A DNA stretch of 64,000 bases from Verrucomicrobiota bacterium (GTDB taxonomy: Bacteria; Verrucomicrobiota; Verrucomicrobiia; Limisphaerales; AAA164-E04): assembly GCA_047947115.1 (NCBI GenBank), contig CP170459.1, forward strand, positions 2,784,001 to 2,848,000. The letters are read 5' to 3'. Below are positions 1 to 64,000 of this stretch, one piece after another. Positions within the stretch are counted from its first letter, which is position 1; every line of letters starts with the position of its first letter. Position numbers and translations under genes: made by a program. The notes beneath the pieces were generated by a model, which was given only the letters and a program-made list of their open reading frames with translations, had not been told where the DNA came from and searched no databases.

Positions 1-1596
1 TCGATGAATCTCGGTCCAGGATTCAGGAAATGCTCCGGCTCCTATGGAAAGAACGTATTCGCGAAACCTTTCCCCATCTGCCGAACCTTGAATATCGAGG
101 ATGCCACCCAGCTTTTCTGGTAACTTTAAGTCGGCACGCGGGAGTCGTTCGATGGTTTGCTGGGCTTTGAACACGTTGAGACGGCCCGAGCCGATGTATT
201 TATCGGGTTGGATGGGGTCGACGGCATTGAGCAGCATGCGGGTTAGGTCTGTGGAACTCCAGTCAGGGTGACGGGCCAGGACCAGGACGGCGGCCCCCGT
301 TACGTGAGGCGCCGCCATGGAAGTGCCGCTGAGAAAACCAAAACGATTGTCGGGCATGGTTGAGAAAATGGTCTGTCCGGGTGCGGCCAGGTCAATGAAG
401 AGGCCAAAGTTGGAGAAGCGCGTGCGTTGATCGTTTCTATCCGTGGCTCCCACACCAATTGTATGATCAAACGCCGCAGGGTAGAACAGCTGATCACTCT
501 GGCGGTTGCCTCCGGCTGCGACAAAGAGAACGTCTGCCTCCGCTGCTTCTTCAACCAATGTGCGCATGATCTCGCTGCGGACATCCACTCCCCAACTGGC
601 ATTGATGATCCGGGCACCATGGTCGATCGCATAACGCACTCCCCGCGCAACGGTGGCCACATCGGCAGTGCCGCGAACACCAAATGTTTTGATGGCCATC
701 ATGCTCACTTGCTGGGTGACGCCGGTCGAGCCTTGTCGATTGTTGGTGACCGCTCCAACGATTCCTGCGACATGTGTGCCATGTGATTGATCGTCGAACG
801 GATCTCCGTCGTCCGACACAAAGTCATATCCGTGGACATCGTCAATATAGCCGTTGTTGTCGTCGTCCAACCCGTTTCCCGGAATCTCATTGGCATTGAT
901 CCATACGTTTTCCCGCACGTCGGGATGGAAAAAGTCGATGCCGGTATCCACCACGGCCACGACCACTTCCTTGCTTCCGGTGCCCAGCTCCCATGCTTCC
1001 GGGAGGTCGATGTCGGCGTCGATGGTTCCCTCAAACTGGCCGGTGTTGTTCAATCCCCATGAGCGGTCGAAATAAAAATCATTTGGAAGCTCAATGTCGC
1101 TCGGGGATTGATCTAGATCCACACGGAAGTTGGGTTCCACATGCAGCACGTTCGGATCGAGTCGCAATTGACGGATGATGTGGTTGAGCCGGGTGTTTTG
1201 AGGCAACGAGACCACGATCCAGTGATCCAGATCGGGCTTGGTGTCCCGGTAGGTGCCGCGCGGTTGGATTCTTTTGCGTTCGTTGGAAATGAGTGGTTCC
1301 CAGGACCAGCCCGGGGTTGGCTCCAAACGAGCTTGGGCCCAGGTGCGGGAAGAGTCTTTGAGGCAGACCAGTAATTCATCAGGCCTCACCTTCACCTTCC
1401 GGACTTTATCCCATTCTTTGATCTCGAAATCATTCCATGCGGTCTCGGCAGCCATAGCCGAAGACAAGTTGCTGAAGAGTTGCCAACAAACTACGACAGC
1501 CAGCCACCAGCGTGTTGGGACGCGGTTGACTCGACCGCTGACACTGCAGGTGCCATGCAGGCTGTCTGATACGATGTTTTGACTCAGTTTTCTCAC
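1..1596 (-). CDS. Secreted subtilisin-like S8 serine protease, N-terminal part (runs off the left edge; start codon uncertain)
   Basis: Not in the ORF track because it has no stop in the window. Manual minus-strand translation gives the catalytic triad motifs VAVVDTGID (~945), SHGTHVAG (~780) and SGTSMAAPHV (~315) in one frame. A hydrophobic signal-like stretch lies near 1450-1510, there is a GTG at 1596 and an upstream in-frame stop at 1651-1653. Confidence 0.9.
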   Translation of the reverse strand, partial: MRKLSQNIVSDSLHGTCSVSGRVNRVPTRWWLAVVVCWQLFSNLSSAMAAETAWNDFEIKEWDKVRKVKVRPDELLVCLKDSSRTWAQARLEPTPGWSWEPLISNERKRIQPRGTYRDTKPDLDHWIVVSLPQNTRLNHIIRQLRLDPNVLHVEPNFRVDLDQSPSDIELPNDFYFDRSWGLNNTGQFEGTIDADIDLPEAWELGTGSKEVVVAVVDTGIDFFHPDVRENVWINANEIPGNGLDDDNNGYIDDVHGYDFVSDDGDPFDDQSHGTHVAGIVGAVTNNRQGSTGVTQQVSMMAIKTFGVRGTADVATVARGVRYAIDHGARIINASWGVDVRSEIMRTLVEEAAEADVLFVAAGGNRQSDQLFYPAAFDHTIGVGATDRNDQRTRFSNFGLFIDLAAPGQTIFSTMPDNRFGFLSGTSMAAPHVTGAAVLVLARHPDWSSTDLTRMLLNAVDPIQPDKYIGSGRLNVFKAQQTIERLPRADLKLPEKLGGILDIQGSADGERFREYVLSIGAGAFPESWTEIHR

Positions 1597-1776
1597 CTCA
1601 CTTTTCCATGCAGGATTCGTTCCATTCCGGAGCCAGGGATCCAGGAGACCTTACCTTTCTTCTTGGAGGAATCCAGACGGATTTTATTTCTTTGAGATTG
1701 ACCAATCAGGGGAGGGGGGGGTTCATTAGGAGACGGCAGGCACCTCCGAGGGCTTGTCGGGCATTTTTTACAAACT

Positions 1777-2169
1777 ATGGACTTTGTTAAGAATCTTAAA
1801 TTCAACAGCGACGGCTTGATCCCGGCGATTGTTCAGGACGCCACCAACGGTCGTGTGCTGATGATGGCCTGGATGAATGAAGCCGCGCTGGAAAAAACCG
1901 TGCAAACCGGCAAGACCCACTTCTGGAGTCGTTCCCGCCAGAAGTTTTGGATGAAAGGCGAGTCCAGCGGCCACACGCAAAGCGTCAAGGACATTGCCTA
2001 TGATTGCGACGGAGACACCCTGCTGGTGCAGGTGGAACAGGAAGGTGCCGCCTGCCATGAAGGCTACCGCTCCTGCTTCTTCACATCCATCGCCGACGAA
2101 GGCTCTGCCACCAAAATCACCGAGCCCATGCTCAAATCTCCTGAAGAGATTTACGGTAAGGGTAAGTAG
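1777..2169 (+). CDS. hisI: Phosphoribosyl-AMP cyclohydrolase
   Basis: [30 protein letters not shown] and [10 protein letters not shown] motifs. Confidence 0.97.
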
Positions 2170-2182
2170 ATTGGGCCCTATC

Positions 2183-3223
2183 CTATAACCGGCGCAGTCC
2201 GTCCTCTGGCATGGCGTTGGGGATATCGACTTCGATCTGATCCAGCTTGGCCATGGTTTCCTGGTCAAGATCAACGTTCCCTGCCGCTAAGGTGGTTTCC
2301 AGCTGGCCGACATGGGAAGCGCCAATGATGGTGGATGCCACGTAGTCGTGGTTCTTGCTCCAGGCGGTTGCCAAGGTGACGGGATGCATGCCGATTTCTT
2401 CGGCGATGGCTTCCATTCGTTCGACCACTGCCAAGGTGCGGTTGTTGACGAATCGTCGGGCCATGTTTTTCTGACGTTCCTTGCCGTGCAGCAGGTAGTG
2501 CGAGAAGCGCGCGCCTTCAGGGAATTGCCCGCCGTTGTATTTTCCGCAAAGAACGCCACCTCCCAGTGGTGAATAGGGAACCAGGCTGACGTTTTCCTGA
2601 CGGCAAACTTGTGCGAGTTCGCTTTCGCAACGGCGGTTGATCAGGCTGAAATTGTTTTGAACCGTGTCAATGCGGTCCAGTCCCGTTACATCCGAAGTCC
2701 AAAGACTCTTCATCACTCCCCAGCAGGTTTCATTGCTGCACCCGATGACGCGGATCTTACCTTGCTGCTTGAGTTCGGTCATGGCTGCAAGCGTCTCCTC
2801 ATGGCGCATGCCATGGTCCGGCCAGTGGGTTTGGTAGAGGTCGATGTAATCCGTTTGCAAACGTTGCAGGCTGCCTTCGACCGCCCGGATGATCTGATGC
2901 CGGTCCAGGCAGGTCATGCCATGCCGGACGGGGGGGACAAACCAGCCGTGTCCTGCCCCGGTGATTTTGGTTGCCAGGATGATGGAATCCCGTGGTTTTG
3001 TTTTGAGCCAGCGTCCGACAAATTCTTCGGTTACACCATACGTTTCGGCTCGGGGAGGCACCGGATACATTTCGGCCGCATCAAAGAAGTTGACCCCTTT
3101 TTCGTAGGCCACGTCCATGATCCGATGTGACATCGGTTCGTCGGTCTGATCTCCAAAGGTCATGGTGCCCATGCATATCTCGGACACCACCAATCCGCTT
3201 TTCCCTAGTCTGCGTTTCCTCAT
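2183..3223 (-). CDS. Aldo/keto reductase (Tas-like)
   Basis: LGKSGLVVSEICMGTMTFG, FFDAAEMYP, SLQRLQTDYIDLYQTHWP and YSPLGGG motifs. Confidence 0.93.
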   Translation of the reverse strand: MRKRRLGKSGLVVSEICMGTMTFGDQTDEPMSHRIMDVAYEKGVNFFDAAEMYPVPPRAETYGVTEEFVGRWLKTKPRDSIILATKITGAGHGWFVPPVRHGMTCLDRHQIIRAVEGSLQRLQTDYIDLYQTHWPDHGMRHEETLAAMTELKQQGKIRVIGCSNETCWGVMKSLWTSDVTGLDRIDTVQNNFSLINRRCESELAQVCRQENVSLVPYSPLGGGVLCGKYNGGQFPEGARFSHYLLHGKERQKNMARRFVNNRTLAVVERMEAIAEEIGMHPVTLATAWSKNHDYVASTIIGASHVGQLETTLAAGNVDLDQETMAKLDQIEVDIPNAMPEDGLRRL

Positions 3224-3241
3224 CCTGGCTGTGTTTTCCGT

Positions 3242-3823
3242 CTATTCCGCCTTGAGCGCCTTGTCGATGGCTGCTTTGAGGTCGGCATCTTCAGGTTTTA
3301 CCTTGGATGGGTAGTGACCGATGACATTCCCTTTCTTGTCGATCAGAAATTTCTCAAAATTCCAGCGAACCTGGCCACCGTGATCCGGGTGGTTGGTGAG
3401 GTATTTGTAGAGAGGAGCTTGTTTGTCTCCTTTGACGTCGATTTTCCCCATCAAGGGAAAGGTGACCCCGTAGTTTTCCTTGCAGAAGCTCTGGATTTCC
3501 AGGTGAGTGCCGGGTTCCTGTGCTCCGAAGTTGTTGCATGGAAATCCGATGATTGAGAATCCCTTGTCCTTATATTCGGAGTAGAGTTTTTGAAGGCCTT
3601 CGTATTGGGGGGTGTAACCGCATTTGCTAGCCACATTGACCATCAAAAGCACCTTGCCCTTGTATTGGCTCAGGTCGGTTTCCTGGTCCTGAATATTCTT
3701 CATTTTGAAACTCAGGGCGTTTGATTCATTGTGATGATCTGCTTTCATGTGGGTGGTTGCGATGGCTCCCAAAGCGAGAAAAGCCATCAGCCAGCGGCTG
3801 ATTGAATGTTGCATGTTTTTCAT
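3242..3823 (-). CDS. Glutathione peroxidase family protein (Cys type) with N-terminal signal peptide
   Basis: NVASKCGYTPQY, GFPCNNFGAQEPG and WNFEKFLID motifs; hydrophobic N-terminus. Confidence 0.95.
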   Translation of the reverse strand: MKNMQHSISRWLMAFLALGAIATTHMKADHHNESNALSFKMKNIQDQETDLSQYKGKVLLMVNVASKCGYTPQYEGLQKLYSEYKDKGFSIIGFPCNNFGAQEPGTHLEIQSFCKENYGVTFPLMGKIDVKGDKQAPLYKYLTNHPDHGGQVRWNFEKFLIDKKGNVIGHYPSKVKPEDADLKAAIDKALKAE

Positions 3824-3908
3824 AGTTTTCTGAACTGAGGTAATGTTTCAGTCTTTGCGGCAAATGCAACTGGTTTTTCTTCGACGCTGCATTTTTCCAG
3901 TGCTTGAC

Positions 3909-5255
3909 TCAGGAGGCGGATTCTTCCTGGATATAGGTCTGCTCCTCGTAAAATCGTGCGTAGATGCAATACAGCACAGCTGCTACGAGCATCAAGCCGG
4001 CGAAGAACAGGTGATATTGTACCCCTTCCAGTTTTGTGGTGCCGTCTTCATTTTGAATGAACCGATTGACCAGGGCAGTCACTTGATTGCCCAGCGATAT
4101 GGACAGCAAATAAAACGACATAATCATCGATTTCATGGCGTTCGGCGATTGGGTATAGGAGAATTCCAACCCGGTTTGATAGATCATAACCTCGGCGGCG
4201 GTCAGGAAGCCATAGGCCAGCAGTTGCCACGCGATGGTTGGGGATTGGCCAGCTTGAATCATACTTTCGATCCAGGCGATGATCAGGACAGCGGGAAGGG
4301 TCATGAACATGCCTATCCCTATTTTCCGAAGTGGATTTAGTTTGTAGAACTTATTGACCGTTGGGTAGATCACATAGGTGAACAATGGAATGTAAATGAG
4401 CACCAGAATGGGGTTGATAGCCTGAATCTGACTGGGAAGCCATTCGACTCCCATCCAGTTCAAATTCATTTCCCTGGCTTGCAGCACCCAGGCGGAACCG
4501 TTCTGTTCATAAACCGCCCAGAAGACGGCGATAAACAAATAGATGCTGAACAGTTTGGCGATTGCCTTGAATCCATCGCCGCTGAAGGCCTCTTTGATGA
4601 ACGTTTTGCCTCCGGGCGGGATATGAATGAATTGTTTTCTTCCCAGCCAGAATACCCAGGTCGCAAGGAGCATCAGGATACCCGGGATGGCAAACGCCCA
4701 GTGTGCTCCATATTTGGCGAGCAGGATGGGTGTCAGAAGAGTGGAGATGAACGCTCCAAAGTTGATTGACCAATAGAACCAGCCGAACACTTTGCCGAGC
4801 AAGTGCTTGTTGGAAGATCCGAATTGATCACCCACGTGGGCTGTCACACAAGGTTTAATGCCCCCGGCTCCAAGCGCGATCAAGCCCAGCCCTATGGTCA
4901 GTCCCGTCCTGGTTTCATCCAGAGCGAGAGCCAGATGCCCCAGGCAGTAGACGATGGAAAGCGCGATGATGGTTCGGTATTTTCCAAGGAAGGCATCAGA
5001 GAGAATAGCCCCCAGCACCGGGAAAAAGTAGGCCCACGACATGAAATTGTGATACCATACTTTCGCTTGTTCATCCGTCATGACGTCCAATTCGCCATTG
5101 GCATTCTTCAGATACTGCGTCATGAAAATGACGAGAATCGTGCGCATGCCGTAGTAGCTGAACCGCTCGGCGGCTTCGTTCCCTACGATGTATGGAATGC
5201 CTGACGGCATGCCCGTGGATTTACGCGGAGCAGTGAGGTAGGACGGTTTGGCCAT
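3909..5255 (-). CDS. POT/PTR2 family proton-dependent oligopeptide MFS transporter
   Basis: ExxERFSYYGMR signature, GAGGIKP motif, multiple TM helices. Confidence 0.95.
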   Translation of the reverse strand: MAKPSYLTAPRKSTGMPSGIPYIVGNEAAERFSYYGMRTILVIFMTQYLKNANGELDVMTDEQAKVWYHNFMSWAYFFPVLGAILSDAFLGKYRTIIALSIVYCLGHLALALDETRTGLTIGLGLIALGAGGIKPCVTAHVGDQFGSSNKHLLGKVFGWFYWSINFGAFISTLLTPILLAKYGAHWAFAIPGILMLLATWVFWLGRKQFIHIPPGGKTFIKEAFSGDGFKAIAKLFSIYLFIAVFWAVYEQNGSAWVLQAREMNLNWMGVEWLPSQIQAINPILVLIYIPLFTYVIYPTVNKFYKLNPLRKIGIGMFMTLPAVLIIAWIESMIQAGQSPTIAWQLLAYGFLTAAEVMIYQTGLEFSYTQSPNAMKSMIMSFYLLSISLGNQVTALVNRFIQNEDGTTKLEGVQYHLFFAGLMLVAAVLYCIYARFYEEQTYIQEESAS

Positions 5256-5321
5256 GGTGGGATCGAATGATCAGTCGGTGACGTTTTCGGTTTTGCCTGT
5301 CAGCATGGGGCAGGTGATGGA

Positions 5322-5729
5322 CTAATCCTGTTTGTTCCAAAAGTCTACCACGAACACGTCGTCCAGCAAAGGTCCGACCAGTTTGCCAAATTCCTTATGA
5401 TGAGGGTGTACCAGGTAGTCGTCCCGATCCTGGCCCGAGTGAAACGTCAGCACGAACCCGTGGGTGAACCCTTTGTTCAATCCCTCCGGACTGTTGTTGG
5501 TGCCCCACTCGTACGAAACGATCTGGGGAATTTTTTTCTGTAGAGCGGCAAATGCCTTTTCCACTTTTTGAATGTCTTCCTTGGAAGCGGTGTCCTTGAA
5601 CTTAAAGGAGACCATGTGAACCAGATTGCCTCGTTTTGAGGCTTTCTCCGCAGCTTCTGTGATGTTTGAAAGGCTCATCATTCCCAATAATGCAATAGTG
5701 AATACAATAAAAAACGATTTCATTTTCAT
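5322..5729 (-). CDS. Dabb family (stress-responsive A/B barrel) protein with signal peptide
   Basis: HMVSFKFK, WGTNNSPEG-GFTHGFVLTF and YLVHPHH motifs. Confidence 0.9.
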   Translation of the reverse strand: MKMKSFFIVFTIALLGMMSLSNITEAAEKASKRGNLVHMVSFKFKDTASKEDIQKVEKAFAALQKKIPQIVSYEWGTNNSPEGLNKGFTHGFVLTFHSGQDRDDYLVHPHHKEFGKLVGPLLDDVFVVDFWNKQD

Positions 5730-5850
5730 GATTAGAACTAGGGTTTTGGTAACTGGTTCGGCAAACTAACAGTCCAGCACACACCCGGCAAGCGAGAAAG
5801 CCCGCCTTGCTCATGCAACGGGCCCATGGACCGATTGCCAGGATGACATT

Positions 5851-5880
5851 AAAAAAGCGGCAACAAGTGTTGCCGCTTTT
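5851..5880 (-). terminator. Rho-independent terminator after atpG
   Basis: AAAAGCGGCAAC-AAGT-GTTGCCGCTTTT hairpin, 6-U tail on the minus strand, 26 bp past the atpG stop. Confidence 0.88.
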
Positions 5881-5906
5881 GAGTGTTCAAATGGTCTTGC
5901 TACGGT

Positions 5907-6785
5907 TTAACCCAGAGCCATGGCTGCGGAAGTAATTTCGAGCAGCTCGTTGGTGATCATGGCTTGACGCAGTTTGTTATATTCAAGCGTCAGATCCTTG
6001 ATCAATTGTTTGGCATTGTCGGTTGCATTCTTCATGGCAACCATTCGGGCGCTGTGTTCGCTCGCCTTGGATTCCAGAAGGATTTGATACATCTGGAAGT
6101 TCAGGTAGTGAGGCAACAGGTTTCCGAATACGTCCTTGGCATTGGGCTCAAACAAAAACTCAACATTCGCTTTTTCCAATTCCTTTTGGCTGGACTCACC
6201 TTCAATACCGGCCTCGATTCCCTTGATCTCGCTTATCGGTAGAAAAGTGCGCAGTTCGGGGTGTTGATTCAATGTGCTAACGAAGTTGGTGAACAGGATG
6301 TCCACCCCGCTGACCTCGCCCTTCATGAACATCTCCTGGGCCATCTTTGAAATGGCACGTGCTTCGGCAAATGCCGGAGCATCTTTGTAGCTGAACTCGG
6401 CTGCCAGATCCCGCTTGGTGCGCGCCAGAAACTGGGCCGCCTTGCGTCCTGCGGAGATGAAGACCGTGTTGTCCTTGTCGATCTTGGTCGCTTCGCGAAA
6501 CAGGTTTGAATTCAGTGCACCGCACAGTCCTTTGTCGGAACTCACCACGATGACGGCACGTTTTTTGCCGGATCCAGCCTCCAACAGGGGATGGCTGAAA
6601 TCACCAGCGCCGGAGGACACTTCTGCCAGGACCTGGTTCATCAGGTTTGCATATGGACGTCCCGCCAGGGCAGCTTGCTGGGCGCGGCGCATTTTGGATG
6701 CCGCGACCATTTGCATGGCCTTGGTGATCTGGGAGGTGTTCTTGACGGACTTGATCCGTCGTCGAATGTCGCGTGTGCTGGGCAT
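5907..6785 (-). CDS. atpG: F1 ATP synthase gamma subunit
   Basis: IRRRIKSVKNTSQITKAMQMVAASK, DKGLCG, SEHSARMVAMKNATDNA and RQAMITNELLEI motifs. Confidence 0.98.
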   Translation of the reverse strand: MPSTRDIRRRIKSVKNTSQITKAMQMVAASKMRRAQQAALAGRPYANLMNQVLAEVSSGAGDFSHPLLEAGSGKKRAVIVVSSDKGLCGALNSNLFREATKIDKDNTVFISAGRKAAQFLARTKRDLAAEFSYKDAPAFAEARAISKMAQEMFMKGEVSGVDILFTNFVSTLNQHPELRTFLPISEIKGIEAGIEGESSQKELEKANVEFLFEPNAKDVFGNLLPHYLNFQMYQILLESKASEHSARMVAMKNATDNAKQLIKDLTLEYNKLRQAMITNELLEITSAAMALG

Positions 6786-6809
6786 GGTAAATCCTGCTTA
6801 AAACCGAGA

Positions 6810-8342
6810 TTATTGGTATGTTCCGGAGAACTCTTCAACCGCCGCCTTAAGATTGGCTGACAGCTCGTCCGAAAGGGCCTTTTCGGCAACAATGCGCTTG
6901 AGCAGGTCTTCCTTGCGGGTGGTCAGATAGTCCGTGAGTTTTTCCTGGAAGTCTTTGACCTTCTCGACGGGCACCTTGTCGAAGTGTCCGTTTTGGACCG
7001 CCCAAAGAACGGCCACCTGCACTTCAACGGGTTGTGGGTTGTATTGAGGCTGTTTGAAGACTTCCACAATGCGTTTTCCACGTTCCAGCTGAGCTTGGGT
7101 TTTTGCATCCAGATCAGAACCAAACTGGGCAAAAGCGGCCAGTTCACGGAATTGGGCCAGTTCCAGTTTGATACGGCCGGAAACCTGTTTCATGGCCTTG
7201 ATTTGAGCGGCCGAACCCACGCGTGACACCGATAGACCCACCGAAATAGCGGGGCGGATGCCCTGATAGAACAAGTCTGTTTCCAGATAAATCTGACCGT
7301 CGGTGATCGAAATCACATTGGTGGGAATGTAAGCGGATACGTCGCCTGCCTGGGTCTCAATGATCGGCAGCGCTGTCAGTGATCCGTTCCCGTAGTTTTC
7401 GTTCACACGAGCCGAACGCTCCAGTAGGCGGCTGTGCAGGTAGAAAACGTCACCAGGATAAGCTTCACGACCCGAAGGGCGTTTCAGAACGAGGGATACC
7501 TGACGGTAGGCAACGGCGTGCTTGGATAAATCATCATAAATGATCAAAGCATCCATGGCGTTGTCCATGAACCACTCACCCATGGCACATCCGGAGAACG
7601 GCACTAGGTATTGGTTGGTTGCCGAATCTGATGCAGATGCCGCCACAACGATGGTGTAGGGCAAAGCGCCTTCTTGTTCGAGTGTGTTGATGACCTGGGC
7701 GATGTTGGATTGCTTTTGACCAACTGCTACATAAATACAATAGAGAGGACGGTAGTCCTTGTCCCCGGCCTCTTCGGCAGCTTTGTTCTGGCGTGCCTGG
7801 GCGATGATGGTGTCGATACCGATCGTTGTTTTACCAGTGGAACGGTCCCCGATGATCAACTCACGCTGACCTCGTCCGATCGGAATCATCGCATCCACGG
7901 CCATGATACCCGTCTGCACAGGTTGGGTCACCGCCTTACGTGTCACGATACCTGGAGCGATCTTTTCAACAGGGTAGTAAACGTCACTGTCGATGGGGCC
8001 TTTGCCGTCCAGTGGTTGTCCCAAGGCATTGACCACACGTCCAAGCAAGCCCTTACCGACGGGGACCTGCAGGAGTTTGCCGGTGGTTTTGACTTCGGCG
8101 CCTTCTTTGATCTGGGTGTATTCACCGAGGATGATGGCGCCGACCTCGGTTTCTTCGAGGTTCAACGCAAGACCGGTGATACCGTTGCCAAAGTCAAGCA
8201 TCTCGTTGAGCATGCAATCGGTCAGGCCTTCGATTTTGGCCACACCGTCACTGATTTCACGTACGACGCCGACATTTTCCTTGGCGACGCTTTGCTTGGC
8301 GCCTGAGATTTGGGCTTCAATTTCCTGTACTAAGTTGCTCAT
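6810..8342 (-). CDS. atpA: F1 ATP synthase alpha subunit
   Basis: [17 protein letters not shown]alker [20 protein letters not shown] and [13 protein letters not shown] motifs. Confidence 0.99.
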
Positions 8343-8405
8343 AGGGTTTTAGAAAAGATCGATATTTAAAATGGTTATTGGGTCAACAGTGGTTCGGTAT
8401 TTGGG

Positions 8406-8807
8406 TCAGGATGCGCTGAAAGAATCTCCCAGGCGTGCGAGCCGGCTCCGGATGCTTCCGTCGTAAACATCGCTGCCTACTTGAACACGGAGACCGCCAA
8501 TCAGGTCGGGGTTGACGTTGAAACTCACTTCCAAAGCGTTTCCGTATTTGGCGGAAAGCTGCTGCTGAATGGATTGCTTGGCGCTTTCGTCCAGTGCCGT
8601 CGCGGACTCTACCCGTGCCGTGCGGTTTTGGATGTCGGTTTTGACCAAGCGCAAGAAGTGGTTGAGAATACCGATATAACCCCGGGGTTTACCTTTGACC
8701 ACGGCATTGACCGCCTGTTTCACACGGTCTTCCTGCAGCAGGCCGTCTTGCAGGCATGCTCTGAAGAGCGTCTTTGCATCGCGGCGCGCTTGTTTCGAGA
8801 TCTTCAT
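8406..8807 (-). CDS. atpH: F1 ATP synthase delta subunit (short form)
   Basis: C-terminal VNPDLIGGLRVQVGSDVYDGSIRSRL; lies between atpF and atpA. Confidence 0.93.
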   Translation of the reverse strand: MKISKQARRDAKTLFRACLQDGLLQEDRVKQAVNAVVKGKPRGYIGILNHFLRLVKTDIQNRTARVESATALDESAKQSIQQQLSAKYGNALEVSFNVNPDLIGGLRVQVGSDVYDGSIRSRLARLGDSFSAS

Positions 8808-8846
8808 GCGATGAGTAGGGAATTGTTAACTATCATTGACTCGGGT

Positions 8847-9428
8847 TCAGGCGGCGATTTGTTTGTTGGCTTCCTCGACCAAACGTTTTTGATCTTCGTC
8901 GGTCAGGATCTTGCCGGCCACCATGGCAGTTGTTTGGACCACCATCCTGCCGACCTCGCTTTTCAGTTCGGCCAACATGCGTTCGTGATCAGCCTGGGCT
9001 GCTTCGCGGGCCTTGGCAATGATCTGTTCGGCCTGGCTGATGGCTTTCTGTGTTTCCTGGTCTTTTACTTTGGCCGCAGCGGAGCGCGCTTCTTCGATCA
9101 ATTGGTTTGCCTGGGTGTTGGCTTTTTCCATGATCTGCTTGCGGGCTGCTTCCGCTTCCGCGAGTTCGGTTTTGATTTTTTCGGCGTTTGCAAGGCTCTC
9201 CTCGATGCGCTTGTGGCGATCTTCCAGGAGTTGAAGGATTGGTTTGTAGGCAAACTTATTGAGTGCAAAAACCACTATGGCAAACACGATCACCTGAGAG
9301 ATGAATAAATTGCCATGCCAACCAAATTGACGTGTGATTTCCCCAAGGGGTCCTTCTTCTGCGGCGGCCGCCGCCAACATGTAGTACGGTGTCATAAAAT
9401 TTAAATTCAGCAACAATTCGCTATTCAT
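8847..9428 (-). CDS. atpF: F0 ATP synthase subunit b (start may be a downstream ATG)
   Basis: Single TM helix followed by KFAYKPILQLLEDR and a long charged coiled coil; operon position. Confidence 0.95.
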   Translation of the reverse strand: MNSELLLNLNFMTPYYMLAAAAAEEGPLGEITRQFGWHGNLFISQVIVFAIVVFALNKFAYKPILQLLEDRHKRIEESLANAEKIKTELAEAEAARKQIMEKANTQANQLIEEARSAAAKVKDQETQKAISQAEQIIAKAREAAQADHERMLAELKSEVGRMVVQTTAMVAGKILTDEDQKRLVEEANKQIAA

Positions 9429-9470
9429 AATCCCGGCTTGACCTGAGTCAAACCGGGCAAGCTTTTATCC

Positions 9471-9686
9471 TTACTTGGCAAGGAAGATGGCGAAGAAGGT
9501 AATCCCTTCAGCCAATGCAGCCAGAATGATGGAAATAACCATGATCTGGGTGGAAGCACCGGGGTTACGTCCGGTGGCATCTGCAGCTTTTGCACCAATG
9601 AATCCCACGCCAAGGGCGGATCCGAGTGCGGCGATACCGACGTGAATGCTGCCGGATATTTCAGCCAAGAATGGCAATAATGACAT
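9471..9686 (-). CDS. atpE: F0 ATP synthase subunit c (probably H+-coupled)
   Basis: Hairpin with RNP loop and conserved Glu in ALAEGIT; lacks the Gln and E-S/T Na+-binding signature. Confidence 0.96.
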   Translation of the reverse strand: MSLLPFLAEISGSIHVGIAALGSALGVGFIGAKAADATGRNPGASTQIMVISIILAALAEGITFFAIFLAK

Positions 9687-9784
9687 GTTGCTGTCCTTTC
9701 TCTTCGTTTATGTTTGATGTTGTTCTGACAACCGTCGCTGTCTTGCTACGAACCGATTGCCAAATTCTTTGTCCATGGAAGCAC

Positions 9785-10747
9785 TTAGTGAGCGCTGCCG
9801 TGATCTTCGTCATGGTGCTGGCAGATCAACAGGGTGAACACTGCCGTTAAGAGCATGAATACCAGTGCCTGCACGAATCCGACCAGAAGCTCCAGGAAGT
9901 AAAAGGGGATGGGAATCAACCACCCCAGGCTTGGAACGATCATTAGCATGGATTCCAGGATGTTTTCACCGGCAAACACGTTGCCGTAGAGACGAAAGCT
10001 GAGTGCAACCGGGCGGAAAATAATGGAGACCACTTCCAGAATGCCGACTGCAAAGAAGATCAGAATCATGAAGATCTTCATGAATCCGGATCCTCCACCC
10101 TTGTTACCGAAAATATGATTGAAGAAACCTCCGATCCCATTGGCTTTAATGGCCCAGACGGTCCAGAGAAAGAAGAAAGCAAGCGCCATGGCTGTGGTCA
10201 TGTTCAAATCGGCCTGGCCGCCGCGCAACCATGGTTCGAAATGCCCATCCGAAGTCTCCCATCCGACGGTTCCCACACCTGGGATCAAACCGAACCAGTT
10301 GGTGGCCAGAATGAATATAAAGAGGGAAGCGAAAAACCAGAATGTCTGCTTGACCAGATCGCGTCCCATGATGCCTTCCAGGAATCCAAACAAGGTTTCC
10401 ACGATCCATTCGAAGAAATTCTGAGCTCCGGTGGGGACTTCCTTGATATTCTTTGTTGCCATTTGGGCGAGGAAAATCAGCAGAGCGGCCACGATGATGG
10501 TGGCGACCATCGAATTGGTGATCTGGAGAGGGCCCAAGTTGAAAACCGGCACGGCAGCAGGAGGAAGGCCGTGGTGTTCGCCTTCGGCATGTTCTTCTCC
10601 GTGAGCAGCTTCGCTTCCCTTCAGGGCTTCGATGGCATGCTCCGCAGCGTCTTCCGCTGTAGCATGACCAGTGTCGGCAGCCTGCATTGTGAAAGGAAAC
10701 AATGCCAAACAGATCCAAAGAGTTGCAAGTTTGCTCAAAAATTTCAT
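9785..10747 (-). CDS. atpB: F0 ATP synthase subunit a with signal-peptide-like, His/Glu-rich N-terminal extension
   Basis: RPVALSFRLYGNVFAGE and ELLVGFVQALVFMLL motifs. Confidence 0.97.
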   Translation of the reverse strand: MKFLSKLATLWICLALFPFTMQAADTGHATAEDAAEHAIEALKGSEAAHGEEHAEGEHHGLPPAAVPVFNLGPLQITNSMVATIIVAALLIFLAQMATKNIKEVPTGAQNFFEWIVETLFGFLEGIMGRDLVKQTFWFFASLFIFILATNWFGLIPGVGTVGWETSDGHFEPWLRGGQADLNMTTAMALAFFFLWTVWAIKANGIGGFFNHIFGNKGGGSGFMKIFMILIFFAVGILEVVSIIFRPVALSFRLYGNVFAGENILESMLMIVPSLGWLIPIPFYFLELLVGFVQALVFMLLTAVFTLLICQHHDEDHGSAH

Positions 10748-10826
10748 GAAATCGACCGATGCAATGGTTTTGTCACGTGATTCACCGCTGTGCGAATCAC
10801 TGAAAAATCGGCCCCGAGCCTATATA

Positions 10827-10844
10827 TCGTGAAATTTTTCACAA
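10827..10844. promoter_or_regulatory. Rex-like operator palindrome upstream of the atp operon
   Basis: TCGTGAA-ATTT-TTCACAA is one mismatch from the Rex consensus TTGTGAA-N4-TTCACAA and lies ~80 bp upstream of atpB. Confidence 0.6.
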
Positions 10845-11177
10845 GCATTTTTTTGGGATATTTCAAGTGACTTTTCAGTGGGAGGGGGGCGGTCGGCTGG
10901 AATCAATCTGCTTGCCGCAGGTTTTAATGGAGTGATACCTGGTTTTGTGTGGTGCTAACGAATACTTGTTTAAATGGGTTAATTAAAAAAAGTTTGCTCT
11001 GCAACGTCGTCGTGATTTTTGGCTGATGATTTGTCAAACGTTGCCAATTGTTCGCCGTGATACTCGGGTTAGCGCCGCAAAAAAAAGCATCCTTCATATC
11101 TGAGTTTCTGTTGCGAAGGAACCCATGCAGCCGAAGTTCCAATGTTTTCTGGCACAAGCAGAGCGGGGATTGTTTCT

Positions 11178-11336
11178 TCAAACGCCCAGGCTTGAACTCC
11201 TTCTGAAGGTCGGGTTTGAATGGCAATTTGAACGGCTGAAAGTATTTCCGTTGGGCATCATACCCACCCTTAAGCTTCTGGCCGACAGAGAAACCGCCGA
11301 CGTGAAAGAAATCACCATTACAGTCAGGCCAACCAT
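11178..11336 (-). pseudogene. 52-codon remnant of a secreted protein with a degenerate CxxCH motif
   Basis: MVGLTVMVISFTSAVSLSA-RSLRVGMMPNGNTFSRSNCH...: signal peptide, then RSNCH (CGT is one change from TGT, Cys), then an early stop. Confidence 0.35.
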
Positions 11337-11546
11337 GAGCGAGTGAACGAAAAATGATCCTTCATATTTTTGAGCACAATCATGGCGGAATAAGTGTGTG
11401 AGTTGAAATAACCTTGGATTATTCCTGGGAACGTAACCTGGATACCTGAAAATGAAAATCGATGTTTTGATCCTCTTTGCTTTGGACGGAACTTATGAAT
11501 CTGTTAACCGATTCATCGAGTGATGGGTTCCTTTTGATTTACCTTT

Positions 11547-11623
11547 TCGAGGGATGCCTTGGTCTTGCTTGACGGTGGTTTGAGACTGGCCTGACCGGCG
11601 AACCATAGTCCCAACACGGTGGT
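11547..11623. repeat. 77-bp direct repeat, copy 1 (displaced duplicate of the 3' end of the UPF0104 gene)
   Basis: Matches 12411-12487 with 4 mismatches. Confidence 0.95.
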
Positions 11624-11652
11624 TGGCTACGTGTTCTCCAGGAATAGGTTGC

Positions 11653-12084
11653 CTAGCTTTCTATAAGCTCAGTCACTTCACTGTGAATCTTTGCCAAAGC
11701 CTTATCCAAGGTTGCCAGTCGGCCTCCATGGAGCTCAGCAAGCGCTGCCAGATATGCGTCCGTGATTCCTGAGTGACCTTTTGCTTGAGAGATTATTGTA
11801 AATAACTTGCGATTGGACATGCCATCTTGAGGTTCTGCCCAAAAGCGATGATCCTTGCGTTTGATCATCGTGGATAGAGAGATTCTTGCGATGTCCGGCG
11901 TGGTAGGATTATTTGTGAATTTCGGATGGCAGCTGATGCGTATGAATCCCAGCTGCGTCAGCAGACATGTTGCCCAAGTGATTTGTTTGTGTTGGCTCCA
12001 CCATTGATGAACGCACTGGTGATGTGTGTGATCGGGCCAAGCCAAAGCCAAAAGGACATTGACATCAAGCAGGTAGGTCTTCAT
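11653..12084 (-). CDS. vapC: PIN-domain VapC-family ribonuclease toxin
   Basis: YLLDVNVLLAL, TQLGFIR, ITDAYLAALA and GRLATLD acidic PIN motifs; overlaps the upstream antitoxin gene. Confidence 0.92.
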   Translation of the reverse strand: MKTYLLDVNVLLALAWPDHTHHQCVHQWWSQHKQITWATCLLTQLGFIRISCHPKFTNNPTTPDIARISLSTMIKRKDHRFWAEPQDGMSNRKLFTIISQAKGHSGITDAYLAALAELHGGRLATLDKALAKIHSEVTELIES

Positions 12085-12307
12085 CGGCCATTAATTCTTG
12101 CACAGTTTCCAGTGTCATGGTTTCAGGAGCTTCAGATCTGGAAAAGATTGGAAATCCGTTTCGAGTCGACTCGATGCTTGCACGATTGCTTTCCAAACCT
12201 TTCAGCGCCAGTCTTGAGATAATACTTCCTATGGATTCCTTTGAACGTGCAGCAACCCCCCTTGCAAAAGCAAGTAACGATGGGTCAATATCGATGGTCG
12301 TTCGCAT
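12065..12307 (-). CDS. Antitoxin (RHH/CopG-like VapB type)
   Basis: MRTTIDID N-terminus and RNGFPIF motif; 80 aa, directly upstream of the PIN toxin. Confidence 0.88.
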   Translation of the reverse strand: MRTTIDIDPSLLAFARGVAARSKESIGSIISRLALKGLESNRASIESTRNGFPIFSRSEAPETMTLETVQELMADEDLPA

Positions 12308-12313
12308 ATACTC

Positions 12314-12353
12314 AGCATGACATATGATGTGCTGATGTCAACGCATCATATGT
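12314..12353 (-). promoter_or_regulatory. TA promoter with overlapping operator palindrome; probably leaderless
   Basis: TTGACA (12341-12336), 16-bp spacer, CATGCT (12319-12314) ending 6 nt before the ATG; inverted repeat ACATATGATG (12320-12329) / CATCATATGT (12344-12353). Confidence 0.65.
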
Positions 12354-12397
12354 TGCTGGGTACAAGTATGCCTCTCGTAGTTTGTTTTTGAAGTTTC

Positions 12398-13444
12398 TTA
12401 CTGCTCGTTCTCGAGGGATGCCATGGCCTGGCTTGACGGTGGTTTGAGGCTGGCCTGACCGGCGAACCATAGTCCCAACACGGTGGTGGGCAGGAAGAAG
12501 ATCAGGTGCATGACCAATCCATATGCCAAGGCGATTTCTTTGGACGGATGGATGTTGAGCACGGCAAAACCGAATATGATACCTGCCTCATAGAGGCCCC
12601 AATACCCTGGTGCTGCGGGAATCATGACAGCAAGCGATTCAATGACCATGAGGGCAATCGCCTGCATCAAAGTGATGGACACCCCATCAAACCCCCATCC
12701 CAGAGTCTGTGCCGCCAGGGAACTGATGACCCATATCAAAACTGAGTAAGAAAGGATCAGCAGAAATCGCCCCGGATGCTTAACAGCGTGGAATCCCCGG
12801 ATCACATCTTCCAATCCATGTTCGATGGCATGATGTATGCGTTCCGGCAGGGGGAGAATGCCTAGGAAGTGAATCAGTTTTCTGCGAACCGCTGGAATCA
12901 TCAGAAGCATCAGCATCCCAATCAACACACATGAACCAATAATGACCTTTTGCATCAGGGGCTCCAGCATCTCTCCACGCAGTTGGAAACCTCCGAACTC
13001 ACGCGTCATTTCCGGATCAATAGGGGGAATGAAGGCCATGGACACCACAAACAGCAGGATAATGGTCACTCCATCGAAAACGCGTTCCGTCACAATGGTG
13101 CCCAGTGCGACAGGGACACCAGTTTTTTCATGCTTGCCGACGTAGATGGCACGCATGAACTCTCCCACGCGTCCGGATGGCAATACGTTGTTGAATGCGA
13201 AACCAACCATGGTTGGTTTGAATAGCCGGTGGGCTGCCACGGGGTGTTCTTTGGGAAAGAGTAGTGCCCATCGAATGGCTCTCAAATAAATGGCAGCATA
13301 AAAGATGGCAATGGTTACCAATAACCAAAGCGGGTGAACTTGGGTGATGGCGTCCCATAGTGCTTTCCAATCCAAGTTTTGCAGGATCAGAACACAGCAA
13401 GCCAGTGAGACGAGCAATCCAAGGTAAACCGCAGTTTTTTTCAT
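12398..13444 (-). CDS. Lysylphosphatidylglycerol synthase TM region / UPF0104 flippase-like membrane protein
   Basis: RAIRW, NNVLPSGRVGEFMRA, ERVFD and PAAPGYWGLYE motifs; ATG at 13444 overlaps the upstream stop (TGATG). Confidence 0.9.
   Translation of the reverse strand: MKKTAVYLGLLVSLACCVLILQNLDWKALWDAITQVHPLWLLVTIAIFYAAIYLRAIRWALLFPKEHPVAAHRLFKPTMVGFAFNNVLPSGRVGEFMRAIYVGKHEKTGVPVALGTIVTERVFDGVTIILLFVVSMAFIPPIDPEMTREFGGFQLRGEMLEPLMQKVIIGSCVLIGMLMLLMIPAVRRKLIHFLGILPLPERIHHAIEHGLEDVIRGFHAVKHPGRFLLILSYSVLIWVISSLAAQTLGWGFDGVSITLMQAIALMVIESLAVMIPAAPGYWGLYEAGIIFGFAVLNIHPSKEIALAYGLVMHLIFFLPTTVLGLWFAGQASLKPPSSQAMASLENEQ
12411..12487. repeat. 77-bp direct repeat, copy 2 (within the UPF0104 gene 3' end)
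   Basis: Matches 11547-11623. Confidence 0.95.
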
Positions 13445-14550
13445 CAGTGTTGGCATCCTCTCAACGCCATCGATTCCAGCCAATCACAGGCTTGCGGCAG
13501 CACATGGTCCCAATGGAAAGCCTTGGAACGTGTCCAGGCTTCCTTGCGGTAAGTTTGATAAAGTTGCGGTTGTGACATAAGCCATTCGATTTCATTGGCC
13601 AGTGCGGCGGGCGTTTCTTCCTTTGAAACCCGTCCGGTCTGGCCGTGTTGTGTGGATTCCGTCAGTCCGGGAACCGGGTAAACCACCGAGGGGGTTCCCA
13701 TGGCATTTGCCTCGATGACATTCAGTCCCCAACCCTCGCGCACGGATGTATGCAACAACAAATGGGATTTTGCCAGCCATTCATCTTTTTCTTTTTCGCT
13801 GACACTGCCCGTGAAATGGACGTGTTCACTCAGGGCTAGTTCCCGAACCAGGCTTTCGAGGCGTGTCGTTTCCTCCCCGCTACCCACAATGGTCAGGCGC
13901 GCATGCACGTCATCGGATCTGAGGCATTTCACAGTGTGGATGGCGTGGTCGATGCGTTTGTTGGGAGCCAGTCGTGAAACCGTGATGAGTTGAATGGGGG
14001 ATTCCAAGGCTTTTTCAGGCAACTCCGGCAGCGCTTGTGTGTGCACGCCGTAAGGTATCCGCTTGATCTGCCGGATGCCATGCGCACGCAGGGCAAGTTC
14101 GGTTTCTTTGCAGGAAGTCCAGAATGGGATGTTTCGGTAAAGCCAATGGGTCCATCGTTCCTGGGTTTGCCCGATTTTATCCAGTGGCCATCGATAAAAC
14201 GAGGACCAGATGGGGCCCAGCACTTCGTGTATGAACGAGACGCAGTTTGTTTGAGCCCACCAGGGAGCGAACCAGGGGATGCCGTGGTGTTGATCGATGA
14301 CGAGGTCAAAGGCTGCTTGGGATTGATACCAGCGGTTGGCTGCCACGATGGATGTTCCCAAACCGCCGCCCCTGACGATCTGGACGCCCTCCAAATCTGT
14401 CATTTTGGAGCAACCTTTGTAAGCATTGGCAAACCAATAAACTTCATGACCTCTTGCAACCAAAGCGGAAAGGTAACCCAGAGAAACACGCTCCGCCCCG
14501 CCGGAAGCGGGGTTCTCCGGGTCTCGCCAATTGAGCATCAGGAATCTCAT
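13444..14550 (-). CDS. Glycosyltransferase family 4 (GT-B)
   Basis: NWRDPENPASGGAE, SRLAPNKR and EGWGLNVIEANAMGTP motifs. Confidence 0.93.
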   Translation of the reverse strand: MRFLMLNWRDPENPASGGAERVSLGYLSALVARGHEVYWFANAYKGCSKMTDLEGVQIVRGGGLGTSIVAANRWYQSQAAFDLVIDQHHGIPWFAPWWAQTNCVSFIHEVLGPIWSSFYRWPLDKIGQTQERWTHWLYRNIPFWTSCKETELALRAHGIRQIKRIPYGVHTQALPELPEKALESPIQLITVSRLAPNKRIDHAIHTVKCLRSDDVHARLTIVGSGEETTRLESLVRELALSEHVHFTGSVSEKEKDEWLAKSHLLLHTSVREGWGLNVIEANAMGTPSVVYPVPGLTESTQHGQTGRVSKEETPAALANEIEWLMSQPQLYQTYRKEAWTRSKAFHWDHVLPQACDWLESMALRGCQH

Positions 14551-14703
14551 TCGTGTAAAGCTGGGCCTTTCGCCTTTTGATTTTTGTCACGTGGCGACAT
14601 CCTGGCCACGCCGGTAACTTAACGAGTTGTCTCTACGAAATCGATCACGGAATTTACCCTTTACACTGCCAGTTTCAGACACCACATTGAGCAGCTTTGA
14701 ACA

Positions 14704-16692
14704 ATGAGTGTTTCTGAATCCAAATCTGCAGGGAGTAAACAGAATTCGACGGAAGATGGCGCCAGTGAACCCCTTAGCCACAAGGCGATCAAGGAAACGG
14801 TGCGTCGTTCCCAGGAATTTCTGCTAGGGGAACAGACTTCGGAAGGTTACTGGGTCGGAGAACTCCTCATTGATGCCACTTTGGTATCGGACACCATCTG
14901 TTTCAACCATTGGCGTGGTAAAGTGGACGAGGAATGGCAGCGCAAAGCAGTCAATCACATCCTGTCCCTGCAACTGGACGATGGCGGCTGGAACATCTAC
15001 CACCACGGCCCTCCCGAAGTGAACGCCACCATCAAAGCCTACCTGGCGTTGAAACTGGCAGGCGTCCCGGAAACCGATAAACGCATGCTCAAAGCGCGCG
15101 AAGTCGCCGTGAATCTCGGGGGTGTTCCCCGCATGAACACTTTTTCGAAACTCTACCTGGCTTTGTTGGGCTTGTTTCCATGGAAGTATGTGCCGACCAT
15201 TCCTTGTGAAATCATCCTCATCGGTAAATGGTTTCATGTGAACTTTCACGAGATGAGCAACTGGACGCGTGGCATCATCGTGCCATTGTCCATCATTAAT
15301 CATTTTAAACCCACCCGTAAGCTCAAGAACCCCATCACCATCGACGAGCTATACCCGGAAGGCTATCATGAGCGTGATCTGCTCTTACCGCGTGATCCGG
15401 AGATGTTCACCTGGCGCAACCTGTTTCTGGCACTCGATAAACTGCACAAGTTTGCCGAGAAGGTGGCGCACATGGGGCTTCACCCTTTCCGCAAACGCGC
15501 CTTGAAGAAATCCGAAGAATGGATGTTGGAGCGATTCGAGGGGTCCAGTGGATTGGGGGCCATCTGGCCGGCGATGCTTAATTCATTGATTGCTTTGAAA
15601 GCCCTGGGCTACGCCGACGATCATCCCCAAGTGCTGCGGGCGGAGCGCGAACTCAAGTTGCTGGAACATGAAACCGAAGACTCGGTCCGTATCGAACCCT
15701 GTCTTTCACCGGTATGGGACACTGCCATCGCTTCTGTATGTCTGGCGTCTTCCGGTGTGCCAAAAGATCATCCAAAGATGCGGAAAGCCGCCGATTACCT
15801 GATCAAAAAGGAAATCCGCTTCCGGGGTGACTGGAAATACAAGAACCCCACGGATGTCGAACCCAGCGGTTGGGCGTTCGAACATGAAAACAAATTTAAT
15901 CCCGACGTCGACGACAGCGCGATGGTGATCCTGGCGCTGCGGAAGATGCAGGCCAGCGACGAATCCGCGCGCAAAGCTGCCATTCGGCGGGGCGTGACCT
16001 GGATCAAGACCTTCCAATGCAAGGATGGAGGGTGGGCGGCGTTCGACAAGGATTGCACCATGAGCATCATGGAAAAGGTTCCTTTCGCCGACCACAACGC
16101 CATGCTGGACCCGGAATGTGCCGACATCACCGCGCGCATTCTCGAAATGCTGGGGGAGGAGGGTTATCGAATGGATAATCCTCAGGTTGCTCATGCGGTG
16201 AAATACATCAAGGGAGAACAGGAACTCGATGGTTCCTGGTATGGCCGTTGGGGTGTGAATTATCTTTATGGCACTTGGGCCGCTTTGAGGGGGATGCGCG
16301 CATTGAATCTGGACATGACCGAACCCTGGTTGCAGAAGGGTAAAAAATGGCTCGAAAGCGTCCAGTTGGAAGACGGTGGTTGGGGTGAACGATGCAACAC
16401 CTACGACGATCCCGTTTACAAAGGCGCCGGCCCCAGCACGCCTTCTCAGACTGCCTGGGCCGTCATGGGCTTGTGCGCGTTTGATGACCCGACTTTGCCG
16501 AGCTTGAAGCGTGGGATTCAGTATCTGATCAATGCCCAGGCAGCCGATGGATCCTGGCCCGAAGATGAAACCACCGGGACCGGTTTTCCCAAGGTGTTTT
16601 ATTTGAAGTATTCGATGTATCGCAACGCGTGGCCTCTTCTTGCTTTGTCGACCTATCAGGATCTGCTCGAGGCTCAAGATTCCAAAAAATAA
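14704..16692 (+). CDS. shc: Squalene-hopene cyclase
   Basis: PDVDD catalytic motif, QW repeats (QLDDGGW, QCKDGGW, QELDGSW, QLEDGGW), SPVWDT, WYGRWGVNY. Confidence 0.97.
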   Translation: MSVSESKSAGSKQNSTEDGASEPLSHKAIKETVRRSQEFLLGEQTSEGYWVGELLIDATLVSDTICFNHWRGKVDEEWQRKAVNHILSLQLDDGGWNIYHHGPPEVNATIKAYLALKLAGVPETDKRMLKAREVAVNLGGVPRMNTFSKLYLALLGLFPWKYVPTIPCEIILIGKWFHVNFHEMSNWTRGIIVPLSIINHFKPTRKLKNPITIDELYPEGYHERDLLLPRDPEMFTWRNLFLALDKLHKFAEKVAHMGLHPFRKRALKKSEEWMLERFEGSSGLGAIWPAMLNSLIALKALGYADDHPQVLRAERELKLLEHETEDSVRIEPCLSPVWDTAIASVCLASSGVPKDHPKMRKAADYLIKKEIRFRGDWKYKNPTDVEPSGWAFEHENKFNPDVDDSAMVILALRKMQASDESARKAAIRRGVTWIKTFQCKDGGWAAFDKDCTMSIMEKVPFADHNAMLDPECADITARILEMLGEEGYRMDNPQVAHAVKYIKGEQELDGSWYGRWGVNYLYGTWAALRGMRALNLDMTEPWLQKGKKWLESVQLEDGGWGERCNTYDDPVYKGAGPSTPSQTAWAVMGLCAFDDPTLPSLKRGIQYLINAQAADGSWPEDETTGTGFPKVFYLKYSMYRNAWPLLALSTYQDLLEAQDSKK

Positions 16693-16766
16693 TGAACGGC
16701 GTTGGGTGCTTAATCGCTCCCGAGTGATCAATTGGATGGTGATAGGATTCGAATCTTTGAAATGTC

Positions 16767-17399
16767 ATGAAGCGTTTGATCTGTTTCGCCGTCTCCGATG
16801 AAAAGCGGTTCTTCCAACCTGCTCCCGATGACAAGGTGCTGGTAACCGGTATGGGAGCCAGGGCGGCTGAGGCTGCGCTTAGGAAATCGCTGAAAGACAA
16901 TCGTCCGGAGCTGATTGTTGCGGCAGGTTTTGCCGGTGGGCTGAATCCTCAACTGACTTTGGGGCAAGTGGTGCTGGATGATCGACAAGGCGCTGCGGCA
17001 GCACGCATCAATGCCCGGAAAGATTCCGCACTTATTGTGACAGGAATTATTTTTTCCTCTGCTCGAGTATTGATAACCCCGGAGGAGAAGGGCAAATGCC
17101 GATCAGAAACGCACGCCGATGCAGTGGACATGGAATCAGAAACCATTCGGCGCATCGCCGGCGAGCAGGGCATACCCATGTTCGCTTTGCGCTCCATTTC
17201 GGATACCGTGCATGAGATGTTGCCTCTTGATTTCAATCAGTTCATGACACCCCGGGGAGGGATGCGTTTTGGTCGACTGATTGCCCACCTGATGTTTCAC
17301 CCGGGCAAGATCCCTTCACTGTTACGCTTTCAAAAGCGAGTCAGCATTGCCGCACGCGAGCTGGCTAAAGCCATTGAAATGGTGAATGGTGAATGGTGA
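16767..17399 (+). CDS. Hopanoid-associated phosphorylase/nucleosidase (HpnG-like, MTA/SAH nucleosidase family)
   Basis: TGMG, GFAGGL, AVDMES and RSISD motifs; directly downstream of shc; C-terminal MVNGEW is encoded by the heptamer array. Confidence 0.82.
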   Translation: MKRLICFAVSDEKRFFQPAPDDKVLVTGMGARAAEAALRKSLKDNRPELIVAAGFAGGLNPQLTLGQVVLDDRQGAAAARINARKDSALIVTGIIFSSARVLITPEEKGKCRSETHADAVDMESETIRRIAGEQGIPMFALRSISDTVHEMLPLDFNQFMTPRGGMRFGRLIAHLMFHPGKIPSLLRFQKRVSIAARELAKAIEMVNGEW

Positions 17400-17409
17400 A
17401 TGGTGAATG
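17378..17409 (+). repeat. Heptamer tandem array (AATGGTG)x4, site A left
   Basis: aatggtg x4 plus aatg, overlapping the stop of the hpnG-like gene. Confidence 0.97.
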
Positions 17410-17425
17410 CTCGAAGCGGACGATA

Positions 17426-17653
17426 GGTAGATCGGACCGTCCCCGGTCCGCACCTTGTGGCTTTCCTGTACAAATATGCCATCCAAATGAAACCCTGACG
17501 GGGAGGCATTGCGCAAGCCACATCGGCGGGCTTTGAAGCAACTGGCTTTCGAGAACCACAGGCTTCCCAAAACGGAAGTTGATGGTGAATTGTAAGCCGC
17601 AAGGGGCGCGCCCGGGATTCACGCAGTCGCGGGACAGGCAGGCACGATCTACC
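17426..17653 (+). mobile_element. GTAG-type REPIN/MITE-like element, copy 1
   Basis: Starts GGTAGAT-CGGACCG-TCCC-CGGTCCG and ends ...GGCACGATCTACC; interior highly similar to 31639-31831 and 31846-32051; ~22-nt insertion in the right REP. Confidence 0.8.
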
Positions 17654-17669
17654 CGGACCCATCCCTGAA

Positions 17670-17704
17670 ATCATTCACTATTTTAAATTCGCTATTCACT
17701 ATTC
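17670..17704 (-). repeat. Degenerate heptamer array, site A right
   Basis: Minus strand gaatagt gaatagc gaattta aaatagt gaatgat; contains the TAG stop of the convergent gene. Confidence 0.85.
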
Positions 17705-19398
17705 GAACCACCGCTTCCTTCAGTCAGTTCGATGATTTGACCGGATGGCATGTTTTGGAATGTTTCCGTTTTGCCGCCGGGCCAGTGGACTTCGATTTGA
17801 TTGATGTTCTCATGAGAACCCAGACCAAAGTGAAGCCTGGTTCCGTAGTGACTCTGATAGCCTCGTCCACTGTGGACTTCGTCGACGAAGGTTTGATCGC
17901 CAGCATGTACTTTGACCTTTGCTCCAATTCCAAACTTGTTGGACCGTGTTCCTTTTAAATTGATTTGAACCCAGTGTTGGTTTGTCGAAAGATCGTTTCT
18001 AAGCAGAGTTGGTTTTTGGCGGGTGTTCAGGACGACCACGTCAATATCTCCGTCGTTGTCCAGGTCGTCAAAAGCCGCGCCGCGGCTGCTGAATTTCGGG
18101 TTGAGACCGCTTCCCGCTTCAAGCGTGACATCTCGGAATTTTCCGTTGCCCAGGTTCATGATGACGCGGTTTTGAGCTTCAAATGTTTTACTGTCGTTCC
18201 AGAGATGGATGTTATCCTGCAGGTGACCGCAGGCGATGAAAACGTCCCGAAAACCGTCATGGTTCAAGTCCGGCATGCCCAGTCCCCAGGTCACTTCGTG
18301 ATAGGTTCCTTCTCCTGCGCTGCTTGTGTGCGTGATGTCGGTGAAGAACCCGTCGCCGTCATTGTGGTAATGAGTGGTCCACTGTTGTTCGTAAGATGTC
18401 ATGTAAAAGTCCGGTAAACCGTCGTTGTCCAGGTCCGCGCAATCCACTCCCATGGTTCCGAGGCCGATGCCATTTCGATCGTATGCAAGACCGGTCAGAA
18501 GCCCGACTTCTTTAAAGGATCCTTTGCCATCATTTTGCCAGACAAAGTTGGCCAGGGCATCGTTGCCCACAATGATGTCAGTGTCGCCGTCGTTGTCGTA
18601 ATCGGCGCACACGATCCCCATCCCGGTACCTTTTTTTGATGTAATGCCCGATACTTCACTGATGTCGGTAAAGGTACCGTCTCCGTTGTTTTGAAAGAGA
18701 GTATCGGCCGTTGGTCCATAGATCGCAGGGCCCGTGTAGGCGGGGTGCCCGTTGATATGTCGTTCCTTGTGTTTTTCCAGAGTGAAATCACAGTAATTGG
18801 CAACGAACAAATCAAGGTCACCATCCTGATCGATGTCCAGAAACGAGGCTCCGGCTCCAACCTGGTCTCCATTCGCCACGCCGGCTTTTTGTGTCACATC
18901 GGTAAAGGTACCGTCCCCATTGTTGCGGTAAAGGATGTCGGGGCCAAAGTTGGAGAGAAATATATCCGGAAAACCGTCGTTATCATAATCCCCGATGCAG
19001 ACTCCCAAGTGATAGGCCCGGTCGCTGAGACCTGAATCCGAGGTGATGTCAGTGAATTTCCATTGTCCGTCATTTCGGTAAAGCACGTTCCCTGCCTCGG
19101 AAGCTTTGCGATCCAACCCGGGAAGCGGGGCGCCGTTGAGGAACAGGATGTCGATGAGCCCGTCATTGTTGTAATCAAACGTAGCCAGTCCGGATGCCAC
19201 ACTTTCCACAATGTAGCGACGTTTGCCTTCTCCCCCGTCCGAATGGGTGAATGTGATGCCGGTCACACCGGTGACATCGCTCAGGCGAATGGCCGGCTGA
19301 CTCGATACCGTTTGATTGACAAGACCCCACACGATGCATGTCATCAGAGCGCGTGACAGGGTACTCTGGCGTTTGTTTTTTTGGGGGAGGTAAGTCAT
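17692..19398 (-). CDS. CRTAC1-family protein (FG-GAP/VCBS repeats plus C-terminal ASPIC/UnbV domain)
   Basis: Repeated DYDNDG/DLDNDGD motifs, SSRGAAFDD, GRGYQSH..RLHFGLG, IEVHWPGG; ATG at 19398 overlaps the upstream stop (ATGA). Confidence 0.92.
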   Translation of the reverse strand: MTYLPQKNKRQSTLSRALMTCIVWGLVNQTVSSQPAIRLSDVTGVTGITFTHSDGGEGKRRYIVESVASGLATFDYNNDGLIDILFLNGAPLPGLDRKASEAGNVLYRNDGQWKFTDITSDSGLSDRAYHLGVCIGDYDNDGFPDIFLSNFGPDILYRNNGDGTFTDVTQKAGVANGDQVGAGASFLDIDQDGDLDLFVANYCDFTLEKHKERHINGHPAYTGPAIYGPTADTLFQNNGDGTFTDISEVSGITSKKGTGMGIVCADYDNDGDTDIIVGNDALANFVWQNDGKGSFKEVGLLTGLAYDRNGIGLGTMGVDCADLDNDGLPDFYMTSYEQQWTTHYHNDGDGFFTDITHTSSAGEGTYHEVTWGLGMPDLNHDGFRDVFIACGHLQDNIHLWNDSKTFEAQNRVIMNLGNGKFRDVTLEAGSGLNPKFSSRGAAFDDLDNDGDIDVVVLNTRQKPTLLRNDLSTNQHWVQINLKGTRSNKFGIGAKVKVHAGDQTFVDEVHSGRGYQSHYGTRLHFGLGSHENINQIEVHWPGGKTETFQNMPSGQIIELTEGSGGSNSE

Positions 19399-21098
19399 TC
19401 CAGGTTTCCTTTGCCTTCCGACAGGGTGATGTGTTGGTCGGCTTTTATTGTTTGAAAAGCATCGGTAGTGCCGCTGGTCCATCGAACTTCAATTCGATCA
19501 ACCTTTTCATGGGAACCCAAGCCGAAATGCAATCGCTTTCCAAAATCACTCTGATAGCTTCGGCCACTGTGCACTTCGTCCATTTGAGTCATATCACCGG
19601 TCTTGACGTAAACACGTGCTCCGGTTCCGTCACGGGGTGACTTTGTTCCGATCAGGCTGATCTGGAGCCAATGGTTGTTGGTTTGAGAGTCGTTGCGGAT
19701 CAGTGTGGGTTTGGATCGTGTGTTGAGGACCACCGCGTCGATGTCCCCATCATTGTCCAGATCGTCAAAGGCTGCCCCGCGGCTGCTCATCTTGGGTAAT
19801 AATCCCGTGCCGCTTTGATCTGAAACATTTGTGAATTTGCCGGATCCGGTGTTGTGCAACAGGATGTTCCTGGCGGCCCATTGGGTGTTGGTGTCGAATT
19901 GATCCACGTTGTCGATCAGGTGACCGCAGGCGATGAAAATGTCCTTGTGGAGGTCGTTGTCAAAATCCACCCAGCCGACGCCCCATTTCACATCCGCATA
20001 AGCCCCCATGGCTGCGCCGGTCTGGCGGGCGACGTCTTCGAAATAGGCTCCTTTACGGTTTTCGTAGAGGGTGGGGAGTTGGCGCTGGTAAGGGGTGATG
20101 TAGACGTCGAACCATCCGTCATGATTCCAATCCGCAATTTCCATACCCATGGAACCCTGAACGTTTCCAAAAGCGTCATAAGCCAGGCCCATCAATGCTC
20201 CGGTGTCTTTGAAATGGCCCTTGCCGTCGTTGGTCAGCAGGAAATCCGGACGCAGATCGTTTCCGACGATGATGTCGGTATCCCGATCGTTGTCGATGTC
20301 GACTGCAATGACTCCCATTCCTGCTCCGGGCAGGGAGGCGATGCCGGAGGATTCGCTGATGTCGGTGAACACGCCGTTCCCATCGTTGCGAAACAATTGA
20401 TTCTTAGTGGAAGGGTAGTTCAATGGACCTACGTAGGCGGGAAACCCGTTCATGTGGGTGATGTGGTGATTGTCGAACGTGAAGTCCACGTAATTGGCGA
20501 CAAACAGGTCGAGATCTCCGTCGCCTTCGATGTCCAGAAAACATGCGCCGGCACCGACATGTGATCCTCCGCTGACACCGGCCTTTTCCGTGACGTTGCT
20601 GAAGGTTCCGTTGCCGTTGTTTTGGTAAAGAATGTTTGGCCCGAAATTATTCAGGAAGAGGTCGGGATCTCCATCGTTGTCATAATCCCCGACACACACG
20701 CCCAGGTGGTAGGCGGTATCGTTGAGCCCCGCATGCTTTGTGACGTCAGTGAATTTCCAGTCACCTTCGTTTTGATAGAGCGCATTGTGTGCAGTCTCTT
20801 CTCCGGTTGGCTGCACAGGCAGAGGTGCGCCGTTCAGGAAGAGGATGTCGATCAGTCGATCTCCGTTGAAATCGAACGTGGCAAGTCCGGATGCGACTGT
20901 TTCAACGATGAATCGCTTACCGCTGCTTCCATCCGTGTGCACGAAGTCAATGCCGGACGCCTGTGTGACATCTGTCAACTGAATCGAGTAGAAGTTTTCG
21001 GCGGTGAAAGCCATCAATGGCATCACCATGACCGATATCATGGAGCAGGGGAGAGTCCACTGGCGGTGAACATGTTCGTGAAAGCTCATCCGTTTCAT
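19395..21098 (-). CDS. CRTAC1-family protein (FG-GAP plus ASPIC/UnbV), tandem paralogue of 17692-19398
   Basis: Same motif order as its neighbour: VETVASGLATFD, SSRGAAFDDLDNDGD, RLHFGLG. Confidence 0.92.
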   Translation of the reverse strand: MKRMSFHEHVHRQWTLPCSMISVMVMPLMAFTAENFYSIQLTDVTQASGIDFVHTDGSSGKRFIVETVASGLATFDFNGDRLIDILFLNGAPLPVQPTGEETAHNALYQNEGDWKFTDVTKHAGLNDTAYHLGVCVGDYDNDGDPDLFLNNFGPNILYQNNGNGTFSNVTEKAGVSGGSHVGAGACFLDIEGDGDLDLFVANYVDFTFDNHHITHMNGFPAYVGPLNYPSTKNQLFRNDGNGVFTDISESSGIASLPGAGMGVIAVDIDNDRDTDIIVGNDLRPDFLLTNDGKGHFKDTGALMGLAYDAFGNVQGSMGMEIADWNHDGWFDVYITPYQRQLPTLYENRKGAYFEDVARQTGAAMGAYADVKWGVGWVDFDNDLHKDIFIACGHLIDNVDQFDTNTQWAARNILLHNTGSGKFTNVSDQSGTGLLPKMSSRGAAFDDLDNDGDIDAVVLNTRSKPTLIRNDSQTNNHWLQISLIGTKSPRDGTGARVYVKTGDMTQMDEVHSGRSYQSDFGKRLHFGLGSHEKVDRIEVRWTSGTTDAFQTIKADQHITLSEGKGNLE

Positions 21099-21101
21099 AC
21101 A

Positions 21102-22568
21102 TCAAGGCTTTTTGGTGTTGGCAGCCGCTTTTTCCAGTTGCTTAAGGAGCCCTTGGTAGCGCTGGTCCTCCGGATCCAGTTCGCCGGCTCGTCGGATGGC
21201 ATTGAGAGCGCCTTCCAGATTGCGGGTCTTGATGCAGGCGGCGGACAGCAGGTAGTAGCGTGCGGCGTTAGGTTCCAGCATCACGGCCTTGGCGGCCATT
21301 TGAACGGCATCTTCAAAATTCCTGTTGCCGATCATGTATAGTTCAGCCAGTGCGTGATATGCGGCGGCCCAATCCGGCCAGAGATATCGTGCTCGTTTGT
21401 AATGTGTCTCCGCCTCTTCGAGTTGTTTGGATCGAGTGGCCAGCCTGCCCAGAAAGTAATGATTCAGGGGGTTGGTCGGGTGTGCCTTGGACATTCGATC
21501 AAAAACTTTCATGCCTTCTTCCAGTTGTTGGGTGGAGACGTAGAGGGTTTCGATGGCCAGGCGATAGTTTTGATTCTCCTGATCCAGCTCGGCAGATTGA
21601 TAAAACAGCTTGGCCGCTTCCTCGGTATTGCCATTGGCTAAATGCATTTGCCCCGCTCCGAAAAAGGTTCGAGCACTGACATCTTTCAACATTTCCATGC
21701 CACTGAGGTTTTCCTTGTCGGCACTGCGTTCGGACAGGGCTTTACGATCTTCGGACTCATTCTGCACAAACAAGTCGCGGTACTTAGCGGCTTCTTCGGT
21801 TTCGCCCAGGCGTTGACAACTGGTGAATAACCCAAAATAGGCTTGTGTGTGTTTGGGGTTGATTCGGACTGTGTTGAGGAACGCCGTTTTCGCCAGGTCG
21901 AATTGCCTGGCTTGCATGTGGGCCTGACCAAGCAGATACCAGCTTTCCGGCGAAACATATGCCAGAACCACCGCGTTCTTCAACGCCGCGATGGCTTCTT
22001 CTGTCCTGCCCATATCCATCTGAGCCTGCCCAAGTCGATTCATAATCTCCGGATGCGGTTTGCCATGCTTCATGGCTTCTTCGCAAACTCTGACCGATTC
22101 TTCGGGATCCCCTTTTTCATAAGCGATTTTCGCCAGCATGATCCGGGGTTCCATCAAGTCGGGCTGCATCTTGAGGCTCTGGTTCAGGTGACGGGTGGCT
22201 TCATCGGATTGGCCGATATTGTAGTAGGCAGACCCAAGCAGAACATGTGACATCGGGCTGTCAGCATATGTGTCAGCGACTTTGATGGCGGCCTGGATGG
22301 CTTGCTGTTTTAGTATTTCAGCATCAGGCTGGATGGAAGGTTTAATCGCTTCGGATGTTTCCTTTGCCTCGGTCGGGGTTTCGATCGGCGATTCTGCTCC
22401 CAGAGCGGCATGGCAGGTGAGGCAGAAGATTGCAAGCATGAAACGGGCTCTCTGGAACACGTTCTTTCCCTGTGTCCAGTCTTTGAAATCCTTGCTGTTG
22501 GCTTTCATGTTGGTTCGCCGACTTGTCTCGAGTTTTCTGTTGTCATGTTTGTTTACTGGTTGGACCAA
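21102..22568 (-). CDS. Tetratricopeptide repeat protein with signal peptide (true start probably downstream)
   Basis: Many TPR-like units (LLGSAYY, RLGQAQMDMG, WYLLGQAHM, YFLGRL, YHALAELY). Confidence 0.88.
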   Translation of the reverse strand: MVQPVNKHDNRKLETSRRTNMKANSKDFKDWTQGKNVFQRARFMLAIFCLTCHAALGAESPIETPTEAKETSEAIKPSIQPDAEILKQQAIQAAIKVADTYADSPMSHVLLGSAYYNIGQSDEATRHLNQSLKMQPDLMEPRIMLAKIAYEKGDPEESVRVCEEAMKHGKPHPEIMNRLGQAQMDMGRTEEAIAALKNAVVLAYVSPESWYLLGQAHMQARQFDLAKTAFLNTVRINPKHTQAYFGLFTSCQRLGETEEAAKYRDLFVQNESEDRKALSERSADKENLSGMEMLKDVSARTFFGAGQMHLANGNTEEAAKLFYQSAELDQENQNYRLAIETLYVSTQQLEEGMKVFDRMSKAHPTNPLNHYFLGRLATRSKQLEEAETHYKRARYLWPDWAAAYHALAELYMIGNRNFEDAVQMAAKAVMLEPNAARYYLLSAACIKTRNLEGALNAIRRAGELDPEDQRYQGLLKQLEKAAANTKKP

Positions 22569-23106
22569 ACCGTGTGGATCTTGAAAGGAACGGTAGGATT
22601 GGGCCTTGTAAGTGTCAAGCGGTTCGTCTGCTGGGGCAGATCCGGTTAAGTGGACTGTTGGAATTTGTGTCGTTTTTTGGGTTGTTGAGTTGAGTTGTTA
22701 CCTTGCCACCGGCTCCCGAAAGAACCCCGACACTCGTCATTCACATCTTCGAGACCGGTATCCATACGAGTGAAGACCTCCACAGCAACAATTTCCACTC
22801 TGTGCCGGAGTCATGAGATAATTGCTTTTTTGGTCATATCATTGCCTTTCATCTGCTTTTTTTTGGACTTTTCCTTGTTTTGTGCCTCCTGGTTGTGTAA
22901 TCGTCTCGCAATCCGTCTGTAAGTATGTAGCTCAGATTTTAAGCAATTCCTCCTGGTGGGTAACTTTGTACTGCCGTGTGTGTTATGAAAATTGGTTAAA
23001 GTTGTCCGTTTGGTGGAATGATGTGGGATCTGAGTTGCGTTCCGGTTAACCGGTTCCAAACGTGGAACTTGCAGGGTGGGTGTAGAATCAGTTGAAAAAC
23101 GTTGTT

Positions 23107-26100
23107 ATGTTTAAAAACCTAAAAACCATGTGCATTGCCCTCCTGCTGGGGGCATTCGGTGGCATCGCTCAAGCTCAGCTGAGCGACGTCACTCAGCCAG
23201 GCGACACGATAGTCGCTACATCGGACAACAGTCCGGGATCGGAAGGCGTTACCAACGCCATTGATAACGCAGATACGAAGTACTTGAACTTCGATATCAG
23301 CAACACCGGGTTCACCGTGACTCCTTCTGTTGGGATGACCATCGTGAGCGGCTTAACTCTGACTTCGGCCAACGACGCCGATGATCGTGATCCAGTCGAT
23401 TACTTGTTGGAAGGTTCTTATGACGGTGTCAACTTCGTTGAGATCTCTTCAGGTGATGTGGCGGATTTTCCGACACGTTTCCACAAGAACTACATCTTCT
23501 TCGACAACTCCACGCCATACCTCTCCTACCGTCTGATCTTCCCCAATACGGCTGGTCCCAGCACCTGCTGTATGCAGATCGCGGAAGTGGAATTTCTCGG
23601 CGTTCAAGCTCCTGGAGATGTGACCCAGCCTGGCGACGCCATCGTTGCCACCTCGGACAACAGCCCCGGTTCTGAAGGTGTTACCAACGCGATTGACAAT
23701 GCTGACACGAAGTATCTGAACTTCGACATCAGCAACACCGGATTCACCGTGACTCCTTCCGTTGGGATGACAGTCGTCAATGGTTTGTCTTTGAAATCGG
23801 CCAACGACGCCGACGATCGCGACCCTGTCAACTACACCTTGGAAGGTTCTTATGACGGTGTGAACTTCACAGAAATCTCCTCAGGCGATGTGGCAGATTT
23901 CCCAACTCGTTTCCACACCAACTACATCTTCTTCGATAACTCAACTCCTTATCTGACTTATCGATTGATCTTCCCTGATACCGCCGGTCCCAGCACCTGC
24001 TGTATGCAGATCGCAGAAATTGAGTTGTTCGGTAGCCAGGCTCCCGGAGACGTCACCCAACCTGGTGACACCATCACCGCCACCTCCGACAACAGTCCTG
24101 GATCTGAAGGCGTAACCAATGCGATCGACAATGCGGATACCAAGTATCTGAACTTTGATATCGCCAATACCGGTTTCACCGTGTTCCCATCGGTTGGTTT
24201 GACCATTGTGAATGGTATTTCATTGAAATCCGCCAATGATGCTGATGATCGTGACCCGGTCAACTACGTCCTGGAAGGAACTTATGACGGAACCAACTTC
24301 ACAGAAATCTCCTCAGGCGATGTGGCAGATTTCCCAACTCGTTTCCACACCAACTACATCTTCTTCGACAACTCGATTGCCTACTCCGGTTATCGACTGA
24401 TCTTCCCTGACACAGCCGGTCCCAGCACCTGCTGTATGCAGATTGCCGAAGTGGAACTGCTCGGTGTTCAGTTGCCAGGTGACGTGACCCAGCCGGGTGA
24501 CACCATTGTGGCTACTTCGGACAACAGCCCTGGTTCCGAAGGTGTGACCAATGCGATCGACAACGCCGATACCAAGTACCTGAACTTCGACATCAGCAAT
24601 ACCGGATTCACTGTGACTCCTGGTGTTGGACTGACCGAAATCATCGGTATGTCCTTGAAGTCTGCCAATGATGCGGATGACCGTGACCCGATCAACTACA
24701 CCTTGGAAGGTTCTTATGACGGTGTGAACTTCACAGAAATCTCCTCAGGCGATGTGGCAGATTTCCCAACTCGTTTCCACACCAACTACATCTTCTTCGA
24801 TAACTCAACTCCTTATCTGACTTATCGATTGATCTTCCCTGATACCGCCGGTCCCAGCACCTGCTGTATGCAGATCGCAGAAGTTGAACTGTTCCCTCGT
24901 CCAGGTGGAAGCTGTGACGACTTCAGCAGCGTTAGCGATGGTCTGATCACTCAGCAGCCTTCCGATACTCCCGTGTTGGCCGGTGCAACTGCATCGATTA
25001 GTGTTGTTCCTTCCGGTCCTTGGGATGTTCAGTGGCTGAAGCAAGGTCCTGGCGATTCTTCTTTCGTCTTGGTGGACGGAGCTACCAGCGCAACTCTGGA
25101 AGTCAAAAATGTGACCGCCGACATGGACGGCACGATCTACCAGGCCCGCGTTTCCAACTCACAGTGCGACGCTCAATACAGTCAGCAAGTGACCTTGAGC
25201 ATCTTCACTCCCTCGGAAACCACCAGTGTTGGTTTCTCCTTCCGTGGTGGTGGCGCCAATGGTGCTCCCACAATCATGATGGCTGAGGATATTGCAGGAT
25301 TCCATCCTCAGGCTTACTGGAATAATGTAGATGGTAACACAGGTGACACTGGAGCTGGTGTCTGGAATGAAGAATCCGGAGCTTCAGATGTGCTGGCTGT
25401 TGACAGTAATAACGCTGAAACCGAAGTGGGTATCGAGTTCACCGCAAGCGGAACTTGGGGAGCTGGAACTCGCACAGCGAGTGCTACAGGTCGCATGCTG
25501 AATGGTATGCTCTCCGTCGATCCAGCGTCTCTGGATGATGCTCCAAACGAAATCGTTGTCTACAACTTGCCTGCAGGTCAGCACTCCCTCATCCTCTATA
25601 CAGTTCAAGTTCCTCTTGAATTCTACGAATTGGATGTTGAAGTCGAAGACGCCAACGGTACACAACGTCGCTACCTCCGTCCTCAAAACTCGGATGAATA
25701 CAATCCTTCTCCGAATTACGTGCTGATCACAGCAGCAGAAGAATCCGCCCGTTCTGTTGGTAACATGGTGGTCTTCAGCGGAGTGACTCCAAGCAATGGT
25801 GAAGTGACCATTCGTTTGGCTGCGCCGAGCGGTCAAGGCCAGGGACCTGGTCTCAACGGTATGCAGATCCTTCTTAACAAGGAATTCGTGCCACCTCCCG
25901 TCATCAATGCACAGCCTGTCTCCACAAACGGTGTGGATGGCAGCCCGCTGGAACTGACCGTGGCTGCAACGGGTGCCGATTCCATTCAATGGTTCAAGAA
26001 TGGCCAGCCAATCGCTGGAGCAACAGGCACTACCCTTCGTCTTGGAAGATTGGGTGCCAGTGACGCAGCCGCTTATTCGGTGACCGTTTCAAATGACGGT

Positions 26101-27090
26101 GGTAGCGTGACCAGTAAAGCTGCTGTTGTGGATGTGCTGCCTAACAAGGACATCACCAACGGTTTGGTTTCTTACTTCCCATTTGATGGAAACGCCGACA
26201 ACGCCGCCGGCGCTGCAAATGGTGAAACCAAGAACGGAGCCGGTTTCGGTTCCGGTCAGATTGGTCAAGCCCTTGAGCTGGACGGTTCCGATGACTGGGT
26301 GTTTGTTCCCAATTATCCGAAGCCTTCCAAAGCCATGACCGTTTCGACCTGGGTGTTGCCTGATGGCATCGATTGGGGTCCAGTTGTTCGTAACTGGGTG
26401 TCAGAACTGGGTGACGGCCGATTTGGTCAGTTCATCTTGGATGCTCCATATCCTTTGGATGCCTTTTCACCCAGTCTTCGTGCTGTGATCGGTGTTGGTC
26501 CGAACGAGCCGACCGCTTCATTGGATATCGCTGATTCCGAGCGCGGATCCTGGCACCACATGGCAATGACCGCCAATGGCCGTACCCTCACCCTTTACTG
26601 GGATGGTCAAGCCGTTGCCAGCCTGGACTACCTCAACAACATCAATAATCCTCCATTCCCTTGGCTGGCCATCGGTGCCGATGTTCAACTGCCTCTGGAT
26701 GGAGATGGAAATGCCGATGTAGCCGGTGAACCCGAGCTCCGTGAAGACACCTTCCCTTGGGCGGGTAGCATTGATGATCTGGCGATCTGGAACCGTAGCT
26801 TGAGTGGCGCAGAAATCTTCGCCATTTTCCAAGCTGGCGGCAACGGAACTGCCGTTTCGGATGTTGAAGGCGTGCTGGACGACAGCGAAGGTGATGTTGT
26901 TGTTGAGCCTGTTGATGCCATGATCACGGCTGTGACTGTTTCCGAAGGCAACCTCGTCATTGAATGGCAGGGTAGCGAGCTCCAGGAAGCTGACACCGTG
27001 ACAGGTCCTTACACTCCTATCAGTGGTGCGACTCCTCCTTCGACTTCCATCGTGATCGAAGGTGGCAATAAGTTCATCATCGCTCGATAA
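23107..27090 (+). CDS. Large secreted acidic protein: 4x144-aa discoidin/F5-8-like repeats, Ig-like domains, LamG domain, short C-terminal domain
   Basis: Signal peptide ending AQAQ; four near-identical DVTQPGD...STCCMQIAE units; ITQQP/INAQP...QWFKNG Ig motifs; LVSYFPFDG, WHHMAMT and GSIDDLAIWNRSLS LamG motifs. Confidence 0.85.
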   Translation: MFKNLKTMCIALLLGAFGGIAQAQLSDVTQPGDTIVATSDNSPGSEGVTNAIDNADTKYLNFDISNTGFTVTPSVGMTIVSGLTLTSANDADDRDPVDYLLEGSYDGVNFVEISSGDVADFPTRFHKNYIFFDNSTPYLSYRLIFPNTAGPSTCCMQIAEVEFLGVQAPGDVTQPGDAIVATSDNSPGSEGVTNAIDNADTKYLNFDISNTGFTVTPSVGMTVVNGLSLKSANDADDRDPVNYTLEGSYDGVNFTEISSGDVADFPTRFHTNYIFFDNSTPYLTYRLIFPDTAGPSTCCMQIAEIELFGSQAPGDVTQPGDTITATSDNSPGSEGVTNAIDNADTKYLNFDIANTGFTVFPSVGLTIVNGISLKSANDADDRDPVNYVLEGTYDGTNFTEISSGDVADFPTRFHTNYIFFDNSIAYSGYRLIFPDTAGPSTCCMQIAEVELLGVQLPGDVTQPGDTIVATSDNSPGSEGVTNAIDNADTKYLNFDISNTGFTVTPGVGLTEIIGMSLKSANDADDRDPINYTLEGSYDGVNFTEISSGDVADFPTRFHTNYIFFDNSTPYLTYRLIFPDTAGPSTCCMQIAEVELFPRPGGSCDDFSSVSDGLITQQPSDTPVLAGATASISVVPSGPWDVQWLKQGPGDSSFVLVDGATSATLEVKNVTADMDGTIYQARVSNSQCDAQYSQQVTLSIFTPSETTSVGFSFRGGGANGAPTIMMAEDIAGFHPQAYWNNVDGNTGDTGAGVWNEESGASDVLAVDSNNAETEVGIEFTASGTWGAGTRTASATGRMLNGMLSVDPASLDDAPNEIVVYNLPAGQHSLILYTVQVPLEFYELDVEVEDANGTQRRYLRPQNSDEYNPSPNYVLITAAEESARSVGNMVVFSGVTPSNGEVTIRLAAPSGQGQGPGLNGMQILLNKEFVPPPVINAQPVSTNGVDGSPLELTVAATGADSIQWFKNGQPIAGATGTTLRLGRLGASDAAAYSVTVSNDGGSVTSKAAVVDVLPNKDITNGLVSYFPFDGNADNAAGAANGETKNGAGFGSGQIGQALELDGSDDWVFVPNYPKPSKAMTVSTWVLPDGIDWGPVVRNWVSELGDGRFGQFILDAPYPLDAFSPSLRAVIGVGPNEPTASLDIADSERGSWHHMAMTANGRTLTLYWDGQAVASLDYLNNINNPPFPWLAIGADVQLPLDGDGNADVAGEPELREDTFPWAGSIDDLAIWNRSLSGAEIFAIFQAGGNGTAVSDVEGVLDDSEGDVVVEPVDAMITAVTVSEGNLVIEWQGSELQEADTVTGPYTPISGATPPSTSIVIEGGNKFIIAR
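23185..24894 (+). repeat. Four intragenic tandem repeats with a 432-bp period
   Basis: Units start at 23185, 23617, 24049 and 24481. Confidence 0.97.
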
Positions 27091-27111
27091 GGTTTCCTAT
27101 TACTCATATCG

Positions 27112-27148
27112 CAAACGGGGGCGAGTCTTGACTCGTCCCCGTTTTTTT
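27112..27148 (+). terminator. Rho-independent terminator
   Basis: AAACGGGGGCGAGTC-TT-GACTCGTCCCCGTTTTTTT hairpin with U-tract after the large gene. Confidence 0.9.
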
Positions 27149-27170
27149 GTTTTCTGGTAAGGCAAATCTT

Positions 27171-27923
27171 ATGATCAGTCGTGCCACATTTGTCCTCTTT
27201 ACCGTCTTTTGCCTTTTCTCGTTTCCCTCCCTCAAAGCCGAATTGATATGGGAAAAGGAAGTGGCCGAACTGGAAGCTTCACACGAAACGCGGATACTGA
27301 TCCTTCGGTTCCCTTTTTCCAATACGGGAACAGATCCGGTTTTGATCACCGAAATTAAAACTTCCTGCGGATGTATTGAGCCTATGACACCCGAGTTGCC
27401 TTGGACTATCGTTCCTGGTGTCACGGAGGAGTTGGAAGTCAAAGTCAATATCCGAGGCAAAAAAGGTACGTTTCAGCAAACATTGGAAGTTCTTACATTC
27501 GATAAAACAACCGAGCTTGGCATCAAGGTGGAAATCGAAGATCCGGTCCATCGCACCATGACTCCTGAGGAGCGAAATGGAAACCTGGCTCAGTCCAAGG
27601 CTGATCGTCGGGCCATTTTCAAAGGCAATTGTATCGAATGTCATGTCAAACCCACACATAAGAAATATGGCATGACTTTATACGAATCAGCCTGTGGCAT
27701 TTGCCATGCATCCGAGCAAAGAGCGAGCGTGGTTCCCGATCTGACAGAGAAAATCAAAAATGAGAGCAAGGAGTATTGGAGGGAATGGATCACCAAAGGT
27801 AAAGAGGACGGACTGATGCCGGGGTTCGCTGCTTCCGAGGGTGGACCTCTTTCCGGTTCGCAGATTTCGACACTGGTCAACCACATCGCCCGGTTGAAAC
27901 GAGAGCAGGCGAATGAAAAGTGA
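27171..27923 (+). CDS. DUF1573-like Ig domain fused to a two-CxxCH cytochrome c domain, exported
   Basis: Signal peptide; FPFSNTGTDPVLITEIKTSCGC; CIECH and CGICH; GLMPGF distal Met. Confidence 0.82.
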   Translation: MISRATFVLFTVFCLFSFPSLKAELIWEKEVAELEASHETRILILRFPFSNTGTDPVLITEIKTSCGCIEPMTPELPWTIVPGVTEELEVKVNIRGKKGTFQQTLEVLTFDKTTELGIKVEIEDPVHRTMTPEERNGNLAQSKADRRAIFKGNCIECHVKPTHKKYGMTLYESACGICHASEQRASVVPDLTEKIKNESKEYWREWITKGKEDGLMPGFAASEGGPLSGSQISTLVNHIARLKREQANEK

Positions 27924-27959
27924 ACCCATCCTATAGTCCAGACTTCTTTCAATTGCACC

Positions 27960-30900
27960 ATGAAACGCCACTTGCTCTCCAACTTAGGCAATTTCCAGTT
28001 AAACGCTTTGTTCTCTGCGTTTGCTCTTGTCGTAATATTGCCTGTCAAAGCGCAAACGCTTGGTGTTTCCAGCAAGAAGCTGGAAGTCCCGACCGGTGGG
28101 GAAACAGGTTTTGAACGCGTCGATCCGGAACCAAGCGGCATAACGTTTATTAATACACTCGGAGAATTGACCGGCGCTTCCAATCGGGTCTTGTTCAATG
28201 GAGCGGGTGTGGCAGTGGGGGATGTGGATGGGGATTCGATGCCCGATATTTTTTTCTGTGGTCTGGATTCTGAAAATCATCTTTACCGGAATCTGGGGAA
28301 CTGGAAGTTTCAACGCATGCGCATCCCATCGACGGTGGCGCTTCCCGGACACCCAACTCGAGGTGCCGTGTTTGCCGACATTAATGCGGATGGATCCCCT
28401 GATCTTTTATTGACCACGGTCGGTGGAGGGTGCCGTGTGTTTTTGAATCATGGGGAGGGGAACTTTAAACCAGTTGCTGGCAATGCCGGCATCCGGCCCG
28501 AAGGGGGGGCGAGTTCCATTGCTCTGGCCGATGTGGATGGCAATGGTTCATTGGATTTATACGTGGCAAACAACCGTACTGATGACATTCGTGATTACGG
28601 GCGTGTCAACATGCGTCGGGTCAATGGCAAGATCGTTCCACCCGATGATTTGAAGGATCGCCTGCTGGTGCATAAAGGGCAGCTCCACGAATACGGTGAA
28701 CCCGATTACTTATATCTGAACGACGGCAAGGGATCATTCACTGAAGCCTCCTGGAAGGATGGAAGGTTTCGCATGGAAGGCAAGCCGTTGACGGACATTC
28801 CTCGTGATTGGGGATTGAGTGTGACATTCAGGGATCTGAATGGTGATCTCGCTCCCGACCTTTACGTTTGCAACGACTACTGGACTCCGGATCGGATTTG
28901 GATCAATGATGGCAAGGGAGGTTTTGATGAACTGGGAGCTCAAAAACTTTCGGTGACTTCCTCCAGTTCGATGGGGGTGGATGTTGCGGATGTCAATCTG
29001 GACGGGCATCTGGATCTGTTTGTTGTGGACATGCTCAGCCGGCATCATCGCTTGCGCAAACGGCAACAGCCTGCCTTCAATCCACTCTTTGAAGAACCAT
29101 CTTTCAGCGGAGTCAGGACACAGGTCATGCACAATACTTTGTTGATGCAACAAGCGGACGGTTCCTTCATTGAAAACGCTTTTGCAGCCGGACTTCCGGC
29201 ATCGGACTGGGCGTGGTGTCCTGTTTTCTTGGATGTGGATCTGGATGGAGATGCGGATTTGTTGGTTTCTTCGGGGTATCCCCACGACGTGCAGGATTTG
29301 GATGCCGTTCAGGAGATTGCCAAACGACAGCATTCCTGGGAGCGGTTCAAAGATCCGGTTGCTTTAAAGAAAGCCTTTGCCAAGGAGTTGATGGAGAATT
29401 ACCGGCTCTATCCCAAACTAGATATGCCATTGATTGCATTTGAGAATCAGGGGAATGGCACTTTCAGAGAAGCGACCCAAACTTGGGGAACCCATCATCC
29501 GGGAGTGCATCAGGGTTTTGCCACGGGAGATCTGGATGGCGATGGTGATCAGGATCTGGTGGTCAATAACCTCAATGCGCCTGTTTTACTCTACAGGAAT
29601 CAAACTGCAGCACCTCGTGTGAAAGTTCATCTGACTGGTGCCGGGTCCAATACCCAGGCAATCGGTGCGCGGGTGGTGCTTCAATCAGCCACCATGCCTG
29701 ATCAACAACAGGAGATCATCGCTGGTGGACGTTATGTCTCGGGAGGGGACGTTGCACTGACATTCGCGGTTCCCGCCAGGGGCAGCCATTGGCAAATGCA
29801 GGTTCATTGGCGAGACGGAAGCCTCACGACCCTTCCGGGGATTCAGGTCAATCATGCTTACGATATCCGTCAGTCGGAAGTCGTCACCCAGAAACCCATC
29901 GATGACACCGATCCGGTCGAACCCATGTTCAAGTACGTGGGGGATCCGGGTAGCGAAATCTTTGTTCCCGGCATGTTGCCTGATCCGATGATGCGTCAAC
30001 CGTTGCTTCCGCTCCAGGCAAAGCCGCGAGGAGGCGCTTCCGCCTTTTCGGATATTGACCAGGATGGGGAACCTGAATGGATGACTGGGAGCGAGCGGGG
30101 TGTTCCTCTTAAACAAATGGAATGGACAGCCGACATGGTTTGGAAGGAGATGGGGCAATCGGCTCCTTCACCCGCGACCGTCACTGGATTGTTGGAAATT
30201 CAAAAGGGAAAGTGGTTGGTGAGTTATGATGCAAAACCGGCTGCAGGAGAGGGGACGCTTCATGTTCGCGACGGAATTCAAAAGGGTTTTGCGTCCGTGG
30301 GCCAAAGTCCCGACGCCACAACCACACTCGCCATGGGGCCATTGAATGGCCGTGGAGCATTATCGGTTTTTGCGGGTGGTGGGGCAAAGTCCGGCCATTA
30401 CCCTCAGGCGCATGCTTCCATGCTCTACGACGTTTCCGGGAGCACCTTGCAACGAGACACAAAGAACGGTGTCTTGTTGGAATCCCTGGGATTGGTGCAT
30501 GATGCGGTGTGGAGCGATTTGAATCAGGATGGCTATCCTGAATTGATCGTGGCATCAGCCTGGAGTCCGATACGAGTGTTTGAAAATCGTCGGGGAAGTT
30601 TGTTTGATGTTACGGAAGCCTGGGGGTTCGGTGAACAACGAGGTTATTGGCTTTCGGTGACGACTGTTGATTTGGACGGGGATGGAATGCTGGATGTGGT
30701 TGCTGGAAATCTTGGGCATAATTCATCTTGGACGGCCACTCAGAAACAGCCTTTCAAATTGATCTATGGAACGTTTTCAAATCCAAACGTCACCGACCTA
30801 ATCGAAACGGTTTATCATTCCGATGGCACACTGGCTCCACTTCGATTGATTGGCGAGATTGGGAATTTCCTTCCCTTTTTCTATCAACAGATCCGTGACC

Positions 30901-31628
30901 ACCTGGCCTACAGCGAAGCTTCCCTGGACACGCTCTTGGGCAACCGCAAGGGACTGTCAAAAGTGGTTCAAGCAAACACGTTTTCCAGCATGGCTTTTAT
31001 CAATCGTGGTGACAAAGGGTTTGAACCCGTCGAACTTCCCGAGACAATGCAGTGGGGGGCTGTGACCGAATTATCGGTTGGAGACATCAATGGTGATGGC
31101 GCGCCCGACATAGCCTACGTGCAGAATCAACTTTGGACCCGACCTGGATTCGGTACTTTGTTTGATCCTCGAGCGGGAGTACTGCTTGGGCAGGGGACGG
31201 GCGGTCTGGTTCGGGCAAATCCAGTTTCTTTGGGTGTGGACATAATGGCTTCCGTGGATGGTCTGCGTATTGCCGATGTTACTTTGGATGGTCGTCACGA
31301 TTTAATGGTTAAGCGTCGGGAAGGTGCGTGGGAACTGCATGCCAATCATCGAGGAAAGCCAGGGCTGAAAGTGATCGTGAACGGTCCTGCGCACAACCCC
31401 GGAGCACTGGGTGCGCAAATTCGAACCTTCGACGCATCCGGGAACATGAGCGCCTGTCATGAGATGCGCGAAGACACCAGCATGCCATTCAAACAGGGAC
31501 GTCAGTTGCTAATTCACTCGACCCATCAACCCAGCGGCGTTTTGATCCGCTGGCCCGGGGGTGAGGAGCGGCGCTATGATCTGGCTCCGGGCGCTTTGGA
31601 ATTTAAAATAGTGAATGGTGAATGGTGA
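27960..31628 (+). CDS. Large VCBS/FG-GAP repeat protein with an internal ASPIC/UnbV domain
   Basis: Many DxDGDG repeats, NTQAIGARV..GGRYVS..WRDG ASPIC-like segment, second propeller; C-terminal EFKIVNGEW is array-encoded. Confidence 0.88.
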   Translation: MKRHLLSNLGNFQLNALFSAFALVVILPVKAQTLGVSSKKLEVPTGGETGFERVDPEPSGITFINTLGELTGASNRVLFNGAGVAVGDVDGDSMPDIFFCGLDSENHLYRNLGNWKFQRMRIPSTVALPGHPTRGAVFADINADGSPDLLLTTVGGGCRVFLNHGEGNFKPVAGNAGIRPEGGASSIALADVDGNGSLDLYVANNRTDDIRDYGRVNMRRVNGKIVPPDDLKDRLLVHKGQLHEYGEPDYLYLNDGKGSFTEASWKDGRFRMEGKPLTDIPRDWGLSVTFRDLNGDLAPDLYVCNDYWTPDRIWINDGKGGFDELGAQKLSVTSSSSMGVDVADVNLDGHLDLFVVDMLSRHHRLRKRQQPAFNPLFEEPSFSGVRTQVMHNTLLMQQADGSFIENAFAAGLPASDWAWCPVFLDVDLDGDADLLVSSGYPHDVQDLDAVQEIAKRQHSWERFKDPVALKKAFAKELMENYRLYPKLDMPLIAFENQGNGTFREATQTWGTHHPGVHQGFATGDLDGDGDQDLVVNNLNAPVLLYRNQTAAPRVKVHLTGAGSNTQAIGARVVLQSATMPDQQQEIIAGGRYVSGGDVALTFAVPARGSHWQMQVHWRDGSLTTLPGIQVNHAYDIRQSEVVTQKPIDDTDPVEPMFKYVGDPGSEIFVPGMLPDPMMRQPLLPLQAKPRGGASAFSDIDQDGEPEWMTGSERGVPLKQMEWTADMVWKEMGQSAPSPATVTGLLEIQKGKWLVSYDAKPAAGEGTLHVRDGIQKGFASVGQSPDATTTLAMGPLNGRGALSVFAGGGAKSGHYPQAHASMLYDVSGSTLQRDTKNGVLLESLGLVHDAVWSDLNQDGYPELIVASAWSPIRVFENRRGSLFDVTEAWGFGEQRGYWLSVTTVDLDGDGMLDVVAGNLGHNSSWTATQKQPFKLIYGTFSNPNVTDLIETVYHSDGTLAPLRLIGEIGNFLPFFYQQIRDHLAYSEASLDTLLGNRKGLSKVVQANTFSSMAFINRGDKGFEPVELPETMQWGAVTELSVGDINGDGAPDIAYVQNQLWTRPGFGTLFDPRAGVLLGQGTGGLVRANPVSLGVDIMASVDGLRIADVTLDGRHDLMVKRREGAWELHANHRGKPGLKVIVNGPAHNPGALGAQIRTFDASGNMSACHEMREDTSMPFKQGRQLLIHSTHQPSGVLIRWPGGEERRYDLAPGALEFKIVNGEW

Positions 31629-31640
31629 ATGGTGAATTGT
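31599..31640 (+). repeat. Heptamer tandem array, site B left
   Basis: gaattta aaatagt gaatggt gaatggt gaatggt gaattgt; includes the stop codon of 27960-31628. Confidence 0.95.
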
Positions 31641-31831
31641 CCCCGGTCCGCACCTTGTGGCTTTCTTGCTCAAAAATGCCATCCAAAGGAAACCCTGATG
31701 TGGAGTTATCGCGCAAGCCATATCGACGGGCTTTGAAGCAACTGGCTTTCGAGAACCACAGGCTTCCCAAAACGGAAGTTGATGGTGAATTGTAAGCTAC
31801 AAGGGACGCGCCGGGGACGGCACGAACTACC
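31639..31831 (+). mobile_element. REPIN/MITE-like element, copy 2 (left REP truncated at the heptamer array)
   Basis: Begins GTCCCCGGTCCG without the GGTAG head; ends GCGCCGGGGACGGCACGAACTACC. Confidence 0.8.
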
Positions 31832-31845
31832 CAGAGAGTACTGCA

Positions 31846-32051
31846 GGTAGAGCTGACCGTCCCGGTCCGCACCTTGTGGCTTTCCTGTTCAAATATGCCA
31901 TCCAAAGGAAACCCTGATGTGGAGTTCTCGCGCAAGCCATATCGACGTGCTTCGAAATTGGCAGGTTATCGAGAATCGTAGGCTTCCCAAAACGGAAGTT
32001 GATTGCGAATTGGATGCCACATGGGACGCACCGGGGACGGCACGTTCTACC
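31846..32051 (+). mobile_element. REPIN/MITE-like element, copy 3 (206 bp, both ends present)
   Basis: GGTAGAGCTGACCGTCCCGGTCCG ... GCACCGGGGACGGCACGTTCTACC inverted ends. Confidence 0.8.
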
Positions 32052-32057
32052 TGCACC

Positions 32058-32072
32058 CACCATTCACCATTT
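32058..32072 (-). repeat. Heptamer array, site B right (2 units)
   Basis: Minus strand aaatggt gaatggt g, overlapping the TAA of the CAP gene. Confidence 0.75.
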
Positions 32073-33048
32073 AAAACGGGTTTTTCTCCGGGTCGGTTTC
32101 TCGGATCAGGTCGATTTTGAAGTATTTGGCAGGGATGCGATCGACAGGGAAGATCATGGGGGTTCCCATGTCAAAAATGGATTCCTGATTCCAGAACGGG
32201 AAATCAATCCAGACAGTGCTGTAAACCGCCCATTTCAAACTGGGATGCAAATTCCCATTCAATGGGTAGTCCAGTTGGAGCGAATGTGTTTCAGGAAGAT
32301 ACCGGGTCTGTAGTTTGGGCGCTATTGATTTGCTCAAGGGGTCGGTATTCAAGGCATACTCCAGTAGATTGCCGACTCCATCTGCATCGGGATCTCCGTT
32401 TTCCATTTGCGGGAGGGTCAATGTTGTAAACAACCACTCACTGACAGGACTCAAGGCGGCATCCTCGTCAGGCGGAGCGCTGAGGAAGGAGAAATAGTGA
32501 CTGCTCCAACCGTGTGGCCCTTGCGGATCGAAAGCATAACCCACCGCCACATAGGTTTGTTTCGCGAAAAAATCTTGCGTCCCCAAAACATGGGTGCGAT
32601 GGCCGGGAGATTCCATCCAGGCGTTGAATACAATATCCGCTGCCGCTTGACCGGATAATCCGTTCTGGTGTCGGGCTCCGATCGATTCGATGTTGTTTGC
32701 CGAACGTGCCTTGCTGTAGTTGTGCCCATATCCCGCCATGGAAATGGTGAAATTCATGCCAAATCCATCCGGATCCTGATGACTGAAATACTCACGCGCA
32801 GCCATGTCTTCGGCTTTTTTGCGAGCCGCAAAAAGCAATACCTCATTCCGCACAAACTCCGAGCGCAATTGCTCCTCATGCGCCTCGATCAAATCCAGCA
32901 TATAGGTTTCGGCTGGAAGCGGGTCCAGAGCATAAGCCATTGAAGCGACCAGAAACACTCCCGAGAAAATACCCCAATGAGCAAGACTCATTACGGGTGG
33001 AAGCTTCCGACAACGGACGAACGGAAACAGTGCATTGCAGGTTTTCAT
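32071..33048 (-). CDS. CAP (SCP-like) domain secreted protein with a C-terminal DxDGxxN..EY motif
   Basis: KAEDMAAREYFSHQDPDG, WMESPGHR and DPDADGVGNLLEYALNTDP motifs; AAGGAG SD before the ATG at 33048. Confidence 0.88.
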   Translation of the reverse strand: MKTCNALFPFVRCRKLPPVMSLAHWGIFSGVFLVASMAYALDPLPAETYMLDLIEAHEEQLRSEFVRNEVLLFAARKKAEDMAAREYFSHQDPDGFGMNFTISMAGYGHNYSKARSANNIESIGARHQNGLSGQAAADIVFNAWMESPGHRTHVLGTQDFFAKQTYVAVGYAFDPQGPHGWSSHYFSFLSAPPDEDAALSPVSEWLFTTLTLPQMENGDPDADGVGNLLEYALNTDPLSKSIAPKLQTRYLPETHSLQLDYPLNGNLHPSLKWAVYSTVWIDFPFWNQESIFDMGTPMIFPVDRIPAKYFKIDLIRETDPEKNPF

Positions 33049-33302
33049 GGAAATCTCCTTTGCTATTCGACTCACAGACTCTCCCACTTTCCGTAAATGA
33101 TTCAAACACATTTTCAGATGGAATCATCTGAGGAAAGGAGAAAGCACTCAGTATTCAATAAATCATCCTTGTTTGATCTTTTCAATGTATGGGGTTGGAG
33201 ATAATATCCGTGTGTCGCTGAGGTGGTTAATTATTTTGAAATTGTGCGAGAGCCCGTCAGACTTGCCGCTGCTAGGTTTTAAGAATGGGATATGGGGTCA
33301 AC

Positions 33303-34517
33303 ATGGATCACGCTACACATAATAAAATTGTCTCGTTTATTTGGTCGATCGCCGATGATTGCTTGAGAGACGGGTTCGTCCGAGGGAAATATCGGGATGT
33401 TATTCTGCCGATGTTTGTGCTGCGGCGGATTGATTGCCTGCTGGAGGACTCCAAGGAGGCTGTGCTGGCCGAGGTCAAGATTCAGAAAGAAGAGGCAGGG
33501 ATGGCGGTGCTGGATCCCAATGGATTGAGGGATGCCGCCGGTCAGGTTTTTTACATTACGTCTCCTTTCACCCTGAAATCATTGCTGGGGAATCCTTCCC
33601 AGCTTTACGAAAAACTCCGCAAAAATCTCGGCGAAAAGAACTGCGCATTCACTCCCGCTCACATCGAGCAGATCACACGCGCCTATCTCGACCTGGGCGA
33701 TACCGGAAAGGAAGCGGTCGATGGGCTCAAAGCCCGGGTTTTTGACAACCGTGACTTCGGTTGCTGGAAAATCACCGTCGAGCGCCCACTGCGCAAATCC
33801 ACACAATTCACCACCGAGCGCGTGGCGTCCCTTCGTTTTGACAAACGTCTGACCGAGGAAATGCAGTGGATCTACCAGCAATGGGAAGACCATGTCTATG
33901 CAACGGGATTCCTGAACGCACGGAAACAAAAGGACTCCCTCGACGATTGGTTGGAAAAGGAGGGCATCGACCGAAAAGCCGCCGACAAAAAGAGATTGCT
34001 GGATCGTAAATTCTGGGAAACCAAGCGCAGCATCCTTCAGGCCGCAGAACAACTCCACCAATCCATCGGCGTAAAGGTTTCGAACGACTTCAACCTGTTC
34101 CAAAAGGATGTCAAAGCGGCGCTCAAAAAGCTGAAGCTCAAATTGGGGGCAAGCGAACTCAAAGCCATCCTGGAAGCCGTCTCCTGGCGCGATCCGGATG
34201 CCGAGCCCATCCTTGCCAGTGGAAGCCGAATCGATGGTGCAAAGTATGAACCCGACAGCGAACTCCGTGACACCGAAAACGTGCCGCTCAACTACGAGGG
34301 AGGCATGGATACCTACTTTGCGAAGGAAGTGCTGCCGCATGTGCCGGATGCCTGGATCGACGAAAGCAAAACCGTGATTGGCTACGAAATTTCGTTCAAC
34401 AAATATTTTTACGTCCACCAACCCCTGCGTGACCTGGGTGAAGTCGTGCAGGAAATCCGGGAGTTGGAGAAAGGCACCGAAGGTGTGCTCGAATCCATCT
34501 TGGATTTTACCAATTAG
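33303..34517 (+). pseudogene. hsdM: Type I R-M methyltransferase subunit with a large in-frame internal deletion
   Basis: HsdM N-terminus (FIWSIADDCLRD..GKYRDVILPM..LRR) is joined at SQL (33597-33605) to the HsdM C-terminus (KLRKNLGEKN...LRDTENVP..EVLPHVPDAWID..GYEISFNKYFY); no SAM-binding or NPPY/F motif. Confidence 0.85.
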
Positions 34518-34523
34518 TCTCAT

Positions 34524-35579
34524 ATGGACCAGGAACTCCACATCATTCAAAGTGACGCAGGCCCTGTCGCCGACATTCGGCGAATGATTGAACAGACGCG
34601 GGAAGGTGTCGCCCGCATCGTCAATACCGGCATGACCCTTCTCTACTGGCGGATTGGTAAGCGCGTTCTGACGGAAGTTCTTGGAAATCAACGTGCCAAC
34701 TATGGCGGCGAAATTGTCGCTACACTGTCGAGACAATTGCAAAATGAATATGGCAGGGGGTTTTCCGAGAAAAACCTTCGAAGAATGGTTCAGTTTGCCG
34801 AAGTATTCCCGGCAGGGGAGATTGTCGCTACACTGTCGCGACAATTGGGATGGTCTCATTTTAAGGAGATCATTCCCCTCAAAAACGATCTCCAGCGTGA
34901 GTTTTACGCCGAAATGTGCCGAGTGGAGCGTTGGAGCGTCCGTACGCTGCGCGAGAAGATCAGTTCCATGCTTTTCGAACGCACCGCGATCTCGAAGAAG
35001 CCCGAAGAAGTGGCCAAAGCCGAACTGGCCAATCTACGCGCCGAAGACAAACTTACACCCGACCTTGTTTTTCGCGATCCCTATGTCCTCGACTTTCTCG
35101 GTCTCAAGGATCGATACATGGAGAAAGACCTGGAGGATGCCATCCTGCGTGAACTGGAGAAATTCCTCCTCGAACTTGGCACCGGATTCACCTTTCAGGC
35201 GCGACAATTCCGCATCTCCATCGACTCCGATGACTATCACCTGGATCTCCTTTTCTACCACCGGGCATTAAGGCGTTTGGTCGCCATAGAGCTCAAACTC
35301 GGTGACTTCAAGCCCGAGCACAAAGGCCAGATGGAACTCTACCTCCGCTGGCTGGCGAAACACGAGCAACAACCCGGCGAAGAACCGCCCCTCGGCCTCA
35401 TCCTTTGTGCCGGTAAGAAGAAAGAGCAGATCGAACTGCTCGAACTCGGCCAATCCGGCATCCACGTCGCCGAATACCTCACGGCCCTCCCATCCCGCGA
35501 ACTCCTCCGCCAAAAACTCCACACAGCCATCGAGACCTCCCGCGCCCGATTGGACAACCACCAAGGGGGTGAGGCATGA
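34524..35579 (+). CDS. YhcG/DUF1016 family PD-(D/E)XK nuclease
   Basis: LYWRIG, GFSEKNLRRM, DPYVLDFL, DLLFYH and AIELKLG.F.PEHKGQMELYL motifs. Confidence 0.95.
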   Translation: MDQELHIIQSDAGPVADIRRMIEQTREGVARIVNTGMTLLYWRIGKRVLTEVLGNQRANYGGEIVATLSRQLQNEYGRGFSEKNLRRMVQFAEVFPAGEIVATLSRQLGWSHFKEIIPLKNDLQREFYAEMCRVERWSVRTLREKISSMLFERTAISKKPEEVAKAELANLRAEDKLTPDLVFRDPYVLDFLGLKDRYMEKDLEDAILRELEKFLLELGTGFTFQARQFRISIDSDDYHLDLLFYHRALRRLVAIELKLGDFKPEHKGQMELYLRWLAKHEQQPGEEPPLGLILCAGKKKEQIELLELGQSGIHVAEYLTALPSRELLRQKLHTAIETSRARLDNHQGGEA

Positions 35580-35767
35580 CGACGTTCCCGAAATACGACC
35601 GCTACAAGGATTCCGGTGTCGAATGGCTCGGGGAGATTCGCAGAGGAAAGTCGATTATTAGAATAGTGTTGGACAAGCAAATTGACTGCAATATACGTAT
35701 TTTTACCGAATTCAACGACATTTTGTCACGATTGATGAAATTTCAGGAGTTGAAGGAATCGGCGTAG
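35576..35767 (+). pseudogene. hsdS: Truncated type I R-M specificity subunit (first ~21 codons only, then unrelated sequence)
   Basis: FPKYDRYKDSGVEWLGEI is the typical HsdS N-terminus; similarity stops at ~35638 and AT-rich sequence follows. Confidence 0.82.
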
Positions 35768-35822
35768 AACAGTTAAAAATGGTGAGAAATGCAAAATAAA
35801 TTGAGGGACACTTTGTTTTTTT

Positions 35823-37354
35823 GCCTCTTCTTCAGAATCTGTGGGTAAATTTAGGTTCGGGTAGTTCACCCATTGTGTGAAAAAGGGCTATTTTAAGCAC
35901 TTCAAAGCTACGATAGCCGTAGGCTTTTCTGGTAGTCAGATTTATTTTGCGGTTCAAACCCTCAACAACTCCCGACGAAATAGTCTTTTTGGCCCTGAAC
36001 CAATTCAGGATCAGCGGCTGATGTTTTCGTAGGCTGCTGGCAAATTTCTTGATGGGTTCCAGACGTGAGCGCATAGCTCTGGTGCACCACTTGTTCAAAT
36101 ACCACTCAGCCCAATATGGGCTAGTGTAATTCCAAAAGAACTCAAATGCTTCTTTGAGCAAAAATGCCCGAACACTTTTCAGATCATACTGGAGGACTTC
36201 CTCCAGCTTAATCTTTTGATTGGGCGTGAGGTTCTCACGACGTTTGAGAAAGCAGTATTTGGTGTGTTTAAGCACTTCCTGGTATCCGTCCTGACGCATC
36301 TTACGCGCTTCGACCGCCCTGACTTCATTGATTGCTTTGTTCAGATTGGCTACGATATGGAAGCGATCCAACACGTGGAGGGCGTGTTCGAGTTTTTCCT
36401 TAATCACATTGAGATAAGGTTTCCACATGTCCGAACAAACAAATTGAATGGACTCAAGTTGCTTTTGAGTGAGGATCTTAAAAAAATCCCGAAGGGATTG
36501 CTCGGTTCTCTCCTTGGTGACGCTTAACAATCGGCGCGTGCCTTGATCTATCTGGTAAACCACCGTCAGATACTTTTGCCCCTTTCCAAAATGCACCTCA
36601 TCAACTCCGATGGCATTAATATCGTCCAAACTCCTGTGCTTCAAGCCGTATTCAACAATGGAAGCAACGGACCGATACACCGATTGCCAACTGACTTCAA
36701 AGGTCTGGGCAACTTCTTTCCATGAAAGTTTCCGAGCCCACTGTGCAAGGAAGTGTTCCATGACACAGGTTATCCGGCTTTTTCCTTTGGCCCAAGGAAC
36801 CGATTCGATGACAACACCGTCATTGGGGCAGTTAACTCTTCGCATCCGGTATTCAAGAAACACCGGCCACCCCCATAAGGGGATGAATCGAAACTTTCGT
36901 TTTCCAGGACGATGGTCATAGGTGGAAGCACTACGATTGCACTTTGAACATACTGGGCGGCTGTTTTGCCGTGGTTCAACGCTTACGACAATAGCTTCGA
37001 CTCCTTCAACTTCCTGGAAGCATGCTTGGCGATAGACAAAGGATTTGAATTTATGGCAACGATTGAGCAAGGTTTTCAACAGCATCGGCAATCTTTGACG
37101 AGGTTTGTTTTGGCGACGCCATGTTGAGGAGATTGCCGATGCTTTTCGAATAAAAATCCTCTGGGTTTTTCTTGGAGAAAAACCACACCACCCGTAGGCC
37201 CTCTCGCGTCGTGGAAGTCCAGGAAAACATCATATAAGTGCCGAAGGCCGACTCCGCGTCAGCGGGGGAGTTATGCTGATGTTTTACTGGACTGGAACAG
37301 AGCGATAGGGCATCCCGACGTGCTCAATTTACCCACTCTTTTTTGAGAAGACCC
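35823..37354 (-). mobile_element. Complete ISL3-family insertion sequence (1532 bp) with 8-bp TSD GTTTTTTT
   Basis: Imperfect 29-bp TIRs GCCTCTTCTTCAGAATCTGTGGGTAAATT / GGGTCTTCTCAAAAAAGAGTGGGTAAATT; identical GTTTTTTT at 35815-35822 and 37355-37362. Confidence 0.93.
35832..37091 (-). CDS. ISL3 family transposase (ATG at 37085 is an alternative start)
   Basis: CSKC..RRVNCP zinc finger, IGVDE, CSDMWKPY, DRFHIV and VEGLNRKI...AYGYRS motifs. Confidence 0.96.
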   Translation of the reverse strand: MPMLLKTLLNRCHKFKSFVYRQACFQEVEGVEAIVVSVEPRQNSRPVCSKCNRSASTYDHRPGKRKFRFIPLWGWPVFLEYRMRRVNCPNDGVVIESVPWAKGKSRITCVMEHFLAQWARKLSWKEVAQTFEVSWQSVYRSVASIVEYGLKHRSLDDINAIGVDEVHFGKGQKYLTVVYQIDQGTRRLLSVTKERTEQSLRDFFKILTQKQLESIQFVCSDMWKPYLNVIKEKLEHALHVLDRFHIVANLNKAINEVRAVEARKMRQDGYQEVLKHTKYCFLKRRENLTPNQKIKLEEVLQYDLKSVRAFLLKEAFEFFWNYTSPYWAEWYLNKWCTRAMRSRLEPIKKFASSLRKHQPLILNWFRAKKTISSGVVEGLNRKINLTTRKAYGYRSFEVLKIALFHTMGELPEPKFTHRF

Positions 37355-37399
37355 GTTTTTTTCATCATCTCGTTGCCCTTCTTTCAATTTTATATTTCC

Positions 37400-40240
37400 A
37401 TGGTAAATGTGTTGACGACTCCTTTACGAACATTGGGACACCTTTTGATGTTTCCTGTTGTGCTGGTGATATGCGGTCTGTTGGTTGGAATGGGGTCGGC
37501 ATTGGCACATCCTGCTCAGGTGCATATCAAGATTTTGGTGGTGGTTTGTCAGTATGCGGATACGGAAACTCCTGAGCTGAAGAGTCGGCAGTGGGCGGAT
37601 GAGTTGAATCTTGGGATCAATACGCTTTATGCGACCGCCACACATCAACAGGCTCCTGAGTTTGAGTTTATTCCAGTTCCCGGGGTGTTGGAGTTGGACG
37701 TTGATTATTCGCCGAGTGTGTCGATGGCAGATGATGATTCGACTTTGGTTGATGATCCGGGGGTAATCGATCGGGAGGGAGTTTTGGCATTGGAATACGC
37801 ACGGAAAATGGTGCCGGAATATTTCGCTCAACCTGTATATCTGCTGGCTGTCATCAACCGGCACAAGGAAGGACGTGCGCGTGGTTTATTTGAATTTCCG
37901 CTGGTCTCAGAGGTCCAGGATGGTGTGAAAGTAAACGCCGCGATTTCGGTGATCTCTGATCCTTTTGCGGACAGGCGGTTGGAGGTTGATTCGGTGGTGC
38001 CCCAGTCTGCTGCAGTGGATACGGATGGTGATGGCCTGAGTGATGAACAAGAGCTGGGCTTGGGAACTTTGCCGGACCGGGCGGACAGTGATGGAGATGG
38101 TTATTCGGATTGGGTGGAGGTCACGTTGAGAATCAGTGATCCGTTGAATTCGATCTCAAAAGTGAGTCTTCCTGACAAGAGTATCTCTTCCGTGGCTCAT
38201 TTGGTGGGCCATCAGATCGGTCTTCCCGGGTTGCATCAGGACGAACGTTATGTGCGCGAATCATCCTACGGCTATTGGGGCCTCATGGCGCAGGACAATT
38301 CTCAGGGATTGAGTGGGTTTACGCGGTTACATGCACAGTGGTATGACACCAAGTTCGGGGAACTGGTCATTGATATAGAGCCTGGAGGTTGGGAGGAACC
38401 TCTCTTTTATCTGGTGGAACCTTCTTTTCAATTCATGGGTGCATTTTTGCCTCCGGGCGTGTTTGAACTTGTGCGTATTCGCAGGCCTTCACTCCCCGAT
38501 GTGTTGCTGGAGGCGCGCCCCAAATTCAGTGTGGATGCCTCCAGATTTGCGAATGGCTTTTCCGGTTTGGGGGATTTTTCGGGACTTCCTTCCAGTTATC
38601 AACCGGGTGTGTTGGTTTCAGAGATCGATCCGGCTTATGAAGGGCAAGTCTTTCCCTATCCCGGACAGTATGGTGTGCCTGTTGCGCGGGTGTTGCCGCA
38701 TGAGGAAGGTGATGTTTCAAGTCCTGGAAATGAGGATGTCCCAATCGCACTACAGGATGCCACCATTCAGGAACAACAGGTATTTCAGGATGCCTATGGT
38801 CTGGAGATTCAAGTCGGTAAGTTTGATCGCTTTGAGGGGAGTTATGAAATCTCGATCAAGTCTGAATCATCTCCTGCTTTTGCGGATTTGACCATTACCG
38901 GTGCCTGGCTCGATAGCGCCGCCAATGGTTACGGTTCCTTTTTGTTTGGTCGGGATGAACTTTCAGGCGATCCTCGCCTGGGGTGAGACCCGGTTCATTG
39001 GGTGCAGCGGCCTGAGTTTCGTTGGACCCATTCGCTTCCCGATGTCCGGCTTCATGCTGGGGCTTTGGAACATCGCGCAACCTTTCGCATTCAAAATGTC
39101 GGTACGGCTGATGCGTTTCATATCGAAGGCACGGTCTATGTCTTGCCTGCGTCCACCTTGCCGGTGGGGGATAGCATGTTCGATCCGGAAGTGCTAAACG
39201 CTTTGGCTTTATCTCGGGAAAAGGTGTTTCTTGAGCGTTTGAAAGCGGAAGAGCATGCTGAGGTTTCTGTGTCGTTTTTTCCATCCGGGCCGGTTCAGGC
39301 CATTTTGATACTTGATTCGGTTTCGAACGAACTGGTCACTCACAATAATCGTCATCGGTCCGTTTTCTGGGCCGAATATGCTGCGTTGGACACCTTTTAT
39401 CCAACGATTGAACAAACGGTTCAATTTTACAATGGGACAAGCTTTCATCACCATCTGGTGGCTCAGGTATCAGCTTTGCCCACCGGGTGGGTGGAGAGAT
39501 TAACCGTTCCGGATTCAGACGATTTGAAATGGTCGACACCACTCCAGCCGGGAGGTTCGGAATCGTTTCAATTAAATATTCAACCACCACCTCCAGCAGA
39601 GACACAACTGGGAGTCATCGAGCGGATTATCATGGATACCTGGATGGACTATGGCGATGGAGCTGTGCCGTCGGGTGATCTTTCTTTGAAGGTGGTGTTA
39701 TCTCTGCCAACATACATTTCGCTGGAAATGCAACAAGAGGAAGATCAGACACTGTTGACGGGTGTGCTGACTGTTGGAAAAGAGGGAAACCCTGTCTTAA
39801 AGGATGGAGTCATCGCGGTTGAAATCACCGGCTCGAATGGAACTCAGCAAACCATCTTTGCCACGACATCTGCTGATGGGCGGTATTCTGTTCGAGCGGT
39901 TACTGAAAGCGACACAGGCTATGCCGCCGTTGCCAACTTCATTGGCAATGATACCTACGCTCCATCTCATTCATCTTTGATTCAATGGGGAGCAGCCGTC
40001 CCTCCTGAGCAAGGTCAAATTCATATCAAACGCATTCTGTATGAAAATGGAATAGTTCACCTGGGTATCTCCAACACATTCCCAACCCTCATCCATGTGC
40101 AACTCCTGGTCTCAGACAATCTGCTTCAATGGCGGGAGTTTGAACGCATGGAAATCCCGCCAGGGGATTCCCAATGGACCGTTGACACGGCTACTCTTGA
40201 TCAAACGGCCTTCTTTCGAATGGTGAATGGTGAATGGTGA
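37400..40240 (+). pseudogene. Secreted M6/immune-inhibitor-A-like protein with DxDGDG repeats, interrupted by one in-frame TGA at 38984-38986
   Basis: ORFs 37343-38986 and 39002-40240 are in the same frame; AHLVGHQIGLPGL and YWGLMA resemble M6 motifs; DTDGDGLSD/DSDGDGYSD repeats; signal peptide. Confidence 0.65.
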
Positions 40241-40242
40241 AT
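40218..40242 (+). repeat. Heptamer tandem array (GAATGGT)x3, site C left
   Basis: gaatggt x3 plus gaat; encodes MVNGEW-stop and abuts the stop of the four-helix-bundle gene. Confidence 0.95.
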
Positions 40243-40592
40243 TATTTGCGGGTTTTTTTGATGATGGTGGTGAGGATGGCAATAAGCTGATTGGATTCAT
40301 CTATGAGTTGAGATAGTTTTGATTTGGGAATTACGTTTGTGGTTGAAATGAGGCGAAGCCAGTAGTGGGTTTCGCGGGCTTCTTTACATGCTATAGAAAG
40401 TTTGGATGTAAAATCTGCCTGACTCTGGCTTGCTTGCGCTTCTTCTACGTTGGCTCCGATAGAGGTTCCAGAGCGAAGAACTTGGCCCGCCAGTATGCGC
40501 GATACTCCAGGTTTCTCATCCAATACCTGACAAAGGTTAATAATTCGTACAGAAAAATCAAAAGTCCGACCGACGATATCTATCCCATTCAC
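40242..40592 (-). CDS. Four helix bundle protein (TIGR02436 / 23S rRNA IVS protein-like)
   Basis: RTFDFSVRII, QVLRSGTSIGANVEEA..SQSQADF..KLSIACKEARETHYWLRL and ESNQLIAIL motifs; GGAGG SD before the GTG at 40592. Confidence 0.95.
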   Translation of the reverse strand: MNGIDIVGRTFDFSVRIINLCQVLDEKPGVSRILAGQVLRSGTSIGANVEEAQASQSQADFTSKLSIACKEARETHYWLRLISTTNVIPKSKLSQLIDESNQLIAILTTIIKKTRK

Positions 40593-40601
40593 CCCATACC
40601 T

Positions 40602-40636
40602 CCAATTCACTATTCACCATTCTCCATTCTCCATTT
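40602..40636 (-). repeat. Heptamer array, site C right
   Basis: Minus strand aaatgga gaatgga gaatggt gaatagt gaattgg, from the TAA of the prepilin gene to the SD of the four-helix-bundle gene. Confidence 0.92.
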
Positions 40637-41423
40637 AATTCCCACCCTCGGTGGGCTTCAGCCATGGGGTTCCTGACCAGTACCATTTTCGGGCTTGCAT
40701 GGATTCGACGTGGCTGTCGGTGAATGCGACGTTGCTGGTGCCGCCGCTGTGGCGCAGGTGGGGGCCGCCCCAGTTGGGATCACCCGCTGCTGTGACGCAT
40801 CCACCGCAAGGTGAGCTGTCGCCGGGATCATGGACGATCCAGCAGCCTGCTTTTTCTTCGGAATCGACAGTGACGCATTTTTCGGGATCGGTGGTGTTGA
40901 CAGGTTGACTGCCCCCATCGGTCATGTGAACGACGCTTGAGGGATTGCGTACATCGGTGTCCCTCAACTGACGCCATGTTTCCTTGTCCCACACGTTGGG
41001 CCAATCACACCCGCCGAGTCGAAAATTGACGCTGTAATTGGAGAGCGCACGGTCGGCTTGATCACTTGGGTAAATGCTGAACAGTTCGTTGAATTTACGG
41101 GTGCGCGTGGGGCAGAGCAGGAGATTGGTGGTTTGCTGGTAGGAAGCGAGAAAGTTGAACCAAGCTTTACGTTCCACATTTGAACCCCGGACAGCAAAGG
41201 TGAACACATAGCGTCCATCATTGTCGTCGGAGTAAATGCGTGAAGCCAATCCCATCTGACGGAGGTTGTTCACGCAACTGATTTGCTTCGCTTTCTCTTT
41301 GGCTTTGGACAGTGCCGGTAAAAGCATGCCCGCCAGAATGGCAATAATGGCGATGACGACCAGGAGTTCAATGAGAGTGAATCCTGCGAGGTGTTTGGGT
41401 GGGTTTTGTTCAGTGGATTGCAT
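40635..41423 (-). CDS. Prepilin-type N-terminal cleavage/methylation protein (DUF1559 / H-X9-DG-like)
   Basis: [36 protein letters not shown], and C-terminal [16 protein letters not shown]. Confidence 0.93.
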
Positions 41424-41691
41424 GATGGTGTTTTTTGAGTTGAATGCACAGTCCAACGTCAGCTGTCTATTATTGCTTTAGTGGATGAGTGTGATATTTC
41501 TCCATACCTTCTCTAAAATCAAGGTCAATTGTTTGGGCGCAGTTCAAAAACCAGAAATCCATAACCGGAGGGGTAAGCTCCGTCTTGCACCCACTTCAAA
41601 CCTCAGTGCTTTGGAACCCATTTCAAGCTGCAATGGAAACGTCACGGTCATTCGATGAACGATCGTCTCCCCCCGTTCCATTGCTTTTACT

Positions 41692-41705
41692 CGGAAACGT
41701 TTTCA
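41692..41705. promoter_or_regulatory. Possible LacI-family operator in a divergent intergenic region
   Basis: CGGAAACGTTTTCA matches 12/14 of the palindrome TGAAAACGTTTTCA. Confidence 0.3.
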
Positions 41706-41859
41706 AGGGGAAAGTTTGGGGCCAGTCCCGCATGCGGGATCACCCCTCCATTGTCTGAAAATGAACTGCGTCCGTTCTGGCTTTGTAGATTACTTTCTTG
41801 TTGCCTTGTTGGGGATTCCTTGATGGACTTGATCCCATCCTAATAATAGAAAAAATCCT

Positions 41860-43116
41860 ATGCTGAAATTGCGTTGCATGTTGATGGCCACAGTCGTTTG
41901 TTTGACTGGTGGTTTGAACGGTGAAGACTGGAATGCCTTTCGAGGTTCTGATGGAACAGCGGTGAGTTCGGAGTCCCATGTGCCAGTGTCCTGGTCCCAG
42001 GAGAAAAATATTGCCTGGAAGGTGGAGTTGGCCGGGAAGGGGACCTCTTCTCCCATAGTGAATGGTGGGCGTGTTTTTGTGACTACTCAACTGGAGAACA
42101 ATGATCTTCAGGTGATGGCTTTTGATTTCCGGGACGGTTCGCAGCGATGGAGCCAGAAAGTGGGGAACGGACGATTGCCCACACACGAATTCCACAACAT
42201 GGCCACCCCAACACCTGTTACCGATGGAAAACACCTTTGGGTGTTTTTTGGGACGGGGGATCTGGTTTGTCTGACAGCTGACAACGGGAAAGAAGTTTGG
42301 CGTCGCAACCTGCGAACGGAGTATGCCGATTACAACACCAATCACGGTATGGGGAATTCTCCTGTCCTGCATGACGGAACCTTGTTTGTGGCTTGCATGC
42401 ACCAGGGACCATCCTATCTGATCGCCATTAATGCCGCCAATGGCGAGACCCGCTGGAAAGTGGATCGCAACCTCAACGCTCGTGAAGAAGGGAATGATTC
42501 CTATTCAACACCCGTTTTGGTTGATGTGGATGGGACGACTCAAGTGGTATTGTCCGGGGCCGAAAGCCTGAATGCCTATGATCCCATGACTGGAAAGGAA
42601 ATCTGGAGATCGGGTGGGATGGAGGTGCCGCATCCTTATGGGCGCACTATCTCAGGACCTACTGCCGGGGAAGGAAAAGTGATTTCGGTGGCTTCCGGTT
42701 TTCGCAATCAAGGTTACGTCATCGGTGTGACGCCAAAGCGCAGTGGTGAAAGTGTTTCTGTTGAGCGTGACTGGACTCAAAAGCGTTATGCTCCCGATTG
42801 TCCGACACCGGTCATCTACGAGGGCAATATATATACGATCCGTGACGATGGAATGGCTTCCTGCCTGGATCTTGAAACCGGTGAAGCTCACTGGCAGGAA
42901 CGTTTGTTCGCTGAAAATGTCAAAGTCTCGCCTGTCGTCGCAAATGGTTACGTTTACTTCACCACAGGTCGCGCCAATACAAAAGTGGTCAAGGCTTCGG
43001 ACAAGCTTGAGATCGTCTCCTCAAATGAATTGAACGAGGAAACCCTATCCACCCCTGCGGTGAGTCAGGGGAGCGTCATCATTCGGACCTTTGATCACTT
43101 GTATCGGATCAAGTAG
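41860..43116 (+). CDS. PQQ-binding-like beta-propeller repeat protein
   Basis: Signal peptide, DWNAFRG, WKVELAGKGTSSP, repeated G...W propeller motifs, STPAV. Confidence 0.9.
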   Translation: MLKLRCMLMATVVCLTGGLNGEDWNAFRGSDGTAVSSESHVPVSWSQEKNIAWKVELAGKGTSSPIVNGGRVFVTTQLENNDLQVMAFDFRDGSQRWSQKVGNGRLPTHEFHNMATPTPVTDGKHLWVFFGTGDLVCLTADNGKEVWRRNLRTEYADYNTNHGMGNSPVLHDGTLFVACMHQGPSYLIAINAANGETRWKVDRNLNAREEGNDSYSTPVLVDVDGTTQVVLSGAESLNAYDPMTGKEIWRSGGMEVPHPYGRTISGPTAGEGKVISVASGFRNQGYVIGVTPKRSGESVSVERDWTQKRYAPDCPTPVIYEGNIYTIRDDGMASCLDLETGEAHWQERLFAENVKVSPVVANGYVYFTTGRANTKVVKASDKLEIVSSNELNEETLSTPAVSQGSVIIRTFDHLYRIK

Positions 43117-43123
43117 GCCGTTC

Positions 43124-45007
43124 TTATTTGACGGAGATCAGCGCTTCGATCCAGTCGTTGAGTTTGACACTTTCCGATGCCACATCGGCTGTGATCAAAT
43201 AGTTGCCGGTGTTATTCGGAGTTTTCAAGGTTACTGACAGTGTTTTGGTTTGGTGAGGGGGGATGGTTAATTGCCCTTCCTTGCTGATTACTTCGAGTCC
43301 ATTCCATCCTCGGGGTGTGATGGTAAAGGTCCTTTCCTTGGGGGAATGATTTGTCACTCTCACTTCCACTTGTTGAGTTTGACCGGGTGCTGTGTCCACA
43401 CCGTAAGGATAAAAGACTGCCCATTGTTCATCGATGCCATAATTGAGGTCATCCCAGGGAAACAGTTCTTCCAATGTGGCGGCTCGTTCGCGGTATTTGG
43501 ATTCAAGGTAGTCCAGTTCTTCGCTCGAGAAGCGGAAAATATAGGGAATGTGTTCATTGATCATCCAGGTGTTCTCCGGTAGTTCGCGCAGCATGCGCAT
43601 GCAGCGGAAGTAGCCGGTGTCCTCGCGCATCAGGTTTCGATTGAGCAGGCAATAATCGTCCAGACCGGAAGGCGCAAAGGAATCCCCCACGAAAAAGATG
43701 GGATCTTGACCGGATTTGTTCACGAGGAGGGCTCCGTGGTAGAAGGTTTGCCCGGGGTAAAATTGGAAGGTGAATTTGAATTCACGCCAAGCCATCTCCG
43801 TGCCGTCCTTCATGGCGATGATTTCCTGGATGGCGTTGGTGGTCAGGGCTGGGATGTGGTAGGCGTCGGGTTGCATCAAAACGTCCGCATACTCGGTGGT
43901 GGCATAAACCGGGCAGTTGAAAGTTTCCGCCGCCTTTTGAACCATGTCAGTGTGATCATCGTGGATGTGGGTGACAAAGATGCCTTCCACTTTTTCGATG
44001 AGACCACTTTTGATCAGATTTTGAATCTCATCGATGACACGTTGATTGCCACAGTCCAGCAGAAACGCAAAACCGTCCCTGGAAATGATCAAACGTGAAG
44101 TTGAGAAGCCCTTGATCCATTCCGGCGTCTGCACATGAACCGAGTAGGGCATGAGTTCCACTGCCTCCTTAGATCCCAGAACACGCTCGCCGCACAAGCG
44201 CATGCGATCTTCTTTGAAATACCAGTTGAGCGCATTGGTGGACAGGTAGTTTTTGTAAACGGATTGGACACGGGCAATCAATTTGTCGATGGACTGCGCT
44301 GGCGTTTCAATAACCGGTCCACGAGCGGGGATGAGTAGATCCGGATTGAGCGCTTTGATTTTTTCCAAACTGGAGACAAGTGCTCCCAATCTTCCGGCGT
44401 AGCCATGATAACCCCCGACCTTTGCTTCCGGTATGGCGTCCTGCAGGCTGTAAAGGTCGATGAGTTTGCCATCTCCAAAAATGAGATCACCGGTGAAAAT
44501 TACCGTTTTGCCGTCCATTTCTGTCAGGTAGGATACCGAGCCCCGCGTGTATCCAGGGGTGTCGATCACCGAGCATTTCAAGCCATGCCAATCGATCGTG
44601 TCTCCTTCTTTGACCCAACGGGTGACAGGGAGGGGGATGGCGTTGACTTTTGTTGTTTGCTGGGCGTAGTCATGAAATCGTTGGGTGGTGAACCCATCCC
44701 AATAGGCCTGGGGCGTTTCCAGCCAATCCCGTTCCGCATCCGGTGCGGCCATATGCGTGCCTTCCCGAAATTTCCTTGCCGGTGCAACGACGTCACGTCG
44801 TCCGTGTGTCAGCAGGGCCATGCGGGGTTTGGACGATTCGGACTGCGGATGGGGCGCATAAACTTCGATCGCGCCGGATTCCGATTCCAGTCTGATGCTG
44901 TTGATGGGGCCCGAGTGAAAACGGATGTGTGGGGTCAGGTTGGCTGCATGAAGCAGTGAACTTGCCCATATAACAGCGAAACCTGTACCGATCAAAACGA
45001 ATCTCAT
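43124..45007 (-). CDS. Exported tandem MBL-fold metallo-hydrolase with a C-terminal Ig-like domain
   Basis: Domain 1 THGRRD..TPGYT..FTGDL (degenerate); domain 2 THIHDDH..PGQT..VGD (canonical HxHxDH). Confidence 0.82.
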   Translation of the reverse strand: MRFVLIGTGFAVIWASSLLHAANLTPHIRFHSGPINSIRLESESGAIEVYAPHPQSESSKPRMALLTHGRRDVVAPARKFREGTHMAAPDAERDWLETPQAYWDGFTTQRFHDYAQQTTKVNAIPLPVTRWVKEGDTIDWHGLKCSVIDTPGYTRGSVSYLTEMDGKTVIFTGDLIFGDGKLIDLYSLQDAIPEAKVGGYHGYAGRLGALVSSLEKIKALNPDLLIPARGPVIETPAQSIDKLIARVQSVYKNYLSTNALNWYFKEDRMRLCGERVLGSKEAVELMPYSVHVQTPEWIKGFSTSRLIISRDGFAFLLDCGNQRVIDEIQNLIKSGLIEKVEGIFVTHIHDDHTDMVQKAAETFNCPVYATTEYADVLMQPDAYHIPALTTNAIQEIIAMKDGTEMAWREFKFTFQFYPGQTFYHGALLVNKSGQDPIFFVGDSFAPSGLDDYCLLNRNLMREDTGYFRCMRMLRELPENTWMINEHIPYIFRFSSEELDYLESKYRERAATLEELFPWDDLNYGIDEQWAVFYPYGVDTAPGQTQQVEVRVTNHSPKERTFTITPRGWNGLEVISKEGQLTIPPHQTKTLSVTLKTPNNTGNYLITADVASESVKLNDWIEALISVK

Positions 45008-45046
45008 GACTTAACTTGAACTGGATTGAATATTTGCTGCAGGAGA

Positions 45047-46159
45047 TTAAAACTCAAAAGCATAGATGGTGGTGCTTTCGAATGTTTCTCCGGGGCGCAG
45101 GATGGTGGATGGAAATTCCGGATGATTCACTGAGTCCGGGTAATGTTGAGTTTCGAGACAGAACCCGCGCGGGTTGCCGGTGTAGAGCTGGACGCCCGGT
45201 TGATCTGTGTAAACTTTCATGATGCGGCCGCTGACAGGTTCTTTGGCGGTTGCGGTGTGAACAATGCTTTGGCCTCCACCGATAATGATGAAGTTGTGAT
45301 CATACAGGTGGGGTCTGGGTTGGGTGTCGTCCGCGCGTTCTCCGATTGGGTGAGGCGTTCTGAAATCCAAAGCTGTGCCCTCCACGGAACCGATTTTACC
45401 GGTGGGTATCAGTTGCCGATCGGCCAGTGTGTAAGTCGCCGAGTTGATCCACATCTCATGGTTCTCAAACCCGCCTTGATCGGCGAGGTTGAAATACGCG
45501 TGATTGGTCAGGTTGATCGGGCTGGGTTTATCCGTTTTAGCAGAGTAAATGAGTTTGACCTCATTGGCATCCGTCAGCACGTAGGTGACACTGACTTTCA
45601 TGTTACCCGGGAAACCTTCCTCGCCATCTTTGGCTTCGTAAGTGAGTCTCACGGCTGAGGCATTGTCTTTGAACGGCATTGGATCGGCTTGCCACACCAC
45701 TTTGGCGAATCCCTTGCGTCCGCCGTGGATGTGATGTGGACCGGCATTGCGGGTGACTTCGTGCTCCTTGCCATCGAGTGTGTATTTGCCATGTGCGATG
45801 CGGTTGGCAAACCGACCGATGACCGAGGCGGAAGGGTATCCTTTGACAAAAGGATCCAAAGATTCCTCGCCCTGAATCACGTTCAGGAGACCTCCCTTTC
45901 CATTTGGGATGTTGATGGCGGTCAATGTCGCCCCGTACTCGATGAGGCGAACTTCCATGCCGTTGGCGTTGCGAAGAATGTATTGCTGAACCGTCGTGCC
46001 ATCGTCGAGTTGTCCGAAAATGCGTCCTTCGATGCGGCTGAAGGCTTCGGTTCCTGCGGGGGTGAGTTGTCTGTGCTGGTTGCTGTTGTTTGATGAATCG
46101 GCTGACATATTCATTTGAATGACCGTGATGGCCAGAGTTGTGATGATGATGTTTTTCAT
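45047..46159 (-). CDS. galM: Aldose 1-epimerase (mutarotase) with signal peptide
   Basis: GRFANRI, HGG, GEEGFPG, NLTNHAYFNL, QPGVQLYT and CLETQHYPDS motifs. Confidence 0.93.
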   Translation of the reverse strand: MKNIIITTLAITVIQMNMSADSSNNSNQHRQLTPAGTEAFSRIEGRIFGQLDDGTTVQQYILRNANGMEVRLIEYGATLTAINIPNGKGGLLNVIQGEESLDPFVKGYPSASVIGRFANRIAHGKYTLDGKEHEVTRNAGPHHIHGGRKGFAKVVWQADPMPFKDNASAVRLTYEAKDGEEGFPGNMKVSVTYVLTDANEVKLIYSAKTDKPSPINLTNHAYFNLADQGGFENHEMWINSATYTLADRQLIPTGKIGSVEGTALDFRTPHPIGERADDTQPRPHLYDHNFIIIGGGQSIVHTATAKEPVSGRIMKVYTDQPGVQLYTGNPRGFCLETQHYPDSVNHPEFPSTILRPGETFESTTIYAFEF

Positions 46160-49100
46160 GGGATTTGTAGTAATTCAGATTCGGTCCAGGGATGCTGGCG
46201 ATCCTGTGTTTTTTGACGGATTTCTAAAATTCTCGAAGTCTCCACCGGCTTGGCATCTTGTCCCCAAGCCTGACGGATAAATGTTAAAATCGAAGCAATC
46301 TGCGTGTCATCCAGTGCTGCGATGGGAGGCATTTCGGCCAGAATTTCAGGTGGTGCATACTGTTGGCTTCCCACCCGGATCGGTCCCTGTGCTCCGTGCA
46401 AAACGATGCGAGTCAGGCGCTCAATCGAGCCCTCCACCCACTGAGATCCACGCAAGGGAGGTGCCTGTGCCTTCACCCCTTCGCCCGATGCCCCGTGGCA
46501 CCCCGCACAGATCATCTGGTAGAGTTGCCCGCCTTCCGAATCGGATGTTGGATCCGTCCCTTCATTGCTTCGTTGCTTCGCTGCTTGCAGGGCGGATTCA
46601 TAGTTTGGATGTCCGGGCCAGACCAAATGATCGGCAAGGTCGTTCATGAGGTCGGCAAGCGGTGAGGTTGTCATTTCATTCCATTGCTCGAACGCGGCGG
46701 GTTTTCGATTGAGAACGAACGGAGTGGTGGAACTGCTGATTAATTGGCCGCGTATGCCGGTCAGAACGGCAAGTGTTCGCCAAGGGTGGGTGGTTGATTG
46801 GTTTGCGGCCAGGTCCAACAGGATGTCCAATTGAGTGGCGTTGTTGGACGCGGTGATGGCTTCGGCCAATGATTCAGCAAGTTGTGCGTAGCCTGGTTGC
46901 TGTTCCTTCCAGTCGGGACGTGTGAACAGGAGTTGAAGGAAATTGAGTTCCCAATCCTGGAGCCCGCTCAGGATCGCTTCTCTAATCAGGTAAGCGTCGG
47001 CATGCTTTGCTGCAATATCGCTCATGAGCGGAAGCGAATTGGGTTGGGGTAAATTGCCCGCTGTCAGGGCAGCTTGAAAGACCACATTTTGATTGGACTT
47101 GGCAGCGATCGATTCGAGCTGTTCCAGCAGAGAAGCCGATCGTTCAGGTGAGTGCCGGCTCAAAGAATCCGCAACGCGAATGGCTGCCACCTGAACATGT
47201 GGATCCCCATGGTGAGTTGCCTGTAAGATGCTTTGCCATACCTCTTCGGCAAATGGGCGAGGGGCCAGGTCCAGCGATGCGTCGATCTCTTTGACAATCA
47301 CGGTGCGGTGGGTGGGGGGGATGGCCTGTTTGAATGCGACCAGCAAACCTTCCAGTGTCCACAAAGCATGCTCGACACTCACCGGATGGGGCGATGTTTT
47401 GATCAGGTTTTGCAGGAGAGGAATGATGGATGGATCCCTACGCTCCACGAGCAAACGTTGAGCCGTGTCTCTCGTCCATCCGTTATTGTGTTCAAGTTGC
47501 TTCACCAACTGGTGATTCTCCATACGTGAGAGTCGGGATGGACGTTGTCTTGGGCGGGTTGGATCAATGATCCGATACATGCGTCCAAAATGGATTCCCT
47601 TGTCCAATTCACGCGCGATGGTTTCCTTGCGGAGATAATCCGTCATAAACATCCCATACTGAGCGACACCGCGATACATATCCAGCAGCCACAAGGTCCC
47701 GTCGGGTCCGTTATAAATGTTGACCGGGCGGAATCGTTCGTCGGTTGAGTCGATGAATTCCCGGTCGTCATAGGCTTGAGTTGCCGAAAGGTTCAGCGGG
47801 CTTTCGGTAACGGTGTTTCGTTTGACAATATTTGCCGCCGGGTCGCATACGAAAGCATTCCCGACAAAGCTTGGATCAAATTGATTTCCCCGATAGATCA
47901 ACGGGCTGCAGGAAGAAGCAAATACATGGAGGTGTCCGCGTTCATCCAGCACCTCAGGCAGGTAGCCGCGATTGACCGCGGTGTTCATGCGTCTGGTGTA
48001 AACGCTTTGATCGGTCGCGATGAAAAGATTAAGGCCCGCTGTCGATGGGTAGTTCTTGTTGCGTCCCATCCTGTTGGGAGGTGTGAAATCCCCCAGCAAT
48101 TGACTGTTGTTGACGTTGTAGAACAATCGGCCATGGAGATCCTGGGTCATGCCCCACTGACCGCGCAGTTCGGTTTTTTCCTTGACCCATTTGCCATCGA
48201 CCAGACGGTATCTCCAAGGCGATCTGCCATTATAGATCCAATTGTCCATGGCCAGCATGAGGCCATTGGGAGCGTGTTCGATGTTGCTGCGTCCGTAGCT
48301 GGCGTCGATGAGGAGTCGCAGGTCCGCGTGTCCGTCGTTGTTGGTGTCCTGAGCGAACTGGAGGGTGTAGTCTTCGACGAATAGCACTCCGTTGTGGGTT
48401 GCCAGTACGGCACGTGGCACGATGAGTCCATCGATGAAAACCGAGGAGCGATCCATGACCCCGTCACCATTGTCGTCCACCAATTTAGAGATGCGCCCGA
48501 TGGGATTCCTTTCCCCCGAGCGATCCAGATCCAGCATGAAACTCCGCATTTCCACCACGTATGCCGTGCCATCCGCATCAAAAGACATGGCCACCGGTTC
48601 CTGGATCATGGGATCGGAGGCTGCCAGCAGCATATTGAATGGGGCTGGGAGTGTCATGGTGTCCAAAGATTCCGCTGGGGTGAGGACCGGGGAAGGGGGG
48701 GGGCTCGGGAGGTCTTTGCGAAGTCCCTGGGACTCGCTTCCTGTGGCACCGCTCATGTTGGTTTTCGGGACAGCTTTCCTCAATCCTTCCAATAAAACGG
48801 AAACTCCCAGCTGACTTGTCTGTGATTCTTTGGTCCAGGATTCAAACCATGTATTTGCCTGGTTGCTGAATTCAGTGAATGACAAGTCTCCATCCCTGTT
48901 CGAGTCGAGTGCCACGAAGAATCCAAGGAAACGATTTGGCAGCATGCTGCGGGATGTGGTTCGGCGACCGCTGGTTCCCGCTGTCAACAGCGCGGGCATG
49001 AGGTTCAGGAATTCGGCTTGTGAAATGCGTGAAGACGAGTCGATGCCCAAGCGTTGTTCCCAGTCCAGCACGACCGATGTCCACTCCTGAAGGTTCAGTT

Positions 49101-49266
49101 GAGCATCCCCGTTCTGATCGCCTTGTTGAATCCATGCCTGAACAATTGTTTCCTCGGGGGAAACAAAGGAGCGGCGGCGATTGGGTGCCTCATTGCTTTG
49201 TGCGTGCAGGGACGACATGATGGTCGTCAAGGTGCACACAGCAAGAATGAGGTGTTGAGATTTCAT
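46156..49266 (-). CDS. PVC-type membrane-bound dehydrogenase-like protein: EF-hand-like N-terminus, beta-propeller, HEAT repeats, cytochrome c
   Basis: DQNGDAQL/DSNRDGDL loops; EPVAMSFDADG, DDNGDGVMD, RFRPVN..GPDGTL..DMYR; GWTRDTAQRLL; CAGCHG...MPP. Confidence 0.87.
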   Translation of the reverse strand: MKSQHLILAVCTLTTIMSSLHAQSNEAPNRRRSFVSPEETIVQAWIQQGDQNGDAQLNLQEWTSVVLDWEQRLGIDSSSRISQAEFLNLMPALLTAGTSGRRTTSRSMLPNRFLGFFVALDSNRDGDLSFTEFSNQANTWFESWTKESQTSQLGVSVLLEGLRKAVPKTNMSGATGSESQGLRKDLPSPPPSPVLTPAESLDTMTLPAPFNMLLAASDPMIQEPVAMSFDADGTAYVVEMRSFMLDLDRSGERNPIGRISKLVDDNGDGVMDRSSVFIDGLIVPRAVLATHNGVLFVEDYTLQFAQDTNNDGHADLRLLIDASYGRSNIEHAPNGLMLAMDNWIYNGRSPWRYRLVDGKWVKEKTELRGQWGMTQDLHGRLFYNVNNSQLLGDFTPPNRMGRNKNYPSTAGLNLFIATDQSVYTRRMNTAVNRGYLPEVLDERGHLHVFASSCSPLIYRGNQFDPSFVGNAFVCDPAANIVKRNTVTESPLNLSATQAYDDREFIDSTDERFRPVNIYNGPDGTLWLLDMYRGVAQYGMFMTDYLRKETIARELDKGIHFGRMYRIIDPTRPRQRPSRLSRMENHQLVKQLEHNNGWTRDTAQRLLVERRDPSIIPLLQNLIKTSPHPVSVEHALWTLEGLLVAFKQAIPPTHRTVIVKEIDASLDLAPRPFAEEVWQSILQATHHGDPHVQVAAIRVADSLSRHSPERSASLLEQLESIAAKSNQNVVFQAALTAGNLPQPNSLPLMSDIAAKHADAYLIREAILSGLQDWELNFLQLLFTRPDWKEQQPGYAQLAESLAEAITASNNATQLDILLDLAANQSTTHPWRTLAVLTGIRGQLISSSTTPFVLNRKPAAFEQWNEMTTSPLADLMNDLADHLVWPGHPNYESALQAAKQRSNEGTDPTSDSEGGQLYQMICAGCHGASGEGVKAQAPPLRGSQWVEGSIERLTRIVLHGAQGPIRVGSQQYAPPEILAEMPPIAALDDTQIASILTFIRQAWGQDAKPVETSRILEIRQKTQDRQHPWTESELLQIP

Positions 49267-49308
49267 GAGCGGATCGTGCCAGTCCCGACATGTCGTGTCG
49301 TGGCTTTC

Positions 49309-50244
49309 CTAGAAAGGCGACACACCTTTGGTGCGCATTTGGATGCCATACACTGATTTACTGGCGGTAATGAACAAGAGGTCGTTGTTTTTTCCTCCAA
49401 AAGTGACATTTGCAGTCCAACCTCCCGGGACAGGGATGTGTTGGATTTTTTCGCCTTCGGGATTGTAAACGGTGACTCCGCGTCCGGTGAGATAAACGTT
49501 GCCTTCGTTATCAATGGTCATGCCGTCGGACCCCAGTTCGCAGAACAAGCGTTTGTTGATCACGTTACCATCCTCCTGGATGTCGAAGGCATAGGTTTTA
49601 CGTCCTCCAATGTCCGCGACATAAAGTGTTTTACCGTCCGGCGTGCCGATCAGCCCGTTCGGTTGTTTGAAATCATCCGCAACCCGCACGGGTTTGACCG
49701 TACCTTTCTGAAGGAAATACAGGTGTTGCCCATCTTGCTGCATGGCTGGATCGCGTTCCCAATAGTTGCGCGGATAGAGAGGATCTGTGAAATAGATGCC
49801 TCCATCGGGGCGGATCCAAAGGTCATTGGGGCCGTTCATCAGTTTGTTGTCGTATTGGTTCAGAATGACCGTGTGCTCTTTGTCGGGCGTGATGGACCAA
49901 AGTTCGTTCCTGCCATCGGCACAGGCCCAGAGATTGCCGTCTTTGTCGAAAAATGTTCCGTTGGATCGTCCGGCCGGTTTCAGCCAATCAGAAAAGGAAC
50001 CATCTTCGGCGTCCCATCGAACAATGCGGTCGTTGGGTTGATCGGTGAAAAACACATTGCCATGGCGATCTGCGGAGGGGCCTTCCGTGAAATTAAATCC
50101 ACTTCCCAATTGTTTGAGTTGAGCGCCGGGGGCGGTGACTGCCGGTTGTTGATTTTCAGCGACTGCATCCTGCGCACTCGTGATTGGCATGGCACTCAGG
50201 CATAGGCATCCTGCTATCCATTGTAGATTGATCAGTTTTTTCAT
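49309..50244 (-). CDS. SMP-30/gluconolactonase family protein with signal peptide
   Basis: FTEGP, NGPNDL, YFTDP, PNGLIGTPDG, SDGMTID and ANVTFGG motifs. Confidence 0.93.
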   Translation of the reverse strand: MKKLINLQWIAGCLCLSAMPITSAQDAVAENQQPAVTAPGAQLKQLGSGFNFTEGPSADRHGNVFFTDQPNDRIVRWDAEDGSFSDWLKPAGRSNGTFFDKDGNLWACADGRNELWSITPDKEHTVILNQYDNKLMNGPNDLWIRPDGGIYFTDPLYPRNYWERDPAMQQDGQHLYFLQKGTVKPVRVADDFKQPNGLIGTPDGKTLYVADIGGRKTYAFDIQEDGNVINKRLFCELGSDGMTIDNEGNVYLTGRGVTVYNPEGEKIQHIPVPGGWTANVTFGGKNNDLLFITASKSVYGIQMRTKGVSPF

Positions 50245-50426
50245 AGGGAATGAGCCGATATTAGCGGGATGACGGTGTTGCGCAATCCTTGAATAAGGAG
50301 TGCCATCACTTATCATGCCGGCCCGATTTCATCCATGGACAGGTTAAGACTTGAGCTCAATGCCGTACTCTGGCAATAAGGGGCGGTTGCGCGAAATGAA
50401 TTTTCGGACCCCAACGTCAAGACAGC

Positions 50427-51080
50427 ATGAACACTGCCCAGGCACAATTGAAAGCCATGGACGGATTCCACAGGGATCTGTCGGCTTTGTGTTGTCGTCT
50501 CGGGAATGATGCCTCCTTGACGGGGCTTCCTGGCTCCATACGTCTGGAACAGGTGACAGATTCCGACTCATTCCTTGTGTTCATACGCCAATACAAGGAA
50601 CACATTCTTGAGCCCATCGAACTTCCGGCCATAGCATCTGCCATGACCTTGTGTTCCCAAAATGCCTTGCGCGAACTTCTGGATCTGGATGCAGGCCTGG
50701 GCAAGGAGCCTTTTATGAAGGTGTTTGCTGAATCCAGTCGAACTCTGGGGCGAAACCAGCTTCGCAAACTGAGGGGATTACATGATGTCCGGATGCTTTC
50801 CCGTTATCGAAATGCCGTTCTGGACGGGAAGGCGTATGGATGGCACCTGCTTGTCTACGGCATGGTTTTGCACATGTTTTCCATACCGCTCAGGCAGGGG
50901 CTGGCCAAGTATCAGACGCAGGTGCTTCTTGGTTTTGGGCAGGCTGCCTGTCAGTCTTTGCGATGGTCCGAAAAGGAATGGTTGAAGGTGAGGCACCAGC
51001 TTGAATCTTTTTCGGCGCCTTCACTTGAAGGGATATTGGCCGAGAAGGGATCCGGAACTCCCTTGTTGTCGATTGTTTGA
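50427..51080 (+). CDS. UreF-like (urease accessory family) helical protein
   Basis: ELLDLD, SRTLGRNQL, H..VYG pattern resembles UreF; no urease genes nearby. Confidence 0.55.
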   Translation: MNTAQAQLKAMDGFHRDLSALCCRLGNDASLTGLPGSIRLEQVTDSDSFLVFIRQYKEHILEPIELPAIASAMTLCSQNALRELLDLDAGLGKEPFMKVFAESSRTLGRNQLRKLRGLHDVRMLSRYRNAVLDGKAYGWHLLVYGMVLHMFSIPLRQGLAKYQTQVLLGFGQAACQSLRWSEKEWLKVRHQLESFSAPSLEGILAEKGSGTPLLSIV

Positions 51081-51090
51081 CCGGTGAGTT

Positions 51091-51849
51091 TCAGGGCCGA
51101 GGAGTGTGTTTTCTTCGGAATGTCGAAAACATCTCCCCATCGCAGCAGTGGTATTCGGTGCATTCAAACGATGCGGCTTGAGGAAGGCTCGTAAAACCTT
51201 TTCCATCACTCATGGTTGAATGACGGGTGCCTCCGTAAACGAGAGGGGCTACCGTCAGGAATATTTCATCCACCAAATTCGCCCTGAACATCGCATCATT
51301 GAGTTTGCCCCCTCCTTCCAACACCATGCGTCTCATATTCCAATGCTCATGCAACCATGCGATCAACTTCCGAAGGTCGACGGATTCTTTTCCAAATGAT
51401 CTGACTTCAATCCACGGCTTTAGGTGAAAGGTTGCCTTCAACAGTTGTTTTCCCGCTGTAGTGGTGGCAATCAGTGTGGGGGCCTTTTTGTTTTGAAACA
51501 CTTTGCAGTCCGGACTCAAGCTTCCCGACCCCGAGACAATGATCTTTCGAGGGTGGATTTCCAAGCCGCATGCGGCGCGCATGGATTCGTATCGACGGCC
51601 CCCTGTGCCCAGGTCGATCGGGCCTGATTCAATGGTGCCACGTCCGCAGATGATGGCATCCATGGTGGCTCGGATCCGGAGTAATCGGTTGTGGTCACGG
51701 CGGCTTCCAAATGCCGACATGGGATCCATGGTTTGTCGGGGGGTGGATTCGAGCGATGGATGATGAGGGCCGCTGACCTTTCCATCGGCGGTCATCAGCA
51801 TATTGACAGCCATCCACGGGCGTTTTGATGGGTTCGTTTCCGGTGTCAT
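51091..51849 (-). CDS. RibD C-terminal (pyrimidine reductase/DHFR-like) domain protein
   Basis: MTADGK, DAIICGRGT, VLEGGGKLN and LVDEIFLTVAP..GG motifs. Confidence 0.88.
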   Translation of the reverse strand: MTPETNPSKRPWMAVNMLMTADGKVSGPHHPSLESTPRQTMDPMSAFGSRRDHNRLLRIRATMDAIICGRGTIESGPIDLGTGGRRYESMRAACGLEIHPRKIIVSGSGSLSPDCKVFQNKKAPTLIATTTAGKQLLKATFHLKPWIEVRSFGKESVDLRKLIAWLHEHWNMRRMVLEGGGKLNDAMFRANLVDEIFLTVAPLVYGGTRHSTMSDGKGFTSLPQAASFECTEYHCCDGEMFSTFRRKHTPRP

Positions 51850-51867
51850 GTTCAGGTAAGGATCAGA

Positions 51868-52974
51868 TCAGGCCAGGATCATGGCATCGCCGTAACTGAA
51901 AAAACGGTAACGGTTTTGGATGGCTTCTTGGTATGCCTTCCGAATGAGATCCAGTCCATCTGTTTTCCCAGGACTCGCGAATGCGGATACCAGCATCAAT
52001 AACGTGCTTTTGGGAAGGTGAAAGTTGGTGATCAGTTGGTCCGTTAGTTTGAAATCATATGGAGGATAGATGAAGATGTCGGTTCGTCCCTGGAGGGGGG
52101 CCGTTGATTGGCCGGGCTGCCAGATGCGGGCGAGCGATTCCAGTACTCTGAGGCTGGTTGTGCCGACTGCGGTAATCTTGCCGCCTCCGGAACGTGTTTT
52201 TTGAATGGCTTTCAGTGTGTTGGTCGATACCTGAAAACGTTCTTCATGCATTTTGTGATCGGTTATCCATTCTGCTTGCACTGGTGCGAACGTGCCCAAT
52301 CCGACGTGTAAAGTCACCCAGGCGACTTCGACGCCGGCGTTGCGAATGTGATCCAGAAGTTCCGGTGTGTAGTGCAATCCGGCTGTCGGGGCGGCGACGG
52401 AACCCCGGGGATCTGCATACACTGTTTGATATCTTTCCTTGTCCTCTTCAGTAGGGTGGTCCTTTCTTTGAATATAGGGGGGCAGGGGCATTTCCCCCAG
52501 TTCATCGATACAGTCCAAAATGGGGGCATTTCCCGAAAATTCCACATGATATCGTCCGTCTTCGGTTTTATCGAGCACTTCGGCTGACATGTTGGACAGA
52601 TTTCCTTTCAGGTTGTGCAGGTTGATACGAGTTCCCGGACGCACTCTTTTGCCAGGTTTGAGCATGACCAGCCATTGGTTGGGCTGGGTTTCCTCCACCA
52701 GCAACAATTCCATTTTGCCTCCCGTTCCTTGCTTCTCGCCTCGCAGGCGTGCCGGGATGACTTTGGTGTTGTTCAGGATCAGGAGATCCCCTTTTTGTAG
52801 AAAATCCAGATGATCCGGGAAGCTTCGATGCGACACAGTCAGGTTCTTGCGGTGGATCGCCAGTAAACGTGAGCGATCCCTCGCATCCGGTGTTGGATGC
52901 TGCGCGATCAGGTCCGCTGGGAGTTCGAAATCAAAATCCTCCGTTCGAAATGCGTGTTCTTGGAGCGTTGCCAT
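51868..52974 (-). CDS. queA: S-adenosylmethionine:tRNA ribosyltransferase-isomerase
   Basis: DFDFELPADLIAQHP, PLPPYI, GSVAAPTAGLH, TNFHLPKSTL and YRFFSYGDAM motifs. Confidence 0.98.
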   Translation of the reverse strand: MATLQEHAFRTEDFDFELPADLIAQHPTPDARDRSRLLAIHRKNLTVSHRSFPDHLDFLQKGDLLILNNTKVIPARLRGEKQGTGGKMELLLVEETQPNQWLVMLKPGKRVRPGTRINLHNLKGNLSNMSAEVLDKTEDGRYHVEFSGNAPILDCIDELGEMPLPPYIQRKDHPTEEDKERYQTVYADPRGSVAAPTAGLHYTPELLDHIRNAGVEVAWVTLHVGLGTFAPVQAEWITDHKMHEERFQVSTNTLKAIQKTRSGGGKITAVGTTSLRVLESLARIWQPGQSTAPLQGRTDIFIYPPYDFKLTDQLITNFHLPKSTLLMLVSAFASPGKTDGLDLIRKAYQEAIQNRYRFFSYGDAMILA

Positions 52975-53101
52975 GAAGTAAAACCATTCCGATAAAACAG
53001 GCTTCATTGCAATAAAAACAAAAGCGTGTATATTGCTTGGTCAATCTTGCCCAAAAATATGCGTTCCGGATACCGATGTACCCAAACCGAGGCGCAAAAC
53101 A

Positions 53102-53407
53102 GTGGGAAAGTAGCCGGGGAGACAAAGTCAAGAGTGGGGGAAGTGCCCAAAAAGCCCGAACCGATAAAGTGAGGCTGCCTCTTGAGAACAGGGTGGGGGA
53201 AAATCCCAATCGTAAAATAAGCGATGTCCAGGCTACTTGGGTGAGTGAAGGAGTATCGTTAAAGTTCTGGTTTTTTGTCGTAAACTGCTCCTAAACATGG
53301 GGGGAATTCTACCTTCCATTTTTAAGTCTAAGCTTACTTTTTCGATATTTCCTATTGACCCGGTGGGGGAAATGACCATTTAATGTGGCGTTCGCCCAAT
53401 AGGTGGC
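53102..53407 (+). promoter_or_regulatory. dcw promoter region with GTGGG (MraZ-box-like) motifs
   Basis: TTGACC (53355)-18 bp-TTTAAT (53379); GTGGG at 53102, 53134, 53193 and 53363; GTGGC at 53385 and 53403. Confidence 0.55.
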
Positions 53408-53436
53408 CCTTCGGGGCGTGATGTGTTTTTACTGGT

Positions 53437-53895
53437 GTGTCCGAGGATCAAACCATGTTTTTGGGTTCGGTGGAATCGAGCCTGGATGCCAAAAGACGAG
53501 TGCAAGTGCCCTCTTCTTGGCGGAATGCGTGTGGTTCTCCGAAGTTTGCGTTGGTCAAGTGGCAGCCCGAACCAAGCGAGAAGCCTTGCATCTTGGGAAT
53601 GATGCCTTCGCTCTTGTTTGATTTTGTCAAAAAGATGAACGCCAAACCTTTTTCGGACCCCAAGGCCGAACGTGTTCGGAGATCGCTCTCGCGTGAAGCT
53701 GCCTTGTTGGAACTGGATTCAGCAGGACGGCTGACTTTGCCGGTGAATTTGATGAATGTCACTGGCTTGGCTCCGAAGAGTAAAATCATGGTCGTAGGCA
53801 TGTTTGACCGGTTTCAAATCTGGAATTTGGACGACTATTTAGGTGTAAGCGAAGAAGACGACAAGGCGTATCCGGATGCGATCAAAGAATTTTAA
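53437..53895 (+). CDS. mraZ: Division/cell wall cluster transcriptional repressor MraZ
   Basis: LDAKRRVQVP, LDSAGRLTLP and VGMFDRFQIW motifs; first gene of the dcw cluster. Confidence 0.93.
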   Translation: MSEDQTMFLGSVESSLDAKRRVQVPSSWRNACGSPKFALVKWQPEPSEKPCILGMMPSLLFDFVKKMNAKPFSDPKAERVRRSLSREAALLELDSAGRLTLPVNLMNVTGLAPKSKIMVVGMFDRFQIWNLDDYLGVSEEDDKAYPDAIKEF

Positions 53896-53906
53896 TCTAC
53901 ATCGGA

Positions 53907-54461
53907 ATGAATTTGAAAAAATATCTGTCAATGGGTCACGTGGTTGAAGACTTGAATCTTCACGGCCGTTATTTGCCCTCGAAGCCCGGGATGATTCCCA
54001 GGTTCGATCATCGCAAACTTGGCGCGGCGCGTACCCATCGCAGTAAGCAAGGAACGAGACATATCGCTTTCAGCACCAAAACGGGTGGAATACAACCCCA
54101 GGAAGAGGCCATGAACGAAACGCACGCAAACACGCAATCTTCCGGCGCACACCGGAAGATTGCGGTTTCTACTCCCACCAAGATTGAGATAAGCGGAACA
54201 CCTCGATCCAGACGGGGCGTATTCAAGAGAGTTCACGGCGGAATACCGAAGTTCCAGCGAGTTGAGGCAGGGGATTACCAACAGGATCTGTTCGAGAAGA
54301 TGATTCCTATCGAACTGGGGCCTGATCATGGACAGTCATTCGAGTTGAAGATCCAGAAAAAAGAGCTGCCACAAGCGGTAGGTCATGAGTTGGAGCCCCC
54401 ACCACCCACACAGTGGAAGCGCATCAAGGGTGCGCTTTCGGGTTGGTTGAGACGCGGATGA
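53907..54461 (+). CDS. Hypothetical protein between mraZ and rsmH (alternative start ATG at 54111 with GAGG SD)
   Basis: Open frame filling the mraZ-rsmH gap, co-oriented; no recognisable motif. Confidence 0.55.
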   Translation: MNLKKYLSMGHVVEDLNLHGRYLPSKPGMIPRFDHRKLGAARTHRSKQGTRHIAFSTKTGGIQPQEEAMNETHANTQSSGAHRKIAVSTPTKIEISGTPRSRRGVFKRVHGGIPKFQRVEAGDYQQDLFEKMIPIELGPDHGQSFELKIQKKELPQAVGHELEPPPPTQWKRIKGALSGWLRRG

Positions 54462-54464
54462 TGG

Positions 54465-55457
54465 GTGATGAAAGACGAGGTGTTCCAGCATCTGTCCGTT
54501 TTGCCGAGGGAGACGCTGGAAGCATTGGAACCTCGCTCGGGAGGTTTGTACCTGGACATGACGCTAGGTGGGGCTGGTCATGCCAGTTTGGTTTTGGAGC
54601 AGAGTGGTCCGGATGGGAAACTTTATGGAACGGATCGAGATGGGGATGCGATAAGGGCTGCTGGTGAACGGCTCAAGCCGTTTGAAGGGAGGTTCGAGAT
54701 ACGACGTTGTCCCTTTGCGGATGTCTCGGATTGGTTGGGGGAAGGAATATGCGACGGTGTGCTGATGGATTTGGGGATCAGTAGTCCGCAAGTTGATTGG
54801 GGGCACAGGGGGTTCAGTTTTATGAAGATGGGAAATCTCGACATGCGAATGGATGTCGGGGATCAAGTGACGGCCGCAGACATCGTGAACACTTGGTCGG
54901 GTGATGAGTTGATCCGGATTTTTCGGCTCTATGGGGAGGAACCCAGGGCGCGAAGAGTGGCTCAAGCCATCACCGAGAGAAGAGCGGTCAAGCCGTTTGA
55001 GACGACACTGCAGTTGGCCGAATGCATTGAAACGGCCCTGGGAAGGCGCGGTGACAAACACCATTCTGCCACCCGGGTTTTTCAGGCCTTGCGGATGCAG
55101 GTGAATGACGAACTGGGGCAGTTGGAAAGAGGGCTTGTGGCAGCGTGGAAGGTTTTAAAGGAACATGGAAAGTTGGTGACTATTTCTTTCCATTCACTTG
55201 AAGCCAGAATGGTCAAGCAGTTTGGGAATTTTTGGTCATTGGATTATCGGGCGGGGGATGCGATGGACACACCTGCTTTGCGGATTCCCAAGCAACCCTG
55301 CGCCCGGTGGTTGTCGCGAAAAGCGGTGAAACCCTCTGTGGAGGAAACCCGGTCCAATCCGCGGGCACGAAGCGCGCAGTTGAGGACATTGATTAAGTTG
55401 CGGGCGTTGCCGGCAGGAGAGGAAATGGATTGGAGAACCGGAAAGCGGTTCCGTTAA
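54465..55457 (+). CDS. rsmH: 16S rRNA m4C1402 methyltransferase
   Basis: HLSVL, DMTLGGAGH, DLGISSPQ, LDMRMD, FQALRM.VN.EL, ISFHSLE and NPRARSAQLR motifs. Confidence 0.97.
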   Translation: MMKDEVFQHLSVLPRETLEALEPRSGGLYLDMTLGGAGHASLVLEQSGPDGKLYGTDRDGDAIRAAGERLKPFEGRFEIRRCPFADVSDWLGEGICDGVLMDLGISSPQVDWGHRGFSFMKMGNLDMRMDVGDQVTAADIVNTWSGDELIRIFRLYGEEPRARRVAQAITERRAVKPFETTLQLAECIETALGRRGDKHHSATRVFQALRMQVNDELGQLERGLVAAWKVLKEHGKLVTISFHSLEARMVKQFGNFWSLDYRAGDAMDTPALRIPKQPCARWLSRKAVKPSVEETRSNPRARSAQLRTLIKLRALPAGEEMDWRTGKRFR

Positions 55458-55567
55458 TAAAAAAATTTTTCAAAGTCGTAAAAGCTCGAAGCCGGAGAGG
55501 ATACCGGATTCTCAGACCCGTGAGCAGGGTTGAACTATGTCGTAAACCATGAAGTCGTTTAATTCGT

Positions 55568-55987
55568 ATGAATGCTTATCATCATCACACAGAAGCGGTC
55601 ATCAGTATCGGATGGTTGGTCCGATGCGCCTCGCTCTGTCTAGTCATCGGCGCAGCCAGCGTCGGTTATCTCTTCCAGAAGGAAGCTCTCCACCATAAGG
55701 CGGATGTTGTCGACCAACTCGAACGCCAATTGCGCAGGCTGCAACGGGAGAATGAACTCAGACGTCAGGAATATGCGTCCTTGATCTCTCCAAAACACCT
55801 CGAGGCAGAGGTGGAAAGACGCCAGCTCAACCTGGTTCCTCCCGGTCCTGAGCATGTCCTGAGCCTTCCCATGCCGAATCCTCAGTTGGTTCGGGCAAAA
55901 AACGATGGAAAGGAATCACGTCGTCGCGCTCCCTTTACCTATAGTCAATTAGCCTCAAAACACTACACACGGAGGTATATGCCATGA
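55568..55987 (+). CDS. ftsL: FtsL-like cell division protein
   Basis: Single TM helix plus coiled coil (LERQLRRLQRENELRRQEYASLISP); lies between rsmH and ftsI. Confidence 0.7.
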   Translation: MNAYHHHTEAVISIGWLVRCASLCLVIGAASVGYLFQKEALHHKADVVDQLERQLRRLQRENELRRQEYASLISPKHLEAEVERRQLNLVPPGPEHVLSLPMPNPQLVRAKNDGKESRRRAPFTYSQLASKHYTRRYMP

Positions 55988-57933
55988 GCAACACTTCCAG
56001 ACCAGACCGTGTGGTTCCGGTGCAGCCTTTACAACTGCAGCGGATGTTGACATTTACTGTGTTGTTGATGGTTGGTTTTGCCGTGGTGATTGGACGCTTG
56101 ATCTATCTCCAGGCGGTTCGTCATGAATATTACCTTGCCAAGGCTCAGGAGAAAACACGACGGATCTACCTCCGGGAATCCGAGCGTGGCAAGATCATGG
56201 ATCGACAGGGAGTGCTGTTGGCCACCAATCAACGCATTCGTATTCTCTGTGCCAATCTCGCTTATATTGATCGCTACAATGACAAGATGGCGCGCGCCAT
56301 TGCCGAATATTTGGAGCACAAAGGGGTGACCGAAGAGGGGATTCGACAGAGGTTGGAGCTGAACTATGTCACGGTGAAGGACAAGAGCGTTCTGGATCCG
56401 CATGTGCGACTTCGAGTCAAGGTCACCGATGAGGAATACAACGGACTCAAGGATTACATCGCCCAGTATCCCTTCAACGAACATCCCGAATTGCTTCCGG
56501 AGTCCGAGCAGGATTTCGTGAAGCAAATGAAGCGGTGGGCTGTGTTTGTCGAACCGGTGGATGATTTCAAGCGCTTGTATCCCAATGGAACCATGGCGGC
56601 TCATACTCTGGGATTCACCCAATCCCGTGAAGAAGTATGGAGCGGGCGAACGGTGTTTTTGACCAAGGGTATTGAGGGGATCGAGCGCACCTGTGACGAA
56701 TGGTTGCGGGGCGCCATTGGATGGCGCGAGACCGAGCGTGCTCCAGGTGTTGGTGAGTTGAGGGAATACCGTTACCGCGATTTGTCCCCACGATCGGGGA
56801 TGAATGTGGTACTGACGCTGGATGCAGGCATTCAGGCCATTGTTGAAGAGGAATTGGCCACGGGTGTCGAAACCTCGAAACCCATGAGCGCCACCGTTAT
56901 TGTGGTACGACCTCAGACGGGTGAAATTTTGGGAATGGCCAGTTACCCCACCTTCAATCCCAACAAACCGGTGACCGCCATCAATAACGGGGATGCTTCC
57001 AAAAACCGTGCGATCATGGACCAGTTCGAGCCCGGCAGTACCTTTAAAATCGTCTCGATTGCCTCGGCATTGAGCGAGGGGACTTCCCGTCTGAACGACA
57101 CGGTTTATTGTGAAAATGGTCAATTCAGCAATGGAAAATGGAGGCTTACAGATGATCACAGCTATGGAAACCTGTCTGTGATGGAAGTTCTGGCCAAGTC
57201 CAGCAACATCGGCACTTACAAGGTGATCCGTGAGGTGGGGTCTCAGCGATTCTTTGACTACATCCGGGGATTTGGCTTCGGGCAGCCGACGGGCATTCAG
57301 TTGCCGGGGGAACTCGGCGGGAAAGTGCATCATGTGAACGATTGGAGGGATGTGACCATGTCCCGAGTGGCCATCGGTTACACCATTTCCGTCACGCCGC
57401 TGCAGATCACCATGGCGATGGCAGCCATTGCCAATGGGGGGCGACTAATGCAACCGATGATCATTGACCGGATTGAATACCCTGATGGTCGAACCATGAC
57501 GAAGTATGACCCGCATTTGGTTCGTCAGGTCATGACCGAGCAATCCACTCTGGACATTACAAAAGCACTTTCCCAGGTGGTGAGTGATCAGGGGACGGCG
57601 CGTCGGGCCGAGCTTGAAAAGTATACGGTGGCTGGCAAAACCGGAACCGCCCGAAAAATTGTCAATGGTCGTTATACGCACTCAAAACACTTGGCATCCT
57701 TCGTCGGATTTCTGCCGGCGGAAGCTCCCGAGATCTGTATATCGGTGATGTTTAACGAACCAGAAGGACGCGGATATGGGGGGATCCATTCTGCTCCGGT
57801 GTTCAAACTGATTGCCGAGCGTGTGGCCAATTATCTGAACCTCAAACCCAGCGAATGGTATATGCCTGCGGAGGAAATGCCCGAGGATTTGATTGTTCAA
57901 ACCAGGGTCATGCCCGTTCATTTTCAACCATGA
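55984..57933 (+). CDS. ftsI: Class B penicillin-binding protein (FtsI/PBP3)
   Basis: RGKIMDR, EPGSTFK (SxxK), SSN and KTGT motifs; dcw position. Confidence 0.92.
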   Translation: MSNTSRPDRVVPVQPLQLQRMLTFTVLLMVGFAVVIGRLIYLQAVRHEYYLAKAQEKTRRIYLRESERGKIMDRQGVLLATNQRIRILCANLAYIDRYNDKMARAIAEYLEHKGVTEEGIRQRLELNYVTVKDKSVLDPHVRLRVKVTDEEYNGLKDYIAQYPFNEHPELLPESEQDFVKQMKRWAVFVEPVDDFKRLYPNGTMAAHTLGFTQSREEVWSGRTVFLTKGIEGIERTCDEWLRGAIGWRETERAPGVGELREYRYRDLSPRSGMNVVLTLDAGIQAIVEEELATGVETSKPMSATVIVVRPQTGEILGMASYPTFNPNKPVTAINNGDASKNRAIMDQFEPGSTFKIVSIASALSEGTSRLNDTVYCENGQFSNGKWRLTDDHSYGNLSVMEVLAKSSNIGTYKVIREVGSQRFFDYIRGFGFGQPTGIQLPGELGGKVHHVNDWRDVTMSRVAIGYTISVTPLQITMAMAAIANGGRLMQPMIIDRIEYPDGRTMTKYDPHLVRQVMTEQSTLDITKALSQVVSDQGTARRAELEKYTVAGKTGTARKIVNGRYTHSKHLASFVGFLPAEAPEICISVMFNEPEGRGYGGIHSAPVFKLIAERVANYLNLKPSEWYMPAEEMPEDLIVQTRVMPVHFQP

Positions 57934-57949
57934 TGAGGAGGACCACGAC

Positions 57950-59488
57950 ATGTATAAAGTTTTGGAATCGTTGCTCGCCGTCCTGTCTCATGTGGAAGTA
58001 ATCGGGAAACCCCAGGGAGTCATTACCGATATCACTCAGGATTCAAGAACCGTGACTCCTGGTTCACTTTTCATTGCCCTCCCAGGTCATTCCCATAATG
58101 GTCATGATTTTATTTTTTCCGCTTTGGAACGTGGGGCGGCTGCCATCGTGGTTGAAAGCCATGAGTTTGTCATTGAGAACTGGGTCCGTAAAGTCCCGTT
58201 CATTGTCGTGGAAGACGCCCGGGAGGCCACTGCGGCCATTGCGGCCTGGTATTTTGACAACCCTGCCAGAAAATTGAAAATGGTGGGCATCACGGGTACC
58301 AATGGCAAAACATCCGTGGCGTTCATGGTCAGTCATCTGATGCGTTGTGCCGGTCAAAAAGTGGGAATGATAGGGACTGTGCGTTATGAAATAGGGGACC
58401 GTCAGATACCCGCTGCACGCACGACCCCGGATGCGATTCAGCTGAATCGTCTGCTGCATGAAATGGTGGGAGCCGGATGCGATACATGTGTGATGGAAGT
58501 CAGTTCGCATGCCATCGACCAGAAACGGGTTCTGGGGATACCTTTTCGGATCATGGTGTTTACCAATTTGACAAGGGATCATCTGGACTATCACCAGGAC
58601 CTTGAAGCCTATTTTGAAACCAAAAAAATGCTTCTGGATGGTTCGGTGGGCACCGCTGCGTCGGCCCTTCGCATTGTTAACACGGATGACTCCTTTGGGC
58701 GGCGATTGATGGCGCAATTGGGTGGCAGACGTGTCAGGACTTTTGGACAGGAACAATCGTTTCAGCCTGATCTGCTCGCCAGTGAAACGGATTTGGCGGC
58801 GGGTTACACCCGGTTTCGGCTCCTTGGCGCCGCCCGTGAACCGTTGACCTGTCTGGCTCCACTGATCGGGCGCCATAATGTTTCCAATATGCTGGCAGCT
58901 GCGGGGGTTGTATTTGAACTCGGTTTGACGCCAGAAGCTTTCAAGATTGGGTTGTCGACCATGCCCGCTGTTCCGGGACGATTGGAACCCGTACATTGCG
59001 GGCAGCCATTTTCGGTGTTCATTGATTACGCCCATACGGAAGATGCATTGTACCATGTGCTGACCACCATGCGTCCATTGACCCGGGAAAAGTTGCATTG
59101 CGTGTTTGGATGCGGCGGAAACCGTGATCTGGGTAAACGATCCCGCATGGGAATCGTTGCCGCTCAGTGGGCCGACCGGACCTGGATTACCAGCGATAAC
59201 CCGCGAAAAGAGGATCCGGAGTTGATCGCCAGAGATATTGAATCCGGGTACCATTCGATTCGCAGGGAAGGTTCGCGTATCATCATGGATCGACGAGAAG
59301 CGATCGAAACCGCGTTGAGTGCTGCTGAACCCGGGGATGTGGTGTTGATAGCCGGTAAGGGACATGAGACGTATCAGGAATTTGCTGACACCGTCGTTCC
59401 GTTTGATGATCGAATTGCGGCCGCCGACATGTTGATATCGATGGGGTATGCATCTCCAGAAGCTGTCGAGGAAAGGAGAGCGAGCTGA
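57950..59488 (+). CDS. murE: UDP-MurNAc-dipeptide:meso-DAP ligase
   Basis: GITGTNGKTS, MEVSSH, DHLDYH, DYAHT, DNPR (DAP-specific) and AGKGHE motifs; GAGGAGG SD. Confidence 0.97.
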   Translation: MYKVLESLLAVLSHVEVIGKPQGVITDITQDSRTVTPGSLFIALPGHSHNGHDFIFSALERGAAAIVVESHEFVIENWVRKVPFIVVEDAREATAAIAAWYFDNPARKLKMVGITGTNGKTSVAFMVSHLMRCAGQKVGMIGTVRYEIGDRQIPAARTTPDAIQLNRLLHEMVGAGCDTCVMEVSSHAIDQKRVLGIPFRIMVFTNLTRDHLDYHQDLEAYFETKKMLLDGSVGTAASALRIVNTDDSFGRRLMAQLGGRRVRTFGQEQSFQPDLLASETDLAAGYTRFRLLGAAREPLTCLAPLIGRHNVSNMLAAAGVVFELGLTPEAFKIGLSTMPAVPGRLEPVHCGQPFSVFIDYAHTEDALYHVLTTMRPLTREKLHCVFGCGGNRDLGKRSRMGIVAAQWADRTWITSDNPRKEDPELIARDIESGYHSIRREGSRIIMDRREAIETALSAAEPGDVVLIAGKGHETYQEFADTVVPFDDRIAAADMLISMGYASPEAVEERRAS

Positions 59489-59490
59489 TC

Positions 59491-61002
59491 ATGATTTCAT
59501 TTTCCTTACGCGACGCATCCCTGGCCTGTGGCGGAGTTCTGGCCGGTATTGGGGAAGACACATTGGTCCGGGGGTTTTCCACGGATTCCAGAAAAGTGCA
59601 CCCGGGGGATCTCTTTTTCGCGCTGCAAGGGGATCGCTTCGATGCGCACCAATTCCTGACACCGGAATGGTTGGAAAGGGGTGCTTGTTGTGTGGTTACT
59701 CCGGAGTTGTTACCGGTTGGTCTGCCTGATTTTCCCCGTGTGGAGGTTCCCGATGTCCGCAAGGCGTTGGGGCGGGTGGCCCAAGTGTATCGTCGGCGGT
59801 TCAATGTGCCGGTCATAGGGATTACCGGTTCCAATGGCAAGACATCCACCAAGGCCCTGTTGAAAGCAGCCATGTCTGAGGACCGAGCCGTATTGGCCAG
59901 TCCAGCGAGTTTCAACAATGATGTGGGTGTACCCTTGACACTTTTGGAGATGGACCCGGCGCATGAGGCTGCCATCCTTGAAATTGGTACCAACCATCCA
60001 GGTGAAATCGCCCATCTCACCCGCATGGTGGAGCCAACCATGGGGGTCATCACTTCGATCGGGGGAAGTCATGTCGGGCATTTTGGTTCGGTGGATGCCA
60101 TTGCAGAGGAGAAGGGGTGGCTGGCTGAACTTCTTCCTGCCAACGGCACCTTGTTTCTCAATGCCGACTCTCCCTGGTCTGAGTCTTGCGCGCGACGTGC
60201 TTCCGCGAAAGTCATCCGTGTTGGGTTTTCCGATTCGGCTGATTGGCGTCTGGATGCCTGTGATGTGCAATCGGACCGGACCTGTTGCTCAATCCGCAAT
60301 CGGGCAGGTGATGTTCAAACGAAATTTCAGATTCCGGTTCCCGGGCGTCATCAGGCTATCAATGCCGGATTGGCCTTTGCGGCTGCGTTTCAGAATGGGG
60401 TTTCAGTGGAGCACATTGTTCAAGGATTGCGGTCGGCTGAAATGCCTTCCATGCGGATGCAAGCCATGACCAATGACCGGTTCACCGTCTGGAATGATGC
60501 TTACAATGCCAACGAAGATTCCGTGGTTGCCGCCATGGATACGTTCGCGGCCGTTTCCGCCAAAGCTTCGCGGAAGGTGATGGTTCTCGGGGAGTTGAAC
60601 GAGCTGGGGGATCATGCGGAGGGCGTTTATCAACGATTGGCCGTGGCTGCCTCCAGGTATGGTTTTGATTTGTTGGTCGGGATTGGTCACGGACCTGATC
60701 AGTGGGTGGATCAGCTCCATCAGAAGCATGGCTCATGCTGTTTGTCCTATGAACATGTTGAGGAAGCCATCGAAAAGCTCCCTTCACACCTGGTTCCTGG
60801 CGATCATCTATTGATCAAAGCCTCACGAGGTGCTCGGCTTGAACGGCTGGCGGAAACCTTACTGGCAGACCATGAAGATTCCAAAGTGGGTGGTGAAACG
60901 AAGAAACTGCCCCATGATCCAACATCGGGAATGAGCGGTCCGTCGGTTCGCAAGGTCCTTGCTGGAGCTGTTTCCGCAAGTTTGGGAGGGATGATATCAT
61001 GA
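59491..61002 (+). CDS. murF: UDP-MurNAc-tripeptide:D-Ala-D-Ala ligase
   Basis: GITGSNGKTSTK, NNDVGVP, EIGTNHPGEI, DAYNAN and KASRG motifs. Confidence 0.96.
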   Translation: MISFSLRDASLACGGVLAGIGEDTLVRGFSTDSRKVHPGDLFFALQGDRFDAHQFLTPEWLERGACCVVTPELLPVGLPDFPRVEVPDVRKALGRVAQVYRRRFNVPVIGITGSNGKTSTKALLKAAMSEDRAVLASPASFNNDVGVPLTLLEMDPAHEAAILEIGTNHPGEIAHLTRMVEPTMGVITSIGGSHVGHFGSVDAIAEEKGWLAELLPANGTLFLNADSPWSESCARRASAKVIRVGFSDSADWRLDACDVQSDRTCCSIRNRAGDVQTKFQIPVPGRHQAINAGLAFAAAFQNGVSVEHIVQGLRSAEMPSMRMQAMTNDRFTVWNDAYNANEDSVVAAMDTFAAVSAKASRKVMVLGELNELGDHAEGVYQRLAVAASRYGFDLLVGIGHGPDQWVDQLHQKHGSCCLSYEHVEEAIEKLPSHLVPGDHLLIKASRGARLERLAETLLADHEDSKVGGETKKLPHDPTSGMSGPSVRKVLAGAVSASLGGMIS

Positions 61003-62144
61003 TTTACTACCTGCATGAATTGATTTTGGAGTGGATTCAAGGAACTTCCTTGGAGGATCCCTTGTCCGGCGTGCGTGTGTTTCGCTATATCTCTGTCCGC
61101 GGTATTGGTGCGGCCATCACTGCTTTGGTGTTTTGCTGGGTGCTTGGGCCGAGGGTGATCGCCTGGTTGAAAGATTTGAAATTTCGTCAGTTCTATGACG
61201 ATAAATCCCAACAGGCAGGTGGAGTCGTGCGGGTTACGGACAAAAAAGGAACGCCCACGATGGGGGGCATCCTGATTGTGTTGTCCATGGATCTGGCTGT
61301 CATTCTTTGGGCCCAATTGAATACCATGATTTTGTTGTGCCTGCTCTCTTTGATCGTTCTTTCGGCACTCGGGTTCTATGACGACTACGTCAAAATTACC
61401 CGGCAGGACGGGGAAGGTGTTGCGTCCAAGGTAAAGTTATGGGTCCAGCTCATTCTTGGATGCTCCGTTGCGGGGTATTTGTGGTACGTTCCTGAAACAC
61501 GCCCGTTGATCGAAGATCTCATGATACCTTTCATCAAAACTCCCGTGTTGCAGGGGGTGGCTCTTGTTGGGTTTGGTATCACTTTACTGGCGATCATGGG
61601 CAGTTCCAATGCCGTGAATCTGACGGATGGGCTGGACGGATTGGCGATCGGATGCACCATCATTGTGACAGGTGTTTTTGTGGCGTTGACCTACATCGCA
61701 GGTAATATCAAGTGGGCTACCTACTTGCAGGTGCCTTACGTGCCGGGAGCGGCAGAATTAACGGTGTTTTGTGCCGCCATGCTGGGGGCTTCCGTGGGGT
61801 TTCTCTGGTATAACTGCCATCCCGCCCAGGTTTTTATGGGGGACACCGGATCACTCGCTTTGGGGGGAGCACTTGGAATCATGGCAGTTTTGATCCATCA
61901 ACCCCTGATCCTGGTCATTGCCGGTGGGGTGTTTGTGATGGAAGCCGTCTCGGTCATCATGCAGGTGAGCTATTTCAAATACCACAAACGACGAACAGGC
62001 GTTGGTAAACGCATCTTTTTGAGAACTCCCGTTCATCACCATTTCGAGCAATTGGGTTGGCAGGAAACGCAGGTAGTGACCCGTTTTTATATTTTAACCG
62101 GGCTGTTTGCGTGTCTGGCCTTGTTGACGTTGAAAATCCGATGA
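60999..62144 (+). CDS. mraY: Phospho-N-acetylmuramoyl-pentapeptide transferase
   Basis: KKGTPTMGG, DDY, NAVNLTDGLDGLA, FMGDTGS and HHHFE motifs. Confidence 0.98.
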   Translation: MIYYLHELILEWIQGTSLEDPLSGVRVFRYISVRGIGAAITALVFCWVLGPRVIAWLKDLKFRQFYDDKSQQAGGVVRVTDKKGTPTMGGILIVLSMDLAVILWAQLNTMILLCLLSLIVLSALGFYDDYVKITRQDGEGVASKVKLWVQLILGCSVAGYLWYVPETRPLIEDLMIPFIKTPVLQGVALVGFGITLLAIMGSSNAVNLTDGLDGLAIGCTIIVTGVFVALTYIAGNIKWATYLQVPYVPGAAELTVFCAAMLGASVGFLWYNCHPAQVFMGDTGSLALGGALGIMAVLIHQPLILVIAGGVFVMEAVSVIMQVSYFKYHKRRTGVGKRIFLRTPVHHHFEQLGWQETQVVTRFYILTGLFACLALLTLKIR

Positions 62145-62173
62145 ATCATGGGGAGAGATCACTCTAAATAAAA

Positions 62174-63628
62174 ATGGCTGATTGGAAGGAAAAGAAAGTA
62201 TTGGTGATGGGCCTCGGCAAAAGCGGGGCGGCTGCTTCTTCATACCTCGCTGACCGGGGGGCGACTGTCTGCGCGATAGACTCACAGTCCAATGCCGATC
62301 TGGAACGTGTCTCCCACGACCTCGAATCCAGGGGGATAGAGGTCCGTTTGGGAGCAAATATTCTTCCGGACTCTGCATTCGACTTGGCGGTGGTCAGTCC
62401 GGGGGTGCCGCTTGATGTGCCCTTGATGCAGAAGATGGCAGAGCGCAAGATCCCGGTCATTGGTGAACTTGAATTGGGATTTCAGGAATCAAAATGCCTG
62501 AACATCGCCATAACCGGTACCAATGGCAAAACGACAACAACCCACCTCATCAAGGATATACTGGCTTCCGGTCAACGAAACACAGAAATTGCCGGAAATG
62601 TCGGGGTGCCGATCAGTTCACTGATCAAATCCACCAAAGGACTGGACTTTTTGACGCTTGAGGTCAGCTCGTTCCAGTTGGAAACCATTCGATATTTCCG
62701 TCCGGCCATCGGAGTTCTGCTCAACCTGGCTTCCGATCACCAGGATCGTCATGAATCCTATGACGAATACTGCCGAATCAAGGCCCGTCTCTTTGAGAAT
62801 CAACTGTCCCATGACTGGGCGATCATTCAAAGTGAAGCCCTTGCCAAACTTCGGTCACTGGGGGTAAAGATACCTGGCAAAGTGATTACATTCAGCGCGG
62901 AAAGTCGCCAGGCCGATGTGTTTTTGGACCGGGGATTGTTGATCAGTCGAATGGACGGATGGGCGGGCCCTCTGCTGAATCTTGCGGATTGCCGGGTCAG
63001 TGGGCCTCACAACGCAGAGAACATTATGGCTGCGTTGTTGGTAGGACGGGTGTTGCGGATTCCTCTGGAGGCCATGAAGGCAGCCGTACATTCATTTTCC
63101 GCTCCGCCACATCGTTGTGAACAGGTGGGGGAGATCAATGGGGTAAGATTCATCAACGATTCAAAAGCCACCAATCCACATGCCACCGTCCAGGCCTTGC
63201 GGTCGATGAAAGCAGAACGCAACGGAGAGCCCAATGTATGGCTGATTGCCGGAGGAGATGACAAAGGACTTCAGTTTCATGATCTTGGACCACTTATTTC
63301 ACAGAAGGTGAAGGGGGCTTTCCTGATCGGCAAAGCGCGTGAACAATTAAGTGCCGCCTGGAGTTTATTTGCCCCTTGTCAATATTGTGATGATCTTGTA
63401 CAAGCTGTCACTGAAGCAGCAAGAAAAGCCTTACCTTCTGACGTCGTATTATTATCACCTGCGTGCTCCAGTTTGGATATGTTTCGTAATTACGAGCATC
63501 GCGGGGAGGTGTTTCGAAAAGTCGTAAATCAGTTGAGCGCCACAGGAGCCCTTGACAAGCATGCCGGCTCCGCGAGCAACGCCGTAAACCCAGAAACAGA
63601 CAACCGATCTTCAGCGAAAGCAAGTTGA
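62174..63628 (+). CDS. murD: UDP-MurNAc-L-Ala:D-Glu ligase
   Basis: GLGKSG, ITGTNGKTTTT, EVSSFQL, NDSKATN and LLSPACSSLD motifs. Confidence 0.97.
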   Translation: MADWKEKKVLVMGLGKSGAAASSYLADRGATVCAIDSQSNADLERVSHDLESRGIEVRLGANILPDSAFDLAVVSPGVPLDVPLMQKMAERKIPVIGELELGFQESKCLNIAITGTNGKTTTTHLIKDILASGQRNTEIAGNVGVPISSLIKSTKGLDFLTLEVSSFQLETIRYFRPAIGVLLNLASDHQDRHESYDEYCRIKARLFENQLSHDWAIIQSEALAKLRSLGVKIPGKVITFSAESRQADVFLDRGLLISRMDGWAGPLLNLADCRVSGPHNAENIMAALLVGRVLRIPLEAMKAAVHSFSAPPHRCEQVGEINGVRFINDSKATNPHATVQALRSMKAERNGEPNVWLIAGGDDKGLQFHDLGPLISQKVKGAFLIGKAREQLSAAWSLFAPCQYCDDLVQAVTEAARKALPSDVVLLSPACSSLDMFRNYEHRGEVFRKVVNQLSATGALDKHAGSASNAVNPETDNRSSAKAS

Positions 63629-63708
63629 AGTGAATTGCCGTATTCAGATTTGAATTTGTTACAGATTTTACCAGCGCAAAATTAGAATTGTGATACATTA
63701 AAGTTCCC

Positions 63709-64000
63709 ATGAAAGACCATAGTCCGCTCATTCCATCCGGCTCCGCTTTGGAGCAGTTGCAGCGCCGTAAGACAAAGGTGCTGTCGACCGTATTTGTCAT
63801 TGTTGCCGCACACGTGTTGCCTATCACCGGTCTGCTGCTGATGCAGGGGTGCAAACCCGATGGCCAGGCGGTGGCCAAGAATGATGCCGAAGACACCACT
63901 ACGACCAATGAAGAACAGAAAGCTCCTGTTACTGACGATGAATTGTATGGAGAGTTTGCGTTGCAGAATAATAAAATCACCATGCCCATACAGGACGTGA
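63709..64000 (+). CDS. N-terminus of a membrane-anchored protein, probably the LysM protein of verrucomicrobial dcw clusters (partial)
   Basis: Manual translation MKDHSPLIPSGSALEQ...VFVIVAAHVLPITGLLLMQGCK..., open to the window end; the LysM domain itself is not visible. Confidence 0.65.
   Translation, partial: MKDHSPLIPSGSALEQLQRRKTKVLSTVFVIVAAHVLPITGLLLMQGCKPDGQAVAKNDAEDTTTTNEEQKAPVTDDELYGEFALQNNKITMPIQDV

Follow-up and report, generated by a model that had tools for sequence, protein, structure and literature searches.

Introduction

Many bacterial genomes contain heptamer repeats in excess, and this excess has no accepted cause. According to the available portions of the papers concerned, the 23S rRNA intervening sequence (IVS) found in Coxiella burnetii carries the gene of S23p, a homopentamer, with tandem GACAGAT heptamers upstream whose number varies between strains (PMC4990558). 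The GGGAATC/GGGGAYT heptamers of Xanthomonas and Nostoc are dispersed, prefer about four units, occur as inverted pairs and vary between sister species, their purine-rich strand lying at most 50 bases past a stop codon or, in antisense, ahead of a start codon (Rehm et al. 2015, PMC4692102); in its available text, this paper offers no mechanism and does not contain 'four helix'. TAACTGA repeats, found in Beggiatoaceae, cyanobacteria and Bacteroidetes, provide stops in three frames, overlap gene ends and show a patchy phylogeny (MacGregor 2015, PMC4679880), and the portion of that text searched contains none of 'four helix', 'S23' or 'intervening'. REPIN/RAYT systems involve extragenic inverted doublets of imperfect palindromes that form hairpins (Bertels and Rainey 2011, PMC3116915). 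The Avd protein of diversity-generating retroelements is an RNA-binding pentameric barrel similar to S23-type proteins, which touches RNA with all five protomers (10.1101/2023.10.23.563531). The protein family TIGR02436 is widespread and its pentamer structures have been solved, with no function assigned.

We analyzed a window of 64,000 nucleotides from a Verrucomicrobiota genome, in which three junctions between convergent genes (A, B and C) carry heptamer arrays. In many bacterial phyla, a small four-helix-bundle gene is enclosed by two arms, and the arrays are copies of such arms. Like the Coxiella IVS, C holds a PF05635/TIGR02436 gene between complementary stem-forming ends with heptamers alongside, but it is situated where a protein gene ends and not in rRNA, has another core, and is accompanied by dozens of dispersed gene-less arms. 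The arms resemble the Xanthomonas type in their position near stops (37/54), their mode of four units plus AAT and the presence of 8 pairs; they differ in having no G-tracts and no quadruplex, and in being mostly single. They also differ from TAACTGA repeats, which are mostly located upstream of start codons in the text available (PMC4679880). The cargo of A and B recalls REPINs, as GTAG-led imperfect-palindrome doublets able to form hairpins, although its repeat type has no RAYT within 3 kb and mostly occurs as singlets or direct repeats. Unlike diversity-generating retroelements, C has neither template/variable repeats nor a reverse transcriptase beside it. A search of the accessible literature returned no paper on the cassette outside rRNA and none for 'TIGR02436'. 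The initial annotation had proposed an undescribed element family, which holds for the cassette as a whole, whereas the repeat layout has been published before, with other heptamers in Xanthomonas and Beggiatoaceae and also with the Coxiella rRNA IVS. New here are a GAA core linked to one protein clade (75/80 versus 0/32 loci) and a modal number of five cores, which matches a pentameric protein.

Results and Discussion

Arms at three convergent junctions

As initially annotated, an array, hereafter an arm, touches each of the gene ends at A, B and C (6/6; Table 1). The stops of the three plus-strand genes (17399, 31628 and 40240) and of the right-hand gene at A (17692) are held in the arm interior, and the right-hand genes of B and C stop at the arm edge (32071 and 40635), genes having been called with a custom hexamer caller and not with a standard annotator. 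The arrays, first described as GAATGGT-type, are genuine heptamer arrays, but of mixed units (AATRGTG and AATT-type). No further multi-unit array of this type was found in the whole window, in line with the earlier description, the other occurrences being isolated single units at 5694, 17581 and 31781; five of the eight convergent junctions in the window have no arm. The cargo also proved to be as described, with one REPIN-like unit at A, two at B, the first of them truncated, and a four-helix-bundle gene at C, oriented like the right-hand gene. At A, the tail of the left-hand gene is replaced in comparison with 13 orthologues without an arm.

Table 1. Features of junctions A, B and C (positions in the window).
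Feature	Position	Strand	Description
A left arm	17378..17408	+	four AATGGTG units + AAT, five cores; stop of HpnG-like phosphorylase gene 16767-17399 comes from the arm
A cargo	17426..17653		one REP-like hairpin unit, GTAG/CTAC ends; lone heptamer inside at 17581-17591
A right arm	17673..17703	-	mixed units, five cores; includes stop of FG-GAP/ASPIC gene ending at 17692
B left arm	31600..31637	+	gives its stop to FG-GAP gene 27960-31628
B cargo unit 1	31638..31831		REP-like; 5'-truncated, without leading GTAG
B cargo unit 2	31846..32051		REP-like doublet, inverted GTAG ends
B right arm	32058..32071	-	two units only; adjoins stop of CAP-domain gene 32071-33111
C left arm (cassette 3' arm)	40219..40242	+	gives its stop to gene 39002-40240
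C four-helix-bundle gene	40242..40592	-	TIGR02436/PF05635; 116 aa; GTG start behind GGAGG, start inferred
C right arm (cassette 5' arm)	40601..40635	-	directly past stop of pilin-type gene ending at 40635

A genome-wide arm family

A strict pattern recovered 54 arms in the genome and none in either its reversed or its complemented sequence, and the main counts refer to this set. A loose set of 65 was obtained by a unit-mixture scan (null, 8 and 13 matches at threshold), six rows having been removed by eye. Arrays of period 7 numbered 32, compared with 0, 6, 4 and 2 for periods 5, 8, 10 and 11. The scan bore out the proposed tie to stop codons and to strand: 37/54 arms start within -29 to +34 of a same-strand stop (random intergenic, 6.8%), 21 contain the stop and 3/54 have the opposite polarity, and polarity after stops was also seen among arms that do not overlap a gene (16 versus 3).

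The modal arm comprises four units plus AAT, about 31 bases. Five cores are the mode, in 28/54 arms here, 60/80 in the sister species G001, and 28/80 and 29/80 arms of the C clade; four cores are nearly as common in gene-bearing cassettes (18-19/80). TTAG-type arrays of the same genome extend far past five units. The genome has two main heptamer flavours and two four-helix-bundle genes. Two stereotyped orders of mixed units are found repeatedly, at sites that are not linked. A T-run precedes 20/65 loose-set arms versus 42/1385 controls, and several arms come after an existing terminator. Arm units carry at most GG, without G-tracts and hence without a quadruplex. No transposase adjoined any arm examined, and no reverse transcriptase or RAYT dedicated to the arms was found beside them; the sole reverse transcriptase found in the genome belongs to a group II intron.

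The four-helix-bundle gene and its GAA core

The protein of C belongs to TIGR02436 (95.1 bits, cut-off 24) and PF05635 (73.6 versus 33.8, full model), and its closest solved relative is PDB 2RLD, which has five chains (E 8e-24, a sequence match only). With its arm-gene-arm order intact, C represents a cassette of one TIGR02436 clade, which agrees with its annotation as the gene-bearing form. The window gave no Rfam hit and the flanks of C are protein genes, so that the cassette does not lie within an rRNA gene. The two arms are predicted to pair around the ORF (z -2.4; arm duplex -34 kcal/mol), and the core of the gene has diverged between strains.

C-clade loci comprised that of the window and 79 of 80 fetched homologues, of 60-77% identity and from many phyla. 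At least three GAA cores phased every 7 bases were present on both sides of 75/80, compared with 0/32 homologues of the genome's second four-helix-bundle protein (37 fetched, 32 analyzed), which mostly carry TAG/CAG/AAG-type cores. Within the phylum, arrays are patchy (24/401 genomes). A TIGR02436 gene was found in 23/23 array-bearing genomes versus 39/57 without an array (p=0.001); the genomes compared are related to one another, and most are incompletely assembled. Six further congeners, 75-94% complete, had neither array nor gene. Elsewhere in the phylum, arrays are again mostly without the gene: at only 1/30 loci did a four-helix-bundle gene lie 1.5 kb or less from the array. The correspondence between clade and core is not one-to-one, since only 3/23 array-bearing genomes encode a C-clade protein of at least 55% identity and GAA-core arms also flank two genes of another clade (L042 and L045). 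As gene and arms are inherited together, their link need not mean binding. The modal five cores, equal in number to the subunits of a pentameric protein, likely mark a putative binding site for that protein.

REP-like cargo of A and B

GTAG is a hallmark of REP elements, and the cargo of both junctions consists of GTAG-bounded hairpin units, including an inverted doublet of extragenic palindromes able to form a hairpin. A and B are each predicted to fold into a single hairpin (z -3.7 and -7.2). A weight-matrix scan located 129 copies of this REP type in the genome, 125 of them intergenic and most of them singlets or direct repeats. Cargo and arms form separate families, given that 72/90 REP loci lack an arm. 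Neither NCBIfam, Pfam nor Rfam matched the cargo as a protein or known RNA, the 189-base family of e1-2077256 had no BLAST match to it, and 0/5 PF01797 matches had a REP copy within 3 kb; the corresponding RAYT may have diverged or been lost. A and B are gene-less and filled with REP-like sequences as first suggested, and the cargo turns over independently of the arms.

Comparison with G001 and with strains

Orthologous sites of 80 G001 arms hold an arm (29), one unit (10) or none (27) in this genome, 14 being not comparable; A, B and C were compared in the reverse direction, and their sites are common to both species. The cargo of A has two units in G001 versus one here, and the right arm of B is kept. 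At L124 and L070, one arm of a G001 pair is absent here. L103 is a clean 186-base one-armed insert past a terminator, without duplication. Of the 28 arms shared with G001, only 16 are followed by 70 bases that are alike in both. At 16 arm-less sites with a well-aligned flank, the host sequence resembles the start of an arm, with AA in 9/16 versus 10.6% and a T-rich run in 8/16 versus 12.2%; inspection by eye gives about six of these sites the appearance of decayed arms, and loss may thus underlie some of this microhomology. Gain and loss are unpolarised at most compared sites. Unit number varies among strains, A being shorter in X8/X15 and B two units longer in X2. The anticipated presence/absence polymorphism was observed for single arms against G001; at A, B and C, neither the sister species nor the strain runs showed a site without both arms. 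No contig skipped A, B or C (four runs each), a weak test because contigs break at repeats, and contigs that join A to B are artefacts of the repeats.

Competing explanations

Inward pairs occupy 5/678 convergent junctions versus 0.4 expected (12-fold, p=2e-5; 2 versus 1.0, not significant, among 36 REP-holding junctions), and no outward-facing pair was found. Such an excess would be left by a two-armed mobile element with the paired arrays as terminal inverted repeats, C as the gene-bearing form, A and B as internal-replacement derivatives and single arms as decayed remnants. It would also account for both arms being present in 75/80 gene-bearing loci of unrelated contexts, for the single hairpins of A and B, and for the cargo lying 3' of the purine-rich strand, REP copies being inward of 21 and outward of 2 of the 65 loosely defined arms. 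However, 38/54 arms are single, the partners in the 8 pairs are no more alike than shuffled ones (p=0.46), and no target-site duplication was detected at A, B, C or L103, nor overall (7/61 versus 10/61 in controls). Arms come and go singly, as at L124 and L070, the A, B and C sites are common to G001, and the arms examined have no transposase beside them. We regard this element as unlikely, and the terminal-repeat reading of the initial annotation is borne out only in part: inverted pairs are enriched genome-wide, with most arms nevertheless unpaired. Convergent gene ends, taken there as defining, are not: only 7/58 related cassettes are convergent, a count that leaves out antisense frames stopping inside arms, and 45/58 have a co-directional downstream gene.

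The strict polarity past stops, non-overlapping arms included, could instead mean that the host benefits and that selection keeps arms as 3'-end stems, processing sites or putative protein-binding sites setting mRNA ends or stability. Arm-to-arm duplexes of -18 to -39 kcal/mol, the RNase III cut that the available text of PMC4990558 places in the stem of the Coxiella IVS, at its first heptamer, and the coverage of C by RNA-library contigs (presence only) are consistent with this. Most arms, though, have no partner to pair with and several lie past an existing terminator; terminator-like sites round A and B, each a GC-rich stem with a U-tract behind it, are at chance (21 versus 19.0 ± 4.4 in shuffles, 16500-33500), none being formed by arms; and the patchy distribution, the fast turnover and the overwritten host C-termini fit poorly, leaving a host function quite improbable. 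Local polymerase slippage, which would let arrays grow in place from a chance heptamer, with selection sparing those at gene ends and with neither donor nor protein, has been proposed for heptamers generally (cited in the available text of PMC4692102 and PMC4679880) and would explain the strain differences in unit number and the unit-like seeds at empty sites. It should yield homogeneous arrays of any unit, whereas unlinked sites of both species share the same mixed-unit orders and the 31-base length, the main flavours number just two and each corresponds to a gene clade present in the genome, and the gene family accompanies the arrays (23/23). Slippage is disfavoured and very unlikely.

Proposed origin of the arms

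The explanation that we favour, at about even chances, is that A and B carry copies, without the gene, of the arm of the C cassette, a polar module some 31 bases long that has GAA every 7 bases and is putatively recognized by a pentamer and likely spread by one-arm, homology-primed copying into gene ends. The five cores would be the footprint of five subunits on single-stranded RNA or DNA. Gene conversion or template switching would generate a new arm from one already present, starting where the host resembles a unit, namely at a T-rich run with AA, such as stop codons and terminator T-tracts offer. Copies that fall within the final codons would be tolerated because the purine-rich strand stops in all three frames, and would hence gather at gene ends. 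REP-like hairpins, IS-end-like pieces and other repeats would collect separately on the inner side of the arm, and facing arms could close an RNA stem like that of the rRNA IVS. One-arm copying alone does not predict the enrichment of inward pairs at convergent junctions.

A bolder version of this copying model, which we hold as doubtful, is that four-helix-bundle pentamers read 7-base-phased triplets, one per subunit, in a clade-specific code, and steer an enzyme of the host or of a group II intron, acting in trans, so that five-unit arms are written at the ends of genes. This would be a transposase-free selfish system and the source of the bacterial heptamer-repeat excess. The clade-specific core and the modal five lend themselves to a direct assay of the putative binding, which could answer both the repeat and the TIGR02436 questions. 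In addition, arms alter the C-terminal residues of host proteins, and they mark sites where other small repeats gather.

Heptamer arms at gene ends

All six arrays reported by the initial annotation at junctions A, B and C were found at their positions, and gene calls confirmed that they adjoin gene ends. The cargo of C is a gene as described, matching TIGR02436/PF05635 (C protein), and the cargo of A and B, there called REPIN-like, is made up of REP-like palindromic units that open with GTAG; the family has 129 copies, 125 of them intergenic. This A/B cargo is non-coding and an Rfam search gave no match. The window covers 2784001-2848000 of the source genome (G000), which is 6.08 Mb on a single contig and, judging partly by the pilin-type matches, probably from Verrucomicrobiota; the species is present in estuary, marsh and seawater metagenomes.

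A strict pattern for the arm, a polar heptamer array of ~31 bases with a GAA core every 7 bases, recovered 54 copies in the genome, none deep inside genes, and 0 in either the reversed or the complemented genome used as null sequences. Placement relative to stop codons is non-random: 37/54 arms start in the interval -29..+34 around a stop on their own strand, against 6.8% for random intergenic positions. The stop lies inside the arm in 21 cases, and just 3 arms run the opposite way. For the main units, every reading frame of the purine-rich strand contains a stop, and the opposite strand is free of them. At A, the arm encodes the C-terminal MVNGEW of an HpnG-like protein; since the C-termini of 13 orthologues that lack an arm are unrelated to this one and, for the most part, about as long, the arm overwrote the original tail.

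The heptamer core and the protein clade

The best 80 homologues of the C protein among named genomes (C clade) belong to Verrucomicrobiota, Proteobacteria, Nitrospirota, Planctomycetota, Acidobacteriota, Chloroflexota, Bacillota and others. At least three GAA cores at 7-base spacing were found on both sides in 75 of 80 analysed loci (the window and 79 of the homologues), purine-rich upstream of the gene and complementary downstream, and in 0/32 homologues of the genome's second four-helix-bundle protein. In a tree of 86 proteins, built with every third C-clade locus after removal of duplicates, 26/28 C-clade members were GAA-type and two GAA-type genes were placed in another clade. The modal core number is five, followed by four, in cassettes and in the arms of both G000 and the sister species (G001); the closest solved relative of the C protein has five chains. 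Among 58 cassettes, the upstream gene terminates at the 5' arm in 46, and the downstream gene is co-directional in 45 and convergent in 7. Of 401 genomes of the phylum, 24 contain the exact array; a TIGR02436 gene was present in 23/23 other array-bearing genomes versus 39/57 family-matched negatives (p=0.001), a close C-clade protein in only 3 of the 23.

Arms persist while cargo turns over

G001 (about 82% gene identity) shares the arm family, and six other congeners (75-94% complete) have neither the arm pattern nor a TIGR02436 gene. Both arms are present in G001 at A, with two cargo units versus one here, at C, with the gene, and at B, on two contig ends. Elsewhere, presence/absence polymorphism was observed: for 80 G001 arms, the orthologous site here holds an arm (29), a single unit (10) or nothing (27), 14 being not comparable. 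Sixteen of the 27 have a well-aligned flank, where the host resembles the arm start (3.6/7 bases versus 1.8); about six of these look like decayed arms. At locus L103 a clean 186-base one-armed insert directly follows a terminator T-tract, without duplication, and L124 has two arms in G001 and one in G000. The adjoining 70 bases are alike at 16/28 shared arms. The C gene forms an identity valley against G001 (68-73% versus 81-97% in flanks); contigs from runs X15/X16 of the same species carry a diverged gene core of the same length between near-identical flanks, and X19 contigs match the window. Arms and their sites stay, and cargo turns over.

The three alleles of the C gene (window/X19, X15/X16, G001) suggest cargo exchange or diversifying selection. 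The L103 insert is a mosaic of an arm, half a REP and a piece that by eye resembles the downstream arm of a GxxExxY gene, which has inverted arms of its own. At L112, the arm in G001 links the upstream gene directly to a REP. At L016, junction B of G001, the inner side of the right arm joins what by eye resembles a group II intron 3' end, at the base of the REP-like hairpin; this piece, cut by the contig end, gave no Rfam score.

Origin of the arms

The paired arrays had been proposed to act as terminal inverted repeats. Among 678 convergent junctions, five have both arms and 23 one, and this excess of doubles (0.4 expected, p=2e-5) favours some coupling between facing arms. However, only 16/54 arms are paired, C included, the two arms of a pair resemble each other no more than shuffled partners do (0.630 versus 0.628, p=0.46), and target duplication was absent at A, B and C and no commoner in related cassettes (7/61) than in controls (10/61). 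At the 36 convergent junctions holding a REP the excess is gone (2 versus 1.0 expected), at low power. We rate a two-armed mobile unit as unlikely. A GTAG-type or IS-end-like module follows within 50 bases of 31/54 arms (GTAG control 5%), and 72/90 REP loci have no arm.

We give about an even chance to arms being polar modules of the four-helix-bundle cassette, likely bound by the protein, a predicted pentamer, and likely copied singly into T-rich gene ends by homology-primed conversion; the three-frame stops would make such landings harmless. In a looser set of 65 arms, 20 are preceded by a T-run (42/1385 controls) and seven by a terminator-like hairpin (3/1385 controls). Arm length varies within the species at A and B. 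That arms are a selected RNA element seems to us slightly less probable than the two-armed unit. Growth of the arrays by slippage is the reading we find least credible.

Heptamer positional rules are already in print for GGGAATC (PMC4692102) and TAACTGA (PMC4679880), as are heptamers adjoining the S23p gene of the Coxiella rRNA intervening sequence (PMC4990558). We found no paper on the arm-gene-arm cassette outside rRNA, nor in print the clade-to-core link, the five-core mode or the gain and loss of single arms next to REP-like cargo that moves on its own.

Second heptamer flavour and other repeats

TTAG-type heptamers flank the second four-helix-bundle gene, with 17 arrays in the genome by strict pattern. 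This flavour includes long gene-less hairpins, has three-frame stops on both strands and follows stop codons in both orientations. The IS-end-like module (about 25 bases) comes after seven arms. A RAYT-like gene between clusters of another REP family is likely a REPtron unrelated to the A/B cargo. A 40-copy repeat elsewhere in G000 resembles a CRISPR array. The coding repeats of the 1332-aa gene have deep RNA-library contig coverage in X15.

Coordinates of arms, cassettes and associated features
Feature	Sequence	Position
Junction A	window	17378-17704
Junction B	window	31599-32072
Junction C	window	40218-40636
Four-helix-bundle alleles, flanks conserved	window	40304-40518
1332-aa gene	window	23092-27090
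Four 432-base coding repeats within it	window	23185-24891
IS-end-like module	G000:C1	296218, 1959411, 3331906, 4504403, 5891289
Arm joined via T-run to REP cut in its loop	G000:C1	882976, 2036780, 2544711, 5887663
RAYT-like gene	G000:C1	2360727-2361950
About 1.2 kb present here, absent in G001 (L112, G001:C42)	G000:C1	3083423-3084704
GxxExxY locus (L166)	G000:C1	3797729-3798073
One-armed insert (L103)	G001:C13	
Intron-like piece, junction B	L016 (G001:C154)	2552-2616
Second cassette, TTAG/CTAA	G000:C1	3302478-3302985
TTAG/CTAA arrays	G000:C1	3306761, 3537741, 4310130, 4443164, 5334070
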